This document shows, one piece after another, positions 1 through 32,000 of a stretch of DNA of 32,000 nucleotides (the first letter of the stretch is position 1; every line of letters starts with the position of its first letter). The stretch is from positions 1,090-33,089 of the forward strand of contig DAOUAT010000463.1 of assembly GCA_034433275.1 (NCBI GenBank). The letters are read 5' to 3'. Below the pieces are notes generated by a model that saw nothing but the letters and a program-made list of their open reading frames with translations, had not been told where the DNA came from and did no database searches. The translations under genes and the position numbers were made by a program. This stretch comes from Anaerolineae bacterium. Lineage in GTDB: Bacteria > Chloroflexota > Anaerolineae > CG2-30-64-16.

Positions 1-264
1 CCGTGCGATGACATCCCGCTGGACGCTGTCTGCGGCTGGCAGCGGGTGGCCGCGTTCACCGGTGAGACCGATTTATTCATCAAGCCCGGCCACAGCTTTC
101 GCGCGGTGGATGTGATGGTCACCAATTTCCACCTGCCCAAATCCACGCTGCTGATGCTGGTCAGTGCGTTCGCCGGTAAGTCCCTGATCGATCGCGCTTA
201 TGCCGAGGCAATTCGAGAGCGTTATCGTTTTTACAGTTTCGGGGACGCGATGGTCATCCTCTGA
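1..264 (+). CDS. queA: S-adenosylmethionine:tRNA ribosyltransferase-isomerase (QueA), C-terminal fragment; the 5' end lies outside the window
   Basis: Frame 1 is open from base 1. The translation ...[20 protein letters not shown]...[22 protein letters not shown] matches the conserved QueA C-terminus. Confidence 0.85.
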
Positions 265-293
265 ACCGCCGTCAACTCCGAGAATCGCCAGCG

Positions 294-323
294 CGTAGCG
301 CAAGATGGGCATCTTGCGCTACG
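294..323. terminator. Perfect 13-bp inverted repeat between convergent queA and the peroxiredoxin gene; likely bidirectional transcription terminator hairpin
   Basis: CGTAGCGCAAGAT (294..306), loop GGGC, ATCTTGCGCTACG (311..323). It sits between two convergent stop codons (264 and 362). There is no strong U-tract. Confidence 0.5.
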
Positions 324-361
324 TCTTCATGGGCCGTCGCAACGCCCGCGGCATGAGAAAC

Positions 362-1126
362 TCACCCGAGGCCCAACGCCTTGGCTACCAGGCCCTCATG
401 CCAATCCACGACGATCGTCCCTTTGATATCGAACGTCGGCGTGGTTTCGAAGCCGCGGGCCCAGCCGCGCACGCGTTTGGCCGCCTCGCGATCTTTGGAG
501 ATGTCTACCTCGACGTAGGCGATGTCGTGCTCCTTCAGCCACGTCCGCGCCTTGCGACAGTCGCCACACCAGGGGGTGCAGTAGAGCATCACAGCGGCTG
601 CGGGCCGCGCGACGGGCGCCGCCGCCGCCAGTTGATCCGCTTTGGCTAACGCGGCCGCGGCCTCCGGCTCCAACTCGTTGAGCACCCGGAAGATCTCGTC
701 ATTGTCCGGCTGTTGGCCGATGTCGTGTACATCCGCATAGCGGATGTGTCCCTGCTTGTCAATGATGAAGATCGAGCGCTCGGAGAATCCTTCTTTCCGC
801 AGCACGCCGTACAGTTGAGAAACCTGCCCGTGCGGGAAGAAGTCGGCCAGCAGCGGGTAGGTGATCCCCTCGAGGCTGTCTGCCCACGCGCGCAGGCAAT
901 CGGTGCTGTCCACGCTGAGGCCCAGGACCTGGGCCTGCATCCCCTCGAACCGGGCCAGGGCGGCCTGGTAGGAAGGGATCTGGCTCGTTCAGACGGGGGT
1001 CCAGGCCAGCGGGAAGAAGGCCAGCACGACGTTCGTCTTACCGCGGTAGTCGCTTAACCGGATGGTGCGGCCATCGTGGCTTTTCAGGATGAAGTCCGGG
1101 GCCAGTTCGCCCACCTTTACAACCAT
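362..1126 (-). CDS. AhpE-type 1-Cys peroxiredoxin fused to a C-terminal mycoredoxin/glutaredoxin-like domain, with in-frame TGA (989..991) at the peroxidatic Cys position: predicted selenoprotein
   Basis: The ORF track lists only 362..940. The same frame continues upstream to ATG 1124..1126, with GGAGG at 1133..1137. It reads [45 protein letters not shown]-[TGA][27 protein letters not shown].... The TGA falls on the Cys of the Prx motif FFPLAFTxxC. The C-terminus [29 protein letters not shown]...TTPTF resembles mycoredoxin/NrdH-type redoxins. Confidence 0.75.
939..979 (-). promoter_or_regulatory. Candidate SECIS-like stem-loop downstream of the peroxiredoxin UGA
   Basis: On the mRNA, the apical hairpin is CCAGG-CCGC-CCUGG (968..955). 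It is enclosed by AUCCCU (979..974) pairing with GGGGAU (944..939). The structure starts about 9 nt after the UGA. Folded by eye only. Confidence 0.3.
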
Positions 1127-1143
1127 AGGTTGCCTCCTCATGA

Positions 1144-1617
1144 CTATTGCAGCGCCGCGCGTGCGGCCGGGGCGCCGATGGTTTCGAGCACCAGGGTTGC
1201 CTTCAGTTCCGCGGCGATGATACCTGATTCCAGGGCGCGGCGCAGCTCAGGTATCGCGGTGTCGCCCAGGCGCAGCAGGCCGTTTTTGGCGGCCATCACT
1301 TCAGGCGGCCGATCACTATACAGGCCGCGGATCAGCGCGCGGGTAGCGGCCGTGCCGCCGATGCGGGCCAGCGCCTCGGCCGCGGTGCGGCCGACCAGGA
1401 TCTCTTCGTCGTTCAGGGTGCGCTCTAGCACTGGGATCGCGCGAAAGTCGCGGCGCTCGCCCAAGACGAAGGCCGCGCGCCACCGGCCATCCGGGTTGAC
1501 ACGCCAGAGCGCCGCGCGCAGCAGCGCCAGATCGGTGTCCGACGCCAGCTCGACCAGGGCCTGGGCGATGTAAGCCTGTGTCCCTACGTCGCGTGGGCCA
1601 GCTTGTGCGCCAGCCAA
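1144..1617 (-). CDS. HEAT-repeat (PBS-lyase-like) protein; start codon uncertain (TTG at 1617 overlaps the upstream gene)
   Basis: Repeated helical units of the type ...[30 protein letters not shown]...[21 protein letters not shown]... typical of HEAT_2/PBS-lyase repeats. Confidence 0.55.
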
Positions 1618-2198
1618 TCGCCGATCCCGGAGAGATCCTCGGTCGGTAGATAGTGCCCTGCGTGGGCGTCGAACAGCACCCGCGCCTGGCCCGGAAACTC
1701 GTCATCGCCTGCCCACAGCAGGGCGGCCATGGGCAACCGCGGCAGCGCGGCGAAGCGATAGGACGCGTCCGCCAGGTCGAGCGGCGCGCCGCCCAGCGCC
1801 TGCGCCGCGCGCCGGAACCCGGCCAAATCGGCCCCGAATCGCTGCGCCAGCAACCCCTCGGCATGCCCCGCGAACGCCTGGGCGTAGAACATGCCGTCCG
1901 GCAGCTCACGAAACGCCAGCCACCGGTCGGCCGGGGACATGCCATCGGCCCGCAGCAGGTAGTGGATCAGCACGATGGCGATGGTGACGTGCGCGGGCTT
2001 GCCGGTGGCCTGCACCAGCGCCTCGCCTGCCGGGTGGGTCACCAGGTGCGGCCGGCCGAAGTAGGGGATCAGCACTCCCTCCGGGGTCAGCGCGCAGCCA
2101 GCCAGCGCCGCGCAGCGCGCCGGGTCAGCCGCAGCCCAATCGGCCTGGGCGCGGTCATACGCGATTTGGAAGCGGCGGTTGGGGTCGAGTTGGCTCAT
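1584..2198 (-). CDS. Conserved hypothetical protein, DUF3786-like (a family I recall as often adjacent to acetyl-CoA pathway genes)
   Basis: 204-aa ORF containing ...IPYFGRPHLVTHP...FRELPDGMFYAQAF...LWAGDDEFPGQARVLFD...YLPTEDL.... Family assignment is from memory only. Confidence 0.45.
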   Translation of the reverse strand: MSQLDPNRRFQIAYDRAQADWAAADPARCAALAGCALTPEGVLIPYFGRPHLVTHPAGEALVQATGKPAHVTIAIVLIHYLLRADGMSPADRWLAFRELPDGMFYAQAFAGHAEGLLAQRFGADLAGFRRAAQALGGAPLDLADASYRFAALPRLPMAALLWAGDDEFPGQARVLFDAHAGHYLPTEDLSGIGDWLAHKLAHAT

Positions 2199-3406
2199 TG
2201 TCTCGGATTAGTATAGTCATTGCCGATCAGCTCACGAGCGATGATCATGCGCATGATGTTCATGCCGCCTTCCGCGCCGATGGAGTAGGAGCGGACCCCG
2301 CGGATGCCCATCTCGATGGGATACTCGGTGGTGTAGCCCATCGCGCCCAGCCAGTTCGCCACCTCGTTGAAGGTTTCGAACGCCATGATGGGCGCGCGCA
2401 GCTTGGCCATCGCGCCGAACAGGGCGACGTCCTTGTGTTTGAAACTGCCGTTCGCGTACATCTCATCGGCCATCCACGCGGCTTTGTAGGTCAGCAGCCG
2501 GGCAGATTCGATGTCGGTGAAGCGCTCGGCCGCGGGGAAGTTGATGCCCTGGTAGGCCGCCAGGGGTTTGCCGAACGACTTGCGCTGTTTGATGTAGTCC
2601 ACGCCCATTTGCAGGGCGGTCTCGGCCGCGCCGCAGCAGGTGGCGCCAATCAACGCGCGCGCATAGGTGTAGCCCTCCATGGCATAGTAGAAGCCGCGGC
2701 CCGCTTCGCCGATGCGGTAGTGGTCGGCCAACGGCAGGCTTTCCATGTTGAACCCGCCGGTGGAGATGCCGGTGCGGCCCCAGTTGTGGATCAGCGTTGT
2801 GGTGACATGGGGGTTGTCCTTGATGTTGACGGCGAAGAAGGTGAAGCCTTTGTGACCGGCAACCGGGTCCGAGCGCACCAGCGTCATGTACGCGCCGCCC
2901 ATGCGCAGCGCCTCGGTGATGCCGCTGATGTAGAGCTTCTCGCCGTTGAGCACCCAACTGCCGTCGGCCGTGCGCTCGGCGCGGGAGCGCGTGACCCCTT
3001 CGATATCGGAGCCGCCGCCGGGCTCGGTGGACGCGATGCCAAGGAAGTTCTTGCCGGCGGTCACACCGGGGAGGATCTCCGCTTTGAGCGCCTCGCTGGC
3101 GTACCGTTCGAAGACAAAGCCCCAACTGGCCTGCACCAGATACATCACCGGGATGGCCAGGCTGATGTCGGCGCGGCCCAATTCCTCCGCGGCGATAGTG
3201 GCCATGGTCATGTTCATGCCCTGGCCCCCATATTTTTCGGACACCGTGGGCGCCCACAACCCCATGTCGGCCATCCCTTTGATGATTTCCTCCGGGATGT
3301 GATGGCCGCTGTCAATCTCGCGCACGCGCGGCGCGATCTTCTTCTGCGCAAAGTCGCGCACCGCCTTGCGCCACATCTGTTGTTCTTCGGTCCAACCAAA
3401 CTCCAT
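2195..3406 (-). CDS. Acyl-CoA dehydrogenase family flavoprotein
   Basis: 403 aa. MEFGWTEEQQMWRKAVRDFAQKKIAP..., ...LGIASTEPGGGSD..., and a C-terminal IGAEGGMNIMRMIIAREL resembling the ACAD signature (IYEGTxxIxxxxIxR). 4-nt overlap with the downstream ORF. Confidence 0.9.
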   Translation of the reverse strand: MEFGWTEEQQMWRKAVRDFAQKKIAPRVREIDSGHHIPEEIIKGMADMGLWAPTVSEKYGGQGMNMTMATIAAEELGRADISLAIPVMYLVQASWGFVFERYASEALKAEILPGVTAGKNFLGIASTEPGGGSDIEGVTRSRAERTADGSWVLNGEKLYISGITEALRMGGAYMTLVRSDPVAGHKGFTFFAVNIKDNPHVTTTLIHNWGRTGISTGGFNMESLPLADHYRIGEAGRGFYYAMEGYTYARALIGATCCGAAETALQMGVDYIKQRKSFGKPLAAYQGINFPAAERFTDIESARLLTYKAAWMADEMYANGSFKHKDVALFGAMAKLRAPIMAFETFNEVANWLGAMGYTTEYPIEMGIRGVRSYSIGAEGGMNIMRMIIARELIGNDYTNPRQ

Positions 3407-3423
3407 GACTTCCTCCTTGAAGT

Positions 3424-3478
3424 GATCAGGGGCCAGGGGGTAATGGTCAGGGTTGTCGCCTGTCTCCTGACTCCTGAC
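3424..3478. repeat. Heptad-type inverted repeat element (TCAGGGG-like units, then TCCTGAC x2)
   Basis: GATCAGGGG / CCAGGGG / GGTCAGGG (3424..3452), a spacer, then TCCTGAC TCCTGAC (3465..3478). GTCAGG pairs with CCTGAC. Lies between the stop of the CBS gene (3482) and the start of the ACAD gene (3406). Confidence 0.35.
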
Positions 3479-3481
3479 GGG

Positions 3482-3898
3482 CTATTCCCGCTCAGTTGTC
3501 TTCACCAGCGCAGCCACCAGGTCGCTGCTGGAGATGATCCCCGCGAGCTTATGCTCCTCGATGACGATGGCATTCTGAATACCGACGCGCGCCATGAGCT
3601 GGGCCACGAAGGGCAGCCGCAAGTTAGGGTTGATCACGATCAGAGGCTTGACCATGATCTCGCCGACCCGCGTGCGCGTGGGGGAAAGCGACTTGGCGAT
3701 CAGGCGGTAAACGATTTCCTGGAATGTCAAGATGCCGTAAGCGTCGTCTTCGTCGGCCCGGTCCACGATCGCCGCCTGACAGTTGCATTTGAACATGGCT
3801 TCGACCGCCTCTTGTACGGTGGCGATTGGCGAAACCAGAGTAAAGTTGCGGTTCATGACGTCACGCGCGCGCAAGGAATAGATCTCGTGAGGTTGCAT
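3482..3898 (-). CDS. Stand-alone CBS-pair domain protein
   Basis: The start is taken at ATG 3896..3898, preceded by AAGGAG. MQPHEIYSLRARDVMNRNFTLVSPIATVQEAVEAMFK...GILTFQEIV...VGEIMVKPLIVINPN...IVIEEHKLAGIISSSDLV gives two CBS motifs. The longer track ORF (to 4252) has a non-protein-like N-terminus. Confidence 0.8.
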   Translation of the reverse strand: MQPHEIYSLRARDVMNRNFTLVSPIATVQEAVEAMFKCNCQAAIVDRADEDDAYGILTFQEIVYRLIAKSLSPTRTRVGEIMVKPLIVINPNLRLPFVAQLMARVGIQNAIVIEEHKLAGIISSSDLVAALVKTTERE

Positions 3899-3953
3899 CG
3901 GGCGGGCTCCTTTACCTGAGTAGTGCAGTCTGGTAGCGTCTATGCCGCGGCAC

Positions 3954-3962
3954 ATTTTATCA
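3954..3962 (-). promoter_or_regulatory. Candidate extended -10 promoter element (TGATAAAAT) for the CBS/ACAD transcription unit
   Basis: The minus strand reads ...CCTA-TGATAAAAT-GTGCC in a locally AT-rich 143-bp gap, about 55 nt upstream of ATG 3898. A weak -35 (TTGCGT) lies at a 19-nt spacing. Confidence 0.3.
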
Positions 3963-4041
3963 TAGGTCACCGGGGGATACGCAATGACGCATGTCACACC
4001 CGGCTTGCCCAATGCGCGCGGGAGGGGTGAGACGCCCGGTG

Positions 4042-4833
4042 TCAGCCATCCGCTCCCCGTTTGGGCCATTGGTAATCCCTGGCGGTGGTGAGGAAGCGGA
4101 AACCATGCTTCTCCAGGATGGGCCGACTCATATCGCTGGCATCTACGGTCAGGAAGCGAAACCCACGGCGCCGGGCTTCGTGGGCCCGAACGGCCAACAA
4201 CGCCGTGTACAGGCCGCGGCCACGATAGGCAGACAGGGTCGAGCCGCCCCACAAGCTTGCGAACCGGGTGCCTGGGTGGAAACGGATCCAGGCCGTGCTG
4301 GCGGGCACGCCATCAGCATAGGCAAGATACAGGCCGAAATTCTCGCCTGCGTTTTGGAGCTCGTCAGCCAATTGTGGCCCCAACCAATCGAATCGCTCCC
4401 CCCACACCGCGTTTTGCACCGCCACCACATCGGCAACCTGCGCAGCGTCCGCGACGCAGCGGATATCATGGCTGATCGGCTGCCATAGGGCGGCGGGCGC
4501 GTCGGTTAGATCGAGGACCATGACCGCTTCGATCTCCTGCGGGATAAAGCCCCGCGCGGCCAGGCGTTCACCCAGATCAGGCGGCGTGTCATGTCCGTAG
4601 AGTTTCCAGCCAAAGTCGATCCCAAGGCTGTCGAAGAAGGCGATCTGATCCGCCACAGCCTGATCGGCATCCTCGGCGCTCAAGGTCGAATAGAGGACGC
4701 ACCCATTGCCACCGAAGCCGGGCAGGGGGATCTGACGCACGACCTGGGGCGTAGCGTCACGACGTGAGCCGTAGAATTCGACATCTCGTCGTTGTTGGCG
4801 ATCGAAGAGGGCAAGCAGTTCAGGGGTATCCAT
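4042..4833 (-). CDS. GNAT family N-acetyltransferase
   Basis: 263 aa. The C-terminal half ...LAYADGVPASTAWIRF...LWGGSTLSAYRGRGLYTALLAVRAHEARRRGFRFLTVDAS...ILEKHGF contains the R-x-x-G-x-G/A acetyl-CoA motif. Confidence 0.7.
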   Translation of the reverse strand: MDTPELLALFDRQQRRDVEFYGSRRDATPQVVRQIPLPGFGGNGCVLYSTLSAEDADQAVADQIAFFDSLGIDFGWKLYGHDTPPDLGERLAARGFIPQEIEAVMVLDLTDAPAALWQPISHDIRCVADAAQVADVVAVQNAVWGERFDWLGPQLADELQNAGENFGLYLAYADGVPASTAWIRFHPGTRFASLWGGSTLSAYRGRGLYTALLAVRAHEARRRGFRFLTVDASDMSRPILEKHGFRFLTTARDYQWPKRGADG

Positions 4834-4851
4834 GATATATTGTCTCAGGCA

Positions 4852-6750
4852 TTACGGCAGCAGCCGGAAGGTTTTGAAGACCTGCTCGATCTGCGACGTC
4901 AGCTCCTGATGGCGTTTCGGCGTAGCGCTGAAGCGGAGGTGGTAGGCCGCGCGGCCGTCAGCAGTGAAGATAAACTCGGATGATTTGCGTCGGCCATCCA
5001 GGTCGGTGAAGACCAGGACCTCCCCGAACTGACCCTCGTCGGTTTGCAGGCGCCAGCGGGTTTCCAACTGGAGATCTCGCTGCCGGGCGCGGTAATCAGC
5101 AATCACGGTGTTGACGTAATCACCAAGGCTCAATTCTCCCAGGCCTAATGCTGTGATGTCAACTGTGCTGATGTGAAGCGCTGCGCCTTCCGGCTCGACA
5201 AAGAGCACAGTGTCGAATTTGACTGTTGGGCTTTCCATCCACTCAGGCGGCAGCTGCAGCGTGAACCGCTCGTATTCGTCCACGTAGATGTTAGGCCCTG
5301 TTTCCCCTGGTTCGGGTGTTGGTGTCACAGTCATGGGCGGACGGGCAGCCGCCAGCGCGTCTTGCTGTGCAGTGACATCTTTGACAGTGAGGACGTAGCC
5401 GCCGGTATCGGGGTCAATGACGAAAAAGCCCCCCTCCTTTTCGACGATGATGAAAAAGAGGCCTGCGAAGGGCGCGCGGTACGTCAGCCGCGCTGCATCG
5501 TCGTAGAGGCCGCCGCCACTATCGCTGTCGAAGGCTACGGTCTCTTCAGTGCCGCCAGGATAATCTATCACCAGCGCCGGGTTAACTGCCAGCGAGTCGG
5601 CCCGGACCTCGATGCTCTGACCAGCGTCCAGGCGGATCTGGTAAAAATCGCTGTCCCGGGGGTGATCCATGTTGCTCCGAACAGTCTGCTCTGGCCCCAG
5701 CGTCTGGCCATCATCGGGGTCAGGGAATAGTTGGAACGGCAGCGTGCTTTCCACCGTGACGGTGATCGGTTCATCGGCCTTTGTACCCACCGATAACAGG
5801 TAGGGGCCCGCGCTGTCCAGGCGGACCTGCCACGACAGGACATCCTGTTCGCTGTTATCGCCCATTTCATACAGGCCGCCCGCAAAGTCGAACAGCACGG
5901 CCTCGAAAGGGCCCGTCCCGACCAGAGTCAGGTTGAGATCATCATCGGGCTGGCCGATAATCTCAAAGGTGCGGTCGTCGTAGCGGTGGGTCAGCACCGA
6001 CTCGAACCTGACCTGGGGCGCCTCTGTCGGCAACCGCCGCGCGCCCAGGCCATCCGGGTGTTCGCCGGCCAGCAAGGCACGCACGCGCGGGACGATGTCG
6101 CCGATGGCGGCAACCAGCGCGAACTGTGAGACCGAGGGCCAGCCCAGGCCCGACATGCCCAGCACCTCGCCCTGGGCCGAGACCAGCACGCCGCCGCTTT
6201 GGCCGCCCAGGATCAACGCATCGGACTGCAGGTAGGTGAAACCGATGGCATCCCATGTGCGCCGCCGCGAGAGGATACCGCGCGTGATGGTGGGCTGGGG
6301 AAAAGCCTCAAACTCGTCGGGGTAACCGATAAGGTAGGTTTCGCTGCCCATCGGCTGGTGTTCGTCGAGGGCCAGGCGCAAGGGCGGCAGGGTCGTTGGC
6401 AGGGGGCCCACCACCGCGATATCGGCCATCAGATCCCAGTTGAGCACCGGTGCGTCGGCAAACTCGTTGCCGTCAGGGAAGACCACGCGCACTGTCGGGT
6501 AGGGGTAGACGACATGCGCGTTGGTCAGCAGATAGCCGCCTTCGAACAGGAAGCTGCTGCCCGTGCCGGCCGGCGTATCAACGAACGCGACCGACGGCGC
6601 GATCTGGGCGAATACTTCGGCTGGGCTGAGCGTCGCCGCGCGGGCCGGCCATCCACCGGCGGGCACCTCGCCCGGTGGCAGGGGGACGCAAGCGGCCAGC
6701 ACGAGCACAAGTAAGACACCAGCGGCTGCAGCGGTGAGTTTGGTGCGCAC
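4852..6750 (-). CDS. Secreted lipoprotein, trypsin-like (S1) serine peptidase with C-terminal pre-peptidase (PPC)-like and additional domains
   Basis: The N-terminus MRTKLTAAAAGVLLVLVLAAC gives a signal peptide plus lipobox Cys. ...YLLTNAHVV... (His), ...DIAVV... (Asp), ...GGQSGGVLVS... (Ser). DSDFYQIRLDAGQSIEV is PPC-like. Confidence 0.75.
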   Translation of the reverse strand: MRTKLTAAAAGVLLVLVLAACVPLPPGEVPAGGWPARAATLSPAEVFAQIAPSVAFVDTPAGTGSSFLFEGGYLLTNAHVVYPYPTVRVVFPDGNEFADAPVLNWDLMADIAVVGPLPTTLPPLRLALDEHQPMGSETYLIGYPDEFEAFPQPTITRGILSRRRTWDAIGFTYLQSDALILGGQSGGVLVSAQGEVLGMSGLGWPSVSQFALVAAIGDIVPRVRALLAGEHPDGLGARRLPTEAPQVRFESVLTHRYDDRTFEIIGQPDDDLNLTLVGTGPFEAVLFDFAGGLYEMGDNSEQDVLSWQVRLDSAGPYLLSVGTKADEPITVTVESTLPFQLFPDPDDGQTLGPEQTVRSNMDHPRDSDFYQIRLDAGQSIEVRADSLAVNPALVIDYPGGTEETVAFDSDSGGGLYDDAARLTYRAPFAGLFFIIVEKEGGFFVIDPDTGGYVLTVKDVTAQQDALAAARPPMTVTPTPEPGETGPNIYVDEYERFTLQLPPEWMESPTVKFDTVLFVEPEGAALHISTVDITALGLGELSLGDYVNTVIADYRARQRDLQLETRWRLQTDEGQFGEVLVFTDLDGRRKSSEFIFTADGRAAYHLRFSATPKRHQELTSQIEQVFKTFRLLP

Positions 6751-6761
6751 AAATGACCTCT

Positions 6762-7094
6762 CTAGCAGACAGGGAACACTGCGCCCATCACGCAGCCGGT
6801 CACGGCCAGGATTTCATCGGCGCTGGCGAAATGGAGCCGGCGCCAGCCCTGGCCCAACACGGTTTGCACCGCTTTCGGGTCGACGCGTCGCGCGCCGGGC
6901 ACGCATGCCATGACGTAGCGGCCTGCGCGACCAGCTTCGCGCAGCAGGACCGACTTGACCATCTCCGCCAGCACGACCCCGCGTTGCTGAGCGGCCGCTT
7001 CAACCGGGAAGACCGCCCCGCCGTGGTGTGGCCGGCGGTAGGGGATGCCGCGGGCGTCTGAGATGTCGGTAATATGGGTCTTGTGAACTGGCAT
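6762..7094 (-). CDS. YbaK/EbsC-type aminoacyl-tRNA editing domain protein, apparently C-terminally truncated
   Basis: From ATG 7092..7094: ...VKSVLLREAGRAGRYVMACVPGARRVDPKAVQTVLGQGWRRLHFASADEILAVTGCVMGAVFPVC*. It aligns to the central part of YbaK and ends right at the GGxSPxG-like loop. About 50 C-terminal residues of the fold are missing, and the next gene starts 12 nt later. Confidence 0.45.
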   Translation of the reverse strand: MPVHKTHITDISDARGIPYRRPHHGGAVFPVEAAAQQRGVVLAEMVKSVLLREAGRAGRYVMACVPGARRVDPKAVQTVLGQGWRRLHFASADEILAVTGCVMGAVFPVC

Positions 7095-7116
7095 GCTTCG
7101 GATTGCCAGAGCGGCG

Positions 7117-7764
7117 CTAACCCTCCCGAACGTCTTGAATGCGAAGATCCGGCAAGGCCTGCAGGGTTTCGACAAGGACATTTTTCGGCAGGTTCGTCAC
7201 CTTCAGCACTGAGGCCCAAACGGCCGGATCGTCAGAGGGATAGGTCGCGAATACCGAGAGATAGCCGCCCTTTTGCGCAATGGCGGTGCTGATGCGTGCC
7301 ACCTCACCGGCACGGTCGGGCTGCAAGACAGTCACACGTACACCCTCGCGTCGGGCGCCCAGCAAGTTCACCATCACGTTGAAGATGTCATTGTCGCTGA
7401 TGATGCCCACCAGATCGCTCCCGCACATCACCGGCAGGCAGCCGATCTTTTTGTCGGCCATGATGCGGGCCGCCTCCTCCAGGGCCACATCTTCTTCGAT
7501 GGTGAACACTTTCTTGACCATGATGTGATGCGCCTTGATCTTGGCCAGCGCATAATTCACTGTAGCCTGGCTTACGCTGATCATGCCGGCAGGAATGGCC
7601 TGCAGCAATGAACGCTGAGTGATCAGTCCCACCAGCCTGCCGTTTTCATCCAGGATCGGCAGATGTCGGAAGTTGTGCTGTTGCATTAAAGCTTGCGCCT
7701 CGGTCACCGACATGTCCGGCCGGCCACAAACAGGATCAGACGTCATGCAATCTTTGACGAGCAT
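7117..7764 (-). CDS. CBS-pair + ACT domain protein (AcuB-like)
   Basis: The start is taken at ATG 7762..7764, 4 nt after the metF2 stop. MLVKDCMTSDPVCGRPDMSVTEAQALMQQHNFRHLPILDENGRLVGLITQRSLL plus a second CBS (HHIMVKKVFTIEEDVALEEAARIMADKKIGCLPVM..LVGIISDNDI), then an ACT-like VRVTVLQPDRAGEVARISTAIAQKGGYL. Confidence 0.75.
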   Translation of the reverse strand: MLVKDCMTSDPVCGRPDMSVTEAQALMQQHNFRHLPILDENGRLVGLITQRSLLQAIPAGMISVSQATVNYALAKIKAHHIMVKKVFTIEEDVALEEAARIMADKKIGCLPVMCGSDLVGIISDNDIFNVMVNLLGARREGVRVTVLQPDRAGEVARISTAIAQKGGYLSVFATYPSDDPAVWASVLKVTNLPKNVLVETLQALPDLRIQDVREG

Positions 7765-7768
7765 ACGA

Positions 7769-8710
7769 TCACTCCGAAAAAACAGTCTGCGGGGGCCTGG
7801 GATACAGGCCGGCGCGCGTGACGATCTCGGGCACGGCCTCGGCCCAGTGAACAGCCATGATATGAACGCCAGCGACCCCAGGAATCTGGCGCACCTGCTC
7901 GATGATCTCGACACAGATGTGGATGCCCTCTTCGGGCTGGGCGGCCTTCGGGGTCTTGCTCATCCGCTGGACGATCTCGTCGGGCACCTCCATGCCGGCC
8001 ACTTTGGTCGCCATGAAGTTGGCCTGTCCTGCCGACTTGACCGGTCCGACCCCGGCCAGGATGTAGACCTGCCTGTCCAGGCCCAGGTCGCGCACGCGAG
8101 CCATATAAGCCTCGAATCGTTTCACGTTGTAGATCAGTTGAGTCTGCACAAAACGCGCGCCCGCGGCCACCTTCTTGCCCAAACGCAACGGCCGATAGTC
8201 GAAAGGCGGCGCAAATGGATTGGCCGCTGCGCCGATGAACAACTGCGGCGGCAATGTGACCGACCGCCCGTTGTCCAAGGCGCCGTGCTCGCACAAGTTG
8301 CGCGCCATGCGGATCAGGTGCATGGAGTCCACGTCGTAGACACTCTTGGCTTCGGGATGGTCGCCCCAGATGCCGTGGTCGCCGCTCAAACAGAGCAGGT
8401 TGCGGATACCCAAGGCGGCCGCGCCTAACAGATCGGCCTGGATCGCCAGGCGGTTACGGTCGCGGCAGGTCATCTGGGCGACTGGCTCAATACCGTGGCG
8501 GAGCAAGATCGCCGCCACAGGAATGCTGGCCATCCGCACGCTGGCCGCCTGATTGTCGGTGACATTGACCGCGTCGGCGTAGTTGCGCAGGGTCTGCGCG
8601 TCGCGGGCAATTGCTGCCAGGTCTACCCCCTTCGGGGGCGAAAGCTCCGCGGCGACGGCAAATTGGCCGGCTTGCAACACCGCCTCCAGGTGGCTGATGG
8701 GAGTGGGCAC
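7769..8710 (-). CDS. metF: Methylenetetrahydrofolate reductase, acetogen-type small MetF (copy 2); start uncertain (GTG 8710 or upstream 8764)
   Basis: ...AAELSPPKGVDL...VNVTDNQAASVRMASI...QMTCRDRNRLAIQADLLGAAALGIRNLLCLSGDH...FIGAAANPFAPP...FVQTQLIYN.... It is a clear paralogue of the 11541..12527 gene. Confidence 0.85.
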   Translation of the reverse strand: MPTPISHLEAVLQAGQFAVAAELSPPKGVDLAAIARDAQTLRNYADAVNVTDNQAASVRMASIPVAAILLRHGIEPVAQMTCRDRNRLAIQADLLGAAALGIRNLLCLSGDHGIWGDHPEAKSVYDVDSMHLIRMARNLCEHGALDNGRSVTLPPQLFIGAAANPFAPPFDYRPLRLGKKVAAGARFVQTQLIYNVKRFEAYMARVRDLGLDRQVYILAGVGPVKSAGQANFMATKVAGMEVPDEIVQRMSKTPKAAQPEEGIHICVEIIEQVRQIPGVAGVHIMAVHWAEAVPEIVTRAGLYPRPPQTVFSE

Positions 8711-8711
8711 G

Positions 8712-9482
8712 TTAGAATTCCTCGATGATCGCTTGACGGATGGCTTCTTCGGTGGTCGCACCACTCAACTTTGGGTGTCCGTTGATGAAGACACCGTAGG
8801 CCACGCCGTAACGTTGCAACGTCTCGGGGCTGAGCACTTCGTGACGAACCACCACACGCTCCCCAAACTCGCGCGCGACGTCCAACAAGAGCATCTGGGT
8901 TGCAGTTTCGAAGGGACAGAGGTAGCCAGCCAGGATCAGGATCTCCACGGGCAGGCCACGGCGAGGTTGGAGGCGCGGCTCAAAGGGCCGGACGCTCACC
9001 TGGGGCTGGCCCAACGGCAGATAGAGCAACCTGCGGTCACCGGCTTCGTGCACAACTGTGAAGCCGCGGGCCAGGTAATGGCGGTAGTGCATCTGATCTT
9101 CGCGCGTGGTGGCTTCCACCAGGATGCCCTTGCTGCCCTGGTCGCGCACGGCGGCCTCAAAAGTCGCGAACAATTGCCGCCCCAGGCCCTGTCCCTGATG
9201 CCGGCGCTGCACCCACTCGCAGTAGAGCACGGCCACCCCCGGCTCGATCTCATAGGGGACCAGGGCCCGTTCCGACGCTGCGTAGTAGAGCTGGCCCACC
9301 GCAACGCCGTTGGCATCCTGCACGTGGTAGCCTTCGACGTAACGGCCCAGGTTTTGGCTCACCCAGGTGCGACAGACGTTGAGCGCAGCAGGCCAGGGCG
9401 TGGGCACTTCGGCCGTGCAACAAAAAGCCTGTTGGGCCTCTCCCGCGCTCTCAATCCGTTTTACAATCACTTGCCCGTCCAT
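8712..9482 (-). CDS. GNAT N-acetyltransferase fused to a C-terminal thioredoxin-fold domain
   Basis: The start is taken at ATG 9480..9482. The GNAT core is ...VAVLYCEWVQRRHQGQGLGRQLFATFEAAVRDQGSKGILVEA...YLARGF. The C-terminal VEILILAGYLCPFETATQMLLLDVAREFGERVVV...YGVFINGHPKL looks like a small thioredoxin-like fold with a single Cys (CPFE). Confidence 0.6.
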   Translation of the reverse strand: MDGQVIVKRIESAGEAQQAFCCTAEVPTPWPAALNVCRTWVSQNLGRYVEGYHVQDANGVAVGQLYYAASERALVPYEIEPGVAVLYCEWVQRRHQGQGLGRQLFATFEAAVRDQGSKGILVEATTREDQMHYRHYLARGFTVVHEAGDRRLLYLPLGQPQVSVRPFEPRLQPRRGLPVEILILAGYLCPFETATQMLLLDVAREFGERVVVRHEVLSPETLQRYGVAYGVFINGHPKLSGATTEEAIRQAIIEEF

Positions 9483-9505
9483 CCTTCCCCCCACAGCCGC
9501 TTTGT

Positions 9506-9976
9506 TCAGCCCTTGCGCACCACGCGCAGTCGCCGGTCCACGCCCCTCAGCAGATTGATCCACGACGACGTGCCCGGGAGCTGCCAGTTGACGGGCGGCT
9601 GCTCGGTCAACAGCTCCTGGCCCCAAATCGTCATCTTCTGGCTGCGCTCATAGGCATCCACCCAGACGCAGCGCATCTCCGGCTTGACCTCGCAGTGGCC
9701 GTTCAGGCGCACGCCACCGCACGGCCCGTTGCGCAGGTTCTTGGGACAGGTCATCGGGCAGGTCATGCCGGTGTAGTGCAGGATGCACTGGCCGCACAGG
9801 CGACAGTCGAAGACCGCCTTCTTGCTCAGATCCTCGAAAGGCAGGATCACCTTCGCAACGCGGTCGTAGCCGACGCGGGCAAAGAACGGATTCAGCCGGT
9901 GCAACACCCACTCGGCAGCCTGCCACAGGCGTTCGAGGGCGTGTGGATGATCTTGAATGATGCGGCGGAGGCCCAT
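9506..9976 (-). CDS. Short MetV-like protein (methylene-THF reductase C-terminal zinc-ribbon-like domain only)
   Basis: The start is taken at ATG 9974..9976, 2 nt after the hdrCB stop. ...FDCRLCGQCILHYTGMTCPMTCPKNLRNGPCGGVRLNGHCEV...CVW... parallels ...CQACGDCILDLTGGICPIARCSKQLLNGPCGGSQKGKCEV...CAW... in MetV (12541..13218). Confidence 0.7.
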   Translation of the reverse strand: MGLRRIIQDHPHALERLWQAAEWVLHRLNPFFARVGYDRVAKVILPFEDLSKKAVFDCRLCGQCILHYTGMTCPMTCPKNLRNGPCGGVRLNGHCEVKPEMRCVWVDAYERSQKMTIWGQELLTEQPPVNWQLPGTSSWINLLRGVDRRLRVVRKG

Positions 9977-9978
9977 TC

Positions 9979-11403
9979 CTAATCCACCAGCCCCTTCTGG
10001 CGCAACGCCGGCCGCGGGTCCACCAGGTTCTTCTCCAGGAGCGCCGTTTTCTCCCCCAACCCGAAGGCCAGCGCTGCAAGCTGCGTTGCATACAGCACCG
10101 GCATGGCGAAGCCCAGATCTTTGATCTGTGCCTGGCGGCCGTCCAGGTTGACGTGGCACAACGGACAAACGGTGACAACCACATCCGCGCCGCGCTCCCT
10201 GGCATTGCGCAGCACCTTGGCCGTCATCTGATGGGCCAACGGGGTTTGAGTCAGGCCCAAGGATCCGCCGCAACAATCGGTCTTGTAGTCCCACATCACC
10301 GGCTCGGCGCCGAGCCGACGCATCAGGTAGTCCATGTCCATGGGATACTCCGGATGCTCGGCGCCGGTGATCTCAGCCGGCCGGGTGATGTAGCAGCCGT
10401 AATAGCAGGCCACCTTCAGTCCGCTCAACGGTTTTTCCACCGCCCTCTCGATCCGATCCAACCCCGCCTTTTCGACTAGCGTCTCCACCAGGTGCATGAC
10501 CCGCACCTTGCCCGCATACTGGTAACCGATCTCCTGGGTGATCTGCTGCGCCATCTCTGGGTTGTGGGCCATCTCGTGGGCCGCGGTTTTGAAGCGGCTA
10601 TAGCAGGCAGCGCAGGGCGTGGTGACCTCCTCCAGGCCCATCTGCTCGATGATGGAGAGGTTGACCACCGGATACCTGGTTGCCAGGACGCGGTCGGTGG
10701 AGTGCGCCGGGCTGGAGCCACAGCAGATCCAGCCGGGCGGCTCAATCAGCTCCAGGTCGAGCTTCTCGGCGATGGCTTCGATGGTGCGGTGGTATTCGCT
10801 GGCCGACGAATGAAGCGAACAGCCGGGGTAGTAGGCAACCCGGGTGGGCGCAGCTTCCACCGCCTTAACCTGCCCGGGCTTAGGCGGCCGGGTGGGCAGC
10901 GAGACCAGATGCAACTTGCCCCGCTTGAGCATCTCCACCGCCATGTCCATATCTTTGAACAGGTTGCGGTTGAGCAGGTTCAAGCCGGCCATCAGCCCGA
11001 CTTCGTGGAGGCGGCCCATCAGCTTCACATCCATCAAGAAAAGGCGTGCGAAGCGATCCACCTCGGGGACGGCGGCCGGGATGCCCCGGCGACGGGCTTC
11101 GATGCGCAGCGCATCCATGACGGCCGCTATGTCAATGCCCTGGGGACAGCGCGTGGTACACGTCTCACACGAGGCGCACAGCCAGATGGCCTTGCTCTCC
11201 AGCACCGAAGCGTCTCCTAACTGCACGCTGCGCATCACCTGGTTGGGGGTCAAATCGAAATACTCGGCCAGGGGACAGCCGCTGGTGCACTTCAGGCACT
11301 GATAGCACAAGTAGGCGTTCTCGCCGACGATGCGCTGGATCGCCGCGGCCAAAGGTTCGGCTGTGGCCGGCGATGCAGCGGTGGTTGCTTTCATTATAGG
11401 CAT
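9979..11403 (-). CDS. Heterodisulfide reductase-like iron-sulfur protein, HdrC-HdrB fusion (HdrD-like): 2x[4Fe-4S] domain plus two CCG domains
   Basis: The start is taken at ATG 11401..11403, with GAGG 7 nt upstream. CYQCLKCTSGCP and CASCETCTTRCP are the ferredoxin motifs. YYPGCSLHSS...WICCGSSP and CYYGCYITRP...TDCCGGSLG are the two CCG domains. Confidence 0.85.
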   Translation of the reverse strand: MPIMKATTAASPATAEPLAAAIQRIVGENAYLCYQCLKCTSGCPLAEYFDLTPNQVMRSVQLGDASVLESKAIWLCASCETCTTRCPQGIDIAAVMDALRIEARRRGIPAAVPEVDRFARLFLMDVKLMGRLHEVGLMAGLNLLNRNLFKDMDMAVEMLKRGKLHLVSLPTRPPKPGQVKAVEAAPTRVAYYPGCSLHSSASEYHRTIEAIAEKLDLELIEPPGWICCGSSPAHSTDRVLATRYPVVNLSIIEQMGLEEVTTPCAACYSRFKTAAHEMAHNPEMAQQITQEIGYQYAGKVRVMHLVETLVEKAGLDRIERAVEKPLSGLKVACYYGCYITRPAEITGAEHPEYPMDMDYLMRRLGAEPVMWDYKTDCCGGSLGLTQTPLAHQMTAKVLRNARERGADVVVTVCPLCHVNLDGRQAQIKDLGFAMPVLYATQLAALAFGLGEKTALLEKNLVDPRPALRQKGLVD

Positions 11404-11446
11404 GTCATACCTCGTAATCAGCGGCAAGGAGACCTAACCCCCCCAA

Positions 11447-11499
11447 CCCACTTCCCCGAGGGGAAGTGGGAGCGGCCCTTCCTCCCCTGGTAGGGGAGG
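11447..11499. repeat. Two adjacent GC-rich perfect hairpins between metF1 and hdrCB (possible intercistronic terminator or RNA-processing structure)
   Basis: CCCACTTCCCC-GA-GGGGAAGTGGG (11447..11470) and CCTCCCCT-GGT-AGGGGAGG (11481..11499). Confidence 0.45.
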
Positions 11500-11540
11500 G
11501 GCCGGAGGAGAGATCCATCCACCACCGGCCGGGGGAGGGG

Positions 11541-12527
11541 TTAATCCACCACCGGCCGCGGCAAGAGGCCAGCCCCCTCGACAAGCGGCTTCACAGCTTC
11601 TTCCCACTCGATGGCCATGATGTGGATGCCGGCGACACCGGGGATCTCCCGGATCTGCTGAATCTGCTCGATGCAGATCTTGATGCCGGCATCGCGCCAG
11701 GCGGCCGCGCGCGCTTTCTTATCTTCTTTGGGAATGTTAGCAACGGCCGCTTCCATGCGATCCACGTATTCGTCGGCGACGATCATGCCCGGCACCTGGT
11801 CGCGCATGTATTTGGCCGCGCCGCTGCTCTTAAGCGGCCCCACGCCGGCCAGGATCTTCACTTTCTCGTGTATGCCCAGGTCCACGACCCGCTTCATGTA
11901 CTCCCGGAAGCGCGGGATGTCGTAGATCAGCTGTGTCTGGATGAAGTCCGCGCCCGCGGCAGCTTTCTTGGCCAGACGGTAGGGTCGGAACTCGAACGGG
12001 TCGCCGAAGGGATTGGCCGCCGCGCCGATGAAAAAGCGCGGGCCGCCGCCTTTGATCTCCTCGCCGCACTGGAATTTGCCTTCATCGCGCAGGCCCTTGA
12101 CGATTTGTACGAGCTGCAGCGAGTCCACGTCGTGGACGTTTTTGGCGAAGGGATGGTTGCCGAATGACTGATGATCGCCGGTCAGGCAGAGCACGTTTTT
12201 GATCCCCAGCGCACTCGCACCCAGCAGGTCGGCCTGCATGGCCAGCCGGTTGCGATCGCGGCAGGTCATCTGAATGATCGGCTCCAGCCCTGCGCGCAAC
12301 ACCAACACGCCGGCCGCAATGCTGCTCATGCGGACGATGGCCGTCTGGTTGTCAGTCAGGTTAACCGCGTCCACGACCCCCTTGAGCAAGGCCGCTTTCT
12401 TGCGGATGACCTCGGCATCATGGCTCTTGGGCGGCCCCAACTCGCCGGTGACCGCGAAGCATCCTTTGGTCAACACGCGCTCCAGGTTGCTGCCCGCCCA
12501 ATAACCGTTCGTTGAAATGTCAGACAT
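11541..12527 (-). CDS. metF: Methylenetetrahydrofolate reductase, acetogen-type small MetF (copy 1)
   Basis: The start is taken at ATG 12525..12527, preceded by AAGGAGG. MSDISTNGYWAGSNLERVLTKGCFAVTGELGPPKSHD...VNLTDNQTAIVRMSSI...QMTCRDRNRLAMQADLLGASALGIKNVLCLTGDH...FIQTQLIYD.... Confidence 0.9.
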   Translation of the reverse strand: MSDISTNGYWAGSNLERVLTKGCFAVTGELGPPKSHDAEVIRKKAALLKGVVDAVNLTDNQTAIVRMSSIAAGVLVLRAGLEPIIQMTCRDRNRLAMQADLLGASALGIKNVLCLTGDHQSFGNHPFAKNVHDVDSLQLVQIVKGLRDEGKFQCGEEIKGGGPRFFIGAAANPFGDPFEFRPYRLAKKAAAGADFIQTQLIYDIPRFREYMKRVVDLGIHEKVKILAGVGPLKSSGAAKYMRDQVPGMIVADEYVDRMEAAVANIPKEDKKARAAAWRDAGIKICIEQIQQIREIPGVAGIHIMAIEWEEAVKPLVEGAGLLPRPVVD

Positions 12528-12540
12528 AGCCAGGTCCTCC

Positions 12541-13218
12541 TTATTCTTCCGCCAACCGCAAATCGTCCCGCACAATCCGGCGCGGGCCACCATCACGGCT
12601 GGTACGCCAGTCTTTGGACGGCTGAACTTGCAGCAAACGATCGAGCATCCCCAGCGCGCCCATCCGCTCCCAGATCAACTGCCAGGCGCAAGGGGTTTCC
12701 TCGCTCACCTCGCACTTGCCCTTTTGCGAGCCGCCGCACGGCCCGTTGAGCAGCTGTTTCGAGCAGCGTGCAATGGGGCAGATGCCGCCGGTCAGGTCGA
12801 GGATGCAGTCGCCGCAGGCCTGGCAGCGCTCCTCCCAGATGCCCTGCTCGGTGGGCAGGCCCATGAAGCGGGTATTCAGGCCGGGCAACACACGCTTGTC
12901 GGGGAAACGCTCAGCCAACGTCTGCACGCCGACACCACAGCCCAAGGAGAGGATGGCGTCGTAATTGGCCCACCGCTCGCGCAAGGGATCAATGTACTCC
13001 CACTCGCATTGGCGTTGAACGGTCACCTCGTCCATCGCGATCCCGTGGCCGTCCAGCCGGGTGGCCATGCGCAGCGCCGATGCCAGGATGCCGACCTCCT
13101 TTTCGCCGCCCGCCAGGCAGACGGTGACGCAGGTGCCGCAGCCCACCACAAGCACCTTTTGGTAGCTTTCGAGCATCTCTTTGATTTCGGCCAGCGGTTT
13201 TTGTTCAGCAACAATCAT
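12541..13218 (-). CDS. metV: MetV (methylene-THF reductase-associated zinc/iron-sulfur subunit)
   Basis: 225 aa. N-terminal VLVVGCGTCVTVCLAGGEKEV, and C-terminal CQACGDCILDLTGGICPIARCSKQLLNGPCGG. Its ATG overlaps the mvhD1 stop (ATGA at 13215..13218). Confidence 0.85.
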   Translation of the reverse strand: MIVAEQKPLAEIKEMLESYQKVLVVGCGTCVTVCLAGGEKEVGILASALRMATRLDGHGIAMDEVTVQRQCEWEYIDPLRERWANYDAILSLGCGVGVQTLAERFPDKRVLPGLNTRFMGLPTEQGIWEERCQACGDCILDLTGGICPIARCSKQLLNGPCGGSQKGKCEVSEETPCAWQLIWERMGALGMLDRLLQVQPSKDWRTSRDGGPRRIVRDDLRLAEE

Positions 13219-13670
13219 TCCTCACCTCCGACGGTATCTTTCTTCGCAAAGTGCCGACCCAACGGATTAGGTCCGAGTTTCCGAATGTGCGCGTCCATCT
13301 CGGTTGCAATCTCGGCGAAACGCGCGCCCATGGCCGCTGACAGGTTGACCATCTGGACGCGTTCGGCCCCCAAACCGATCTGGTTCAGCAGGTCACGCAC
13401 GTACTCGATGCGTTTTTTGGCTTGCAGATTACCTTCCAGGTAATGGCACTCTCCGGGCAGTCAGCCAGCGGCAAAGACGCCGTCGGCGCCCGCCTCGAAG
13501 GCGTGCAACACGTGCAGCACGTCGAGCTTGCCGGTGCAGGGCAGCTCGAAAACCTTCACCGAAGACGGGTATTGGATGCGCAGGCCACCTGCGAGATCGG
13601 CTGCCGCATAGGCACAATGATGGCAGCAAAAGGCAATGATGCGCGGCGTCCAGCCAACGTCTTCGCTCAT
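13215..13670 (-). CDS. mvhD: MvhD-like protein (methyl-viologen-reducing hydrogenase delta subunit family) with in-frame TGA at 13461..13463: predicted selenocysteine
   Basis: Track ORFs 13461..13670 and 13215..13400 are in the same frame (456 nt in total). Read-through gives ...LHAFEAGADGVFAAG-[TGA]-LPGECHYLEGNLQAKKRIEYVRDLLNQIGLGAERVQMVNLSAAMGARFAEIATEMDAHIRKLGPNPL.... This aligns residue-for-residue with the paralogue (18587..19021) ...LDAFEHGADGVYIVG-C-PIGNCHHVRGNERARKRIERAKKLLDEIGIGGQRLEIYFVSGGMGETFARVAREMTDRIQALGPNPL. Confidence 0.8.
13423..13448 (-). promoter_or_regulatory. Candidate bacterial SECIS stem-loop downstream of the mvhD1 UGA
   Basis: On the mRNA: UGA-N16-AUUACC-UGGAA-GGUAAU, a 6-bp stem (13444..13439 / 13433..13428). 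It is extendable by UGC/GCA across a small internal loop. The apical loop contains GG and lies about 26-30 nt from the UGA. Folded by eye. Confidence 0.45.
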
Positions 13671-16600
13671 TGCAATACCTCCTCGAACAGGACGTCAATC
13701 TTCGCCAGGACCTGCGCGTCGGTATAGTGCATCAGTTGAATGGCCCGGGCCGGGCAGGCCGCCGCACACGAGCCACAACCGTGACAAAGGGCCGCCTCGA
13801 TCTGCGCGGCGCCCACGATGCCGCCAACGCCGGTGAGCGACGCCACTACGCGCGGGGCATCATAAGGGCAGGTGCGCACGCAGGTCAAGCAGGCCACGCA
13901 GCGCGCGTCATCCACGACCGCCACGCGGCCGCCGACCTCAAGGGTATCCTTGGAAAGGAGCGTGGCCGCGCGCGCTGCGGCCGCCTGGGCCTGGACGATG
14001 CTCTCCGCCAACAGCTTGGGATAGTGCGCCAGGCCTGCCATAAAGATGCCCTCGGAGGAGAAATCCACCGGCCGCAGCTTGACGTGCGCCTCCAGGAAGA
14101 ACCCCTCCATATCCACCGAGACCTTCAGCCGCTTGCTCAATTCGCGCGCACCTTCGCTGGGCACCACCGACATGCTCAACACCAACAGATCGGGCCGCAA
14201 GACCATCTCACGGCCCAGGGGCGGCTCCCAAACTCGCACCTCGAGGCCGGTAGATTGATCAGCCGGTAAATTCAGTAGATCACGATTTCGATGCTCCAAG
14301 CCGGTCTGCCCGCCCTGGCTACGCCACGCGGGCCAGGGTGACCAGCGGTTGAGGGTCACAGACCCCCTCTGAGCCTGAATCTGTGCTCCACTGACATTCA
14401 TAGACTGGGCGCCAGACAATGTGTTGTGCATCGCAGATCCCTGGGCGGCGATTGTCACCTGGGGCTTACGATCGAAGTCGTAGCGCACAAAGCGCACTCC
14501 GGCCCGCCGCGCCTCGGTATACAACCGTTCCTTGAACCCATAGGTGCGGATGTCCCGATAGAGCACCGTGATCTCCGCGGCGGGGTTAAGCCGTTTGAGC
14601 ATCAGCGCGTTCTTCAGCGCCGTGGTGCAGCAGATGCGGGCACAGTATTGCTCGGCCGGGCCAACACACTGGATCATGACAACGGATGACGGGTGCTGGG
14701 TATCCGGTATTGGGGAATGCTCAATACCTGATGCCCGATTTGCCAGCCACGCCTCGAACTCTTGCTGCGTTAGAATCCTCGGGTCGCTCCCATACCCGTA
14801 CTCGTTCCCGCGATACTCCTGGCCGCCGGTAGCGACGATCGTTGCGCCGTGGTACACCTCGAAACGGCGGAAGGTGGCGCCCAGGTCCTGTTGCAGGACC
14901 GACGTGAAATTGCCCTGAACCCCGCCAGTCTCCACCAGCTCTGTCTGCAGATGGAGGTTGATCAACGGATGGGATTCGACGCGATGGATCAGGCTGGTCA
15001 GGTACTCATGAACATTGGATATCTGGCATTGGGTATAAGAACCAACATCCACTACCGACTGCCCAAGACCATGTTCCAACCCCAAGTCGCGCAGCGTGTA
15101 GTGCACCTTGCGCAGGTTGCCCCCCAATTCCCTGCTCCGCTCCGCCAGGTGCACCGGGAAGCCCTGTTCGGCCAGGGTGAGGGCAGCCGTCATGCCCGCC
15201 GCGCCGCCGCCGATGACCAGGACGCTCTTGCAGGTCGTCAGCGGCGTCGTGTGCAGCGGCTGGAGCCGGGCCGCGCGCGCAACGGCCATGCGCACCAGCT
15301 CCTTGGCTTTGGCTGTGGCTGTCGGCCGGTCGTCGGAGTGTACCCAGGAGCACTGGTTACGAATATTGGCCATCTCGAATAGATACGGGTTCAGCCCGGC
15401 CGCCCGGATGCTGCTCTGGAACAGCGGCTCATGGGTCAGCGGCGTGCACGACGCGACGACGACTCGATTGGCCCCTAACTCCTTCACTTTCTCGGTGATG
15501 TGTATAATGCTGTCCTGCGAGCAGGTATAGAGATTGTGCTCGGCATGGATGACGTGGGGCAGCGAACGAGCATATTCGGCCACCGCGGGCACATCCAGAA
15601 AGCCGGCGATGTTCGATCCGCAGTGGCAGACGAAAACAGTTACCCGCGGCTCCTCATGGGTTACATCGCGCTCCGGCGGGTATTCCGGCACACGGGTCAG
15701 CGTGCCGCGCGCACGCGCCAGCAATGCGCCAGCCGCGGCCGCCGCGCCGCTCGCCTCCACCACCGATTCGGGGATATCCTTGGGTTCGCGGAACGGGCCG
15801 ACCGCGTAAATGCCGGGCTTGCTGGTCTGCAATGGATCGAACAGAACAGTGTGGCAAAAGCCATAATCATCCAACTCAATGCCCAGTCGCTGCCCCAACT
15901 CCCGCACCTCGGGGGCGACCTCCATGCCAACGGAAAGGACGACCAGGTCGAATTCTTCCTGACGAATAGGCGAGTGGGCGAATGGCGGATCTATCTCCTG
16001 CTGATGCGCTGGTTCGTCCACGTAGCGCAAGATCAAATTGCCGTTGGCCGGGTTCTCTTTGAGCGCCGAAATGCGACAACGGGTGTACTTGATGCCGTAT
16101 TTCTCAATCGCCCGCCGATAATAGGGCTCATAGCCTTTGCTGAAAGCGCGCATGTCCATCATGAAGACATGAACTTCCGTGTCCCGCTCGTGTTCGATGG
16201 CCATGATGGCCTGTTTGGTGGCGTACATGCAGCAAACGGCCGAGCAGTAATCGTGCGACCGGTCGCGCGAGCCGATGCACTGCAAGAACGCGATCTTCCG
16301 CGGTCGGCGACCATCTGACGGCCGCTTCACATGTCCCATGGTGGGACCGGAGGCGCTCATCAGGCGTTCCAGTTGCAACGCGGTGATCGCGTTGGGATAG
16401 CGGCCCCAGCCGAACTCCTCTGCAAGCTCGGCCCGATAGACCTGATAGCCCGGGGCCAGGATGACCGCGCCGACGTTGAACTCGCAGGTGCGTTCGACCA
16501 TATCATGGTCAACCGCGCCCACGCCACACTTGTACCAGCAGCTCAAACACTCGGAGCAGATGCCGCAGGCCAGACAACGGGCAGCCTCGGCCTGGGCCAG

Positions 16601-18553
16601 CTCGGCCGTATAGCCCATCTCAACTTCAGCAAAGCCCTTGACCCGCTGCTCCGGCGGCAGTTCGGGCATGGGCACGCGCGGGGTGATCTTGAGCTCCCCA
16701 CGCTGGATGCGCTCGGCGAGCTCGGCCTGGGTCAGCTTGACCACCGGGAGTTCGGGTTTCGGCTTGGGCTCCAACGCTTCTCCGCGCAGGTAGCGGTGGA
16801 TGGACTCGGCGCACTTATGGCCGCTGGCGACCGCCTCGATCACAAACGCGGTACCGCTCACGCTGTCGCCAGCCGCAAAGACGCCGGGCCGGGTGGCCGC
16901 GAAAGTGTTGGGGTTTATCGCAATGGTGCGTTTGGCGGTCAGCCCCACCCCGGCGTCGGCCGGGATAAACGCCAAACCGGCCCGCTGGCCCACAGAGAAG
17001 ATCACCACGTCGGCCGGCAGCACGTGCTCTGAGCCGGGTACCGTCTCGACCGAGAGCCGGCCCTGGTCATCGAACTCGAAATGCGCTACGCGACGGCACT
17101 CGACACCGCCGGCCCGGCCATTGCTGCCTTCAACCACGCGTACGAAGGTGCGATCGTTGTGAATGACGATCCCCTCATCCAGCGCGGCCTGCACCTCCCA
17201 GGCATGCGCGGGCATGTTCTCGCGGCCTTCCAGGCATGCCATCTGCACCTCGGCCGCGCCCAGGCGGACGGCGGTACGCGCCACATCAATCGCCACGTTG
17301 CCGCCGCCCAGCACCAGCACCCGCTTTCCCTGTATCTGCGATCGGGGATCAGCGCCGACTGATTTACTGAACGCGTCGCCGCCCTGTAGGACTCGCTGAT
17401 TCGCTGATTCGTCCCTCAGCTCGGCCAGCCGCACGTCGCGCAGGAATTGGGTATTGATCAGCACGCCTTCAAGGTTGTTGCCGGGAATCGGCAGGCGAAC
17501 GCCTTCGTGTGCGCCAACCGCAATGAGCACGGCCTTGTAACCCGCATTGAAGAGATCGTCCAGGTTGACAATGGTGGTGTTGAGGCGCAGCTCAACCCCC
17601 AGGTCAACGATATCCTGCACCTCGCGATCCACGATCCAACCTGGCAGGCGATATTCGGGCACGCCGACGCGCAACATGCCGCCCGCCACCGGCAACGCCT
17701 CGAAAACCGTCATCGGGTAGCCCAGCAGGGCCAGGTCTTGTGCCGCGGTCAGGCCACATGGCCCCGCGCCGATGATCGCCACCCGCTCTTCGTACTGCTT
17801 GGGGACAGGGTCACGGGGCACGCGCGGCTGCGCGTATATCGTGTCAGTGACGAAGCGCTTGAGCGCATGGATGTTGACCTGGTCATCCACTTTGCCGCGG
17901 TTGCAGGCATCCTCGCAGCGATGGTTGCAGATGCGGCCACAGATGCCGGGGAAGGGGTTGTCCTCCTTGATCACGCGCAGGGCATCGTCGAAGCGGCCCT
18001 CGCGGATCAGCGCGATATAGCCTTGCGCGCGCTGGTGCGCCGGACAGGCATCGCGACAGGGCGCGATCCCCCGCTTCTCGATGACGTAGGCATTGGGAAT
18101 AGCTTGCGGGTAGAGCTTATGGGCGGCGCGTTGTTGCTTCAGGCCTTCATCGAAATGGGAGGGGATCACCACCGGGCAGACCTGGGCACATTCGCTGCAG
18201 CCGGTGCACTTCGCCACGTCAATGTAGCGCGGCCGCGTGCGCACGATCACGGTAAAATTGCCTGCCGTGCCCCGCAGGCCAGTGACATCGCTGTCTGTCA
18301 GGATTTCGATGTTAAGGTGCCGGCCCGTCTCGACCAGCTTAGGCGAGATGGTGCACATTGCGCAGTCGTTGGTGGGGAAGGTCTTGTCCAGTTGCGCCAT
18401 ATGGCCGCCGATGGCCGACTTGTGTTCCACCAGGTAGACTTTGTAACCGGCCTCAGCCAGGTCAAGGCTGGCCTGCATCCCCGCGATGCCGCCCCCAACG
18501 ACCATCACCGCCCCGATGACGTTTTCTGAAGCGTCGCGACCGTTGCCAGCCAT
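13667..18553 (-). CDS. hdrA: Giant HdrA-family flavo-iron-sulfur protein (1628 aa): HdrA FAD module interrupted by an NfnB/GltD-like NAD(P)H:FAD module, then a second complete HdrA-like unit ('HdrL-like')
   Basis: VMVVGGGIAGMQASLDLAEAGYKVYLVEHKSAIGGHMAQLDKTFPTNDCAMC is the HdrA FAD domain, and CTGCSECAQVCP is a ferredoxin motif. CRDACPAHQRAQGYIALIREGRFDDALRVIKEDNPFPGICGRICNHRCEDACNRG, RVAIIGAGPCGLTAA, KRVLVLGGGNVAIDVA and GVFAAGD form the GltD/NfnB-like part (about 16778..18073). FLQCIGSRDRSHDYCSAVCCMYATK follows. VFVCHCGSNIAG...VVVASCTPLTHEPLF...ANIRNQCSWVH corresponds to the N-terminal domain of canonical HdrA. Then KSVLVIGGGAAGMTAALTLAEQG and MIQCVGPAEQYCARICCTTALK. The C-terminus has CVACLTCVRTCP and CHGCGSCAAACP. 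Its stop overlaps the mvhD1 ATG (ATGA). Confidence 0.85.
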   Translation of the reverse strand: MAGNGRDASENVIGAVMVVGGGIAGMQASLDLAEAGYKVYLVEHKSAIGGHMAQLDKTFPTNDCAMCTISPKLVETGRHLNIEILTDSDVTGLRGTAGNFTVIVRTRPRYIDVAKCTGCSECAQVCPVVIPSHFDEGLKQQRAAHKLYPQAIPNAYVIEKRGIAPCRDACPAHQRAQGYIALIREGRFDDALRVIKEDNPFPGICGRICNHRCEDACNRGKVDDQVNIHALKRFVTDTIYAQPRVPRDPVPKQYEERVAIIGAGPCGLTAAQDLALLGYPMTVFEALPVAGGMLRVGVPEYRLPGWIVDREVQDIVDLGVELRLNTTIVNLDDLFNAGYKAVLIAVGAHEGVRLPIPGNNLEGVLINTQFLRDVRLAELRDESANQRVLQGGDAFSKSVGADPRSQIQGKRVLVLGGGNVAIDVARTAVRLGAAEVQMACLEGRENMPAHAWEVQAALDEGIVIHNDRTFVRVVEGSNGRAGGVECRRVAHFEFDDQGRLSVETVPGSEHVLPADVVIFSVGQRAGLAFIPADAGVGLTAKRTIAINPNTFAATRPGVFAAGDSVSGTAFVIEAVASGHKCAESIHRYLRGEALEPKPKPELPVVKLTQAELAERIQRGELKITPRVPMPELPPEQRVKGFAEVEMGYTAELAQAEAARCLACGICSECLSCWYKCGVGAVDHDMVERTCEFNVGAVILAPGYQVYRAELAEEFGWGRYPNAITALQLERLMSASGPTMGHVKRPSDGRRPRKIAFLQCIGSRDRSHDYCSAVCCMYATKQAIMAIEHERDTEVHVFMMDMRAFSKGYEPYYRRAIEKYGIKYTRCRISALKENPANGNLILRYVDEPAHQQEIDPPFAHSPIRQEEFDLVVLSVGMEVAPEVRELGQRLGIELDDYGFCHTVLFDPLQTSKPGIYAVGPFREPKDIPESVVEASGAAAAAGALLARARGTLTRVPEYPPERDVTHEEPRVTVFVCHCGSNIAGFLDVPAVAEYARSLPHVIHAEHNLYTCSQDSIIHITEKVKELGANRVVVASCTPLTHEPLFQSSIRAAGLNPYLFEMANIRNQCSWVHSDDRPTATAKAKELVRMAVARAARLQPLHTTPLTTCKSVLVIGGGAAGMTAALTLAEQGFPVHLAERSRELGGNLRKVHYTLRDLGLEHGLGQSVVDVGSYTQCQISNVHEYLTSLIHRVESHPLINLHLQTELVETGGVQGNFTSVLQQDLGATFRRFEVYHGATIVATGGQEYRGNEYGYGSDPRILTQQEFEAWLANRASGIEHSPIPDTQHPSSVVMIQCVGPAEQYCARICCTTALKNALMLKRLNPAAEITVLYRDIRTYGFKERLYTEARRAGVRFVRYDFDRKPQVTIAAQGSAMHNTLSGAQSMNVSGAQIQAQRGSVTLNRWSPWPAWRSQGGQTGLEHRNRDLLNLPADQSTGLEVRVWEPPLGREMVLRPDLLVLSMSVVPSEGARELSKRLKVSVDMEGFFLEAHVKLRPVDFSSEGIFMAGLAHYPKLLAESIVQAQAAAARAATLLSKDTLEVGGRVAVVDDARCVACLTCVRTCPYDAPRVVASLTGVGGIVGAAQIEAALCHGCGSCAAACPARAIQLMHYTDAQVLAKIDVLFEEVLQ

Positions 18554-18586
18554 ATCTACCTCCCGAACGGCGGCACGTCTCCTTGC

Positions 18587-19021
18587 CTAGGTAGATTTTC
18601 GTAGCGGATTCGGGCCCAGTGCCTGAATCCGGTCGGTCATCTCGCGCGCCACGCGCGCAAACGTCTCTCCCATGCCGCCGGAAACGAAGTATATCTCCAA
18701 CCGTTGGCCGCCGATCCCGATCTCGTCCAACAATTTCTTCGCCCGTTCGATGCGCTTCCTGGCCCGCTCGTTGCCTCGCACGTGATGACAGTTGCCGATG
18801 GGACAGCCGACGATGTAAACACCATCCGCGCCGTGTTCAAAGGCGTCCAGGATGTACTTGACATCGGCCTTGCCGGTGCAAGGCATCTTCACCAGCTTGA
18901 CGTTGGCCGGATATTGGATGTGCAACGCACCCGCCGTGTCGGCCGACATGTCGGCGCAATAGATGCACAGGAACGCCGTGATCTCGGGCTCGAAACCGTT
19001 GCTACTGTTATCGCTCATCAT
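18587..19021 (-). CDS. mvhD: MvhD-like protein (Cys form)
   Basis: 144 aa. ...ITAFLCIYCADMSADTAGALHIQYPANVKLVKMPCTGKADVKYILDAFEHGADGVYIVGCPIGNCHH.... Confidence 0.9.
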   Translation of the reverse strand: MMSDNSSNGFEPEITAFLCIYCADMSADTAGALHIQYPANVKLVKMPCTGKADVKYILDAFEHGADGVYIVGCPIGNCHHVRGNERARKRIERAKKLLDEIGIGGQRLEIYFVSGGMGETFARVAREMTDRIQALGPNPLRKST

Positions 19022-19079
19022 TCCCCATCCTGAAGGATCCGCTCGTCACACAGTACGCAATGGGCAGCACATGCACGTC

Positions 19080-22000
19080 TTACACCGCCCACGCGCCGGT
19101 CAACTCGCCCGCCAATTGGACATCCAGATAGGCCATGAGCTGGATGGCTTTCGCCGGACATTCGGCCGTGCAGGTGCCGCAGCCCTGACACAATGCCGGC
19201 TCGATATATGCCGCGCCCACGATCTCGCCCACACCGGTCATGTCCGGCCGGATCTGGGGAATGTCGAAGGGGCAGGTGCGCACGCAGGTCAGACAACCGA
19301 CGCACTTGCTCTGATCCACCACCGCGATCGGGCCGCCGTAGTACATAGGCTCCTTGGAGAGCAGTGTGATGGCCCGACCGGCGGCTGCCTGCGCGTTGGT
19401 GATCGCCTCCTCGATAAACTTGGGATAGTGGGCCATGCCGGCCATGAAGATCCCTTCTTCCATGAAGTCCATAGGCCGCATCTTCAGGTGCGCTTCCTGG
19501 AAGAATCCCTCGACCGACAACGGCACATCCAGAATCTGCGCCAGCTCTTCGGTGCCTGGCGCAGGAACGACCGCCATGCTCAGGGCGACCAGACCGGGCG
19601 ACAGGATCATCTCGCGACCGAAAACCTGTTCCCAAGCCCGCACCTCGAGCTTGCCGTCGGCCGCACGGCTTACCTGGGGCAGATGATGCTCGTCATAGCG
19701 CATGAAGACCACACCCCGGCGTCGCGCCTCCGTGTAGAACTGTTCCCGGAAGCCGTAGGTGATCATATCCTTGTAAAGCACATACACCTGACAGTCCGGG
19801 TTGAGCATCTTGACCCGGATGGTGTTCTTCATGGTGTTGGTGCAGCACACCCGGCTGCAATAGTCCGTTTCTGACGGCGGGTGGACGCACTGGATCATCA
19901 CCACCTGCTTGAGTTGCGTGATTTCCTCTGGACGGTGGACGATGATCTCCTCTAGATCGAGCTGGGTTACCACCCGGGGGTCCTGGCCCAGCAGATAGAC
20001 ATCCCCGCGCCATTCCTCGCCGCCGGTAGCTACAATGGTAACGGCATGACGCACCTCGGTCTCGGCATCCACAGGCCCGGCATGAGTGACAATCACTGCT
20101 TGAAAGTCGCCCGTACGGCCGGTGTGCGATTGCACTTCGGAACGCGTCAGCACCTGAATGCGCTCATGGCCGCGCACCCGGTTGACCAGGTCGCGCAGCA
20201 GGCGCTGGGGGTTTTGCCCTTCGGCCACGTAGAAGATATGGCGCAGGTTGCCGCCCAACTGGGCACTGCGCTCCACCAGCGTCACATCGAAACCCGCGTC
20301 GGCAATGGAGAGCGCGGCCTGCATCCCCGCCACACCGCCGCCGATGACCAGCGCCCGGCGCGTCGGCGTTATGCTGAGCTTCTGGATCGGCTGCGCCATG
20401 AAAGCGCGTTCGACCGCCATGCGCACCGTCTCGCGGGCTTTGCGCGTCGCGAGCTCCGGCTGGCTCTCGTGCACCCACGCGCACTGCTCGCGGATGTTGG
20501 CCATCGTCAACAGATACGGGTTCAGCCCAGCCTGGCGGATGACCTTCTGGAAAAGCGGTTCGTGCGTGCGCGCCGTGCATCCCGCAACCACAACCCGGTT
20601 GAGATTCTGCTCGACGATGGCCTGGCGAATGCGTTGCAGATCGGCCCCCTGGCAACCGTAAGCGAGCAACTCGGCATGGGTCACGCCCGGCAACCGTAAG
20701 GCGAACTCCTGGACGGCCCGGGTGTCAATCGTGCCATCAATGGCCGGCTCACAGCGGCAGATGAACACCCCTATCCGCGGCGGCTCATGGCTCACATCCC
20801 TTTCCTCCGGATATTCGTTAGCCGCAGAAAGGAATGGATATTGACGGCTGGAGGGGCTGCTGCCTACCTGGCCTCGCAACAGGCGCATCACCTCGGCGGC
20901 CGCGCCGGAAGCATCCAGGAAAGTCTCGGAGATCTCCTTGGGCGACAGGAAAGTGCCACAGACATACACCCCCGGCACACTGGTTTCCAGCGGCGCGAAC
21001 TTGTCGGTTTGACAGAAGCCGTATGGGTTCAGCTCGATGCCCAGCTCGCCGGCCAGCTCCCTAGCCGAACGCGGGGGCACCGTGCCGAGCGAAAGCACCA
21101 CCAGATCGAACCGCTCCGTGACCATCTGGCCATTGGGGCCGGGATAGTGCAAGATCAGATCCTGAGTAGCGGGGTCTTCTTTGACGTACGAGATGCGCGC
21201 CCGGGTGTACTCCACCCCGAACCGGCGCCGCGCCGACTCGTAGTAGGCGTTGAACTCCTTATTGAACGCCCGCTCATCCATCATGAAGATCTGTGCGTGG
21301 ACGCCGGGCAGGCGCTCTTTGGCAATCATCGCCTCTTTGGTGGCATACATGCAGCAGATAGACGAGCAGTAGGGGTGCTTCTGATCGCGCGAGCCAACGC
21401 ACTGCAGCCAGGCGATCCGCCGCGGACGCTGTCCGTCCGAGGGCCGCAGCACCACCCCCTCCGTGGGCCCCGAACGACTCGCCAGCCGCTCATACTGCAT
21501 GGAGTGGATGATGTTACGATAGCGGCCGAAACCGAGCTCTTCGTACTCATGGGCATCAGTCAACTCGTAGCCCAACGCCATGATGATCGCGCCAACGTGA
21601 ACCTGCGATTCGCGAGCTTCTTCCTTCAGGTCTATACATTGTGTGGGACACACAGTCGCACAACATCCACAATCGTCGCAATAGGGGCCGCGATCAATGA
21701 TGTAGGCATTGGGGATCGAGCGAACGGCCGGTTTATAGGCTGCCTTGCGCGTGGCCAGCTCCTGTTGAAAGCTGCTGGGCAGCGTCACCGGGCACACCAG
21801 CGAACAGAGGTCACAGTTGATGCAGCGCGCCGGGTCCACATAGCGCGGCTCATGGCGCAGAGTCACGTGAAAGTCGCCAGCCTGCCCGGTCACGCCGATG
21901 ACATTAGTCAGGGTCAGCACATGGATGTTCGGGTGCAGGTTGTGATCCTGGAAGGCGGGGGAGATAGCAGGCCGTGTGCAGCCGTAGCCGTGATCCGAGG

Positions 22001-22214
22001 TGCCGCGACACAGCACACAGTCGTGGGTGGGAAACATATAGCCCAATTGAGCCACGCGACCACCCAGGGCCGGCGCGGTCTCGACCAGCCATGCCTGCAG
22101 GCCAGCTTCGGCTAGATCCACAGCCGCCCGCATGCCAGCAACGCCACCGCCGATGACCATCACGTCGCCGGTCCTGCCTTGTGCGCTCACCTGAGAGAGT
22201 GGTAATTCAGTCAT
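19080..22214 (-). CDS. hdrA: HdrA-family flavo-iron-sulfur protein with two HdrA-type modules in one polypeptide (1044 aa), no NfnB-like insert
   Basis: VMVIGGGVAGMRAAVDLAEAG...DCVLC, then CINCDLCSLVCP, CDDCGCCATVCP and WLQCVGSRDQKHPYCSSICCMYATKEA. VFICRCEPAIDG...VVVAGCTARTHEPLF...ANIREQCAWVH follows. Then ALVIGGGVAGMQAALSIADAGF and MIQCVHPPSETDYCSRVCCTNTMK. The C-terminus has CVGCLTCVRTCP and CQGCGTCTAECP. Confidence 0.85.
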   Translation of the reverse strand: MTELPLSQVSAQGRTGDVMVIGGGVAGMRAAVDLAEAGLQAWLVETAPALGGRVAQLGYMFPTHDCVLCRGTSDHGYGCTRPAISPAFQDHNLHPNIHVLTLTNVIGVTGQAGDFHVTLRHEPRYVDPARCINCDLCSLVCPVTLPSSFQQELATRKAAYKPAVRSIPNAYIIDRGPYCDDCGCCATVCPTQCIDLKEEARESQVHVGAIIMALGYELTDAHEYEELGFGRYRNIIHSMQYERLASRSGPTEGVVLRPSDGQRPRRIAWLQCVGSRDQKHPYCSSICCMYATKEAMIAKERLPGVHAQIFMMDERAFNKEFNAYYESARRRFGVEYTRARISYVKEDPATQDLILHYPGPNGQMVTERFDLVVLSLGTVPPRSARELAGELGIELNPYGFCQTDKFAPLETSVPGVYVCGTFLSPKEISETFLDASGAAAEVMRLLRGQVGSSPSSRQYPFLSAANEYPEERDVSHEPPRIGVFICRCEPAIDGTIDTRAVQEFALRLPGVTHAELLAYGCQGADLQRIRQAIVEQNLNRVVVAGCTARTHEPLFQKVIRQAGLNPYLLTMANIREQCAWVHESQPELATRKARETVRMAVERAFMAQPIQKLSITPTRRALVIGGGVAGMQAALSIADAGFDVTLVERSAQLGGNLRHIFYVAEGQNPQRLLRDLVNRVRGHERIQVLTRSEVQSHTGRTGDFQAVIVTHAGPVDAETEVRHAVTIVATGGEEWRGDVYLLGQDPRVVTQLDLEEIIVHRPEEITQLKQVVMIQCVHPPSETDYCSRVCCTNTMKNTIRVKMLNPDCQVYVLYKDMITYGFREQFYTEARRRGVVFMRYDEHHLPQVSRAADGKLEVRAWEQVFGREMILSPGLVALSMAVVPAPGTEELAQILDVPLSVEGFFQEAHLKMRPMDFMEEGIFMAGMAHYPKFIEEAITNAQAAAGRAITLLSKEPMYYGGPIAVVDQSKCVGCLTCVRTCPFDIPQIRPDMTGVGEIVGAAYIEPALCQGCGTCTAECPAKAIQLMAYLDVQLAGELTGAWAV

Positions 22215-22302
22215 GCAGTCCTTCCCCCCGAGTGCGAGGTTGGATCAGATCTACCTCAGATTGTCATCCATGTCTGGCATGTTGTGTATCTCTTATCGCA
22301 CA

Positions 22303-22331
22303 ATTCTATCGTGCAGAAGGACGATTGTCTA
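22303..22331 (-). promoter_or_regulatory. Candidate sigma-70-type promoter for the hdrA2...metF operon
   Basis: The minus strand reads TAGACA (22331..22326), a 17-nt spacer, then TAGAAT (22308..22303). It lies in the only sizeable (229 bp), AT-richer gap of the cluster, about 90 nt upstream of ATG 22214. Confidence 0.3.
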
Positions 22332-22443
22332 TGACGCCCGTCACCTGCCAAAGGGGGGCGTCAGGCGGCTCCTGGCCGACGATCCATGGACACCGGGCGA
22401 AGATCCGGTATAGGGCATCGCGAACTGAATACCCCACAAGCGG

Positions 22444-23328
22444 CTACGCAATTCCACGCTGCAACTTGAACGCCCGCACGGTGTTCGCCAGCAGCATCGC
22501 GATGGTCATCGGCCCCACGCCGCCAGGCACGGGAGTGATGTAGCCGGCCACCTCGACCGCTTCGTTGAATGCCACATCCCCCACCAGCCGGAAGCCGGCC
22601 TTCTTCGTCGGGTCGTCAATGCGGTTGATGCCGACGTCAATCACGGCCGCGCCGGGCTTGATCCACTCGCCCTTGACGTACTCGGGCCGGCCGATGGCCG
22701 CCACGACGATGTCGGCGCGGCGCACCTTCTCCGGCAGGTCCTTGGTGCGGCTGTGGCAGACCATCACCGTGGCATCCGCGTTTTGCAGCAGCGCGGCCAC
22801 CGGCACGCCCACGATGTTGCTGCGCCCCACGACCACGGCATCCTTGCCCGCGATGGTAATGCCAGAGCGCACCAGCAGCTCGATGCAACCGGCCGGCGTG
22901 CAGGGGATGAACTGGGGCGTGCGGCCCTTCATCACCAGTTGGCCGATGTTCATGGGGTGGAAGCCGTCCACGTCCTTGTCCAGGCTGATCAGGTCGAGCA
23001 CGGCCTGCTCGTTCAGGCCCTTGGGCAGCGGCAACTGCACCAGGATGCCGTTCACGGTCGGGTCAGCGTTCAGCGCCCGCACCAGGTCCTCGACCTCGGC
23101 CTGGGTGGCCGTGGCCGGCAGCCGGTGCGTTACCGAGCCCATGCCGGCCTCGTCGCACGCCTTGCCCTTGGCGCCAACGTAGGTCTGCGAAGCGGGGTTG
23201 TCGCCCACCAGCACGGCCGCCAGGGTCGGAGCCTGCCCGGTCAACGCCTTGAGGCGCGCGGTCTCTTCGGCCGCCTCGCGGCGCACCGCTTCGGCAATCG
23301 CTTTGCCATCAATCAATTGAGCTGTCAT
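22444..23328 (-). CDS. folD: Bifunctional methylene-THF dehydrogenase / methenyl-THF cyclohydrolase
   Basis: [13 protein letters not shown]...[23 protein letters not shown]...ILVQLPLP...DVDGFHP.NIG...PCTPAG...[18 protein letters not shown]...ATV.VCHSRT...[18 protein letters not shown] 23326..23328 is preceded by AAGGAG (the track start at GTG 23334 is less likely). Confidence 0.92.
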
Positions 23329-23363
23329 GATCACTCCTTAAGATGTGTAACCGAGTTCGGGGT

Positions 23364-23441
23364 TGACGAATGACGAATGACGGATGACGAAGGACGAAGC
23401 TGCCCTTTGGCGTTTCGTCCTTCGTCGTCGGTCCTTCGTCA
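23364..23441. repeat. Heptad inverted-repeat element (TGACGAA-type units x5, spacer, reverse-complement units x4)
   Basis: TGACGAA TGACGAA TGACGGA TGACGAA GGACGAA (23364..23398), a 15-nt spacer, then TTCGTCC TTCGTCG TCGGTCC TTCGTCA (23414..23441). The perfect 13-bp core stem is 23386..23398 / 23414..23426. The right arm overlaps the stop codon of the TrxR-like gene. Confidence 0.6.
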
Positions 23442-24350
23442 GCAGTCCTCACACTTCAATAGGTACTCGTAAGCCGCCAGTGCGGCCTTCGCGCCCTCAC
23501 CGAGCGCGATGACCACCTGCTCGGCCGGCAGGTGGGTCACGTCGCCGGCCGCAAACAGGCCCGCGACCGTGGTCTCCGTACCGCAGTTGACGACGACGCG
23601 GCCCTGTTCGTCAATATCGGCCAGGCCGCGCACCAGTTCGCTGTGTGGTTTCAGGCCCAGCTCGACGAAGATGGCGTCTACCTCCAGGGTGCGCTGCTCA
23701 CCTTCCGGCGCCTGAGCCACCAGCCGTCGGGCGTAAGTATCCCCTTCCACCGCCACCGGCTGCCAGTTCTCCAGCAGTTCGACGTGGACGGCCCGCTGGA
23801 TGTGGCGGCCCAACGGCGTATCCAGGTCACCGTGGGTGGGCGCGACCAGGTAGAGCCGCTTGACGATCTGCGCCAGCTCGCCGGCCCCGCGCAGCGCCAT
23901 CGGCCCCGCGCCGATCAGCGCCACTGTTTTGTCAATGTACAACGGCGCATAGCTGACGGTGGAATAGGCGACCCCGCGCAGGAAATAGCGATCGGCGCCG
24001 GGCACGGTCAGCCGAACCGCATCCGCGCCGGTGGCCAGGATCACGGCCCGCGCTTCCAACTGTTTGCCGTTGGCTGTGGTGGCGACAAACGTCTTGCCCG
24101 GCTTTTCCAGCCGCACCACCTTTTCCATCAGCCGGGTGAAGTCCAGATATTCGATCTCGTTGCGGAAGCGGCGCACCAACTCGGCCCCGTTGACCACGTT
24201 GTAGGTGTCAATGCCTTCGATGTGCATGTGCGCGGTGGCCTTGCCGCCCAGGTCAGGGCTGATCAACAGACAGTTCAAGCGTTTGCGAATGGCATAGACG
24301 GCCGCCGTCAGCCCCGCCGGCCCGCCGCCGATGATGATGAGGTCGTACAT
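23439..24350 (-). CDS. Thioredoxin-reductase-fold FAD oxidoreductase lacking the redox CxxC (SxxS instead), with a C-terminal CEDC
   Basis: MYDLIIIGGGPAGLTAAVYA..., GVAYSTVSYAPLY where TrxR has GVSxCATCDGFF, VALIGAGPMALRGAGEL, LFAAGDV, and it ends ...EYLLKCEDC*. AAGGAG lies upstream of the ATG. Confidence 0.8.
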   Translation of the reverse strand: MYDLIIIGGGPAGLTAAVYAIRKRLNCLLISPDLGGKATAHMHIEGIDTYNVVNGAELVRRFRNEIEYLDFTRLMEKVVRLEKPGKTFVATTANGKQLEARAVILATGADAVRLTVPGADRYFLRGVAYSTVSYAPLYIDKTVALIGAGPMALRGAGELAQIVKRLYLVAPTHGDLDTPLGRHIQRAVHVELLENWQPVAVEGDTYARRLVAQAPEGEQRTLEVDAIFVELGLKPHSELVRGLADIDEQGRVVVNCGTETTVAGLFAAGDVTHLPAEQVVIALGEGAKAALAAYEYLLKCEDC

Positions 24351-24371
24351 GGTGTAGCTCCTTGCTGGATA

Positions 24372-24444
24372 CTGGAAGCTGGAAGCTGGAAGCTGAAAGT
24401 AGAGGTTGACTACCCAACAACAGCTTTCAGTTTCTAGCTTCTAG
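24372..24444. repeat. Heptad inverted-repeat element (CTGGAAG x3 + CTGAAAG, spacer, CTTTCAG TTTCTAG CTTCTAG)
   Basis: The left arm is 24372..24399, followed by a 24-nt spacer, and the right arm is 24424..24444. It abuts the malic enzyme stop codon (24446..24448). Confidence 0.6.
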
Positions 24445-24445
24445 C

Positions 24446-25807
24446 TCACTCCGGCGGCTCTGCGATCAGCCCTGTCTCCATCATTACTTCCGTCAGCTTG
24501 CGCGAACGCAAGATCATCTCGGCCGCGTGCTTGAACAGAGTGTCTTCGTCCACGGTGAGCCGGGCGATCCCCTGCTCCTGGGCCTTCATGCCCACGGCCA
24601 CGGCTTCATTCACGAAGACCTCCCACTCCACCATGGTGGGCAGGATGCAGTCTGGATTCATACCATCGTCCGGCGCGGCGGCAGCCAGTGCTTCGGCAGC
24701 CGCGATGCACATCTCATCGGTGATGGTGCGGGCGCGCACGTCCAACGCACCGCGGAAGATGCCGGGAAAGCCCAACGAGTTGTTCACCTGGTTCGGGAAG
24801 TCGGAGCGGCCCGTAGCGACGATCCGTGCGCCGGCCGCCGCAGCCTCCCACGGCCAGATCTCAGGCACGGGGTTGGCGCAGGCGAAAACGATAGCGTCCT
24901 CGGCCATTGTGCTGACCCATTCCGGCAGGATCGTGCCTGGCCCTGGCTTGCTGAGCGCAATGCACACATCCGCGCCGACCAGCGCCTCAGCGATGCCGCC
25001 CGCCTGGCCCTCGGCGTTGGTGATCTGACACAGCCGCCATTTGTCCACGTACTCGGCCCGGCGCATGAAGATGTCCTGCCGCTTGTCGTGCAGAATCCCC
25101 TGGCTGTCCACCACCCGGCACCTGGCCGGGTCCACACCGGCCTTGAAGCAGAGCCGGGTGATCGCCACGTTGGACGCGCCGGAGCCGATGAAGACGACCC
25201 GCGCCTCGTTGATCGGCTTGCCGACGATCTTCAACGCATTTAACAGGCCAGCCACAGTGACGCAGGCCGTGCCCTGCTGGTCGTCGTGCCAGATGGGGAT
25301 CTCGGCCTTCTCGCGCAGGGTGTCCAGGATTCGAAAACACTTCGGCTGCGATAGGTCTTCCAGGTTGACGCCGCCGAAGGCCGGTTGCAGCAGCAGCGTG
25401 GTGTGGATGATCTCGTCCGGGTCCTTGGTGTCCAGCATGATGGGCACGGCGTCTACGCCGCCCAGCCACTTGAACAGCAGCGCCTTGCCCTCCATCACCG
25501 GCAGGCCGGCCTTGGGCCCGATGTCGCCCAGCCCCAGCACCCGGGTGCCGTCGGAGATCACCGCTATGGTATTCCATTTGTTGGTGTGCTCGTAAACCAG
25601 TTCCGGGTCCTTCTGGATGGCCCGGCACGGCGCGGCGACACCGGGGGTGTACCAGATGGCGAAGTCATCCAGGGAGCGGATGCACCCCTTGGGCACGGTC
25701 TCGATCTTGCCGCGGTAGAAAGGGTGCAGTCGCATCGCGTCGGCGGAGGGCTTCTGCGCCTTCGCCAGCAAATCTTGGACATTGGGGGCTTCTTTGACCT
25801 TGTCCAT
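24446..25807 (-). CDS. NAD(P)-dependent malic enzyme (short, MaeB N-terminal-domain type)
   Basis: 453 aa. ...LHPFYRGKIE...DDFAIWYTPGVAAPC..I...NTIAVISDGTRVLGLGDIGP.AGLPVMEGKALLFK.LGGVDA.PI......FGGVNLEDLSQPKCF.IL..L......IPIWHDDQQGTA.... Confidence 0.9.
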   Translation of the reverse strand: MDKVKEAPNVQDLLAKAQKPSADAMRLHPFYRGKIETVPKGCIRSLDDFAIWYTPGVAAPCRAIQKDPELVYEHTNKWNTIAVISDGTRVLGLGDIGPKAGLPVMEGKALLFKWLGGVDAVPIMLDTKDPDEIIHTTLLLQPAFGGVNLEDLSQPKCFRILDTLREKAEIPIWHDDQQGTACVTVAGLLNALKIVGKPINEARVVFIGSGASNVAITRLCFKAGVDPARCRVVDSQGILHDKRQDIFMRRAEYVDKWRLCQITNAEGQAGGIAEALVGADVCIALSKPGPGTILPEWVSTMAEDAIVFACANPVPEIWPWEAAAAGARIVATGRSDFPNQVNNSLGFPGIFRGALDVRARTITDEMCIAAAEALAAAAPDDGMNPDCILPTMVEWEVFVNEAVAVGMKAQEQGIARLTVDEDTLFKHAAEMILRSRKLTEVMMETGLIAEPPE

Positions 25808-25825
25808 CCCGCGCCTCCTTGCGCA

Positions 25826-25904
25826 GACGACGAAGGACGAAGGACGAAAGACGAAGGGCCTTGACCTCGTTCTGTCATCCGTCGTCGGTCGTTCGTCGTT
25901 CGTC
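25826..25904. repeat. Heptad inverted-repeat element (GACGAAG-type units, spacer, CGTCGTT-type units); same unit family as 23364..23441
   Basis: GACGACGAAG GACGAAG GACGAAA GACGAAG (25826..25856), a spacer, then CTCGTTC TGTCATC CGTCGTC GGTCGTT CGTCGTT CGTC (25866..25904). It lies between the acsE-like stop (25910) and the malic enzyme SD and start (25807). Confidence 0.6.
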
Positions 25905-25909
25905 TACGT

Positions 25910-26821
25910 TCACACCCGCAAATACGAATCTGCGTAGATCACCTTGTTCAGCAGGATCTGCACCGTCTTCCAGATCGCGAGCTGGTCGGGGTCGCTCATG
26001 TCCACGGCGTCGGCGGAGAGTTCCTCGCCGGCAGCCACGGCGTCGTGCAGCGCCAGCAGCAGGCGGCCCACCGGGGTGCTGTCGTCGCGTTCCTCAACGA
26101 TGTGAATGAACTCGATCAGCTTTTTGTCCAGCGGGTCGGCGATCATGGTGTCCAAGCCGGCGCCCATCAGCATGATGCAGTAGATGCGGTTGATCAGGGG
26201 CCGCATCTCGTTTGGCACCGCGTTGGAGACGTTGCTCAGCCCCACCTGTACGCCCGCGCCGGTCACCTGCAGGATGCGCACGGCCTCGATGCACTCCGGC
26301 ACATACTGCTGGCAGCCGCTCACCGTCAGCACCAGCGGGTCGATCAGCAGATCTTCCAGCGGGATCCCCACCTCTTCGCAGCGCGGGATCAGCTGTTCGA
26401 GCGCAATGTTGACCCGGGCTTCGGCGCTGACCGGGATGCCTTCGGTCAGCATGGTGAGGCCGATCAGCTTGGTGTGATACTTGGCCGCCACCAGGGGCAC
26501 CTTCTCCAGGCGCTCGGGCTCGCCCGAGGTGGAATTGATGATGGGCTGGCGCCGCACCACTTCGCACGCGGCCTCGATGGCGCCCAGGTTCGTGGTGTCC
26601 AGGCACAGCGGCACGTCCACCACGTCTTGCACGACCTGCACCATCCAGGGCAGGATCTCGTGCCCCAGTTTCTTCTGCGGGCCGATGTTCAGGTCCACCG
26701 CCCACGCGCCCGCTTCCACTTGCCGCTTGGCCGACTCCTGGAAGAACGTGTGGTCACGGTTGGCCAGGGCTTCCTTGACCCTGGGCGACAGGATGTGGAT
26801 GTTCTCGCCGATGATTTTCAT
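25910..26821 (-). CDS. acsE: Pterin-binding (DHPS-like) methyltetrahydrofolate:corrinoid methyltransferase, AcsE-like
   Basis: MKIIGENIHILSPRVKEAL...QVEAGAWAVDLNIGP...PLCLDTTN...IINSTSGE...LIGLTM...IDPLVLTV...VGLSNVSN.... GGAGGAG lies upstream of the ATG. Its context includes cooC, RACo, folD and metF. Confidence 0.8.
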   Translation of the reverse strand: MKIIGENIHILSPRVKEALANRDHTFFQESAKRQVEAGAWAVDLNIGPQKKLGHEILPWMVQVVQDVVDVPLCLDTTNLGAIEAACEVVRRQPIINSTSGEPERLEKVPLVAAKYHTKLIGLTMLTEGIPVSAEARVNIALEQLIPRCEEVGIPLEDLLIDPLVLTVSGCQQYVPECIEAVRILQVTGAGVQVGLSNVSNAVPNEMRPLINRIYCIMLMGAGLDTMIADPLDKKLIEFIHIVEERDDSTPVGRLLLALHDAVAAGEELSADAVDMSDPDQLAIWKTVQILLNKVIYADSYLRV

Positions 26822-26886
26822 GGGTTGTCTCCTCCGTTTGCGATTGGTTTGACACAGAAAGTCTTGCCTGGCTGAAAGTGCGCGAC

Positions 26887-27240
26887 TCAGTCGGCAAACT
26901 CGATTTGTAGCTCTCGTAGATTGATGATCGCTCCGGTTTGGGTCAGAAAGTCCATGCCCAAGATGCCGTTGATCTCGAAGCCGTAGTCCATACCGCCGAC
27001 TTCGATGTCGAAATCAAACAGCTTGCGGTTGTCAACCTGCAAATAGTCTACCTGGCGACTGTAAACGAATTCCGTACCGCCGATACCGCCGATGGCATGG
27101 ATCATGTCCGTTGGTGCCTGCGTTAATCCGATGGAGGCCACCGCATCCGCTGCCAGGATGGTGCTGGCTGAACCGATGTCCACTAAAATATCGCTGATCG
27201 TAATGGATGTATCACAACAGGCAATGCCTAACGCCTCCAC
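26887..27240 (-). CDS. Small retropepsin-like (clan AA) aspartyl protease domain protein with an atypical active-site triplet
   Basis: 117 aa with a GTG start. ...ISDILVDIGSASTILA... where the family has xxDTGAS, ...IGGIGG..., and the C-terminal ...NGILGMDFL... flap/dimerisation motif. A 100-nt sample is about 52% GC, against about 65% in the adjacent acsE-like gene. Confidence 0.5.
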   Translation of the reverse strand: MEALGIACCDTSITISDILVDIGSASTILAADAVASIGLTQAPTDMIHAIGGIGGTEFVYSRQVDYLQVDNRKLFDFDIEVGGMDYGFEINGILGMDFLTQTGAIINLRELQIEFAD

Positions 27241-27308
27241 GATCAGCCATTGGTCAGGATGACTTTCCGAATTTCAGGCCACCGCATTCTACCCTCCCTT
27301 TCACCGTC

Positions 27309-28094
27309 TCAAACGTATTGTAGCGCCTCTTTCGCTTCCTTCCGCACCACATAGGCCCGATCCCATTCGTAGTTCTCATCCTCGCCCAGGATGCGATGCA
27401 AGGTTGCCGCCAACTCCCAGCGTTCTCGGGCGTTCAGGTGACCGTGCTGCGCCAGCTTGCCCAGGCTGCGCACCGCTTTGGCCCGGATGCCGGGGCTGGC
27501 GTCCGCCAGGTTGCGCTGCAAACGCTCCCAGAAGCCGCAGCGGATCTCCTCGGGCAGGGCGCGGGACGGGATGGACTCGACGAACTTGCCGATGGCGCGG
27601 GTTGCCGTATCCCGCAGCTCCTGGTCGGCCGCGCCGGCGGCCTCCAGGGCGAGCGAGGCAGCTTTGACGATCTCTGGCGCTTTGATCTTGCCCAACGCGT
27701 ACAACAGGAACGCGTGACACGCCGGATCGGGGCAGGTGGTGTTGTACTCCGTGATCAGCGGGTCAATCGCGGCCGCACCCATCCAGCCCAACGCCTGCGC
27801 CATCGCCATCTGCGCCTTAACGTCGCCGGCTTCGAGGTTCTGGATCAGGATCGGGATCACCGCTTCGCCCAGGCCGGCCGCGGTCACGATCGCCTCCTCG
27901 ATGACCGGCATGTGCTCCGGGTGATCGAGCGGGTCAATGTAGAACAGGGGCAGGATCAGCTCGCACAGATACCGGGCATCCTCGGCGCTGGCTTGCGGCG
28001 TTTCGGCCTTGATCTGCGCCAGTCCGCGCAGCAGCGTCGCCGGATCGTGGCTGGATAGCAATTCGCCGATGGCGCGATAGCGTTCTTGCTGCAT
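27309..28094 (-). CDS. HEAT-repeat protein
   Basis: 261 aa of repeated helical hairpins (...EAVIPILIQNLEAGDVKAQMAMAQALGWMG...; ...ELRDTATRAIGKF...; ...ASPGIRAKAVRSLGKL...). Confidence 0.6.
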   Translation of the reverse strand: MQQERYRAIGELLSSHDPATLLRGLAQIKAETPQASAEDARYLCELILPLFYIDPLDHPEHMPVIEEAIVTAAGLGEAVIPILIQNLEAGDVKAQMAMAQALGWMGAAAIDPLITEYNTTCPDPACHAFLLYALGKIKAPEIVKAASLALEAAGAADQELRDTATRAIGKFVESIPSRALPEEIRCGFWERLQRNLADASPGIRAKAVRSLGKLAQHGHLNARERWELAATLHRILGEDENYEWDRAYVVRKEAKEALQYV

Positions 28095-28113
28095 AGATAT
28101 CTCCTTCGTGCGG

Positions 28114-29139
28114 TTACTCCGTGAGTTGTAGCACCTTGGCGCCGCGAATCCGCCGGGTTTTGAGCTCCCACAATGCGCGGTTGGCGTCGGTCAACGAATA
28201 GATCTCCACCTCCGGCGCCAGGCCGATCTCGGCCGCCAGCGCCAGGAATTCGCTCACATCTTGCCGGGCAACGTTGGCCACGCTCTTGATCTCTTTTTCC
28301 AGCCACAGGTGCGCCGGGTAGTCCAGGGTGAGCAACTCGGCCTTATCGGCATCTTCCTTGCGGATCGCATTCACCACCAGCCGGCCGCCCGGCGCCAACG
28401 CCCGCAGCGCAGCCACGACGGGCCTCCAGACCGGGGTGGTGTCAATGATGGCATCCAGCAGCACCGGCGGGTCATCGCCCGTGTCGCCGGCCCAGAGGGC
28501 CCCCAACTCGCGTGCGAACGCCCGCTCGGCCGCGGTGCGTGAGAAGACGAATACCGGCGTGGCCGGATAGCGGTGTCGCACCATCTTCAGCACCAGGTGC
28601 GCCGAAGCGCCGAAGCCGGTCAGCCCCAGGCTTTGACCATCCTGCAACCCGGCCAGCCGCAGCGACCGGTAGCCGATAGCCCCGGCGCACAGCAGCGGCG
28701 CAGCCTGGACAGCGGTCAGGGCATCCGGGATGCGGTAGGCGAACCGTTCCGGGACGACCATCAGCTCGGCATAGCCCCCGTGCGCATCGCGGCCGGTGGC
28801 GCGAAACTCGGGGCACAGGTTCTCGCGCCCCGAACGGCAATAGATGCACGCGCCACACGCCGAATAAATCCACGCCACGCCGACGCGCTCGCCCGCCGTG
28901 TGCTGCAATCCGCCGGATTGCACCACCCGCCCCACCACCTGATGCCCCAGCACCACCGGCAGGACCGGCGGTGGTGTGCGCCCCTCGATCTCGTCCAGCT
29001 CGGTGTGGCACACCCCGCACGTCGAGACGCGCACCAGGATCTCGCCGGGGCCCGGCGCCGGGTCGGGCAGCTCGGCGAGCTGGAGTGGGTGCGGGTTCTC
29101 GTCAATCCGGCACAGGGCCGGCAGGATCATGGCGCGCAT
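28114..29139 (-). CDS. Zinc-dependent alcohol dehydrogenase family (MDR) oxidoreductase
   Basis: ...GEILVRVSTCGVCHTELDEIEG...VLGHQVVGRV... is the catalytic Zn site. CGACIYCRSGRENLC is the structural Zn site. GLTGFGASAHL is the Rossmann motif. Confidence 0.85.
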   Translation of the reverse strand: MRAMILPALCRIDENPHPLQLAELPDPAPGPGEILVRVSTCGVCHTELDEIEGRTPPPVLPVVLGHQVVGRVVQSGGLQHTAGERVGVAWIYSACGACIYCRSGRENLCPEFRATGRDAHGGYAELMVVPERFAYRIPDALTAVQAAPLLCAGAIGYRSLRLAGLQDGQSLGLTGFGASAHLVLKMVRHRYPATPVFVFSRTAAERAFARELGALWAGDTGDDPPVLLDAIIDTTPVWRPVVAALRALAPGGRLVVNAIRKEDADKAELLTLDYPAHLWLEKEIKSVANVARQDVSEFLALAAEIGLAPEVEIYSLTDANRALWELKTRRIRGAKVLQLTE

Positions 29140-29161
29140 GGATTTGTTACAGCTGATAACC

Positions 29162-29911
29162 TCAACGCCGCAGCAGCTTCTCCGCGATCCCCACCACCGC
29201 CCGGCTCATCGCCGCGTCCGCCGGCAGATCGATCAGCGGCCGGCCCTGGCTGTCGAACTCGACCACCTGCGGGTCGTAGGGCAGCGTCTCCAGCAGCGGC
29301 ACGCCCATCGCCTCGGCCTTGGCGCGCAGCGCGGGCGGGAGCTCGCCCTGCACCCGGTTGATCAGCAGATGGATGTTGCGGACGTTGATCTCCAGCTCCT
29401 TGCTCAGCCCGACCATCGTCTCGGCCGCCACCAGGCCGCGCAGGCTGGCGTCGCTCACCAGCAGCAGGTGATCCACATCGCGCGTGGTGCGCCGGCTGAG
29501 GTGCTCCATGCCGGCCTCGTTGTCCATCACCACCCAGTCGTAGCCGTTGTTGATCCCGTCCATGATGCTGCGCAGCATGTGGTTGGCCGCGCAGTAGCAG
29601 CCCTGGCCCTCGGGCCGGCCCATGGCCAGGAAGTCGAAGTCGTCCCCTTCCTCCAGGGCCATGCGCACGGCGTAGCTCAGAAAGTCCTGCCGCGTCTGGC
29701 CGGGCGCGACGCCGGTCCGGGCGTCCTCGCGGATGTCGCCCACGGTCTGCGGCAGGGGCATGCCGAGCACCAGGTGCAGGTTGCTGCTGGGATCGGCGTC
29801 AATCGCCAGGATCTTGCCGCCCTTCCGCTGCACAAGGGTGCGAATTAGCAAGCCGGACAGGGTGGTTTTGCCTGTCCCCCCTTTGCCGGCGACGGCGATG
29901 GTCGTGGTCAT
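29162..29911 (-). CDS. cooC: CO dehydrogenase / acetyl-CoA synthase nickel-insertion ATPase (CooC/AcsF family)
   Basis: MTTTIAVAGKGGTGKTTLSGLL is a deviant Walker A. ...ILAIDADP..., ...GQGCYCAANHML... is the CxC metal site. Its start shares one nucleotide with the upstream GNAT stop (TGATG). Confidence 0.88.
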   Translation of the reverse strand: MTTTIAVAGKGGTGKTTLSGLLIRTLVQRKGGKILAIDADPSSNLHLVLGMPLPQTVGDIREDARTGVAPGQTRQDFLSYAVRMALEEGDDFDFLAMGRPEGQGCYCAANHMLRSIMDGINNGYDWVVMDNEAGMEHLSRRTTRDVDHLLLVSDASLRGLVAAETMVGLSKELEINVRNIHLLINRVQGELPPALRAKAEAMGVPLLETLPYDPQVVEFDSQGRPLIDLPADAAMSRAVVGIAEKLLRR

Positions 29912-30507
29912 CAGAACTCCTCGGTCCTACGTTTCAGGAAGTTGATCGACACAATCATGTCCAGCGTCTCGCCTTGCGGGGTCATAAAGAGATCGCGCCA
30001 GGCGAACTGGCGCTCGAAGCCCAGGCGCTCGAACGCGTGGATGACCTGCGGCCGGCTTTCGACGATCTCCGCAATCACCTGGTGCAGACCCAGCTTGCGG
30101 GCGACCTCAAGCTGCGCCCGGATCATCGCCGAGCCGATCCCGTGGCGCCGGAAGTCCTTGGCCAGGAAGATGCGCAGTTCCGCCGTGTGGCGCGTGTAGC
30201 CCTTGCCCATGTGCAGGGTCGAGTTGCCCACGATCCGATCGCCCACCACGGCGATCAGCGGGAAGATGCGGGTGTAATCCGGGTGCTCGGCCCAGGCCTC
30301 GACCACGTGCGGGTCCGCGATGTTGCTGCGGAAGTACGCGGTCTCCTCTTCCGGTAGATTGCCGAAGAGCGCCACCAGCGCGTCCTTGTCCTTCGGGGTC
30401 AGCGGCCGCAGGCAGACGCGAATGCCGTCGGGCAGGGTGATGAGCTGCCGATACAGCGAGAGGTGCATCAGCTGTTCGGCTTTGGGAGCGGATTGCGCTG
30501 AGTCCAT
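29911..30507 (-). CDS. GNAT family N-acetyltransferase
   Basis: 198 aa. ...IAVVGDRIVGNSTLH...ELRIFLAKDFRRHGIGSAMIRAQLEVARKLGLHQVIAEI...AFERLGF. Confidence 0.75.
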   Translation of the reverse strand: MDSAQSAPKAEQLMHLSLYRQLITLPDGIRVCLRPLTPKDKDALVALFGNLPEEETAYFRSNIADPHVVEAWAEHPDYTRIFPLIAVVGDRIVGNSTLHMGKGYTRHTAELRIFLAKDFRRHGIGSAMIRAQLEVARKLGLHQVIAEIVESRPQVIHAFERLGFERQFAWRDLFMTPQGETLDMIVSINFLKRRTEEF

Positions 30508-30509
30508 AA

Positions 30510-32000
30510 CTATCTCTCCTCGAGCATCGCTGCCACCGATGGAAATTGGTTCATGTCGGTGTGCGGCAGGAACAGGGCCGATGTGAACGCGTCGTAGAAG
30601 CTGTTGTCGGCCGACAGCTCCAGGTAGGTCATCATGCCAGCCACGCGGGTGAGATGGGCGCGCACATCACGGCGCAGGAGCGCCATGTACGCGCCGCGGA
30701 TAGACGTATTCCCCAGGAAGCGGAAGCGATCCCAGGGTGATGGGCTGCCGGGCGGCGCAGGCAGGTCGGGCAGCAGGCCGATCTGGACGGCCTTTTCGAC
30801 GTTGATGTATTGGCCGAACGAGCCGCCGATCAGCATGTGCGAGACGTCGGCTAGTTCCACACCGACGCTCTGGGCCATGACGTTGAAGCCGGCGTAGATG
30901 GCCGCCTTGGCGCGCATCAGGTTGTCTATGTCCACCTTGGTAATGCAAATATCGCGGCTGTGGGCCGTGTCGCGACCCCAGGCCACCACGTATTCCGGGC
31001 CGTGCTCCCCTGCGCGAAGGCGCGGGGAGGCGCCCAGATTCAGGTTGCCCGCCTTGTCTATCACGCCCGTGACGAACATCTCGGCCAACAGTGAGAGCAG
31101 GCCCGAACCGCAAATACCTTTCGGCTTCTCCTCCCCGCGGCCGATGACGCGATAGGTTGGCTCCAGCGTGTCGCTGCTGATCCATACTTCTTCGATGGCC
31201 CCGGTGGTGGCTCGCATGCCGTGCTCGACCCCGGCGCCCTCAAAGGCCGGCCCGGCCGAGCAGGCGCAGGTGACCAGCCAGTCCGCGTTGCCCAGCACTG
31301 TCTCGCCGTTGGTCCCCACGTCAATGAACAGCGTCAGCTCGTCGGCCGCGTCCATGTGGGTGCTGAGCACGCCCGCGCTGATGTCGGCCCCCACATAGCT
31401 CGCGACGCCGGGCAGGCAGTCCACGATGGCCTGCGGGTGCGCCGCCAGGCCCAATTCGCCGGCCGTCAGGCTCGGCACATGGTTGACCACCGGCACGTAG
31501 GGGGCCAGGCGGATAGATTCGGGCGGGATCGCCAGCAGCAGGTGCGTCATCGTGGTGTTGCCCGCGATGGCCAGCTTGAAGATCTCGTCCGTGGTCGCGC
31601 CCACCTGTTTGCACGCCGCTTCCAGCAGCCGGTTGATCGTGCTGGTCACCAGGCGTTGCATCTCCGCCAGTCGTTCCGGTTTCTTGGCATAGATGATCCG
31701 GGAGATCACATCTTCGCCGCGCGCGATCTGGCCGTTGTAGTCGGCGGCTTGCGCCACAACCTCACCGCTTTCCAGGTCAACCAGCCAGACGGTGACGGTC
31801 GTGGTGCCGATGTCCACCGCGGCGCCCAGGTTGCGGTCGGTGCGGTCGCCGGGCAGGATCGCCAGCAATTGCGGCGGGCCCTCCGTTCGGTCCCACGAGT
31901 CGAGCGCAATGACGGCTGTGACCTCCCACGGCGCCGGCTCCTCGTGCCAGATGTCAGCGTTATCGCGGGCGACCGCAGAGGGATCGCCCGCACCATCCTC
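30510..32000 (-). CDS. ASKHA-fold corrinoid reductive activase (RACo / AcsV-like), C-terminal about 500 aa; the N-terminus lies outside the window
   Basis: The frame stays open to base 32000 (I translated 31869..32000 and found no stop). NLGAAVDIGTTTVTVWLVDL..., ...AIAGNTTMTHLLL..., ...FIDVGTNGE..., ...CSAGPAFEG..., ...GICGSGL... are typical of the DUF4445/RACo ATPase domain. Confidence 0.8.
   Translation of the reverse strand, partial: EDGAGDPSAVARDNADIWHEEPAPWEVTAVIALDSWDRTEGPPQLLAILPGDRTDRNLGAAVDIGTTTVTVWLVDLESGEVVAQAADYNGQIARGEDVISRIIYAKKPERLAEMQRLVTSTINRLLEAACKQVGATTDEIFKLAIAGNTTMTHLLLAIPPESIRLAPYVPVVNHVPSLTAGELGLAAHPQAIVDCLPGVASYVGADISAGVLSTHMDAADELTLFIDVGTNGETVLGNADWLVTCACSAGPAFEGAGVEHGMRATTGAIEEVWISSDTLEPTYRVIGRGEEKPKGICGSGLLSLLAEMFVTGVIDKAGNLNLGASPRLRAGEHGPEYVVAWGRDTAHSRDICITKVDIDNLMRAKAAIYAGFNVMAQSVGVELADVSHMLIGGSFGQYINVEKAVQIGLLPDLPAPPGSPSPWDRFRFLGNTSIRGAYMALLRRDVRAHLTRVAGMMTYLELSADNSFYDAFTSALFLPHTDMNQFPSVAAMLEER

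Follow-up and report, generated by a model that had tools for sequence, protein, structure and literature searches.

Does the TGA at 991-989 end a gene, or is it read as selenocysteine (Sec)? The question arises from a minus-strand reading frame of an Anaerolineae bacterium, located in a window of 32,000 nt (the whole stretch of DNA that was analysed). The frame opens with an ATG at 1126-1124, extends over 254 codons to a terminal TGA at 364-362, and is interrupted by this single in-frame TGA. In a mechanical list of open reading frames it is cut in two, a 50-aa ORF (989..1141) and a 192-aa ORF (362..940), and its read-through translation is a protein of 254 residues that reads ...FFPLAWTPV-[TGA]-TSQIPSY... 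The good start codon, the GGAGG that precedes it and the lone internal TGA had been pointed out in an earlier note on this DNA, and all three were seen in the sequence. An additional in-frame ATG is present at 1141-1139, within the Shine-Dalgarno region. The alignment of the family supports the ATG at 1126 as the start rather than this one, as an ATG start was aligned to it in 78 of the 80 related coding sequences. We consider it very probable that 362..1126 is one gene, encoding a selenoprotein of 254 residues in which the UGA specifies Sec as the peroxidatic residue of an AhpE-like peroxiredoxin (Prx), recoding being achieved via an RNA element of two hairpins at 979..918 (Table 1).

Table 1. 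Features of the Prx gene and of its predicted product, with the evidence for each.
Feature	Position	Strand	Evidence
Predicted complete selenoprotein coding sequence	362..1126	-	254 codons, one of them UGA (Sec46), and the terminal TGA 362-364; frame, start and TGA kept across 80 loci
Shine-Dalgarno GGAGG	1133..1137	-	Six bases 5' of ATG 1126-1124; read directly
UGA predicted to be read as selenocysteine (U46), peroxidatic position of PxxxTxxU	989..991	-	TGA in 80/80 loci; Cys in homologues at 51-59% identity
AhpE-like peroxiredoxin domain, residues 5-130; catalytic P39, T43, U46, R117	737..1114	-	Pfam AhpC-TSA E 4e-38; PDB AhpE E 1e-29; TM 0.90
Hairpin 1 of the putative recoding element	939..979	-	Covariation; folding in nearly all 80 sequences
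Hairpin 2 of the putative recoding element, probable SelB-binding hairpin	918..936	-	RNAalifold consensus; covariation; synonymous sites nearly frozen
Ala/Pro-rich interdomain linker, residues 151-177	596..676	-	Low identity; pLDDT dip in homologue model
Glutaredoxin/mycoredoxin-like domain, residues 179-238	413..592	-	Pfam Glutaredoxin E 5e-13; PDB 2LQO E 9e-9
CxxC redox motif C187-G-D-C190, W186 just before	557..568	-	WCxxC in 80/80 sequences

Relatives of the protein are encoded in 328 species-level genomes, and the 80 best loci (55-83% identity; Chloroflexota, mostly Anaerolineae), all from metagenome-assembled genomes (MAGs), formed the homologue set. Assemblies with the gene include GCA_037441915.1 (JBBIRH01), in which the copy is 99% identical, the complete chromosome CP070811.1 (locus L013) and long contigs (loci L022 and L036). 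In every one of these 80 best loci the TGA occupied the same column and the frame was intact, a pattern far beyond chance. Random stops in relatives, which the earlier note had named as a possible sign against its reading, were not what the alignment contained, since one TGA column was fixed throughout; the Cys that the note had suggested looking for at this column, alongside UGA, appeared further out, in the more distant homologues. Its placement of the TGA at the peroxidatic Cys is likewise borne out by the motif P39-x3-T43-x2-U46, by the invariant R117 and by those Cys-containing sequences.

Conservation was equal on both sides of the codon. Mean identity to the window sequence was 72% for residues 1-45, the same as for residues 47-150, and fell from this level in the core to 39% in the linker. 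Entropy by codon position was 0.72/0.56/1.48 in the 80 sequences, and the 45 codons 5' of the TGA were conserved like the enzyme core, with free variation at synonymous sites; the stretch 941..1126, whose lack of conservation would have counted against the gene, is conserved as coding in the 80 relatives. Met63, with which the 192-aa ORF starts, occurred in just 47 of the 80. Both observations speak strongly against truncation, which the note had already called unlikely. Among the 120 protein clusters that matched best, about 90 were truncated right after the TGA site, 22 had Cys, six were called with Trp or Gly, and two were full-length entries left unclassified by the motif search. The fusion of a Sec-containing Prx to a glutaredoxin-like (Grx-like) domain appears to be widespread in Anaerolineae and unannotated: a conserved enzyme, with the TGA in the 80 best of 328 relatives, goes under the wrong name of a truncated 'glutaredoxin', an error that no NCBIfam model corrects.

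Just 3' of the TGA, variation at synonymous sites collapsed, which indicates selection at the RNA level. The normalised synonymous-codon entropy was 0.79 in codons 1-44, 0.51 in codons 45-71 (the lowest of 130 codon windows) and again 0.79 in codons 72-254. Folding of positions 920-1000 of the window sequence by itself gave a structure whose stability did not significantly exceed that of shuffled sequences (z = -1.25); because the DNA is G+C-rich, such single-sequence folding is uninformative, and covariation was needed. In the alignment, a conserved element at 979..918 was composed of two hairpins, both covarying, with a score of 0.208 where shuffles gave 0.126 (none of 500 attained the observed value) and slid controls did not exceed 0.063. 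An Rfam scan of 700-1300 at E <= 10 returned chance-level eukaryotic matches only.

Hairpin 1 has 41 nt and begins 9 nt past the UGA. Its lower stem is 8 bp long (979-972 paired with 946-939), and above it are an ACC/GGU tier and an apex that varies. Almost all of the 80 sequences form this hairpin, with a mean free energy of -18.4 kcal/mol; 91% of the cells of its lower stem are paired, and pair 24-54 occurs as UA, AU, GC and CG. The apical loop starts 22-30 nt past the UGA and measures 3-15 nt. Two alternative apical structures were compared; as neither showed good conservation, our claims for hairpin 1 are confined to the lower stem and the ACC/GGU tier. Hairpin 2, AGGCCCAG-GUC-CUGGGCCU, is the RNAalifold consensus and has an 8-bp stem closed by a G-U-N apical loop located 60 nt past the UGA. 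Its cells are paired in 98.8% of cases, compensatory changes were found at pairs 63-79 and 64-78, the G-U of the loop is invariant, synonymous sites are nearly frozen, and the mean free energy is -10.9 kcal/mol. In three loci with the Cys form, hairpin 1 was absent from all, and hairpin 2 was absent from two and weakened, with an AUC loop, in the third. The earlier note had suggested a search for a SECIS element at 930..990; hairpins were indeed found after the UGA, but the element reaches 918 and its best-conserved hairpin is the distal one.

Which of the two hairpins would recruit SelB can be judged against known elements. The published model of the bacterial SECIS has a loop of 3-9 nt with a G as its first or second nucleotide, a spacing of 16-37 nt and a minimum free energy <= -7.5 (PMC13188914). 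Hairpin 2 agrees with it in loop, stem and energy, and its loop, G-G-U-N-C on an 8-bp stem, conforms to N1-G-[G|U]-N-N2 (PMC13188914), while its 60-nt spacing falls outside the range; hairpin 1 lies within the spacing and has a variable apex. The apex of hairpin 2, CAGGUCCUG, resembles that of the E. coli fdhF hairpin (CAGGUCUG; hairpin, GCAGGUCUGC). Unlike fdhF and the bacterial SECIS consensus, however, the loop is 60 nt from the UGA and a separately covarying hairpin of 41 nt fills the interval. A closer parallel was found in the MAG JAFGSI01, which carries both this Prx gene (locus L077) and a Sec-containing selD (locus L090): the apex 9-mer of hairpin 2 is also the apex of the recoding hairpin of selD, the two hairpins being GACCCAGGUCCUGGGUC in the Prx gene and GGCGCAGGUCCUGCGCC in selD.

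Hairpin 2 is, on these sequence features, likely to be the SelB-binding hairpin. The roles could also be reversed, the product being the same selenoprotein, with hairpin 1 as the SECIS and hairpin 2 as an accessory that acts as a pause or stability signal or as a second SelB site. Hairpin 1 has its loop start inside the 16-37 nt range, it is stable, its stems covary, and in 53 of the 80 sequences its apical loop has a G as the first or second nucleotide. Its apex, however, is conserved neither in sequence nor in size, G[G|U] matches in only 8 of 80, the invariant G-U loop and the frozen synonymous sites belong to hairpin 2, and it is hairpin 2 that has the 9-mer in common with selD of the same MAG. 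We regard this arrangement as unlikely, while giving it real weight.

With hairpin 2 (936..918, apex CA-GGUCC-UG) as the SelB-binding site, recoding would depend on the whole conserved RNA 979..918. Hairpin 1 (979..939) would most likely loop out 41 nt, so that the G of the hairpin 2 loop would be about the 20th nucleotide past the UGA along the unpaired path. Su, Li and Gladyshev reportedly observed in 2005 that a far-downstream E. coli SECIS is functional if base-pairing draws it close to the UGA. As a tentative proposal, for which the case is somewhat short of even, the locus may represent a class of bacterial SECIS outside the current consensus model, in which a SelB hairpin 60 nt past the UGA is brought into range by a separately evolving 41-nt hairpin that loops out the conserved helix-coding sequence following the active site; the protein, under the same proposal, would be the first selenium-based AhpE-type peroxidase with its own mycoredoxin-like reductant. 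An element of two hairpins with the GU-loop hairpin at this distance tests the spacing rule of bacterial SECIS predictors, and the distance may be the reason that genes of this sort escape notice. If the proposal is true and general, searches restricted to 16-37 nt would systematically overlook selenoprotein genes of this kind.

The identity of the two halves of the protein was examined with profile and structure searches, as had been suggested in the note. The read-through protein contains an AhpC-TSA and a Glutaredoxin domain, its nearest relatives are AhpE and mycoredoxin-1 (Mrx-1), and the cut-off of the PrxU model was missed. The N-terminal half scored 130.5 bits against AhpC-TSA (PF00578; cut-off 26), and the top seven matches in a sequence search of the PDB were all AhpE (E 1e-29 to 1e-28), the next family following at 2e-22. 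Identity to M. tuberculosis AhpE (Rv2238c) was 39%, with the same Pro/Thr/Arg catalytic residues. A structure model was made for a Cys homologue, 59% identical, that stood in for the window protein; this homologue model overlays AhpE with TM 0.87-0.91 and rmsd 1.7-2.2 A (TM 0.90 and rmsd 1.7 A for one overlay). The assignment to AhpE that the earlier note had made is consistent with both results, M. tuberculosis AhpE being the best solved relative. No NCBIfam model reached its cut-off on the protein, and no AhpE model was matched. Close to its C-terminus the Prx domain has no Cys; Cys77 is conserved in 84% of the sequences. Membership of the AhpE-like subfamily, putatively of the one-Cys type, forms part of the overall explanation that we judge very probable.

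Sec-containing peroxiredoxins (TxxU), such as PrxU of Eubacterium acidaminophilum, are already known, as are their Cys homologues (PMC1794560, PMC13188914). The protein described here is like that family in its PF00578 domain, in having predicted Sec for the peroxidatic Cys in PxxxTxxU and in having Cys homologues. It is set apart by its score on the PrxU model NF040737 (65-67 bits vs a cut-off of 270), by belonging to the AhpE-like subfamily, by its fused glutaredoxin-like domain, by its occurrence in Anaerolineae and by its putative recoding RNA with two hairpins.

The best solved relative of the C-terminal domain is M. tuberculosis Mrx-1 (Rv3198A; 2LQO), with which it also has the CxxC motif in common. 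The earlier note had called the domain mycoredoxin-like, and this stands as a resemblance, not as family membership: the domain scored 51.7 bits on the mycoredoxin model TIGR02200, below the cut-off of 89.5, and level with this on the YruB family model (52.5 bits, cut-off 88.55). Spx and ArsC-related proteins also resemble it, at lower scores. The four-residue motif was CPAC in 28 sequences, CPGC in 18, CPDC in 11 and CGDC in 4, the window sequence among these, so that the family has mostly CP(A/G/D)C, not the CGYC of Mrx-1. In the homologue model the domain is a confident beta-alpha-beta-alpha-beta-beta-alpha fold. The fusion of Prx and glutaredoxin-like domains is kept in the Sec and Cys forms alike.

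In M. tuberculosis, AhpE is reduced by Mrx-1 (PMC6178380). Since the two halves match AhpE and Mrx-1, the fusion links homologues of a known pair of peroxidase and reductant, and it provides independent genomic support for that partnership. Unlike the mycobacterial pair, the present one is a single polypeptide and its peroxidatic residue is predicted to be Sec, not Cys. Mycothiol is not known from Chloroflexota, the host phylum here. Hybrids of the PGdx type (e.g. from Haemophilus influenzae) also have an N-terminal Prx and a C-terminal Grx domain, and are Prx5-type, Cys-containing and glutathione-dependent. The order of the domains and the tethering of the reductant to the peroxidase are common to both, while an AhpE-type Prx domain and Sec set the present protein apart. 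Neither the 60 best sequence matches nor the 50 best matches by fold included a Prx5 or hybrid structure, and the fusion is probably independent of the PGdx type.

The selenol of U46 would reduce a hydroperoxide and become a selenenic acid. The C187-x-x-C190 domain, carried by the flexible Ala-rich linker and reaching Sec46 of its own chain or of a dimer partner, would attack this acid to form a selenenyl-sulfide, which the second Cys would resolve to leave a CxxC disulfide for reduction by an external reductant. A different electron path would have Cys77, or an external thioredoxin, resolve the selenenic acid, leaving the CxxC domain to serve as a redox relay or in Spx-like regulation or arsenate-reductase-like chemistry. 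Cys77 could, given its conservation, act as the resolving residue in place of the CxxC domain, and the lesser resemblance to Spx and ArsC-related proteins points the same way. We nevertheless hold this path to be rather improbable, as WCxxC is invariant, the fusion is retained whether the active site has Sec or Cys, the nearest solved relatives of the two halves have been coupled experimentally, and Prx-Grx hybrids with the Grx domain as reductant of the Prx are known. Because Cys orthologues of the same architecture exist, the self-contained selenoperoxidase favoured here is suited to a comparison of Sec with Cys.

The translation of the UGA as Sec, which we infer, is consistent with the genes found beside it in relatives. 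In three of them (loci L014, L087 and L088), selD lies immediately downstream of the Prx gene and itself has a TGA at the catalytic CAG-U-ASK site, scoring 371 bits on TIGR00476 (cut-off 125). In the 32-kb window, ARAGORN detected no tRNA gene, and tblastn searches with approximate sequences of the E. coli proteins SelA, SelB and SelD detected no sel gene. Over 60 loci ARAGORN found no tRNA-Sec, the sole tRNA being a tRNA-Arg in L014, and over about 0.55 Mb of DNA these approximate E. coli queries found the selD of L014 only, with no selA or selB.

Translation of the UGA as another amino acid would leave the frame equally open, either as Trp or Gly by an alternative code or as Cys or Trp by near-cognate read-through stimulated by the hairpins. 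Some JGI and ENA gene calls do place Trp or Gly at the position, and downstream RNA structures can in general stimulate stop-codon read-through. TGA is nevertheless the terminating codon of 29 of the 80 genes, that of the window included, ruling out codes 4 and 25, and the enzyme would lose its activity with Trp or Gly as the peroxidatic residue, for which the homologues have Cys. The apex that hairpin 2 has in common with the Sec-selD hairpin of the same MAG and the Sec-containing selD adjoining the gene in three loci also speak for Sec, and we find translation as anything else very improbable. Insertion of Cys by the Sec machinery under selenium limitation is possible as a minor outcome.

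That the TGA is a genuine stop, leaving a pseudogene or two genes (an N-terminal peptide of 45 residues and a 192-residue redoxin/glutaredoxin from Met63), is scarcely credible: TGA does serve these genomes as an ordinary stop, gene callers give products of 45 and 191-195 aa and database names include 'glutaredoxin', but the codon is fixed at one column of diverged genomes with purifying selection equal on its two sides, the internal Met is far from universal, the 192-aa product would be without the Pro, the Thr and the peroxidatic residue, Cys fills the column in more distant homologues, and the covarying hairpins that follow the codon are missing from the Cys forms or degraded there.

Judged from this gene, anaerobic Anaerolineae may use selenium in their defence against oxidative stress. 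A scan of the window for other genes with an in-frame TGA was noisy, long spurious ORFs being common in high-GC DNA, and the TGA at 9648-9650, considered as a further Sec candidate, was rejected, its upstream frame being Arg-rich and nonsense-like. The same 32-kb stretch also contains a gene cluster of the Wood-Ljungdahl type.

The frame described in the earlier note at 362-1126 proved correct in its coordinates, with the ATG at 1126, the GGAGG at 1133-1137 and a single in-frame TGA at 989-991. A mechanical ORF list cuts this Prx-Grx frame in two, 989..1141 (50 aa) and 362..940 (192 aa), while reading through the TGA gives a product of 254 residues. In this read-through protein, Pfam recognized AhpC-TSA (residues 5-130, E 4e-38) and Glutaredoxin (residues 179-238, E 5e-13). 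Coming directly after FFPLAWTPV, the TGA occupies the peroxidatic residue of the PxxxTxxC motif, as had been proposed, and the C-terminal domain bears W186-C187-G-D-C190. We consider it very probable that the locus is a genuine, translated selenoprotein gene, and the interpretation of the earlier note is supported.

Table. Positions of the features of the Prx-Grx gene, of the Wood-Ljungdahl-type cluster and of the selD genes of related loci (window coordinates unless a locus is named)
Feature	Position	Strand	Remark
Prx-Grx start ATG	1126-1124	minus	six bases after GGAGG
Shine-Dalgarno GGAGG	1137-1133	minus	read from sequence
In-frame TGA of Prx-Grx frame	991-989	minus	sole internal stop
Terminal TGA of Prx-Grx frame	364-362	minus	read from sequence
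Hairpin 1	979..939	minus	begins 9 nt past UGA; 8-bp lower stem, 91% paired
Hairpin 2	936..918	minus	RNAalifold consensus; 8 bp, 98.8% paired, G-U-N loop
Two MTHFR paralogues	7769-8764; 11541-12596	minus	Wood-Ljungdahl-type cluster
HdrD-like Fer4+CCG protein	9979-11427	minus	Wood-Ljungdahl-type cluster
HdrA-like flavoprotein/ferredoxin fusion, 1628 aa	13667-18553	minus	Wood-Ljungdahl-type cluster
HdrA-like flavoprotein/ferredoxin fusion, 1044 aa	19080-22214	minus	Wood-Ljungdahl-type cluster
TrxB-like reductase	23439-24350	minus	Wood-Ljungdahl-type cluster
CBS protein, FolD, malic enzyme, pterin-binding methyltransferase, CooC-like ATPase, RACo	within 7117-31868	minus	Wood-Ljungdahl-type cluster
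Sec-containing selD	L014 3773-4825; L087 about 1750-2807; L088 about 950-2009; L089, L090 about 9900-10990		TGA at CAG-U-ASK

The 606 relatives that the protein search gave are bimodal in length. The closest (60-83% identity) are 183-210 aa long and start just past the TGA, and the full-length relatives (~250 aa) have Gly or Trp, or else Cys, at the Sec column, the Cys forms being 51-59% identical to the window protein. Among the best 120 clusters, about 90 are truncated, 6 carry Trp or Gly and 22 carry Cys; two more full-length entries were left unclassified by the motif search. The Gly (P0007, P0012) and Trp (P0011, P0018, P0032, P0033) proteins go back to gene calls of JGI, ENA and Logan and are artefacts of genetic code 25 or 4 having been picked on short metagenome contigs; such miscalls could mislead alignments of the family. 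In public databases the fragments are named 'glutaredoxin', 'arsenate reductase-like glutaredoxin family protein' or 'hypothetical protein'.

When one genome per species was scanned, 328 genomes proved to encode a Prx-Grx relative, and conservation was counted in the best 80 of these loci, all from Chloroflexota (mostly Anaerolineae/Anaerolineales MAGs) apart from one bin labelled Acidobacteriota. The TGA was in frame at exactly the Sec column in 80 of 80, flanked by FFPLAWTP(V/I) and (T/S)xQIPS, and Cys occurred among more distant clusters. The 5' region 941..1126, on whose conservation as coding sequence the earlier reading depended, is conserved: in the codon alignment of the 80 sequences, residues 1-45 are on average 72% identical to the window, equal to residues 47-150, and nucleotide entropy over codons 2-44 is 0.72/0.56/1.48 by codon position, as expected under purifying selection on a protein. 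The ATG aligned to 1126 starts 78 of the 80 sequences, whereas only 47 have Met63, where the 192-aa ORF begins, so that an internal start is not conserved; this and the equal identity on both sides of the TGA argue against truncation, already thought unlikely. Since TGA also terminates 29 of the 80 genes (TAA 27, TAG 24), it serves these genomes as a regular stop codon, which rules out codes 4 and 25.

Normalised synonymous-codon entropy was 0.79 over codons 1-44, fell to 0.51 over codons 45-71, the minimum of 130 contiguous windows, and returned to 0.79 afterwards, a sign of selection on the RNA directly past the TGA. Two covarying hairpins were seen there (979..918) in an ungapped alignment of 84 nt and 81 sequences. 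In hairpin 1, the pair of alignment columns 24-54 joins two third codon positions, that of a Pro codon (synonymous) and that of a Glu/Asp codon, and occurs as UA (23), AU (18), GC (8) and CG (6); above the lower stem are an ACC/GGU tier and then a variable upper stem and apex. Hairpin 2 has compensatory changes at pairs 63-79 (GC 51, UA 24) and 64-78 (AU 63, GC 16), and its synonymous sites are nearly frozen (ACC 64/64, CAG 78/80). The covariation score was 0.208 against 0.126 in shuffles, none of 500 reaching it, and at most 0.063 with slid partners as a control. Three Cys-form loci all lack hairpin 1; two have lost hairpin 2, and in the third it is weakened, with an AUC loop. The hairpin 2 motif was found just once in the window, and an Rfam scan of the element region gave no family match.

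No tRNA or sel genes were found in the 32-kb window, and no selA, selB or tRNA-Sec in the DNA of the window and the relatives' loci examined. In three relatives, L014 (a Thermoflexales MAG), L087 (a JGI metagenome) and L088 (a Logan assembly), selD (371 bits on TIGR00476, cut-off 125) directly adjoins the TGA-containing Prx-Grx gene downstream, and itself bears a TGA at its catalytic site. Gene callers shorten such selD genes to 313-336 aa, and in the protein collection the nearest relatives of this SelD, several of them named Anaerolineales SelD, are mostly N-terminally truncated likewise. A hairpin, GGCGCA-(C/G)GU(G/C)(U/C)-UGCGCC, is conserved 33 nt downstream of the selD TGA in Anaerolineae and Thermoflexales MAGs. 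Judged from these sequences, SelD of these MAGs is itself a selenoprotein, and a Sec-containing SelD needs a working Sec-insertion system. Another selenoprotein of the lineage is likely encoded at 2490-2711 of relative L089, where a SelW-like gene (Rdx, PF10262) has CVV-TGA as its CxxU motif and a hairpin, GCCAUC-AGUUU-GGUGGC, begins 15 nt past the TGA.

The published bacterial SECIS model requires a loop of 3-9 nt with a G within its first two positions (N1-G-[G|U]-N-N2), a UGA-to-loop spacing of 16-37 nt and an MFE <= -7.5 kcal/mol (PMC13188914, PMC10778597). The loop of hairpin 2, G69-G-U-N-C73, fits the pattern exactly and its mean energy is -10.9 kcal/mol, but it lies 60 nt past the UGA. 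Its apex compares with other selenoprotein-gene hairpins of the lineage, including that of the SelW-like gene of L089: the selD hairpin of L090, 33 nt past its UGA, is GGCGCA-GGUCC-UGCGCC, with close variants in L089, L014, L087 and L088, and it shares the 9-mer CAGGUCCUG with the Prx hairpin 2 of L077 (GACCCA-GGUCC-UGGGUC), from the same MAG (WGS prefix JAFGSI01). The apex also resembles that of the E. coli fdhF element, GCA-GGUC-UGC, in a sequence 100% identical in >5400 genomes. On this comparison, we somewhat favor hairpin 2 as the predicted SelB site, in which case hairpin 1 would loop out 41 nt between it and the UGA. The unpaired path to G70 would then be 9 + 2 + 8 = 19 nt, making G70 the 20th nucleotide, in agreement with the conserved SECIS loop G ~20 nt after the UGA (PMC4605307). 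That hairpin 1 is instead the SECIS seems rather unlikely: its loop, 22-30 nt past the UGA, has the spacing of the model, but the selD apex and the exact loop pattern belong to hairpin 2. SelB binding to hairpin 2 in such a two-hairpin geometry would challenge the spacing rule built into SECIS predictors.

As the earlier note had stated, the Prx half is AhpE-like. Among solved structures its best matches are without exception M. tuberculosis AhpE (E 1e-29, 39% identity across 141 residues; next family E 2e-22), and P39, T43 and R117 do not vary. The AlphaFold model built for a Cys homologue of 59% identity (mean pLDDT 89.7, pTM 0.75), of low confidence at the active-site loop only, overlays AhpE with TM 0.90 and rmsd 1.7 A. 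The likeness of the C-terminal half to mycoredoxin-1 was also borne out, its best solved relative being the M. tuberculosis protein (2LQO, E 9e-9), although the NCBIfam mycoredoxin model gave 51.7 against a cut-off of 89.5 and the score for the YruB family is just as high; WCxxC is present in 80 of 80 sequences. Mrx-1 is the reductant of AhpE, a one-Cys peroxiredoxin (PMC6178380). The fusion therefore unites homologues of a peroxidase and a reductant already known as a pair, and the CxxC domain is probably the reductant of the peroxidase. The Sec46 selenol would reduce peroxide and become a selenenic acid, Cys187 would attack this to give a selenenyl-sulfide, Cys190 would resolve the latter to a disulfide, and an external reductant would reduce the disulfide. 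Cys77, moderately conserved (84%), is an alternative resolving residue in place of the CxxC domain.

Among bacterial selenoproteins, Sec-containing peroxiredoxins with a TxxU motif form an established family (PMC1794560, PMC13188914, PMC9312934). Identity with PrxU was ruled out by scores of 65-67 bits where the cut-off is 270, and no NCBIfam model reached its cut-off for the Prx-Grx protein, which differs from described Sec-peroxiredoxins in its subfamily, its fused reductant and the two-hairpin geometry of its recoding RNA. A literature search of incomplete coverage, and hence a weak negative, turned up no publication that describes an AhpE-type Sec-Prx or a Sec-Prx/Grx fusion. This class of enzyme is a known one, yet the family is widespread and unannotated.

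In the window (1144-3898) and in about 17 of the 80 loci, all within L001-L046, genes for a CBS protein, an acyl-CoA dehydrogenase, DUF3786 and sometimes a HEAT-repeat protein lie directly upstream of the Prx-Grx gene, and queA is convergent. Their shared orientation, with overlaps or very short gaps, suggests an operon. Contig JBBIRH010000065.1 (L086, GCA_037441915.1, 11.7 kb) has the same 192-aa product, and its neighbouring proteins match those of the window at 99-100% identity, which means that this strain, or one almost identical to it, has been assembled on at least two occasions. Apart from this neighbourhood, the window holds a Wood-Ljungdahl/methyl-branch-type cluster (Table), consistent with an anaerobic Anaerolineae host. 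Some organisms have HdrA as a selenoprotein, but the ORFs of this cluster showed no evident in-frame TGA. A 304-aa ORF within it (8712-9626, minus strand) had no Pfam match and was rejected as a selenoprotein candidate, its apparent in-frame extension upstream through the TGA at 9648-9650 giving Arg-rich nonsense. Between the stops of the convergent Prx-Grx (362-364) and queA (262-264) genes, a perfect 12-bp inverted repeat without a T tract, TAGCGCAAGATG / CATCTTGCGCTA (296-321), was unreported by a consensus terminator scan and may form a bidirectional terminator-like hairpin.

Follow-up and report, generated by a model that had tools for sequence, protein, structure and literature searches.

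The ∼15-kb, operon-like block described here, from an uncultured Chloroflexota (Anaerolineae-type) bacterium, is probably a composite of three separable modules, judging from its sequence and those of its relatives: a Moorella-type methylene-THF reductase, an HdrA2-MvhD2 pair, and an autonomous short MetV/GNAT/MetF2 MTHFR cassette. It is a real, conserved variant of a known system and not a new kind of enzyme. The initial annotation had called it a possibly new architecture. In the literature that could be searched, no identical architecture has been characterized biochemically, and to that extent the description stands; the reductase core, however, is of the known Moorella type.

Gene Content, Organization, and Conservation of the Block

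All 11 genes lie on the minus strand of the window (the whole 32,000-nucleotide stretch analyzed), as do the other features described below, and their places and order agree with the initial annotation. The weakest Pfam match is that of GNAT (E = 5.9e-06), and the strongest reaches 7.4e-47. Searching each protein against the window by tblastn retrieved two HdrA-type, two MvhD, two DUF5981, and two MetF proteins and one HdrCB, which bears out the copy numbers (2:2:2:2:1) previously claimed. The tight coupling of these co-directional genes was likewise confirmed by direct reading: ATGA overlaps are present at positions 13667 to 13670 and 13215 to 13218, and gaps of 2 nt (9977 to 9978, between HdrCB and short MetV), 1 nt (8711), and 4 nt (7765 to 7768) were found. 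The remaining intergenic gaps are 58, 33, 13, and 23 nt, with 137 nt between MetF1 and HdrCB. Wood-Ljungdahl neighbors within the window include RACo, CooC, an AcsE-like pterin-binding protein, and FolD; in one related locus (L083), the cluster is embedded in an acs/cdh cluster.

The transcription unit likely starts in the 229-nt spacer between FolD and HdrA2, at a promoter-like site (TAGACA-17-TAGAAT, positions 22303 to 22331) that is a consensus match only, of a kind not enriched over shuffles. Terminator prediction made no call on the minus strand inside the block. The spacer between MetF1 and HdrCB (predicted fold, −77 kcal/mol; z = −2.45) does hold the twin hairpins noted earlier, as two perfect, GC-rich hairpins (11481 to 11499 and 11447 to 11470, together spanning 11447 to 11499). 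They have no U-tract and are lineage specific, not being conserved in L081, L083, L084, or L087, and we take them to be an intra-operon stabilizer or attenuator.

The same 11-gene order occurs in L081, with protein identities of 80 to 93%. Against this relative, dN/dS is 0.05 to 0.14 for all genes (dS, 0.68 to 1.08), indicating purifying selection, and all genes of the block are predicted to be functional. Two possibilities raised by the initial annotation can be answered on these grounds: neither paralogue set is decaying, and the second set is not a recent duplication. At 43 to 55% identity, the paralogue pairs are old by sequence divergence.

Moorella-Type Reductase Module

The HdrL-MvhD1(Sec)-MetV1-MetF1-HdrCB module is, from its domain organization, an ordinary orthologue-type member of the Moorella-type (Hdr-type) methylene-THF reductases, because the published Moorella HdrA is of the same type as HdrL; the assignment is based on the domain map published for Moorella and on 40 to 52% identity to Bacillota loci. 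HdrL (13667 to 18553; 1,628 aa) begins with a TrxR-like module whose inserted ferredoxin domain is split by an NfnB/GltD-like FAD/NAD(P)H module (aa 162 to 665; positions 16559 to 18070). Then come the HdrA N-terminal domain and another TrxR-like module, and a ferredoxin domain forms the C terminus. The protein aligns to HdrA (5ODC_A) in four permuted blocks (aa 15 to 161 with 145 to 291, 666 to 846 with 293 to 475, 967 to 1104 with 2 to 139, and 1443 to 1625 with 475 to 652), and aa 159 to 674 match NfnB, Stn, and GltD in the PDB. The domain map of Moorella thermoacetica HdrA (162.8 kDa, 1,487 aa; PMC9430772) fits that of HdrL. Thus, the hard-wired pyridine-nucleotide module, which had been thought to set this locus apart from Moorella, is the norm of the class and no novelty.

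More than 7,900 HdrL homologues were found. C440, L441, and E442 hardly vary across the HdrL sequence alignment. At the site of YRR[TS] in four NADP-linked homologues, the GltD insert reads CLEG; by a Rossmann-fold rule of thumb, this points to NADH and not to NAD(P)H generally. The NAD(P)H oxidation initially proposed would be narrowed to NADH oxidation.

MvhD1 (13215 to 13670; PF02662, E = 7.4e-47) is a well-supported candidate selenoprotein. Its in-frame UGA codon (TGA at 13461 to 13463) is TGA in 28 of 106 homologues and TGC or TGT in the other 78. A SECIS-like stem-loop (13419 to 13454; core hairpin, 13428 to 13444) has the core AUUACC-UGGAA-GGUAAU, which begins 19 nt after the U of UGA. 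The core hairpin was predicted in 15/16 folded UGA-containing homologues; in L082, the SECIS-like sequence is identical and the minimum-energy fold is different. A compensatory A-U to U-A change in the stem-loop occurs in L062 and L073.

MetV1 (12541 to 13218; 225 aa; PF12225, E = 6e-37) is full length, with a Cys-containing N-terminal domain and an 8-Cys DUF5981 domain. The TIM-barrel subunit MetF1 (11541 to 12527; PF02219, E = 1.3e-35) clusters with Hdr-linked MetF proteins of Chloroflexota and Desulfobacterota. In the HdrCB fusion (9979 to 11403; two Pfam CCG matches plus Fer4_17), the HdrC part is a 2×[4Fe-4S] domain and both CCG motifs of the HdrB part are intact; matches to the NCBIfam HdrB and HdrC models fall below cutoff. 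HdrL, MvhD, MetV, and MetF are directly adjacent in 28 of 80 HdrL-anchored loci, in phyla that include Chloroflexota, Desulfobacterota, Planctomycetota, and Nitrospinota, while in Bacillota and Spirochaetota loci these genes are arranged differently.

Given a complex composition inferred from gene order only, NADH would be oxidized at the FAD of the GltD insert, and electrons would travel through the clusters of the split ferredoxin domain to the HdrA flavins. From there they would pass via MvhD and MetV to the MetF flavin, where methylene-THF would be reduced. A second branch, as putative here as it is in Moorella, would lead by way of HdrCB or some low-potential carrier. A sequence search of solved structures retrieved none of a MetV-containing enzyme.

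The HdrA2-MvhD2 Pair

HdrA2 (19080 to 22214; 1,044 aa; Pfam matches) is a two-module HdrA-like flavo-iron-sulfur protein that has no GltD insert and retains an intact inserted ferredoxin domain. The equivalent of Lys409 is kept in both FAD modules. Apart from a 505-aa insert, HdrA2 and HdrL are colinear (44% identity); three stretches of HdrA2 match the NCBIfam HdrA/HdrA2 models, below cutoff. MvhD2 (18587 to 19021; PF02662, E = 6.4e-44) is the Cys form of the [2Fe-2S] FlpD/MvhD family (motif VGCPIGNCHH) and is 52% identical to MvhD1. The order HdrA2-MvhD2-HdrL-MvhD-MetV-MetF-HdrCB recurs in L001, L003, L006, L063, and L081; L057 and L079 show it with additional genes, and L004, L005, L066, and L082, though cut by contig ends, are consistent with it. 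The MvhD2-HdrL junction is soft: L081 has a toxin-antitoxin pair at this point, L082 a CBS gene, and L004 ∼3 kb.

HdrA2-MvhD2 may serve as an auxiliary route for electrons, or as an alternative one, through an interface of the ferredoxin type. Since the pair brings along neither HdrBC nor MetVF and adjoins HdrL in most Anaerolineae loci, it would draw on the same HdrCB/MetVF core as HdrL. This proposed role is the weakest step in our reading, as HdrA-MvhD pairs that lack HdrBC turn up commonly in many unrelated settings.

A Probably Autonomous MTHFR Cassette

Short MetV (9506 to 9976; 156 aa; PF12225, E = 5.6e-28) consists of the 8-Cys DUF5981 domain alone; it lacks the ∼110-aa N-terminal domain of MetV1, to which it is 43% identical over 76 aa. 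The next protein (8712 to 9482; 256 aa) belongs to a rare family, with 208 representatives among 1.84 billion proteins, and its gene invariably adjoins short MetV and MetF2. Of the GNAT-Trx label it received initially, GNAT is upheld by Pfam (E = 5.9e-06) and by Foldseek matches of its AlphaFold model (pLDDT, 90.9). The thioredoxin part is weakly supported, by a Thioredoxin_3 match (E = 0.075) and a modeled C-terminal β-α-β-α-β-β-α topology in which Cys189-Pro190 immediately precedes the first helix (H190-204). Four Cys residues (C22, C37, C88, and C189) are invariant in the family alignment. MetF2 (7769 to 8710; GTG start; PF02219, E = 2e-41) is 55% identical to MetF1, forms a separate clade, and keeps the equivalents of Escherichia coli MetF Glu28 and Asp120.

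The final gene (7117 to 7764; 215 aa), which joins the cassette in this lineage, encodes a CBS-pair protein (E = 1.3e-30), a putative ligand-sensing regulator, and the same gene follows MetF2 in L081, L085, L088, and L090. Its previous CBS-ACT label is secure for the CBS pair and weakly supported for the C terminus, where Pfam ACT (E = 0.033) and TTHA0829-like ACT (E = 0.087) matches are both subthreshold.

The three-gene cassette lies downstream of HdrCB in L081, L087, L088, and L090. In L086, L089, and L091 it stands alone in housekeeping neighborhoods, the nearest 10 kb being free of Hdr genes. This cassette is probably autonomous and was moved beside the Hdr cluster in this sub-lineage. 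It would work as an MTHFR without Hdr, probably one that is linked to ferredoxin or thiols and regulated by metabolites.

Alternative Readings

The initial annotation envisaged two assemblies sharing one HdrCB or one very large complex, and neither is favored. Two Hdr-dependent reductases around a shared HdrCB, one NADH driven (HdrL-MvhD1-MetV1-MetF1) and one using another donor (HdrA2-MvhD2-short MetV-MetF2), would account for the copy numbers, the co-directional genes with very short gaps, and the purifying selection on every gene; the Hdr-type MTHFR of Sporomusa ovata also uses a GltD-less two-module HdrA (PMC9430772). Yet the two halves of the supposed second reductase are separable: the solitary cassettes have no Hdr gene nearby, and HdrA2-MvhD2 adjoins HdrL in L001, L006, and L063 with no cassette in the 4 to 6 kb downstream of HdrCB. 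The constant partner of the cassette is, moreover, the GNAT-Trx protein and not an Hdr protein, and we consider this arrangement unlikely.

Assembly of both HdrA-type proteins, both MvhD proteins, both MetV/MetF pairs, and HdrCB into one supercomplex is very unlikely, even though the block appears to be a single ∼15-kb transcription unit with one promoter-like site upstream and no internal terminator call, and its gene order is kept in L081. The 2-, 1-, and 4-nt gaps from HdrCB onward are also compatible with cotranslation of the Moorella-type module and the cassette as a single assembly, and methanogen Hdr is reported to form large assemblies. The module junctions nonetheless vary: besides the insertions between MvhD2 and HdrL, two histidine kinases and a response regulator split MetF1 from HdrCB in L088 and L090, and a fumarase separates HdrCB from the cassette in L087. 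A two-module HdrA is also already a fused pseudo-dimer that needs no second HdrA (5ODC_A alignment; PMC9012536). Rather improbable, too, is that HdrA2-MvhD2 is a generic redox module, for instance for the neighboring TrxR-like flavoprotein or FolD, merely co-located with methylene-THF reduction. Such a role would fit the many settings other than MetF in which HdrA-MvhD pairs occur among the 80 loci, as well as the junction to HdrL, which tolerates insertions; against this, the position directly upstream of HdrL persists in Anaerolineae relatives at 57 to 87% HdrL identity, and the window offers the pair no dedicated partner genes.

Relation to Known Systems

The closest characterized system is MetFV-HdrABC-MvhD of M. 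thermoacetica, which shares MetF and full-length MetV, MvhD between hdrA and metV, and HdrB/HdrC (Mock et al. 2014, as relayed in PMC5861303 and PMC9430772), a very large HdrA in which a GltD-type FAD/NAD(P)H insert accompanies two TrxR-like modules (PMC9430772), a Wood-Ljungdahl context, and, within the Moorella hdrCBA-mvhD-metVF cluster, the hdrA-mvhD-metV-metF order (PMC5736913). In contrast, the present locus has HdrC fused to HdrB and placed downstream of metF, and a predicted selenoprotein MvhD; attached to it are a further HdrA-MvhD pair, GltD-less, and a further MTHFR cassette.

Duplication of sets, which had been held to distinguish this locus, has a precedent. Marine Anaerolineae single-cell genomes contain fused hdrCB and two nonidentical metV/metF sets (Sewell et al. 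2017, PMC5736913, as excerpted). The hdrA-mvhD-metVF-hdrCB clusters described there (DscP3, An-B22, and SM23 bins) are from the same phylum and have a two-component system beside metF_1, which L088 and L090 also show. This likeness is by description, and the excerpted account mentions no second HdrA-MvhD pair, GNAT-Trx, CBS gene, or Sec in MvhD.

HdrL of Desulfobacterium autotrophicum HRM2 is also an HdrA/glutamate-synthase-type fusion with an NADH site and with mvhD following it, often as a selenoprotein system (Strittmatter et al. 2009, PMC2702500). There, HdrL was thought unique to that organism and was tied to sulfite reduction or left open, whereas the present locus and at least 28 of 80 loci link it to metVF. 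The HdrA of S. ovata HdrCBA-MvhD-MetVF (101 kDa; two TrxR-like modules, no GltD) resembles HdrA2 but is the only one of its cluster and lacks the additional ferredoxin domain that HdrA2 keeps (PMC9430772). ANME-1 HdrA-NfnB fusions (HdrA9-11) similarly have a ∼500-aa NfnB-like insertion in the inserted ferredoxin domain of HdrA, but they are archaeal and not clustered with metF (Chadwick et al. 2022, PMC9012536). The uncharacterized additions to the known reductase are two separable modules, HdrA2-MvhD2 and the short MetV/GNAT/MetF2 cassette.

Gene content and setting of the block

The 11 genes between positions 7117 and 22214 are best read as a composite of three modules, one of which most likely belongs to the Moorella-type methylene-tetrahydrofolate reductases (MTHFRs; MetFV-HdrABC-MvhD of Moorella thermoacetica) and works in the same way. 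Each gene identity and coordinate proposed in the initial annotation was confirmed by open reading frame listing, translation, and Pfam, and all genes lie on the minus strand. Module 1 consists of HdrA2 (19080-22214; 1044 aa) and MvhD2 (18587-19021; FlpD, E = 6.4e-44). Module 2 comprises HdrL (13667-18553; 1628 aa, with Fer4_20 and Pyr_redox_2 at aa 164-578), MvhD1 (13215-13670; FlpD, PF02662, E = 7.4e-47, with an in-frame TGA), MetV1 (12541-13218; PF12225, E = 6e-37), MetF1 (11541-12527; PF02219, the MTHFR TIM barrel, E = 1.3e-35), and HdrCB (9979-11403), a single fused polypeptide with Fer4_17 and two CCG domains, in which both C...CCG...CxxC motifs can be read. Module 3 contains a short MetV (9506-9976; DUF5981), a 256-aa GNAT protein (8712-9482), and MetF2 (7769-8710; MTHFR), followed here by a CBS protein (7117-7764).

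The copy numbers given earlier (two HdrA-type proteins, two MvhD, two DUF5981 proteins, two MetF, and one HdrCB) were reproduced by tblastn of each protein against the window, and all of the tight gene junctions listed there are correct in the sequence. The MvhD1 gene sits between HdrL and MetV1 with an ATGA overlap on either side, and the MetV1 and MetF1 genes adjoin across a 13-nt gap. None of the 10 proteins scanned reached the cutoff of any NCBIfam model. G+C content is 60 to 69% across the window.

The surroundings are a Wood-Ljungdahl gene neighborhood, with FolD, a TrxR-like flavoprotein, malic enzyme, an AcsE-like pterin-binding protein, CooC, and RACo upstream of the block and acyl-CoA dehydrogenase and DUF3786 downstream. 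A riboswitch search of the 229-nt leader upstream of HdrA2 (Rfam, E-value mode, 22150-22500) returned no match. The TrxR-like flavoprotein (23439-24350, minus strand), encoded between malic enzyme and FolD, has STVS at the site of the redox-active CATC motif, and its C terminus reads KCEDC. L081, a relative with a matching 11-gene order, encodes it at the same position, and NCBIfam TrxR and AhpF models match it below cutoff. At the other end, the CBS gene is followed by a YbaK/tRNA_edit gene (6768-7082, minus strand) that matches only residues 2 to 106 of its 157-aa L081 orthologue. The segment of ∼2.9 kb beyond it (4042-6750, minus strand), which encodes a trypsin-like protease and a GNAT protein, is absent from L081, and its insertion appears to have truncated the YbaK/tRNA_edit gene.

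The 137-nt spacer between MetF1 and HdrCB contains two perfect hairpins. These were considered as a conserved regulatory element and rejected, as relatives conserve neither sequence nor spacing, the z-score is modest, and no Rfam match was obtained. A 15-nt direct repeat, CGGCCGGTGGTGGAT, was also observed here (11500-11556, minus strand), with one copy at the 3' end of MetF1 and the second ∼15 nt further downstream, directly ahead of the hairpins.

Architecture of HdrL and HdrA2

Alignment of HdrL to methanogen HdrA (PDB entry 5ODC_A) by phmmer against PDB resolved four permuted blocks: HdrL residues 15-161, 666-846, 967-1104, and 1443-1625 correspond to HdrA residues 145-291, 293-475, 2-139, and 475-652, respectively. 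Residues 159-674 match NfnB, Stn transhydrogenase, GltD, and dihydropyrimidine dehydrogenase in the same database. Taken together, these matches indicate that HdrL is a fused pseudo-dimer of two HdrA-like modules. In the first module, the inserted ferredoxin domain is split by the NfnB/GltD-like flavoprotein module (the GltD insert); the second retains the N-terminal and C-terminal domains and lacks the inserted ferredoxin domain. Apart from the 505-aa insert of HdrL, the two proteins HdrA2 and HdrL are colinear (44% identity), and the lysine that contacts flavin N5 in HdrA (PMC6405883) is kept in both modules of both proteins. At the position in the second Rossmann fold of the GltD insert where YRR[TS] is found in four NADP-linked homologues, HdrL has CLEG, which is nearly invariant across its family. 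Read by the usual Rossmann rule, this motif suggests use of NADH by the insert, a preference that fits the NADH dependence reported for the Moorella enzyme (PMC5861303).

The second HdrA module of HdrL also carries an in-frame insertion of ∼57 aa beginning AQGSAMHNTLSGAQSMNVSGAQ (aa ∼1372-1428; window ∼14270-14440, minus strand) in a hypervariable loop. Neither the L081 protein, which is 87% identical, nor ten other homologues have it.

Likeness to known systems

The initial annotation had taken the built-in pyridine-nucleotide module as a feature separating this locus from Moorella. That contrast was wrong, since the 162.8-kDa HdrA of Moorella thermoacetica is published with the same anatomy (PMC9430772): like it, HdrL has two TrxR-like modules, a GltD-type FAD/NAD(P)H domain in the first, and a C-terminal module without the inserted ferredoxin domain. 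Further hallmarks of the Hdr-type MTHFR are likewise present, with MetF beside a Cys-rich MetV, MvhD ([2Fe-2S]) encoded between hdrA and metV, two CCG motifs in HdrB, and two [4Fe-4S] motifs in HdrC. HdrL also fits the type named from Desulfobacterium autotrophicum (PMC2702500), as HdrA domains and a glutamate-synthase small-subunit-like NADH module share one polypeptide with mvhD downstream, and it fits the pattern of the ANME-1 HdrA-NfnB fusions (PMC9012536). HdrA2 resembles the GltD-less 101-kDa HdrA of Sporomusa ovata (PMC9430772). MetV1 has no sequence match among solved structures in PDB.

A partly similar locus has been reported from the marine Anaerolineae cell DscP3, in which hdrCB is fused, metV/metF is present as two sets, and a two-component system flanks metF_1 (Sewell et al. 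2017, PMC5736913). The arrangement in L088 and L090, in which two histidine kinases and a response regulator lie between MetF1 and HdrCB, matches the description of that cell. The core itself is not new, and the 2017 paper already reports part of the duplication. We found no description in the searched literature of the combination of HdrA2-MvhD2 with HdrL or of the trio formed by the GNAT protein, short MetV, and MetF2.

Predicted selenocysteine in MvhD1

In alignment, the MvhD1 TGA falls on the first Cys of a conserved G-C-x-x-G-x-C-H motif. Across homologous MvhD genes in the fetched loci, this column is TGA in 28 of 106 and TGC or TGT in the other 78. A SECIS-like hairpin, AUUACC-UGGAA-GGUAAU, begins 19 nt past the U of the UGA, and such a hairpin was predicted in 15/16 folded UGA-containing homologues. 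L082, a close Chloroflexota relative, has an identical hairpin sequence with a different minimum-energy fold, and L062 and L073 show a compensatory change from A-U to U-A. As MvhD-type selenoproteins are well known (PMC2702500), the predicted selenocysteine of MvhD1 is a real but ordinary feature. Among the UGA-bearing homologues (L001 to L087), H-[YF]-L-[ED] almost always follows the second Cys of the motif, whereas the Cys forms are more variable; the SECIS hairpin appears to constrain the MvhD protein sequence.

Distribution and locus variants

An HdrL-anchored scan with one genome per species yielded at least 599 confirmed relatives, from which 80 loci were kept and searched with the window proteins by tblastn. 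Among the matches listed, the closest HdrL relatives (64 to 84% identity) all come from Chloroflexota, Anaerolineae, or Thermoflexia metagenome bins, and the named relatives that indicate the taxon belong to Anaerolineae, Thermoflexus, and Promineifilaceae. HdrL, MvhD, MetV, and MetF are directly adjacent in 28/80 loci, spread over Chloroflexota, Desulfobacterota, Planctomycetota, Nitrospinota, Aminicenantes, and others. The same genes occur in a different order in Bacillota, Clostridia, and Spirochaetota, and in two loci from Bacillota and Clostridia (L040 and L067), full-length HdrL homologues adjoin MetV and MetF.

The longer order HdrA2-MvhD2-HdrL-MvhD-MetV-MetF-HdrCB recurs in four Chloroflexota-like loci (L001, L003, L006, and L063) and, with variations, in L057 and L079. 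L081 (GCA_900174595.1), whose HdrL is 87% identical, shares all 11 genes in identical order, as well as the flanks; it differs by a DUF4258/MqsA-like toxin-antitoxin pair (L081 9340-9893) inserted between MvhD2 and HdrL. That position is taken by a CBS gene in L082, and a fumarase gene separates HdrCB from the second MTHFR cassette in L087. In L009 (8258-21973), a single MetV-MetF-HdrCB set is preceded by a tandem of two full HdrL-MvhD pairs, and L057 (1-18926) has three HdrA-type genes; the Hdr electron-input module has thus multiplied recurrently in some Anaerolineae loci.

The duplicates in the window are themselves old, as the paralogues are only 43 to 55% identical (MetF, 55%; DUF5981 domain, 43%; MvhD, 52%; HdrA, 44%). 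Compared with L081, dN/dS is 0.05 to 0.14 at dS of 0.68 to 1.08 for all eleven genes and three flanking genes. With these values, a recent or decaying duplication, which the initial annotation had named as grounds for abandoning its proposal, was rejected.

The second MTHFR cassette

MetF2 is intact, and its orthologues (76 to 100% identical among the best 120 matches listed) form their own clade, sister to the Hdr-linked MetF1 clade, in a neighbor-joining tree. The short MetV retains the 8-Cys DUF5981 domain without the ∼110-aa N-terminal domain of MetV1. The GNAT protein belongs to a rare family: a word-indexed search gave 274 clusters, and a profile search of 1.84 billion representatives gave 208 matches at E <= 0.001 and 19 at E <= 1e-30. 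Its AlphaFold model (pLDDT 90.9) has a GNAT fold, with a Foldseek probability of 1.00 to GNAT structures, and Q96 and G99 of the acyl-CoA loop (Q/R-x-x-G-x-G/A) are invariant; the protein is a predicted acetyltransferase. Four Cys residues (C22, C37, C88, and C189) are also invariant, as is the C189-P190 pair placed by the model just ahead of the first helix of the C-terminal domain. The thioredoxin label previously given to this domain is weakly supported, in that the modeled beta-alpha-beta-alpha-beta-beta-alpha topology is present, but Pfam Thioredoxin_3 matches at E = 0.075 and CxxC is absent. Similarly, the CBS pair of the protein first called CBS-ACT stood (E = 1.3e-30), while the matches to ACT (E = 0.033) and to TTHA0829-like ACT (E = 0.087) fell below threshold.

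In every locus examined, the GNAT protein adjoins short MetV and a MetF2 orthologue. The trio lies downstream of HdrCB in L081, L087, L088, and L090 and at a contig end in L085; in L086, L089, and L091 it stands by itself among housekeeping genes, and the 10 kb around it contain no Hdr gene. This constant company, even far from Hdr genes, points to the trio being an autonomous cassette, brought together with the Hdr cluster in this sub-lineage, the only one in which MetF2 is followed by the 215-aa CBS gene. A Rosetta-stone fusion of the GNAT protein with MetF was rejected, as the matching representatives of 550 to 650 aa have no MTHFR domain.

Other MetF types occur near related Hdr genes. Fused DUF5981-MTHFR proteins of 499 to 526 aa, adjoining HdrA2 or HdrL, are encoded in the close Chloroflexota relatives L082 (2947-4527) and L083 (6939-8438 and 8479-9990, in tandem inside an acs/cdh cluster). 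Orthology of these fusions to short MetV plus MetF2 was rejected because they form a deep clade apart from MetF1 and MetF2 in the neighbor-joining tree. In many Desulfobacterota and related loci (L032, L034, L035, L041, L043, L051, L052, L054, L068, and L072; about 9000-9950 in most), HdrL is immediately preceded by a divergent MetF-like gene (∼290 aa) with ∼32% identity to MetF2. At the position of E. coli MetF Asp120, the eight such sequences translated vary among D, E, V, and G; thus, this protein may not be a normal MTHFR.

Interpretation of the three modules

Module 2 has the domain anatomy of the Moorella-type enzyme and is conserved. NADH would enter at the GltD insert of HdrL, and electrons would pass through MvhD and MetV to MetF, with a putative second branch. 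Module 1 comes without its own HdrBC or MetVF, and its ferredoxin-type insertion domain is intact; judged from sequence, and with low certainty, it may serve this core as an auxiliary module of the ferredoxin type. The third module is a candidate MTHFR cassette that would work independently and brings a new accessory protein. The initial annotation had offered two other readings of the block, namely, two alternative reductases that share the single HdrCB or one very large complex. The modules occur independently of one another, which counts against either, and both are disfavored relative to a composite of three modules.

A bolder joint reading, which we consider improbable, holds HdrA2-MvhD2 to be the missing low-potential arm of the Hdr-type MTHFR and the trio to be an unrecognized MTHFR type. 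The uninterrupted ferredoxin-type insertion domain of HdrA2-MvhD2 would dock ferredoxin, while NADH would enter through HdrL, whose counterpart of that domain is taken up by the NADH module. Both, with the shared HdrCB and MetV1F1, would constitute a true NADH-dependent, ferredoxin-reducing bifurcating enzyme, and the acyl-CoA-binding subunit of the trio would couple methyl-group synthesis to acetyl-CoA status.

The Moorella-type core is widespread far beyond acetogenic Firmicutes, often paired with a second MetF-type gene and, in Anaerolineae, joined by another HdrA-MvhD pair that is GltD-less. Which electron partner serves the Hdr-type methylene-tetrahydrofolate reductase has long been a gap in the energetics of the Wood-Ljungdahl pathway; were HdrA2-MvhD2 indeed the low-potential arm, the long-debated second acceptor would be named. 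The locus, from an uncultured organism, supplies natural variants for recombinant tests of the ferredoxin-facing module, together with a rare, conserved, and seemingly undescribed GNAT-thioredoxin-fold partner of a short-MetV/MetF pair.

Follow-up and report, generated by a model that had tools for sequence, protein, structure and literature searches.

A UGA-split mvhD gene of a Chloroflexota-like genome is predicted to encode a selenocysteine-containing MvhD

In the 32,000-nt stretch of DNA analysed here (hereafter the window), the open reading frame list divides an MvhD-like gene on the minus strand into two pieces of 69 and 61 aa. Is the TGA between them a genuine stop, or a codon that is read as selenocysteine (Sec) within one gene? 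We conclude, with a probability of roughly 0.92, that a single functional gene, here called mvhD(Sec), occupies 13670..13215 (minus strand) and that its product is an MvhD containing selenocysteine. Judging from the comparisons below, the apparent stop at codon 70 almost certainly encodes selenocysteine.

A single reading frame with a UGA at a conserved cysteine

Both pieces belong to a single reading frame of 151 codons plus stop, which begins with an ATG at 13670..13668, ends with a TGA at 13217..13215 and contains one internal in-frame TGA at 13463..13461 (codon 70). There is no frameshift and no further stop. The start codon overlaps the stop of the upstream HdrL-like gene, and the terminal stop overlaps the ATG of the downstream metV, both in the form ATGA. 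Every element that the original prediction had described for one gene split by this TGA was found in its place. With Cys put at the TGA, the 151-aa product matched the entire FlpD/MvhD profile of Pfam (PF02662, positions 1-123 of 123, E 7e-47) at 158.8 bits, against a gathering cut-off of 22.3, and MvhD/VhuD chains in the PDB matched it at E-values from 8e-40 to 3e-31, as expected for an MvhD/FlpD-family [2Fe-2S] electron-transfer subunit. Its residues C16, C19, C45, U70 and C75 occupy invariant or near-invariant Cys columns of the family alignment; the conserved MvhD set, presumed to comprise four [2Fe-2S] ligands and one additional Cys, is thus present.

The residues spanning the UGA (...DGVFAAG-U-LPGECHYLEGNLQAK) can be compared with those of a Cys-containing MvhD paralogue in the same window (18587..19021, minus strand; 144 aa; PF02662, E 6e-44; motif GCPIGNCHH). 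The two proteins share 52% identity over 132 residues. Codon 70 stands opposite the Cys of the paralogue motif GADGVYIVG-C-PIGNCHH, and similarity continues through LGPNPL. Among 80 related loci of other genomes, the same column holds TGA in 57 and TGC or TGT in 23, and none has TAA or TAG. These loci span Chloroflexota, Desulfosarcina, other Thermodesulfobacteriota, Deferrisomatales and Acidobacteriota and include the cultured D. variabilis, D. alkanivorans and D. widdelii; the best match in the genome-collection scan was a Chloroflexota bacterium (73% identity). The claim that the UGA falls exactly at a conserved Cys is therefore borne out by the paralogue alignment and the orthologues alike. 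The prediction had also named this column as the place where relatives might show a disrupted frame instead of Cys or UGA, and only TGA, TGC or TGT occur there in the 80 loci.

Could the TGA be an artefact? The sequence is metagenome-assembled, and an assembly or sequencing error might have made TGA from TGC or TGT. A separately deposited, near-identical 22.5-kb NCBI contig (GCA_037441915.1, JBBIRH010000008.1; 15 mismatches in 19.6 kb) has the identical split. TGA likewise occurs in 57 orthologous loci whose assemblies are unrelated, among them complete genomes of cultured Desulfosarcina, so that such an error is extremely improbable. The same contig carries called genes of 69 and 61 aa, just as anticipated for automated gene callers.

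These two called pieces, together with a paralogue in the same cluster, are also what one would expect if mvhD(Sec) had been inactivated by a nonsense mutation and its function were left to the Cys paralogue 5 kb away. The TGA, never TAA or TAG, is nevertheless kept at the column in 57 loci of several phyla, the frame carries neither a frameshift nor a further stop, the protein after the TGA is conserved up to and including the invariant Cys75, and the ATGA overlaps with both neighbours are intact. On this cross-phylum conservation, the pseudogene reading appears effectively refuted, and we give it very little weight.

An equally improbable reading is a true split gene, in which translation would stop at the UGA and restart at a GTG at 13400, the 69-aa and 61-aa polypeptides then assembling an MvhD-like fold. 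Such a GTG is indeed present, and each fragment has its own Pfam FlpD match. However, translation would then skip the 20 codons that separate the UGA from the GTG (LPGECHYLEGNLQAKKRIEY), yet these are conserved at the protein level in all homologues and hold the invariant Cys75, the near-invariant His76 and Gly80-Asn81. Furthermore, the UGA replaces a conserved Cys and not a linker, the Cys orthologues are contiguous genes, and no restart codon is conserved as a requirement among the orthologues.

A stem-loop conserved with the UGA

The original prediction further placed a SECIS candidate 16 nt after the UGA. A hairpin, AUUACC-UGGAA-GGUAAU (13428..13444, minus strand), starts at exactly this distance and consists of a 5′ arm (13444..13439), the loop UGGAA (13438..13434) and a 3′ arm (13433..13428), giving 6 bp, or 7 bp with a GGA loop. 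By itself, in the single sequence, this hairpin is indistinguishable from chance: its fold z-score is −1.0, and a hairpin of ≥6 bp whose geometry resembles that of bacterial SECIS (bSECIS) elements follows ∼20% of all TGA triplets in the window. We therefore rejected single-sequence fold statistics as stand-alone evidence, and the significance of the hairpin comes from the comparison of orthologues only.

In that comparison, all six pairs were intact in 47 of 47 distinct TGA forms as against 1 of 23 Cys forms (Fisher p 3e-17). Paired hairpin cells made up 98.8% over the 47 distinct Sec forms; in the 23 Cys forms the pairing was 60.9%, no better than in shuffles. Wobble sites within the hairpin were invariant in the Sec forms only (p 5e-5 to 7e-10), whereas flanking wobble sites varied freely. 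An RNAalifold consensus independently gave the identical 6-bp stem and 5-nt loop. One pair (23-33) also switches, being A-U in 32 and U-A in 15 of the 47 Sec forms and broken in none; the switch couples a Tyr-to-Phe change with a synonymous change of a Gly codon, with no half-changed intermediate. This one covarying pair probably goes back to a single evolutionary event and is confined to the Desulfosarcina-type clade. Covariation proper is therefore thin, and the argument rests on the conservation linked to the UGA.

The core hairpin also agrees with a published bSECIS model, which specifies an apical loop of 3-9 nt, an upper stem of 4-16 bp, a G in the first two loop positions, a distance of 16-37 nt from the UGA to the loop and a minimum free energy (MFE) of −7.5 kcal/mol or lower (PMC13188914). 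Here, the loop has 5 nt, the stem 6 bp and the distance from UGA to loop is 22 nt; the loop sequence UGGAA fits N1-G-G-N-N2, with G at positions 2-3. The core hairpin alone has an MFE of −4.5 kcal/mol, and the model's limit is reached with a lower stem (−8.5 kcal/mol for 13419..13454; −10.0 kcal/mol from the UGA to +51). Such an extended stem, with lower stems UGC/GCA and GG/CC (13419..13454, minus strand), is present in the window sequence. Its lower part is not conserved in sequence among the orthologues, so the extension is weakly supported and we do not count it as belonging to the element. Rfam searches of the whole window at gathering thresholds, and of 13300..13560 at permissive ones, returned no SECIS or other relevant family, which says little because bacterial SECIS elements are gene-specific.

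The SECIS candidate thus held up in its exact position, in its agreement with the published model and in a conservation tied to the UGA forms. This pattern indicates that the stem-loop is under selection linked to the UGA. Since the hairpin is kept in the TGA forms only, it also argues against a decayed gene.

A second candidate selenoprotein gene and decoding of the UGA

The same signature occurs elsewhere in the window. A peroxiredoxin-glutaredoxin fusion (362..1126, minus strand; read-through translation) has a UGA at 991..989 in place of the peroxidatic Cys (PLAWTPV-U), within a PxxxTxxU motif of the kind described in PMC13188914. AhpC-TSA matches the read-through fusion over positions 1-123 of 124 (E 4e-38), whereas the called ORF matches only partially. 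In 80 relatives, the corresponding column holds TGA in 54 and TGC or TGT in 26, and a long hairpin is conserved whose stem varies in sequence and stays paired in single-sequence folds. Because this second UGA-at-Cys gene shows the same Sec/Cys pattern, the organism very probably decodes Sec. Neither selA, selB, selC nor selD lies within the 32,000-nt window, and ARAGORN searches of the window and of 59 related loci detected no tRNA.

A further possibility is read-through of the UGA by insertion of an ordinary amino acid, such as Cys, Trp or some other near-cognate; this might occur where a lineage no longer makes Sec or is starved of selenium, and the hairpin would then be a mere stimulator of read-through. 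Although slightly less remote than a pseudogene or a split gene, this is still improbable: the column pairs Sec with Cys in the classical manner, Sec members of the family have been established by experiment (PMC13188914), the fusion gene carries the same signature at a peroxidatic Cys, and the geometry and loop G-G of the hairpin match the SelB-type bSECIS model. UGA is also the commonest ordinary stop of the window, ending 14 of its 27 genes, so it otherwise serves there as a stop.

We thus favour Sec insertion, and propose that the UGA of codon 70 is not read as a stop in translation and that the hairpin 16 nt downstream functions as a bacterial SECIS. This element would recruit SelB-GTP-Sec-tRNA(Sec) to the ribosome, leading to Sec insertion, and the second UGA (13217..13215), which has no assigned hairpin element, would end translation.

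Gene neighbourhood, relatives and the predicted role of Sec70

Directly upstream of mvhD(Sec), and translationally coupled to it, lies a gene for a giant HdrA-like flavoprotein of 1628 aa with a GltD-like NAD(P)H domain (13667..18553, minus strand; Pfam Pyr_redox_2, Fer4_20 and Fer4), which is of the HdrL type (for the HdrL concept, see PMC2702500). Directly downstream is metV, for the small subunit of methylene-tetrahydrofolate (THF) reductase (12541..13218, minus strand; DUF5981, PF12225, E 6e-37), followed by metF, for methylene-THF reductase (11541..12527, minus strand; Pfam MTHFR; 328 aa on the near-identical contig), and an HdrBC-like fusion with Fer4 and two CCG domains (9979..11403, minus strand; Pfam CCG and Fer4_17; gene call of 474 aa). 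The order is thus hdrL-like, mvhD(Sec), metV, metF, hdrBC, and the hdrA-like, mvhD, metV, metF and hdrB/C genes that define an Hdr-MvhD-MetVF cluster are co-located. The arrangement is common among the orthologues, with an HdrA-like gene directly upstream in 43 of 50 Sec orthologues and MetV directly downstream in 44 of 52.

The same neighbourhood is found for the HdrABC-MvhD-MetFV complex of Moorella thermoacetica and the hdrABC-mvhD-metVF genes of marine Anaerolineae (DscP3) (PMC5736913). As in DscP3, there are two non-identical metV/metF sets (PMC5736913). Sec in the mvhD of Moorella or DscP3 is not mentioned in PMC5736913; here, the MetVF-adjacent copy has the UGA.

Sec-containing MvhD proteins have been documented in bacteria (PMC1794560, PMC2702500, PMC5109826), and the original prediction was right to cite as precedent a selenoprotein family of methanogens and deltaproteobacteria (PMC13188914, PMC1794560, PMC5109826, PMC2702500). 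Our gene is a further member of this long-known MvhD/FrhD selenoprotein family and leaves knowledge of the family unchanged. It resembles the Sec-MvhD (FrhD/COG1908) of Desulfobacterota, such as Desulfococcus multivorans mvhD (dmul_C28840/50) and Desulfobacterium autotrophicum mvhD1/2/3/5, in being a small PF02662 protein that adjoins an HdrA/HdrL-type gene (PMC5109826, PMC2702500, PMC1794560). Further likenesses are the in-frame UGA with a downstream SECIS and the split annotation, these published genes being compared by their descriptions. For the Desulfosarcina orthologues, the UGA column and the hairpin position are common to both. Unlike the hosts of Desulfobacterota Sec-MvhD, the present host is a Chloroflexota-like metagenome-assembled genome (MAG).

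The archaeal VhuD of Methanococcales (chain 9sfi_K, F420-non-reducing hydrogenase subunit delta) belongs to the same fold family (E 2e-38). VhuD serves the HdrA flavin as a [2Fe-2S] adaptor (PMC13518236). Alignment to Sec-containing VhuD had been suggested as a check; with this solved Methanococcus chain, it places the second non-standard residue of 9sfi_K, an X that we take to be Sec, at the position of U70. VhuD has a further Sec at an N-terminal CxxU site, where mvhD(Sec) has Cys19, so that only the second site is a UGA. Archaeal and bacterial SECIS elements are described as structurally distinct classes (PMC13188914); that of mvhD(Sec) lies inside the coding region. MvhA/MvhG hydrogenase genes are absent from the window, and the NCBIfam VhuD model (NF045873) scored 155.9 bits, below its cut-off of 215; by these scores, the product classes as a VhuD homologue and not as a VhuD equivalog.

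Another bacterial MvhD homologue with Sec is BamF of the class II benzoyl-CoA reductase of Geobacter metallireducens, which carries a [2Fe-2S] cluster and feeds an HdrA-type bifurcating flavin (bioRxiv 10.64898/2026.04.10.717634). BamF is longer than the mvhD(Sec) product by >100 residues, and from two papers we equate its site with Cys16 of M. marburgensis MvhD, which corresponds to Cys19 here and would not be the residue-70 column.

The occurrence of a Sec and a Cys form in one operon had been called unusual, a description that did not stand: the pairing recurs in seven related loci, with the Cys paralogue 5-7 kb from the Sec form, and Desulfobacterium autotrophicum HRM2 has Sec and non-Sec paralogues in each Hdr protein group (A, L, D, F) (PMC2702500). 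We also rejected a selenium-dependent isoform pair of the Vhu/Vhc type, with one form for selenium-replete and one for selenium-starved conditions: the two copies are only 52% identical, their conserved motifs are distinct, further genomes show this pairing as well, and each copy adjoins its own, different HdrA-like gene, that upstream of the Cys paralogue encoding a second flavoprotein of 1044 aa (19080..22214, minus strand; Pfam). The two genes are distinct paralogues.

Homology and synteny suggest that MvhD(Sec) is a small [2Fe-2S] adaptor that would pass electrons to or from an HdrA-type flavin, as part of an Hdr-MvhD-MetVF-type methylene-THF reductase of the Wood-Ljungdahl pathway. Sec70 aligns with Cys67 of M. 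marburgensis MvhD. In the structural literature, Cys16 of MvhD is called the 'additional' Cys (PMC13580544). By elimination, from this statement and from conservation, Sec70 is probably one of the four [2Fe-2S] ligands; it would lie in a loop (with His68 and Asp71) facing the HdrA cysteine pair. A more tentative proposal, which we consider somewhat unlikely on balance, concerns the MvhD clade linked to MetVF: there, Sec70 would bind the cluster directly through its selenium, as opposed to being a redox-active residue close by, and this ligation would have been selected to tune electron handover between the cluster and the HdrL flavin. On this view, the hdrL-mvhD(Sec)-metVF module would have spread horizontally as a whole, which would account for a SECIS that is almost the same, nucleotide for nucleotide, in Chloroflexota, Acidobacteriota and Desulfobacterota. 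Should this hold, it would be a bacterial, genetically widespread, natural selenium-ligated iron-sulfur cluster in a folate-dependent pathway.

The practical value of these results lies in the correction of annotation, since the public contig records mvhD(Sec) as two fragments. Many of the Sec forms identified here in Anaerolineae and Desulfosarcina-type genomes are probably mis-called in this way, and so, probably, is the peroxiredoxin-glutaredoxin gene of the window. With a corrected call, the Hdr-MvhD-MetVF module is complete again when the metabolism of Wood-Ljungdahl organisms is reconstructed, and this Chloroflexota-like organism is marked as selenium-dependent. Sec70, the probable cluster ligand, adjoins residues that were recently implicated in electron transfer from cluster to flavin in HdrA. 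Because Sec stands at a probable ligand position near these residues, the Sec/Cys pairs of bacterial MvhD would form a natural comparison set for cluster-to-flavin transfer.

Reading frame of the UGA-interrupted mvhD gene

On the minus strand, the gene mvhD(Sec) (13670..13215) runs from an ATG (13670..13668) to a terminal TGA (13217..13215), with a single in-frame TGA at codon 70 (13463..13461), and a mechanical ORF list breaks it into one ORF of 69 aa and another of 61 aa. Pairwise alignment with a 144-aa Cys-containing paralogue, mvhD(Cys) (19021..18587), gave 52% identity across 132 residues; the codon-70 TGA aligns with the Cys of G-C-PIGNCHH, and the two proteins remain similar as far as LGPNPL. 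The original prediction of one frame, broken by a lone TGA aligned to the paralogue Cys, is thus borne out in every detail. It had also expected automated callers to split the gene, as is the case in the public MAG contig JBBIRH010000008.1 (GCA_037441915.1, 22.5 kb; near-identical to window positions 5660..28188, an ungapped comparison over 19.6 kb showing 15 mismatches), where the gene calls are FlpD fragments of 69 and 61 aa. The window, which extends beyond this contig, thus belongs to another, longer assembly of what is essentially one and the same organism. At both ends we observed ATGA overlaps, of the start ATG with the stop of the upstream 1628-aa gene (13668..13670/13667..13669) and of the terminal TGA with the ATG of the downstream metV (13216..13218/13215..13217). 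Such overlaps on both sides are typical of intact, translationally coupled operon genes. The UGA within the second ATGA is a true stop, 82 codons past the recoded UGA.

The codon-70 column and the downstream hairpin

The predicted SECIS-like hairpin is present, starting exactly 16 nt past the codon-70 UGA (5′ arm AUUACC, 13444..13439; loop UGGAA, 13438..13434; 3′ arm GGUAAU, 13433..13428). The bacterial SECIS (bSECIS) model specifies a 3–9 nt apical loop on a 4–16 bp stem, a G within the first two loop positions (pattern N1-G-[G|U]-N-N2), a UGA-to-loop distance of 16–37 nt and an MFE ≤ −7.5 kcal/mol (PMC13188914). Our hairpin agrees with it on all four counts: the UGGAA loop sits on a 6-bp stem (alternatively GGA on 7 bp), its G-G is invariant or nearly so, it begins 22 nt past the UGA, and its energy, local lower stem included, lies between −8.5 and −10.0 kcal/mol. 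No matching family was found in Rfam, as expected given that bacterial SECIS elements are gene-specific. Taken as a single sequence, the hairpin is no more than chance would give, with a local fold z-score of only −1.0 and ∼20% of the 922 TGA triplets in the window also preceding a geometrically suitable hairpin of 6 bp or more. Its significance is decided by comparative evidence.

Scanning one genome per species yielded 80 orthologous loci (relatives at 55–73% identity), which were re-aligned with tblastn. The codon-70 column reads TGA in 57/80 and TGC or TGT in 23/80, with TAA or TAG in none of the 80. TGA forms occur in Anaerolineae, other Chloroflexota, Desulfosarcina, other Thermodesulfobacteriota, Deferrisomatales and Acidobacteriota. 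Among the Desulfosarcina are cultured species with complete genomes (D. variabilis, D. alkanivorans and D. widdelii). Two Anaerolineales loci (L066 and L074) each contain two UGA-containing mvhD copies ∼7 kb apart (3769–4185 and 10754–11161), both with the conserved hairpin.

Among 47 distinct TGA-form sequences, the hairpin keeps to one set of columns, in which 98.8% of cells are paired, and RNAalifold, given the alignment alone, returned exactly the originally drawn 6-bp stem and 5-nt loop. In the 23 Cys forms, pairing at these columns was 60.9% and did not exceed that of shuffled controls; all six pairs were intact in 47/47 Sec forms versus 1/23 Cys forms (Fisher p = 3e-17). The wobble positions inside the hairpin (His CAU, Tyr/Phe UAC/UUC, Leu CUG, Asn AAU) are invariant in Sec forms and variable in Cys forms (p = 5e-5 to 7e-10), whereas those just outside it (columns 18 and 39) are free to vary in Sec forms. 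Pair 23-33 is A-U in 32 and U-A in 15 of the 47 Sec forms and broken in none, the switch pairing a Tyr-to-Phe replacement with a synonymous GGU-to-GGA change. All U-A forms fall within a Desulfosarcina-type clade, so this switch is probably a single event that carries little weight alone. We consider it very probable (about 0.92) that the codon-70 UGA is decoded as selenocysteine (Sec) with the help of the hairpin.

Probable Sec decoding and known selenoproteins

Neither selA, selB, selC or selD nor any tRNA was found within the 32,000-nt window. A second UGA-at-Cys gene, a peroxiredoxin (AhpC/TSA)-glutaredoxin fusion (362..1126, minus strand), lends good, though indirect, support to Sec decoding by the organism. 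Its TGA (991..989) lies at the peroxidatic Cys (PLAWTPV-U-TSQ), within the PxxxTxxU peroxidatic motif of known Sec-peroxiredoxins (PMC13188914). The ORF list holds only the C-terminal 192 aa, with the called start in the middle of the AhpC/TSA domain; read-through restores the full domain (1-123/124, E = 4e-38). Among 80 metagenome relatives, the column reads TGA in 54 and TGC/TGT in 26, and the long hairpin after the TGA differs in stem sequence among relatives while remaining paired in single-sequence folds. The fusion is thus a probable second selenoprotein in the window. General reassignment of UGA can be ruled out, since, the two in-frame cases aside, UGA is the stop used most often in the window (14 of the 27 genes).

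As the original prediction claimed, there is precedent: PF02662/COG1908 (FrhD/MvhD/VhuD) figures among the listed selenoprotein families (PMC13188914, PMC9312934). By 2006 it already ranked third by number of members among those of bacteria, and conversions had been inferred in both directions, Sec to Cys and Cys to Sec (PMC1794560). An mvhD of D. multivorans is split by a UGA with a SECIS, and the species also has a Sec-peroxiredoxin (PMC5109826). In D. autotrophicum HRM2, four Sec-mvhD genes each adjoin hdrA or hdrL, and every Hdr protein group is described with Sec and non-Sec paralogues (PMC2702500). A Sec and a Cys form in one operon, called unusual in the original prediction, turned out to recur: in seven orthologous loci (L008, L015, L035, L042, L049, L069 and L078), a GCPIGNCHH-type Cys paralogue lies 5–7 kb from the Sec form. 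In Desulfatitalea and related loci (L024, L027, L029, L037, L043 and L075), a Cys-form mvhD is followed ∼60–90 nt downstream, in place of metV, by a second, more distant MvhD gene (∼40% identity, motif GCHPGDCHY). The mvhD(Sec) gene does not encode an archaeal VhuD equivalog (NCBIfam model, 155.9 bits, below the cut-off of 215). Unlike archaeal VhuD, which has two Sec sites, it has a UGA at only one, and no hydrogenase genes lie nearby.

Residue 70 and the gene neighbourhood

When aligned with solved MvhD chains and homologues from databases, the protein shows five conserved Cys/Sec columns (C16, C19, C45, U70 and C75), with C19 corresponding to Cys16 and U70 to Cys67 of M. marburgensis MvhD. 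Cys16 has been described as an extra cysteine located between cluster and FAD (PMC13580544), and BamF Sec19, which takes the place of an MvhD cysteine near the cluster (bioRxiv 10.64898/2026.04.10.717634), is taken to occupy the same column. By elimination, U70 would be one of the four [2Fe-2S] cluster ligands. It lies in a loop aligned with C67-H68-x-x-D71-C72, in which His68 and Asp71 point towards the pair of HdrA cysteines (PMC13580544). Sec at this position appears to have a structural precedent in VhuD, since the second non-standard residue (X, taken as Sec) of the solved Methanococcus chain 9sfi_K aligns with U70.

The gene order, all on the minus strand, is folD, HdrA-like (1044 aa), mvhD(Cys), HdrL-like, mvhD(Sec), metV, metF, an hdrBC fusion, a second metV, GNAT and a second metF. 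The 1628-aa HdrL-like protein (13667..18553) is an HdrA/GltD fusion into which a GltD/NfnB-like NAD(P)H module (Fer4_20 and Pyr_redox_2) is inserted, similar to the HdrA/glutamate-synthase fusions called 'HdrL' in D. autotrophicum; its gene has no in-frame UGA, though some sulfate reducers have HdrA and HdrL with Sec. Among Sec-form orthologues, an HdrA-like gene lies directly upstream in 43/50 and metV directly downstream in 44/52. This is the Moorella-type hdr-mvhD-metVF arrangement, as in marine Anaerolineae (PMC5736913). The cluster has two metV/metF sets (7769..10294 and 11541..13218) that are not identical to each other, a trait that had been reported to be unique to DscP3, a single-cell genome from marine Anaerolineae (PMC5736913); the GNAT acetyltransferase gene (about 8712..9482) interrupts the set at 7769..10294. 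Further minus-strand genes encode RACo (reductive activator of corrinoid protein, 30510..31868), a CooC-like ATPase (29162..29911), a pterin-binding methyltransferase-like protein (25910..26821) and DUF3786 (1584..2198); taken together, they identify the entire window as a Wood-Ljungdahl gene island.

This mvhD gene is one more case of a well-known kind of selenoprotein, and the annotation of the gene itself, the neighbouring peroxiredoxin-glutaredoxin gene and many orthologues is to be corrected.

What the first reader, a model, noticed from the sequence alone, without database searches (positions are those of the whole stretch)
13667..18553. 1628-aa HdrA with an embedded NfnB/GltD-like NAD(P)H-FAD-[4Fe-4S] module
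The first HdrA FAD domain runs GGGIAGMQASLDLAEAG ... MAQLDKTFPTNDCAMC ... CTGCSECAQVCP. It is then interrupted by about 430 aa (roughly 16778..18073) carrying the hallmark motifs of the glutamate synthase small subunit / NfnB:
- CRDACPAHQRAQGYIALI..G.FD.AL.VI...NPFPGICGRICNHRCEDACNRG
- GAGPCGLTAA
- LGGGNVAIDVA
- GVFAAGD

The HdrA fold then resumes (FLQCIGSRD...CSAVCCMYATK) and is followed by a complete second HdrA-like unit.

I recall large HdrA/NfnB fusions being called HdrL in sulfate-reducer genome papers, with no settled function. This one is immediately translationally coupled to a Sec-MvhD and MetVF, which suggests a direct physiological role.
Basis: partly seen in the sequence, partly recalled or inferred. 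Interest (0 to 1): 0.65.

Follow-up and report, generated by a model that had tools for sequence, protein, structure and literature searches.

The report
NADH-linked HdrA of methylene-THF reductase
The 1628-residue gene is real. It is a Chloroflexota copy of the giant HdrA subunit, carrying a built-in NAD(P)H-flavin module, that is already known from the Moorella-type methylene-tetrahydrofolate reductase complex, so it is a correct annotation and not a discovery.

Summary
ORF 13667..18553 (-) encodes a 1628-aa protein in which an NfnB/GltD-like FAD/NAD(P)H/2x[4Fe-4S] module (residues ~162-665) lies inside the inserted-ferredoxin domain of an HdrA unit. A second HdrA unit follows.

It is not an assembly chimera. 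More than 120 protein clusters of 64-84% identity share the architecture. Full-length relatives were recovered in at least 597 stretches of species-representative genomes.

The two HdrA units are complementary halves of an HdrA dimer, not two complete copies.

The gene overlaps (ATGA) a selenocysteine MvhD gene, which overlaps metV. metF and a fused hdrCB follow, inside a Wood-Ljungdahl gene cluster.

This is the architecture published for Moorella thermoacetica HdrA (1487 aa; extra ferredoxin and TrxR-like domains interrupted by a GltD domain) in the HdrCBA-MvhD-MetVF reductase. It also matches HdrL of Desulfobacterium and the hdrA-mvhD-metVF cluster described in marine Anaerolineae.

Incremental points from this work:
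- The module is circularly permuted relative to NfnB.
- It carries an NADH-type "CLE" in place of the NADPH-type "YRR".
- HdrL-MvhD-MetV-MetF synteny recurs in 34 of 82 loci across many phyla.

Verdict: a new member of a known kind, of low interest.

The parts
13667..18553 (-). HdrL-type giant HdrA, 1628 aa: a fused HdrA heterodimer with an embedded NfnB/GltD-like module.
   Evidence: ORF and translation. Pfam and NCBIfam hits. PDB hits. 51-sequence alignment A1 with all Fe-S cysteines invariant. A GGGAGG Shine-Dalgarno sequence lies upstream of the ATG.
18071..18553 (-). Unit 1, residues 1-161: FAD-binding start of the TrxR-like domain (GGGIAGMQ), TNDC64xxC67 (the Cys197 equivalent), and the first ferredoxin motif C116-C119-C122-C126.
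   Evidence: Aligns to 5ODC_A residues 145-291. The residues are invariant in A1.
16559..18070 (-). Embedded NfnB/GltD-like module, residues 162-665. It holds the ligands of two [4Fe-4S] clusters (C166, C170, C205, C209, C213, C217, plus C660 and C663), an FAD site (GAGPCG) and an NAD(P)H site (GGGNVA).
   Evidence: Pfam Fer4_20 and Pyr_redox_2. phmmer to 9BOV_A 309 bits, 4YLF_B 266, 8OH5_C 264, 5JCA_L 248. Foldseek top hits are 9bov_A, 8oh5_C, 9n5u_A and 4ylf_B (TM 0.75 on the target). The module is absent from the paralog at 19080..22214.
16565..16681 (-). Displaced (circularly permuted) N-terminal segment of the NfnB fold, residues 625-663, ending in EAARC660LAC663. Cys666 of the HdrA ferredoxin motif follows three residues later.
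   Evidence: NfnB 4YLF_B residues 5-42 and 5JCA_L residues 5-47 align here, after the core that matches their residues 46-462. The order is colinear with 9BOV_A, 9N5U_A and 8OH5_C.
17228..17236 (-). C440-L441-E442 at the end of the second strand of the NAD(P)H Rossmann fold, where NADPH-dependent relatives have Y-R-R.
   Evidence: Alignments to 9BOV_A, 9N5U_A, 4YLF_B, 8OH5_C and 5JCA_L. At least 90% conserved in A1. Across 82 loci, YRR occurs in about 48 and CLE-like in about 25.
15674..16558 (-). Unit 1 continued, residues 666-960: second ferredoxin motif (C666, C669, C672, C676), rest of the TrxR-like domain with [4Fe-4S] ligands C759, C770, C774 and C775, and the E729/K780 signature. There is no C-terminal ferredoxin domain.
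   Evidence: Aligns to 5ODC_A residues 293-475, so E356 maps to E729 and K409 to K780. The residues are invariant in A1.
13670..15673 (-). Unit 2, residues 961-1628: HdrA N-terminal (MvhD-like) cluster domain, TrxR-like FAD domain (GGGAAG; C1296, C1304, C1308, C1309; E1267/K1314), and a C-terminal 2x[4Fe-4S] ferredoxin domain. It lacks the inserted ferredoxin domain and the Cys197 equivalent.
   Evidence: Alignment to 8RVU_a and 5ODC_A. Conservation in A1.
14246..14455 (-). Hypervariable low-complexity surface loop in unit 2 (residues ~1367-1436), longest in this window.
   Evidence: Absent from the paralog. The stretch between anchor residues 1355 and 1452 is 34-64 aa in 50 homologs and 98 aa here.
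13215..13670 (-). MvhD (FlpD family), 151 aa, with an in-frame UGA (13461..13463) read as selenocysteine at residue 70. Its ATG overlaps the HdrL stop codon (ATGA).
   Evidence: Sequence. Pfam FlpD 7e-47 with Cys substituted. The UGA aligns with Cys72 of the paralogous MvhD. The same UGA and an open frame occur in L002, where the gene was called as only 69 aa.
13423..13448 (-). Hairpin starting 12 nt after the UGA; a candidate SECIS element.
   Evidence: RNA fold (the energy is not better than shuffles, z 0.12). The hairpin core is identical in L002 while flanking synonymous sites differ. Rfam gave no hit.
12541..13218 (-). MetV (DUF5981/MTHFR_C family), 225 aa. Its ATG overlaps the MvhD stop codon (ATGA).
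   Evidence: PF12225, 6e-37.
11541..12527 (-). MetF (MTHFR), 328 aa, read from the ATG at 12527 behind an AAGGAGG Shine-Dalgarno sequence.
   Evidence: PF02219, 1.7e-35. The length matches the 328-aa gene in L002.
9979..11427 (-). Fused HdrC-HdrB (HdrD-like): two CxxCxxCxxxCP motifs and two intact CCG domains.
   Evidence: Pfam Fer4_17 and 2x CCG. Sequence. Found in the same position in L001, L002, L003, L007, L008, L011 and L082.
18587..19021 (-). Second MvhD, with Cys where the other has Sec; 52% identical to the Sec-MvhD.
19080..22214 (-). Paralogous 1044-aa fused double HdrA without the NfnB-like module. It is 44% identical to HdrL and has the same complementary layout.
   Evidence: The tandem arrangement is conserved in L002 and several other Chloroflexota loci.

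Best explanation
[quoted passage not shown] It is orthologous in architecture and gene context to M. thermoacetica HdrA in HdrCBA-MvhD-MetVF.

Shown by sequence: the polypeptide is a covalently fused, asymmetric HdrA dimer.
- Unit 1 supplies a TrxR-like FAD domain, the Cys197-type ligand and the inserted ferredoxin domain.
- A circularly permuted NfnB-like module is spliced between the two cluster motifs of the inserted ferredoxin domain. Its last cysteine ligand sits three residues before the first ligand of the HdrA cluster.

Inferred mechanism:
1. NADH (CLE instead of YRR) reduces the module's FAD.
2. Electrons pass one at a time through the module's two [4Fe-4S] clusters into the two ferredoxin-domain clusters, then to the composite N-terminal cluster, and so to an HdrA flavin.
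3. From the HdrA flavin they leave toward MvhD(Sec)-MetV-MetF, which reduces methylene-THF.
4. They also leave toward HdrCB or an external low-potential acceptor. Overall NADH oxidation is coupled by flavin-based bifurcation, or run in reverse as confurcation during methyl-THF oxidation.
For: Architecture:
- define the domain layout.
- All cluster ligands, both FAD motifs and both E/K 'bifurcating flavin' pairs (E729/K780, E1267/K1314) are conserved in 51 homologs.

Operon and coupling:
- ATGA overlaps link HdrL to MvhD and MvhD to MetV, and Shine-Dalgarno sequences are present.
- Pfam assigns the neighbours MvhD, MetV, MetF and HdrCB. FolD, AcsE-like, CooC-like and RACo genes lie upstream.

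Synteny:
- HdrL-MvhD-MetV-MetF is colinear in 34 of 82 loci from Chloroflexota, Desulfobacterota, Bacillota, Planctomycetota and others.

Literature:
- Moorella HdrA has the same domain order, three FAD sites, one NAD(P)H site and E/K in both TrxR domains. The complex oxidises NADH with benzyl viologen at 190 U/mg. In S. ovata the subunits interact with MetVF in pulldowns (PMC9430772).
- The Moorella complex reduces methylene-THF with reduced viologen (PMC5861303).
- The closest solved relative of the module is the non-bifurcating 'middle NfnB-like domain' of Bfu-type NfnA. That domain feeds a distant bifurcating flavin through Fe-S clusters.
Against: - No biochemistry exists for this protein.
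- Bifurcation has never been demonstrated for the Moorella or Sporomusa enzymes, and their second acceptor is unknown.
- The NADH module occupies the domain that is the ferredoxin exit in methanogen HdrA, so the direction of electron flow through it is an assumption.
- NADH preference rests on one motif. About two thirds of family members have YRR, including 18 that sit next to MetVF.
- 33 of 82 loci have HdrL-MvhD without MetVF, so the family is not dedicated to MetF.
- I could not compare directly with the Moorella sequence.
- The AlphaFold model was too poor at the Fe-S regions to check cluster-to-cluster distances.
Confidence: 0.6

Rival explanations
1. The same complex is a plain, non-bifurcating NADH:methylene-THF oxidoreductase. 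The HdrL Fe-S and flavin chain acts only as a wire from the NADH module to MetVF, functionally like RnfC2-MetVF of Acetobacterium woodii. HdrCB would be structural or vestigial.
For: - The NfnB-like module fills the domain where ferredoxin docks in methanogen HdrA.
- No co-reduction of ferredoxin or NAD(P)+ was seen with the Moorella or Sporomusa enzymes.
- NADH to methylene-THF is exergonic on its own (PMC5861303).
Against: - Both TrxR-like domains keep the E/K pair used to recognise bifurcating HdrA flavins (criterion quoted).
- Both CCG domains of HdrCB are intact.
- Keeping three flavins and about nine clusters for a simple wire is uneconomical.
Confidence: 0.22
2. HdrL-MvhD is a self-standing NAD(P)H-linked Hdr module serving another acceptor, for example a DsrC-like or other disulfide through HdrCB, or ferredoxin as a transhydrogenase-like enzyme. 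Its position next to metVF would reflect shared regulation, not a physical complex.
For: - 33 of 82 loci have HdrL-MvhD with no MetVF nearby.
- HdrL loci of D. autotrophicum and S. fumaroxidans sit next to dsrABC or hdrABC and have been linked to sulfate reduction.
- S. ovata MetVF purifies without the Hdr proteins.
Against: - Two successive ATGA overlaps join hdrL, mvhD and metV.
- The same order recurs in 34 loci across phyla.
- Moorella MetF co-purified with the Hdr subunits, and S. ovata pulldowns link HdrA and MvhD to MetF and MetV.
Confidence: 0.12
3. The embedded module is a true NfnB. Its FAD would be a second, NADPH-dependent bifurcation site, giving two bifurcating centres in one polypeptide, as proposed for the ANME-1 HdrA-NfnB fusions.
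For: - 36% identity and TM 0.75 to T. maritima NfnB.
- The proposal in PMC9012536.
- Most family members carry the NADPH-type YRR.
Against: - No NfnA/S-type partner (PyrK-like [2Fe-2S]/FAD protein) is encoded in the 32-kb window.
- This copy has CLE, not YRR.
- The topology and best scores match the non-bifurcating NfnB-like domain of Bfu-type NfnA and StnA.
Confidence: 0.05
4. The long ORF is an assembly chimera, or a fusion created by a sequencing error.
For: None beyond its unusual length.
Against: - More than 120 clusters of 1500-1650 aa at 64-84% identity come from independent assemblies.
- 80 full-length matches were found in species-representative genomes, including an isolate (Desulfotruncus arcticus DSM 17038).
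- The junction motifs are conserved in all of them.
Confidence: 0.01

Closest known systems
HdrA (Moth_1194) of the M. thermoacetica HdrCBA-MvhD-MetVF methylene-THF reductase (Hdr-type / type IV MTHFR)
   Same: [quoted passage not shown] It has three FAD sites, E/K pairs in both TrxR domains, and the same neighbours mvhD, metV and metF.
   Different: - 1628 aa here against 1487 aa in Moorella.
- hdrC and hdrB are fused and lie downstream of metF instead of upstream of hdrA.
- MvhD contains selenocysteine.
- An additional module-less double HdrA plus MvhD pair sits directly upstream.
HdrL1-3 of Desulfobacterium autotrophicum HRM2 (and HdrL of Syntrophobacter fumaroxidans)
   Same: A large HdrA/glutamate-synthase-type fusion followed by mvhD, with selenocysteine in some partners (PMC2702500). 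Full-length relatives of the window protein occur in many Desulfobacterota at 40-48% identity.
   Different: The published HdrL loci were discussed in connection with DsrABC or HdrABC and sulfate reduction, not MetVF. The original paper considered HdrL unique to that organism, which searches show is not so.
HdrA9-11 of ANME-1 archaea (HdrA with an NfnB-like insertion)
   Same: A ~500-aa NfnB-like insertion interrupts the inserted ferredoxin domain of HdrA (PMC9012536).
   Different: The ANME proteins are archaeal and are not reported next to metF. The same paper describes fused double HdrAs with complementary Cys197 and N-terminal domain as a separate group, whereas the window protein combines both features.
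Middle NfnB-like domain of Bfu-type NfnA (9BOV_A, 9N5U_A) and of StnA (8OH5_C)
   Same: These are the best sequence and fold matches for the module. The alignment is colinear, including the EAxRCLxCG segment that follows the FAD/NAD core. In these proteins too the domain is nested inside a larger Fe-S protein and feeds a remote flavin.
   Different: Those proteins carry YRR and use NADPH. Their host is a formate-dehydrogenase-like subunit of a NuoEF-type complex, not HdrA.
NfnB / NfnL, large subunit of NfnSL transhydrogenase (4YLF_B, 5JCA_L), and GltD
   Same: Same fold (TM 0.73-0.75 on the target), the same two [4Fe-4S] clusters, and FAD and NAD(P)H sites.
   Different: - Circularly permuted: NfnB residues 5-42 follow residues 46-462.
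- No NfnA/S or GltB partner gene is present.
- CLE replaces YRR.
- GltD itself scores much lower (176 bits against 266-309 bits).
Methanogen HdrA (5ODC_A, 8RVU_a)
   Same: All four HdrA domains, the FAD site, cluster ligands, Cys197 and E356/K409 equivalents are present.
   Different: These features are spread over two fused, non-identical units instead of a homodimer. There is no hydrogenase or formate dehydrogenase partner. The ferredoxin-binding domain carries the NAD(P)H module.

Membership tests
HdrA subunit of Hdr-type MTHFR (Moorella type, as described in PMC9430772) | [quoted passage not shown] | tested here: met
   Residues 961-1628 align to 8RVU_a residues 5-222, 325-462 and 476-655. 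Nothing matches the region between ~222 and 325.
HdrA subunit of Hdr-type MTHFR (Moorella type, as described in PMC9430772) | N-terminal part is an extra ferredoxin domain and an extra TrxR-like domain, interrupted by a GltD domain binding [4Fe-4S], FAD and NAD(P)H. | tested here: met
   Residues 15-161 and 666-846 align to 5ODC_A residues 145-291 and 293-475. Residues 162-665 match GltD/NfnB models.
HdrA subunit of Hdr-type MTHFR (Moorella type, as described in PMC9430772) | E/K pair (E356/K409 of methanogen HdrA) present in both TrxR-like domains. | tested here: met
   E729/K780 and E1267/K1314 were mapped through. They are invariant or at least 90% conserved in 51 homologs.
HdrA subunit of Hdr-type MTHFR (Moorella type, as described in PMC9430772) | Encoded in one unit with mvhD, metV, metF and hdrB/hdrC. 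| tested here: met
   hdrL-mvhD-metV-metF-hdrCB lie on one strand with two ATGA overlaps. The gene order differs from Moorella hdrCBA-mvhD-metVF.
HdrA subunit of Hdr-type MTHFR (Moorella type, as described in PMC9430772) | Complex formation with MetVF, NADH:viologen activity and viologen:methylene-THF activity. | not testable with these tools
   Needs protein biochemistry.
HdrA subunit of Hdr-type MTHFR (Moorella type, as described in PMC9430772) | Sequence orthology to Moth_1194. | not tested
The paper PMC4135698 is not held.
HdrL (Strittmatter et al. 2009) | Large HdrA / glutamate-synthase-type fusion with an NADH-binding region, followed by an mvhD gene. | tested here: met
   definition in PMC2702500.
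Methanogen-type HdrA (5ODC) | One polypeptide carries the N-terminal domain, TrxR domain, inserted ferredoxin domain, C-terminal ferredoxin domain and Cys197, and forms a symmetric homodimer. | tested here: not met
   The features are split in a complementary way between two fused units.
NfnB / NfnL of NfnSL transhydrogenase | Two [4Fe-4S] clusters, FAD and NAD(P)H Rossmann motifs. | tested here: met
   C166, C170, C205, C209, C213, C217, C660, C663, GAGPCG and GGGNVA are all invariant.
NfnB / NfnL of NfnSL transhydrogenase | Linear topology, with the EAxRCLxC segment at the N-terminus. | tested here: not met
   This segment lies at residues 625-663, after the core.
NfnB / NfnL of NfnSL transhydrogenase | Partner NfnA/S (PyrK-like [2Fe-2S]/FAD subunit) encoded alongside. 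| tested here: not met
   No such Pfam family was found among the 27 ORFs scanned in the window.
NfnB / NfnL of NfnSL transhydrogenase | NADPH-type Y-R-R after the second Rossmann strand. | tested here: not met
   C-L-E in the window.
Selenocysteine-containing MvhD | In-frame UGA at a conserved Cys position, with the reading frame continuing to full length. | tested here: met
   The UGA at 13461..13463 aligns to Cys72 of the paralog. The same UGA occurs in L002.
Selenocysteine-containing MvhD | Bacterial SECIS hairpin just downstream of the UGA. | tested here: inconclusive
   A hairpin lies 12 nt downstream and is identical in L002. Its folding energy is no better than shuffles, and no covariation is available.

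The most novel reading that the evidence does not exclude
The module-bearing HdrL-MvhD(Sec) and the module-less double HdrA-MvhD(Cys) encoded in tandem might assemble with MetVF and HdrCB into one machine. That machine would have five flavins and two successive bifurcation steps, comparable to what is proposed for the Geobacter benzoyl-CoA reductase complex. NADH would enter through a permuted NfnB-like domain at what is the ferredoxin exit in methanogens. This would identify the long-sought second acceptor route of Hdr-type methylene-THF reductases.
Probability: 0.1. Interest if true: 0.6.

Novelty: new member of a known kind. Interest (0 to 1): 0.25.

Why it matters
Methylene-THF reduction is the most exergonic step of the Wood-Ljungdahl pathway. 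Whether and how Hdr-type reductases conserve that energy is still open, because the second acceptor of the Moorella enzyme is unknown.

This window adds no new principle. It does show three things:
- The Moorella-type giant HdrA and its mvhD-metVF partners are widespread well beyond acetogens. They occur in Anaerolineae, many Desulfobacterota, Bacillota and others.
- The family splits into NADH-type and NADPH-type nucleotide sites.
- The NAD(P)H module is a permuted NfnB fold wired directly into the ferredoxin domain.

These points are useful for choosing a source organism and for interpreting a future structure. No HdrL-type chain is in the PDB copy searched.

Tried and rejected
- AlphaFold2 of residues 1-960 with a 51-sequence alignment gave mean pLDDT 70.6 and pTM 0.49, with pLDDT below 50 in exactly the Fe-S regions (108-175, 664-685). 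It could not be used to measure cluster distances. It served only for a Foldseek search, which repeated the sequence result.
- From cofactor counts in a review table (2 FAD, 9 [4Fe-4S]) and a remark in PMC9012536, I first inferred that Moorella HdrA resembled the 1044-aa module-less paralog. PMC9430772 showed this was wrong: Moorella HdrA has the GltD domain.
- The 62-aa low-complexity stretch in unit 2 was examined as a possible foreign insertion. It is a hypervariable loop in all homologs.
- The Rfam gathering-threshold scan and the tRNA scan of the whole window found nothing.
- The SECIS hairpin has no statistical support from folding energy.
- The original Moorella paper (PMC4135698) is not held. 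Appel et al. 2021 and Pereira et al. 2011 could not be consulted.
- Cluster look-up gave only generic names and no taxon for the closest relative.
- A link between the CLE/YRR motif and MetVF context exists but is weak: 15 of 25 CLE-like loci against 18 of 48 YRR loci.

Full report
**Observation**

The minus-strand ORF 13667..18553 is the longest in the region.
- Pfam places Fer4_20 at residues 164-240 and Pyr_redox_2 at 257-578. FAD/NAD Rossmann hits start at residues 16 and 1111, and a 4Fe-4S dicluster domain lies at 1551-1604.
- NCBIfam gives HdrA2/HdrA models in five pieces (880 and 640 bits). It gives GltD/NfnB-type models over 154-696.
- Against the PDB, the best chains are methanogen HdrA (5ODC_A, 6e-177) and, for the middle part, NfnB-type chains.

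**Not an artefact**

A search of 5.8 billion proteins returned more than 120 clusters of 1500-1650 aa at 64-84% identity. Where named, they are Chloroflexota, Anaerolineae or Thermoflexia.

A scan of one genome per species found at least 597 stretches encoding relatives. The best 80 all cover residues ~10-1625. They come from Chloroflexota (52-65% identity) and, at 40-48% identity, from:
- Desulfobacterota;
- Acidobacteriota;
- Bacillota, including the isolate Desulfotruncus arcticus;
- Planctomycetota, Gemmatimonadota, SAR324 and others.

Both junctions of the insert are conserved in all of them.

**Anatomy**

HdrA of 5ODC aligns to the protein in four pieces:

| 5ODC residues | HdrA part | Window residues |
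|---|---|---|
| 2-139 | N-terminal cluster domain | 967-1104 |
| 145-291 | Start of the TrxR-like domain, first ferredoxin motif | 15-161 |
| 293-475 | Second ferredoxin motif, rest of the TrxR-like domain | 666-846 |
| 475-652 | End of the TrxR-like domain, C-terminal ferredoxin domain | 1443-1625 |

- Unit 1 (residues 1-960) has TNDC64xxC67, the equivalent of Cys197. It has no N-terminal domain and no C-terminal ferredoxin domain.
- Unit 2 (residues 961-1628) has both of those domains. It lacks the Cys197 motif and the inserted ferredoxin domain.

The protein is thus a fused, asymmetric HdrA dimer, not an HdrA followed by a complete second one.

The E356/K409 pair is quoted in PMC9430772 as the marker of bifurcating HdrA flavins. 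It is present in both units (E729/K780 and E1267/K1314) and is conserved.

**The insert**

Global alignment with the 1044-aa paralog at 19080..22214 shows that about 500 residues (162-665) are extra.

Relative to T. maritima NfnB, residues 46-462 match window residues 164-591. NfnB residues 5-42, ending in EAxRCLxC, match window residues 625-662, that is, after the core. P. furiosus NfnL behaves the same way. The module is therefore circularly permuted with respect to NfnB.

It is colinear with the 'middle NfnB-like domain' of Bfu-type NfnA (9BOV_A, 309 bits; 9N5U_A) and of StnA (8OH5_C). These are also the best fold matches.

The chain enters the module just before Cys166 and leaves just after Cys663. 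These positions lie in the same cluster-binding motif of NfnB. Cys666 of the HdrA ferredoxin motif follows three residues later. By inference, this places the module's outer cluster next to the ferredoxin-domain clusters.

All twelve cysteines involved are invariant in 51 homologs.

**Nucleotide site**

Five solved NADPH-dependent relatives have Y-R-R after the second strand of the NAD(P)H Rossmann fold. The window has C440-L441-E442, conserved in at least 90% of its close homologs.

By the general Rossmann-fold rule, an acidic residue at this position indicates NAD and arginines indicate NADP. On that basis I infer NADH.

Across 82 loci the family splits into about 48 YRR and about 25 CLE-like members.

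**Context**
- The HdrL stop overlaps the start (ATGA) of a 151-codon FlpD/MvhD gene. That gene has an in-frame UGA at codon 70.
- The UGA aligns with a Cys of the second MvhD in the window. It recurs in locus L002, where the gene caller stopped at 69 aa.
- A hairpin lies 12 nt downstream. It is identical in L002 but is not statistically supported.
- The MvhD stop overlaps the metV start. metF and a fused hdrCB with two intact CCG domains follow.
- Upstream lie the paralogous double HdrA and a Cys-MvhD. Beyond them are FolD, a TrxR-like flavoprotein, malic enzyme, an AcsE-like pterin-binding protein, a CooC-like ATPase and RACo.

HdrL-MvhD-MetV-MetF is colinear in 34 of 82 loci across several phyla. 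A further 33 loci have HdrL-MvhD only.

**What is known**
- HdrL was named in 2009 as an HdrA/glutamate-synthase fusion followed by mvhD, some with selenocysteine (PMC2702500).
- A ~500-aa NfnB-like insertion in the inserted ferredoxin domain, and fused HdrAs with complementary Cys197 and N-terminal domain, were described for ANME archaea (PMC9012536).
- The hdrA-mvhD-metVF cluster with fused hdrCB and two metVF sets was described for marine Anaerolineae (PMC5736913).
- Decisively, PMC9430772 describes M. thermoacetica HdrA of the HdrCBA-MvhD-MetVF reductase as 1487 aa with exactly this domain order. It has three FAD sites, one NAD(P)H site and E/K in both TrxR-like domains, and the enzyme has strong NADH:viologen activity.

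The window protein is therefore a Chloroflexota member of a described enzyme type.

**Mechanism**

Shown here: the cofactor-binding layout, the wiring implied by sequence adjacency, and the operon.

Inferred:
1. NADH reduces the module's FAD.
2. Electrons pass through four clusters and the composite N-terminal cluster to an HdrA flavin.
3. They then go on to MvhD-MetV-MetF, and to HdrCB or a low-potential acceptor.

This follows the bifurcating reaction proposed for Moorella. I give it 0.6.

The main rival is a plain non-bifurcating wire (0.22). The other rivals are independence from MetVF (0.12), a second NfnB-type bifurcation site (0.05) and an artefact (0.01).

**Verdict**

The finding is a correct and careful annotation of a known kind of protein. 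My additions are incremental:
- the permuted topology of the module;
- the CLE/YRR split;
- the breadth of the HdrL-MvhD-MetVF synteny;
- the tandem module-less paralog.

Interest is 0.25. Novelty: new member of a known kind.

**Dead ends**
- The AlphaFold model was poor at the Fe-S regions.
- Rfam and the tRNA scan found nothing.
- The original Moorella paper is not held.
- My interim guess that Moorella HdrA lacked the module was overturned.

Noticed in passing
window 18587..22214 (-): A second, module-less fused double HdrA (1044 aa, 44% identical to HdrL) with its own Cys-type MvhD lies directly upstream of HdrL. The tandem arrangement recurs in L002 and several other Chloroflexota loci. 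Whether the two sets form one complex or are alternatives is unknown.
   Followed up: partly
window 14246..14455 (-), HdrL residues ~1367-1436: A low-complexity stretch is absent from the paralog. It is a hypervariable surface loop whose length and sequence differ in almost every homolog (34-64 aa between anchor residues in 50 homologs, 98 aa here).
   Followed up: yes
window 7769..9805 (-): A second methylene-THF reductase set lies downstream of hdrCB. It comprises a short MetV-like C-terminal domain (tblastn hit 9581..9805, 43% to MetV), a GNAT acetyltransferase (8712..9626) and a second MetF (7769..8764, 55% to MetF). This matches the two non-identical metVF sets reported for marine Anaerolineae.
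   Followed up: partly
L002 9340..9893 versus window 18554..18586: In the closest relative (L002, GCA_900174595.1) a DUF4258/MqsA-like toxin-antitoxin pair is inserted between the Cys-MvhD and HdrL. The window has only a 33-nt spacer at that point.
   Followed up: no
window 26887..27240 (-): A 117-aa ORF with a retropepsin-like aspartyl protease domain (Asp_protease_2, 1.5e-07) sits between the HEAT-repeat gene and the AcsE-like gene. L002 has no gene at this position.
   Followed up: no
window 23439..24350 (-): A 303-aa thioredoxin-reductase-like flavoprotein (Pyr_redox_2) lies between folD and a malic enzyme gene and is conserved in L002. It may be a TrxR-type ferredoxin/NAD(P) reductase serving the same pathway.
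   Followed up: no
L001 6939..9990: In the 999-kb JGI contig, two MetV-MetF fusion genes (499 and 503 aa, DUF5981+MTHFR) precede HdrL, in addition to the separate metV and metF downstream.
   Followed up: no
loci L003-L082 (genome contigs): The HdrL family splits into an NADPH-type (YRR, about 48 loci) and an NADH-type (CLE-like, about 25 loci) nucleotide site. Both types occur next to MetVF (18 of 48 and 15 of 25).
   Followed up: partly
window 362..940 and 1584..2198 (-): A peroxiredoxin-glutaredoxin fusion fragment (AhpC-TSA + Glutaredoxin) and a DUF3786 protein flank an acyl-CoA dehydrogenase gene at the low-coordinate end of the window. DUF3786 is also present in L002.
   Followed up: no
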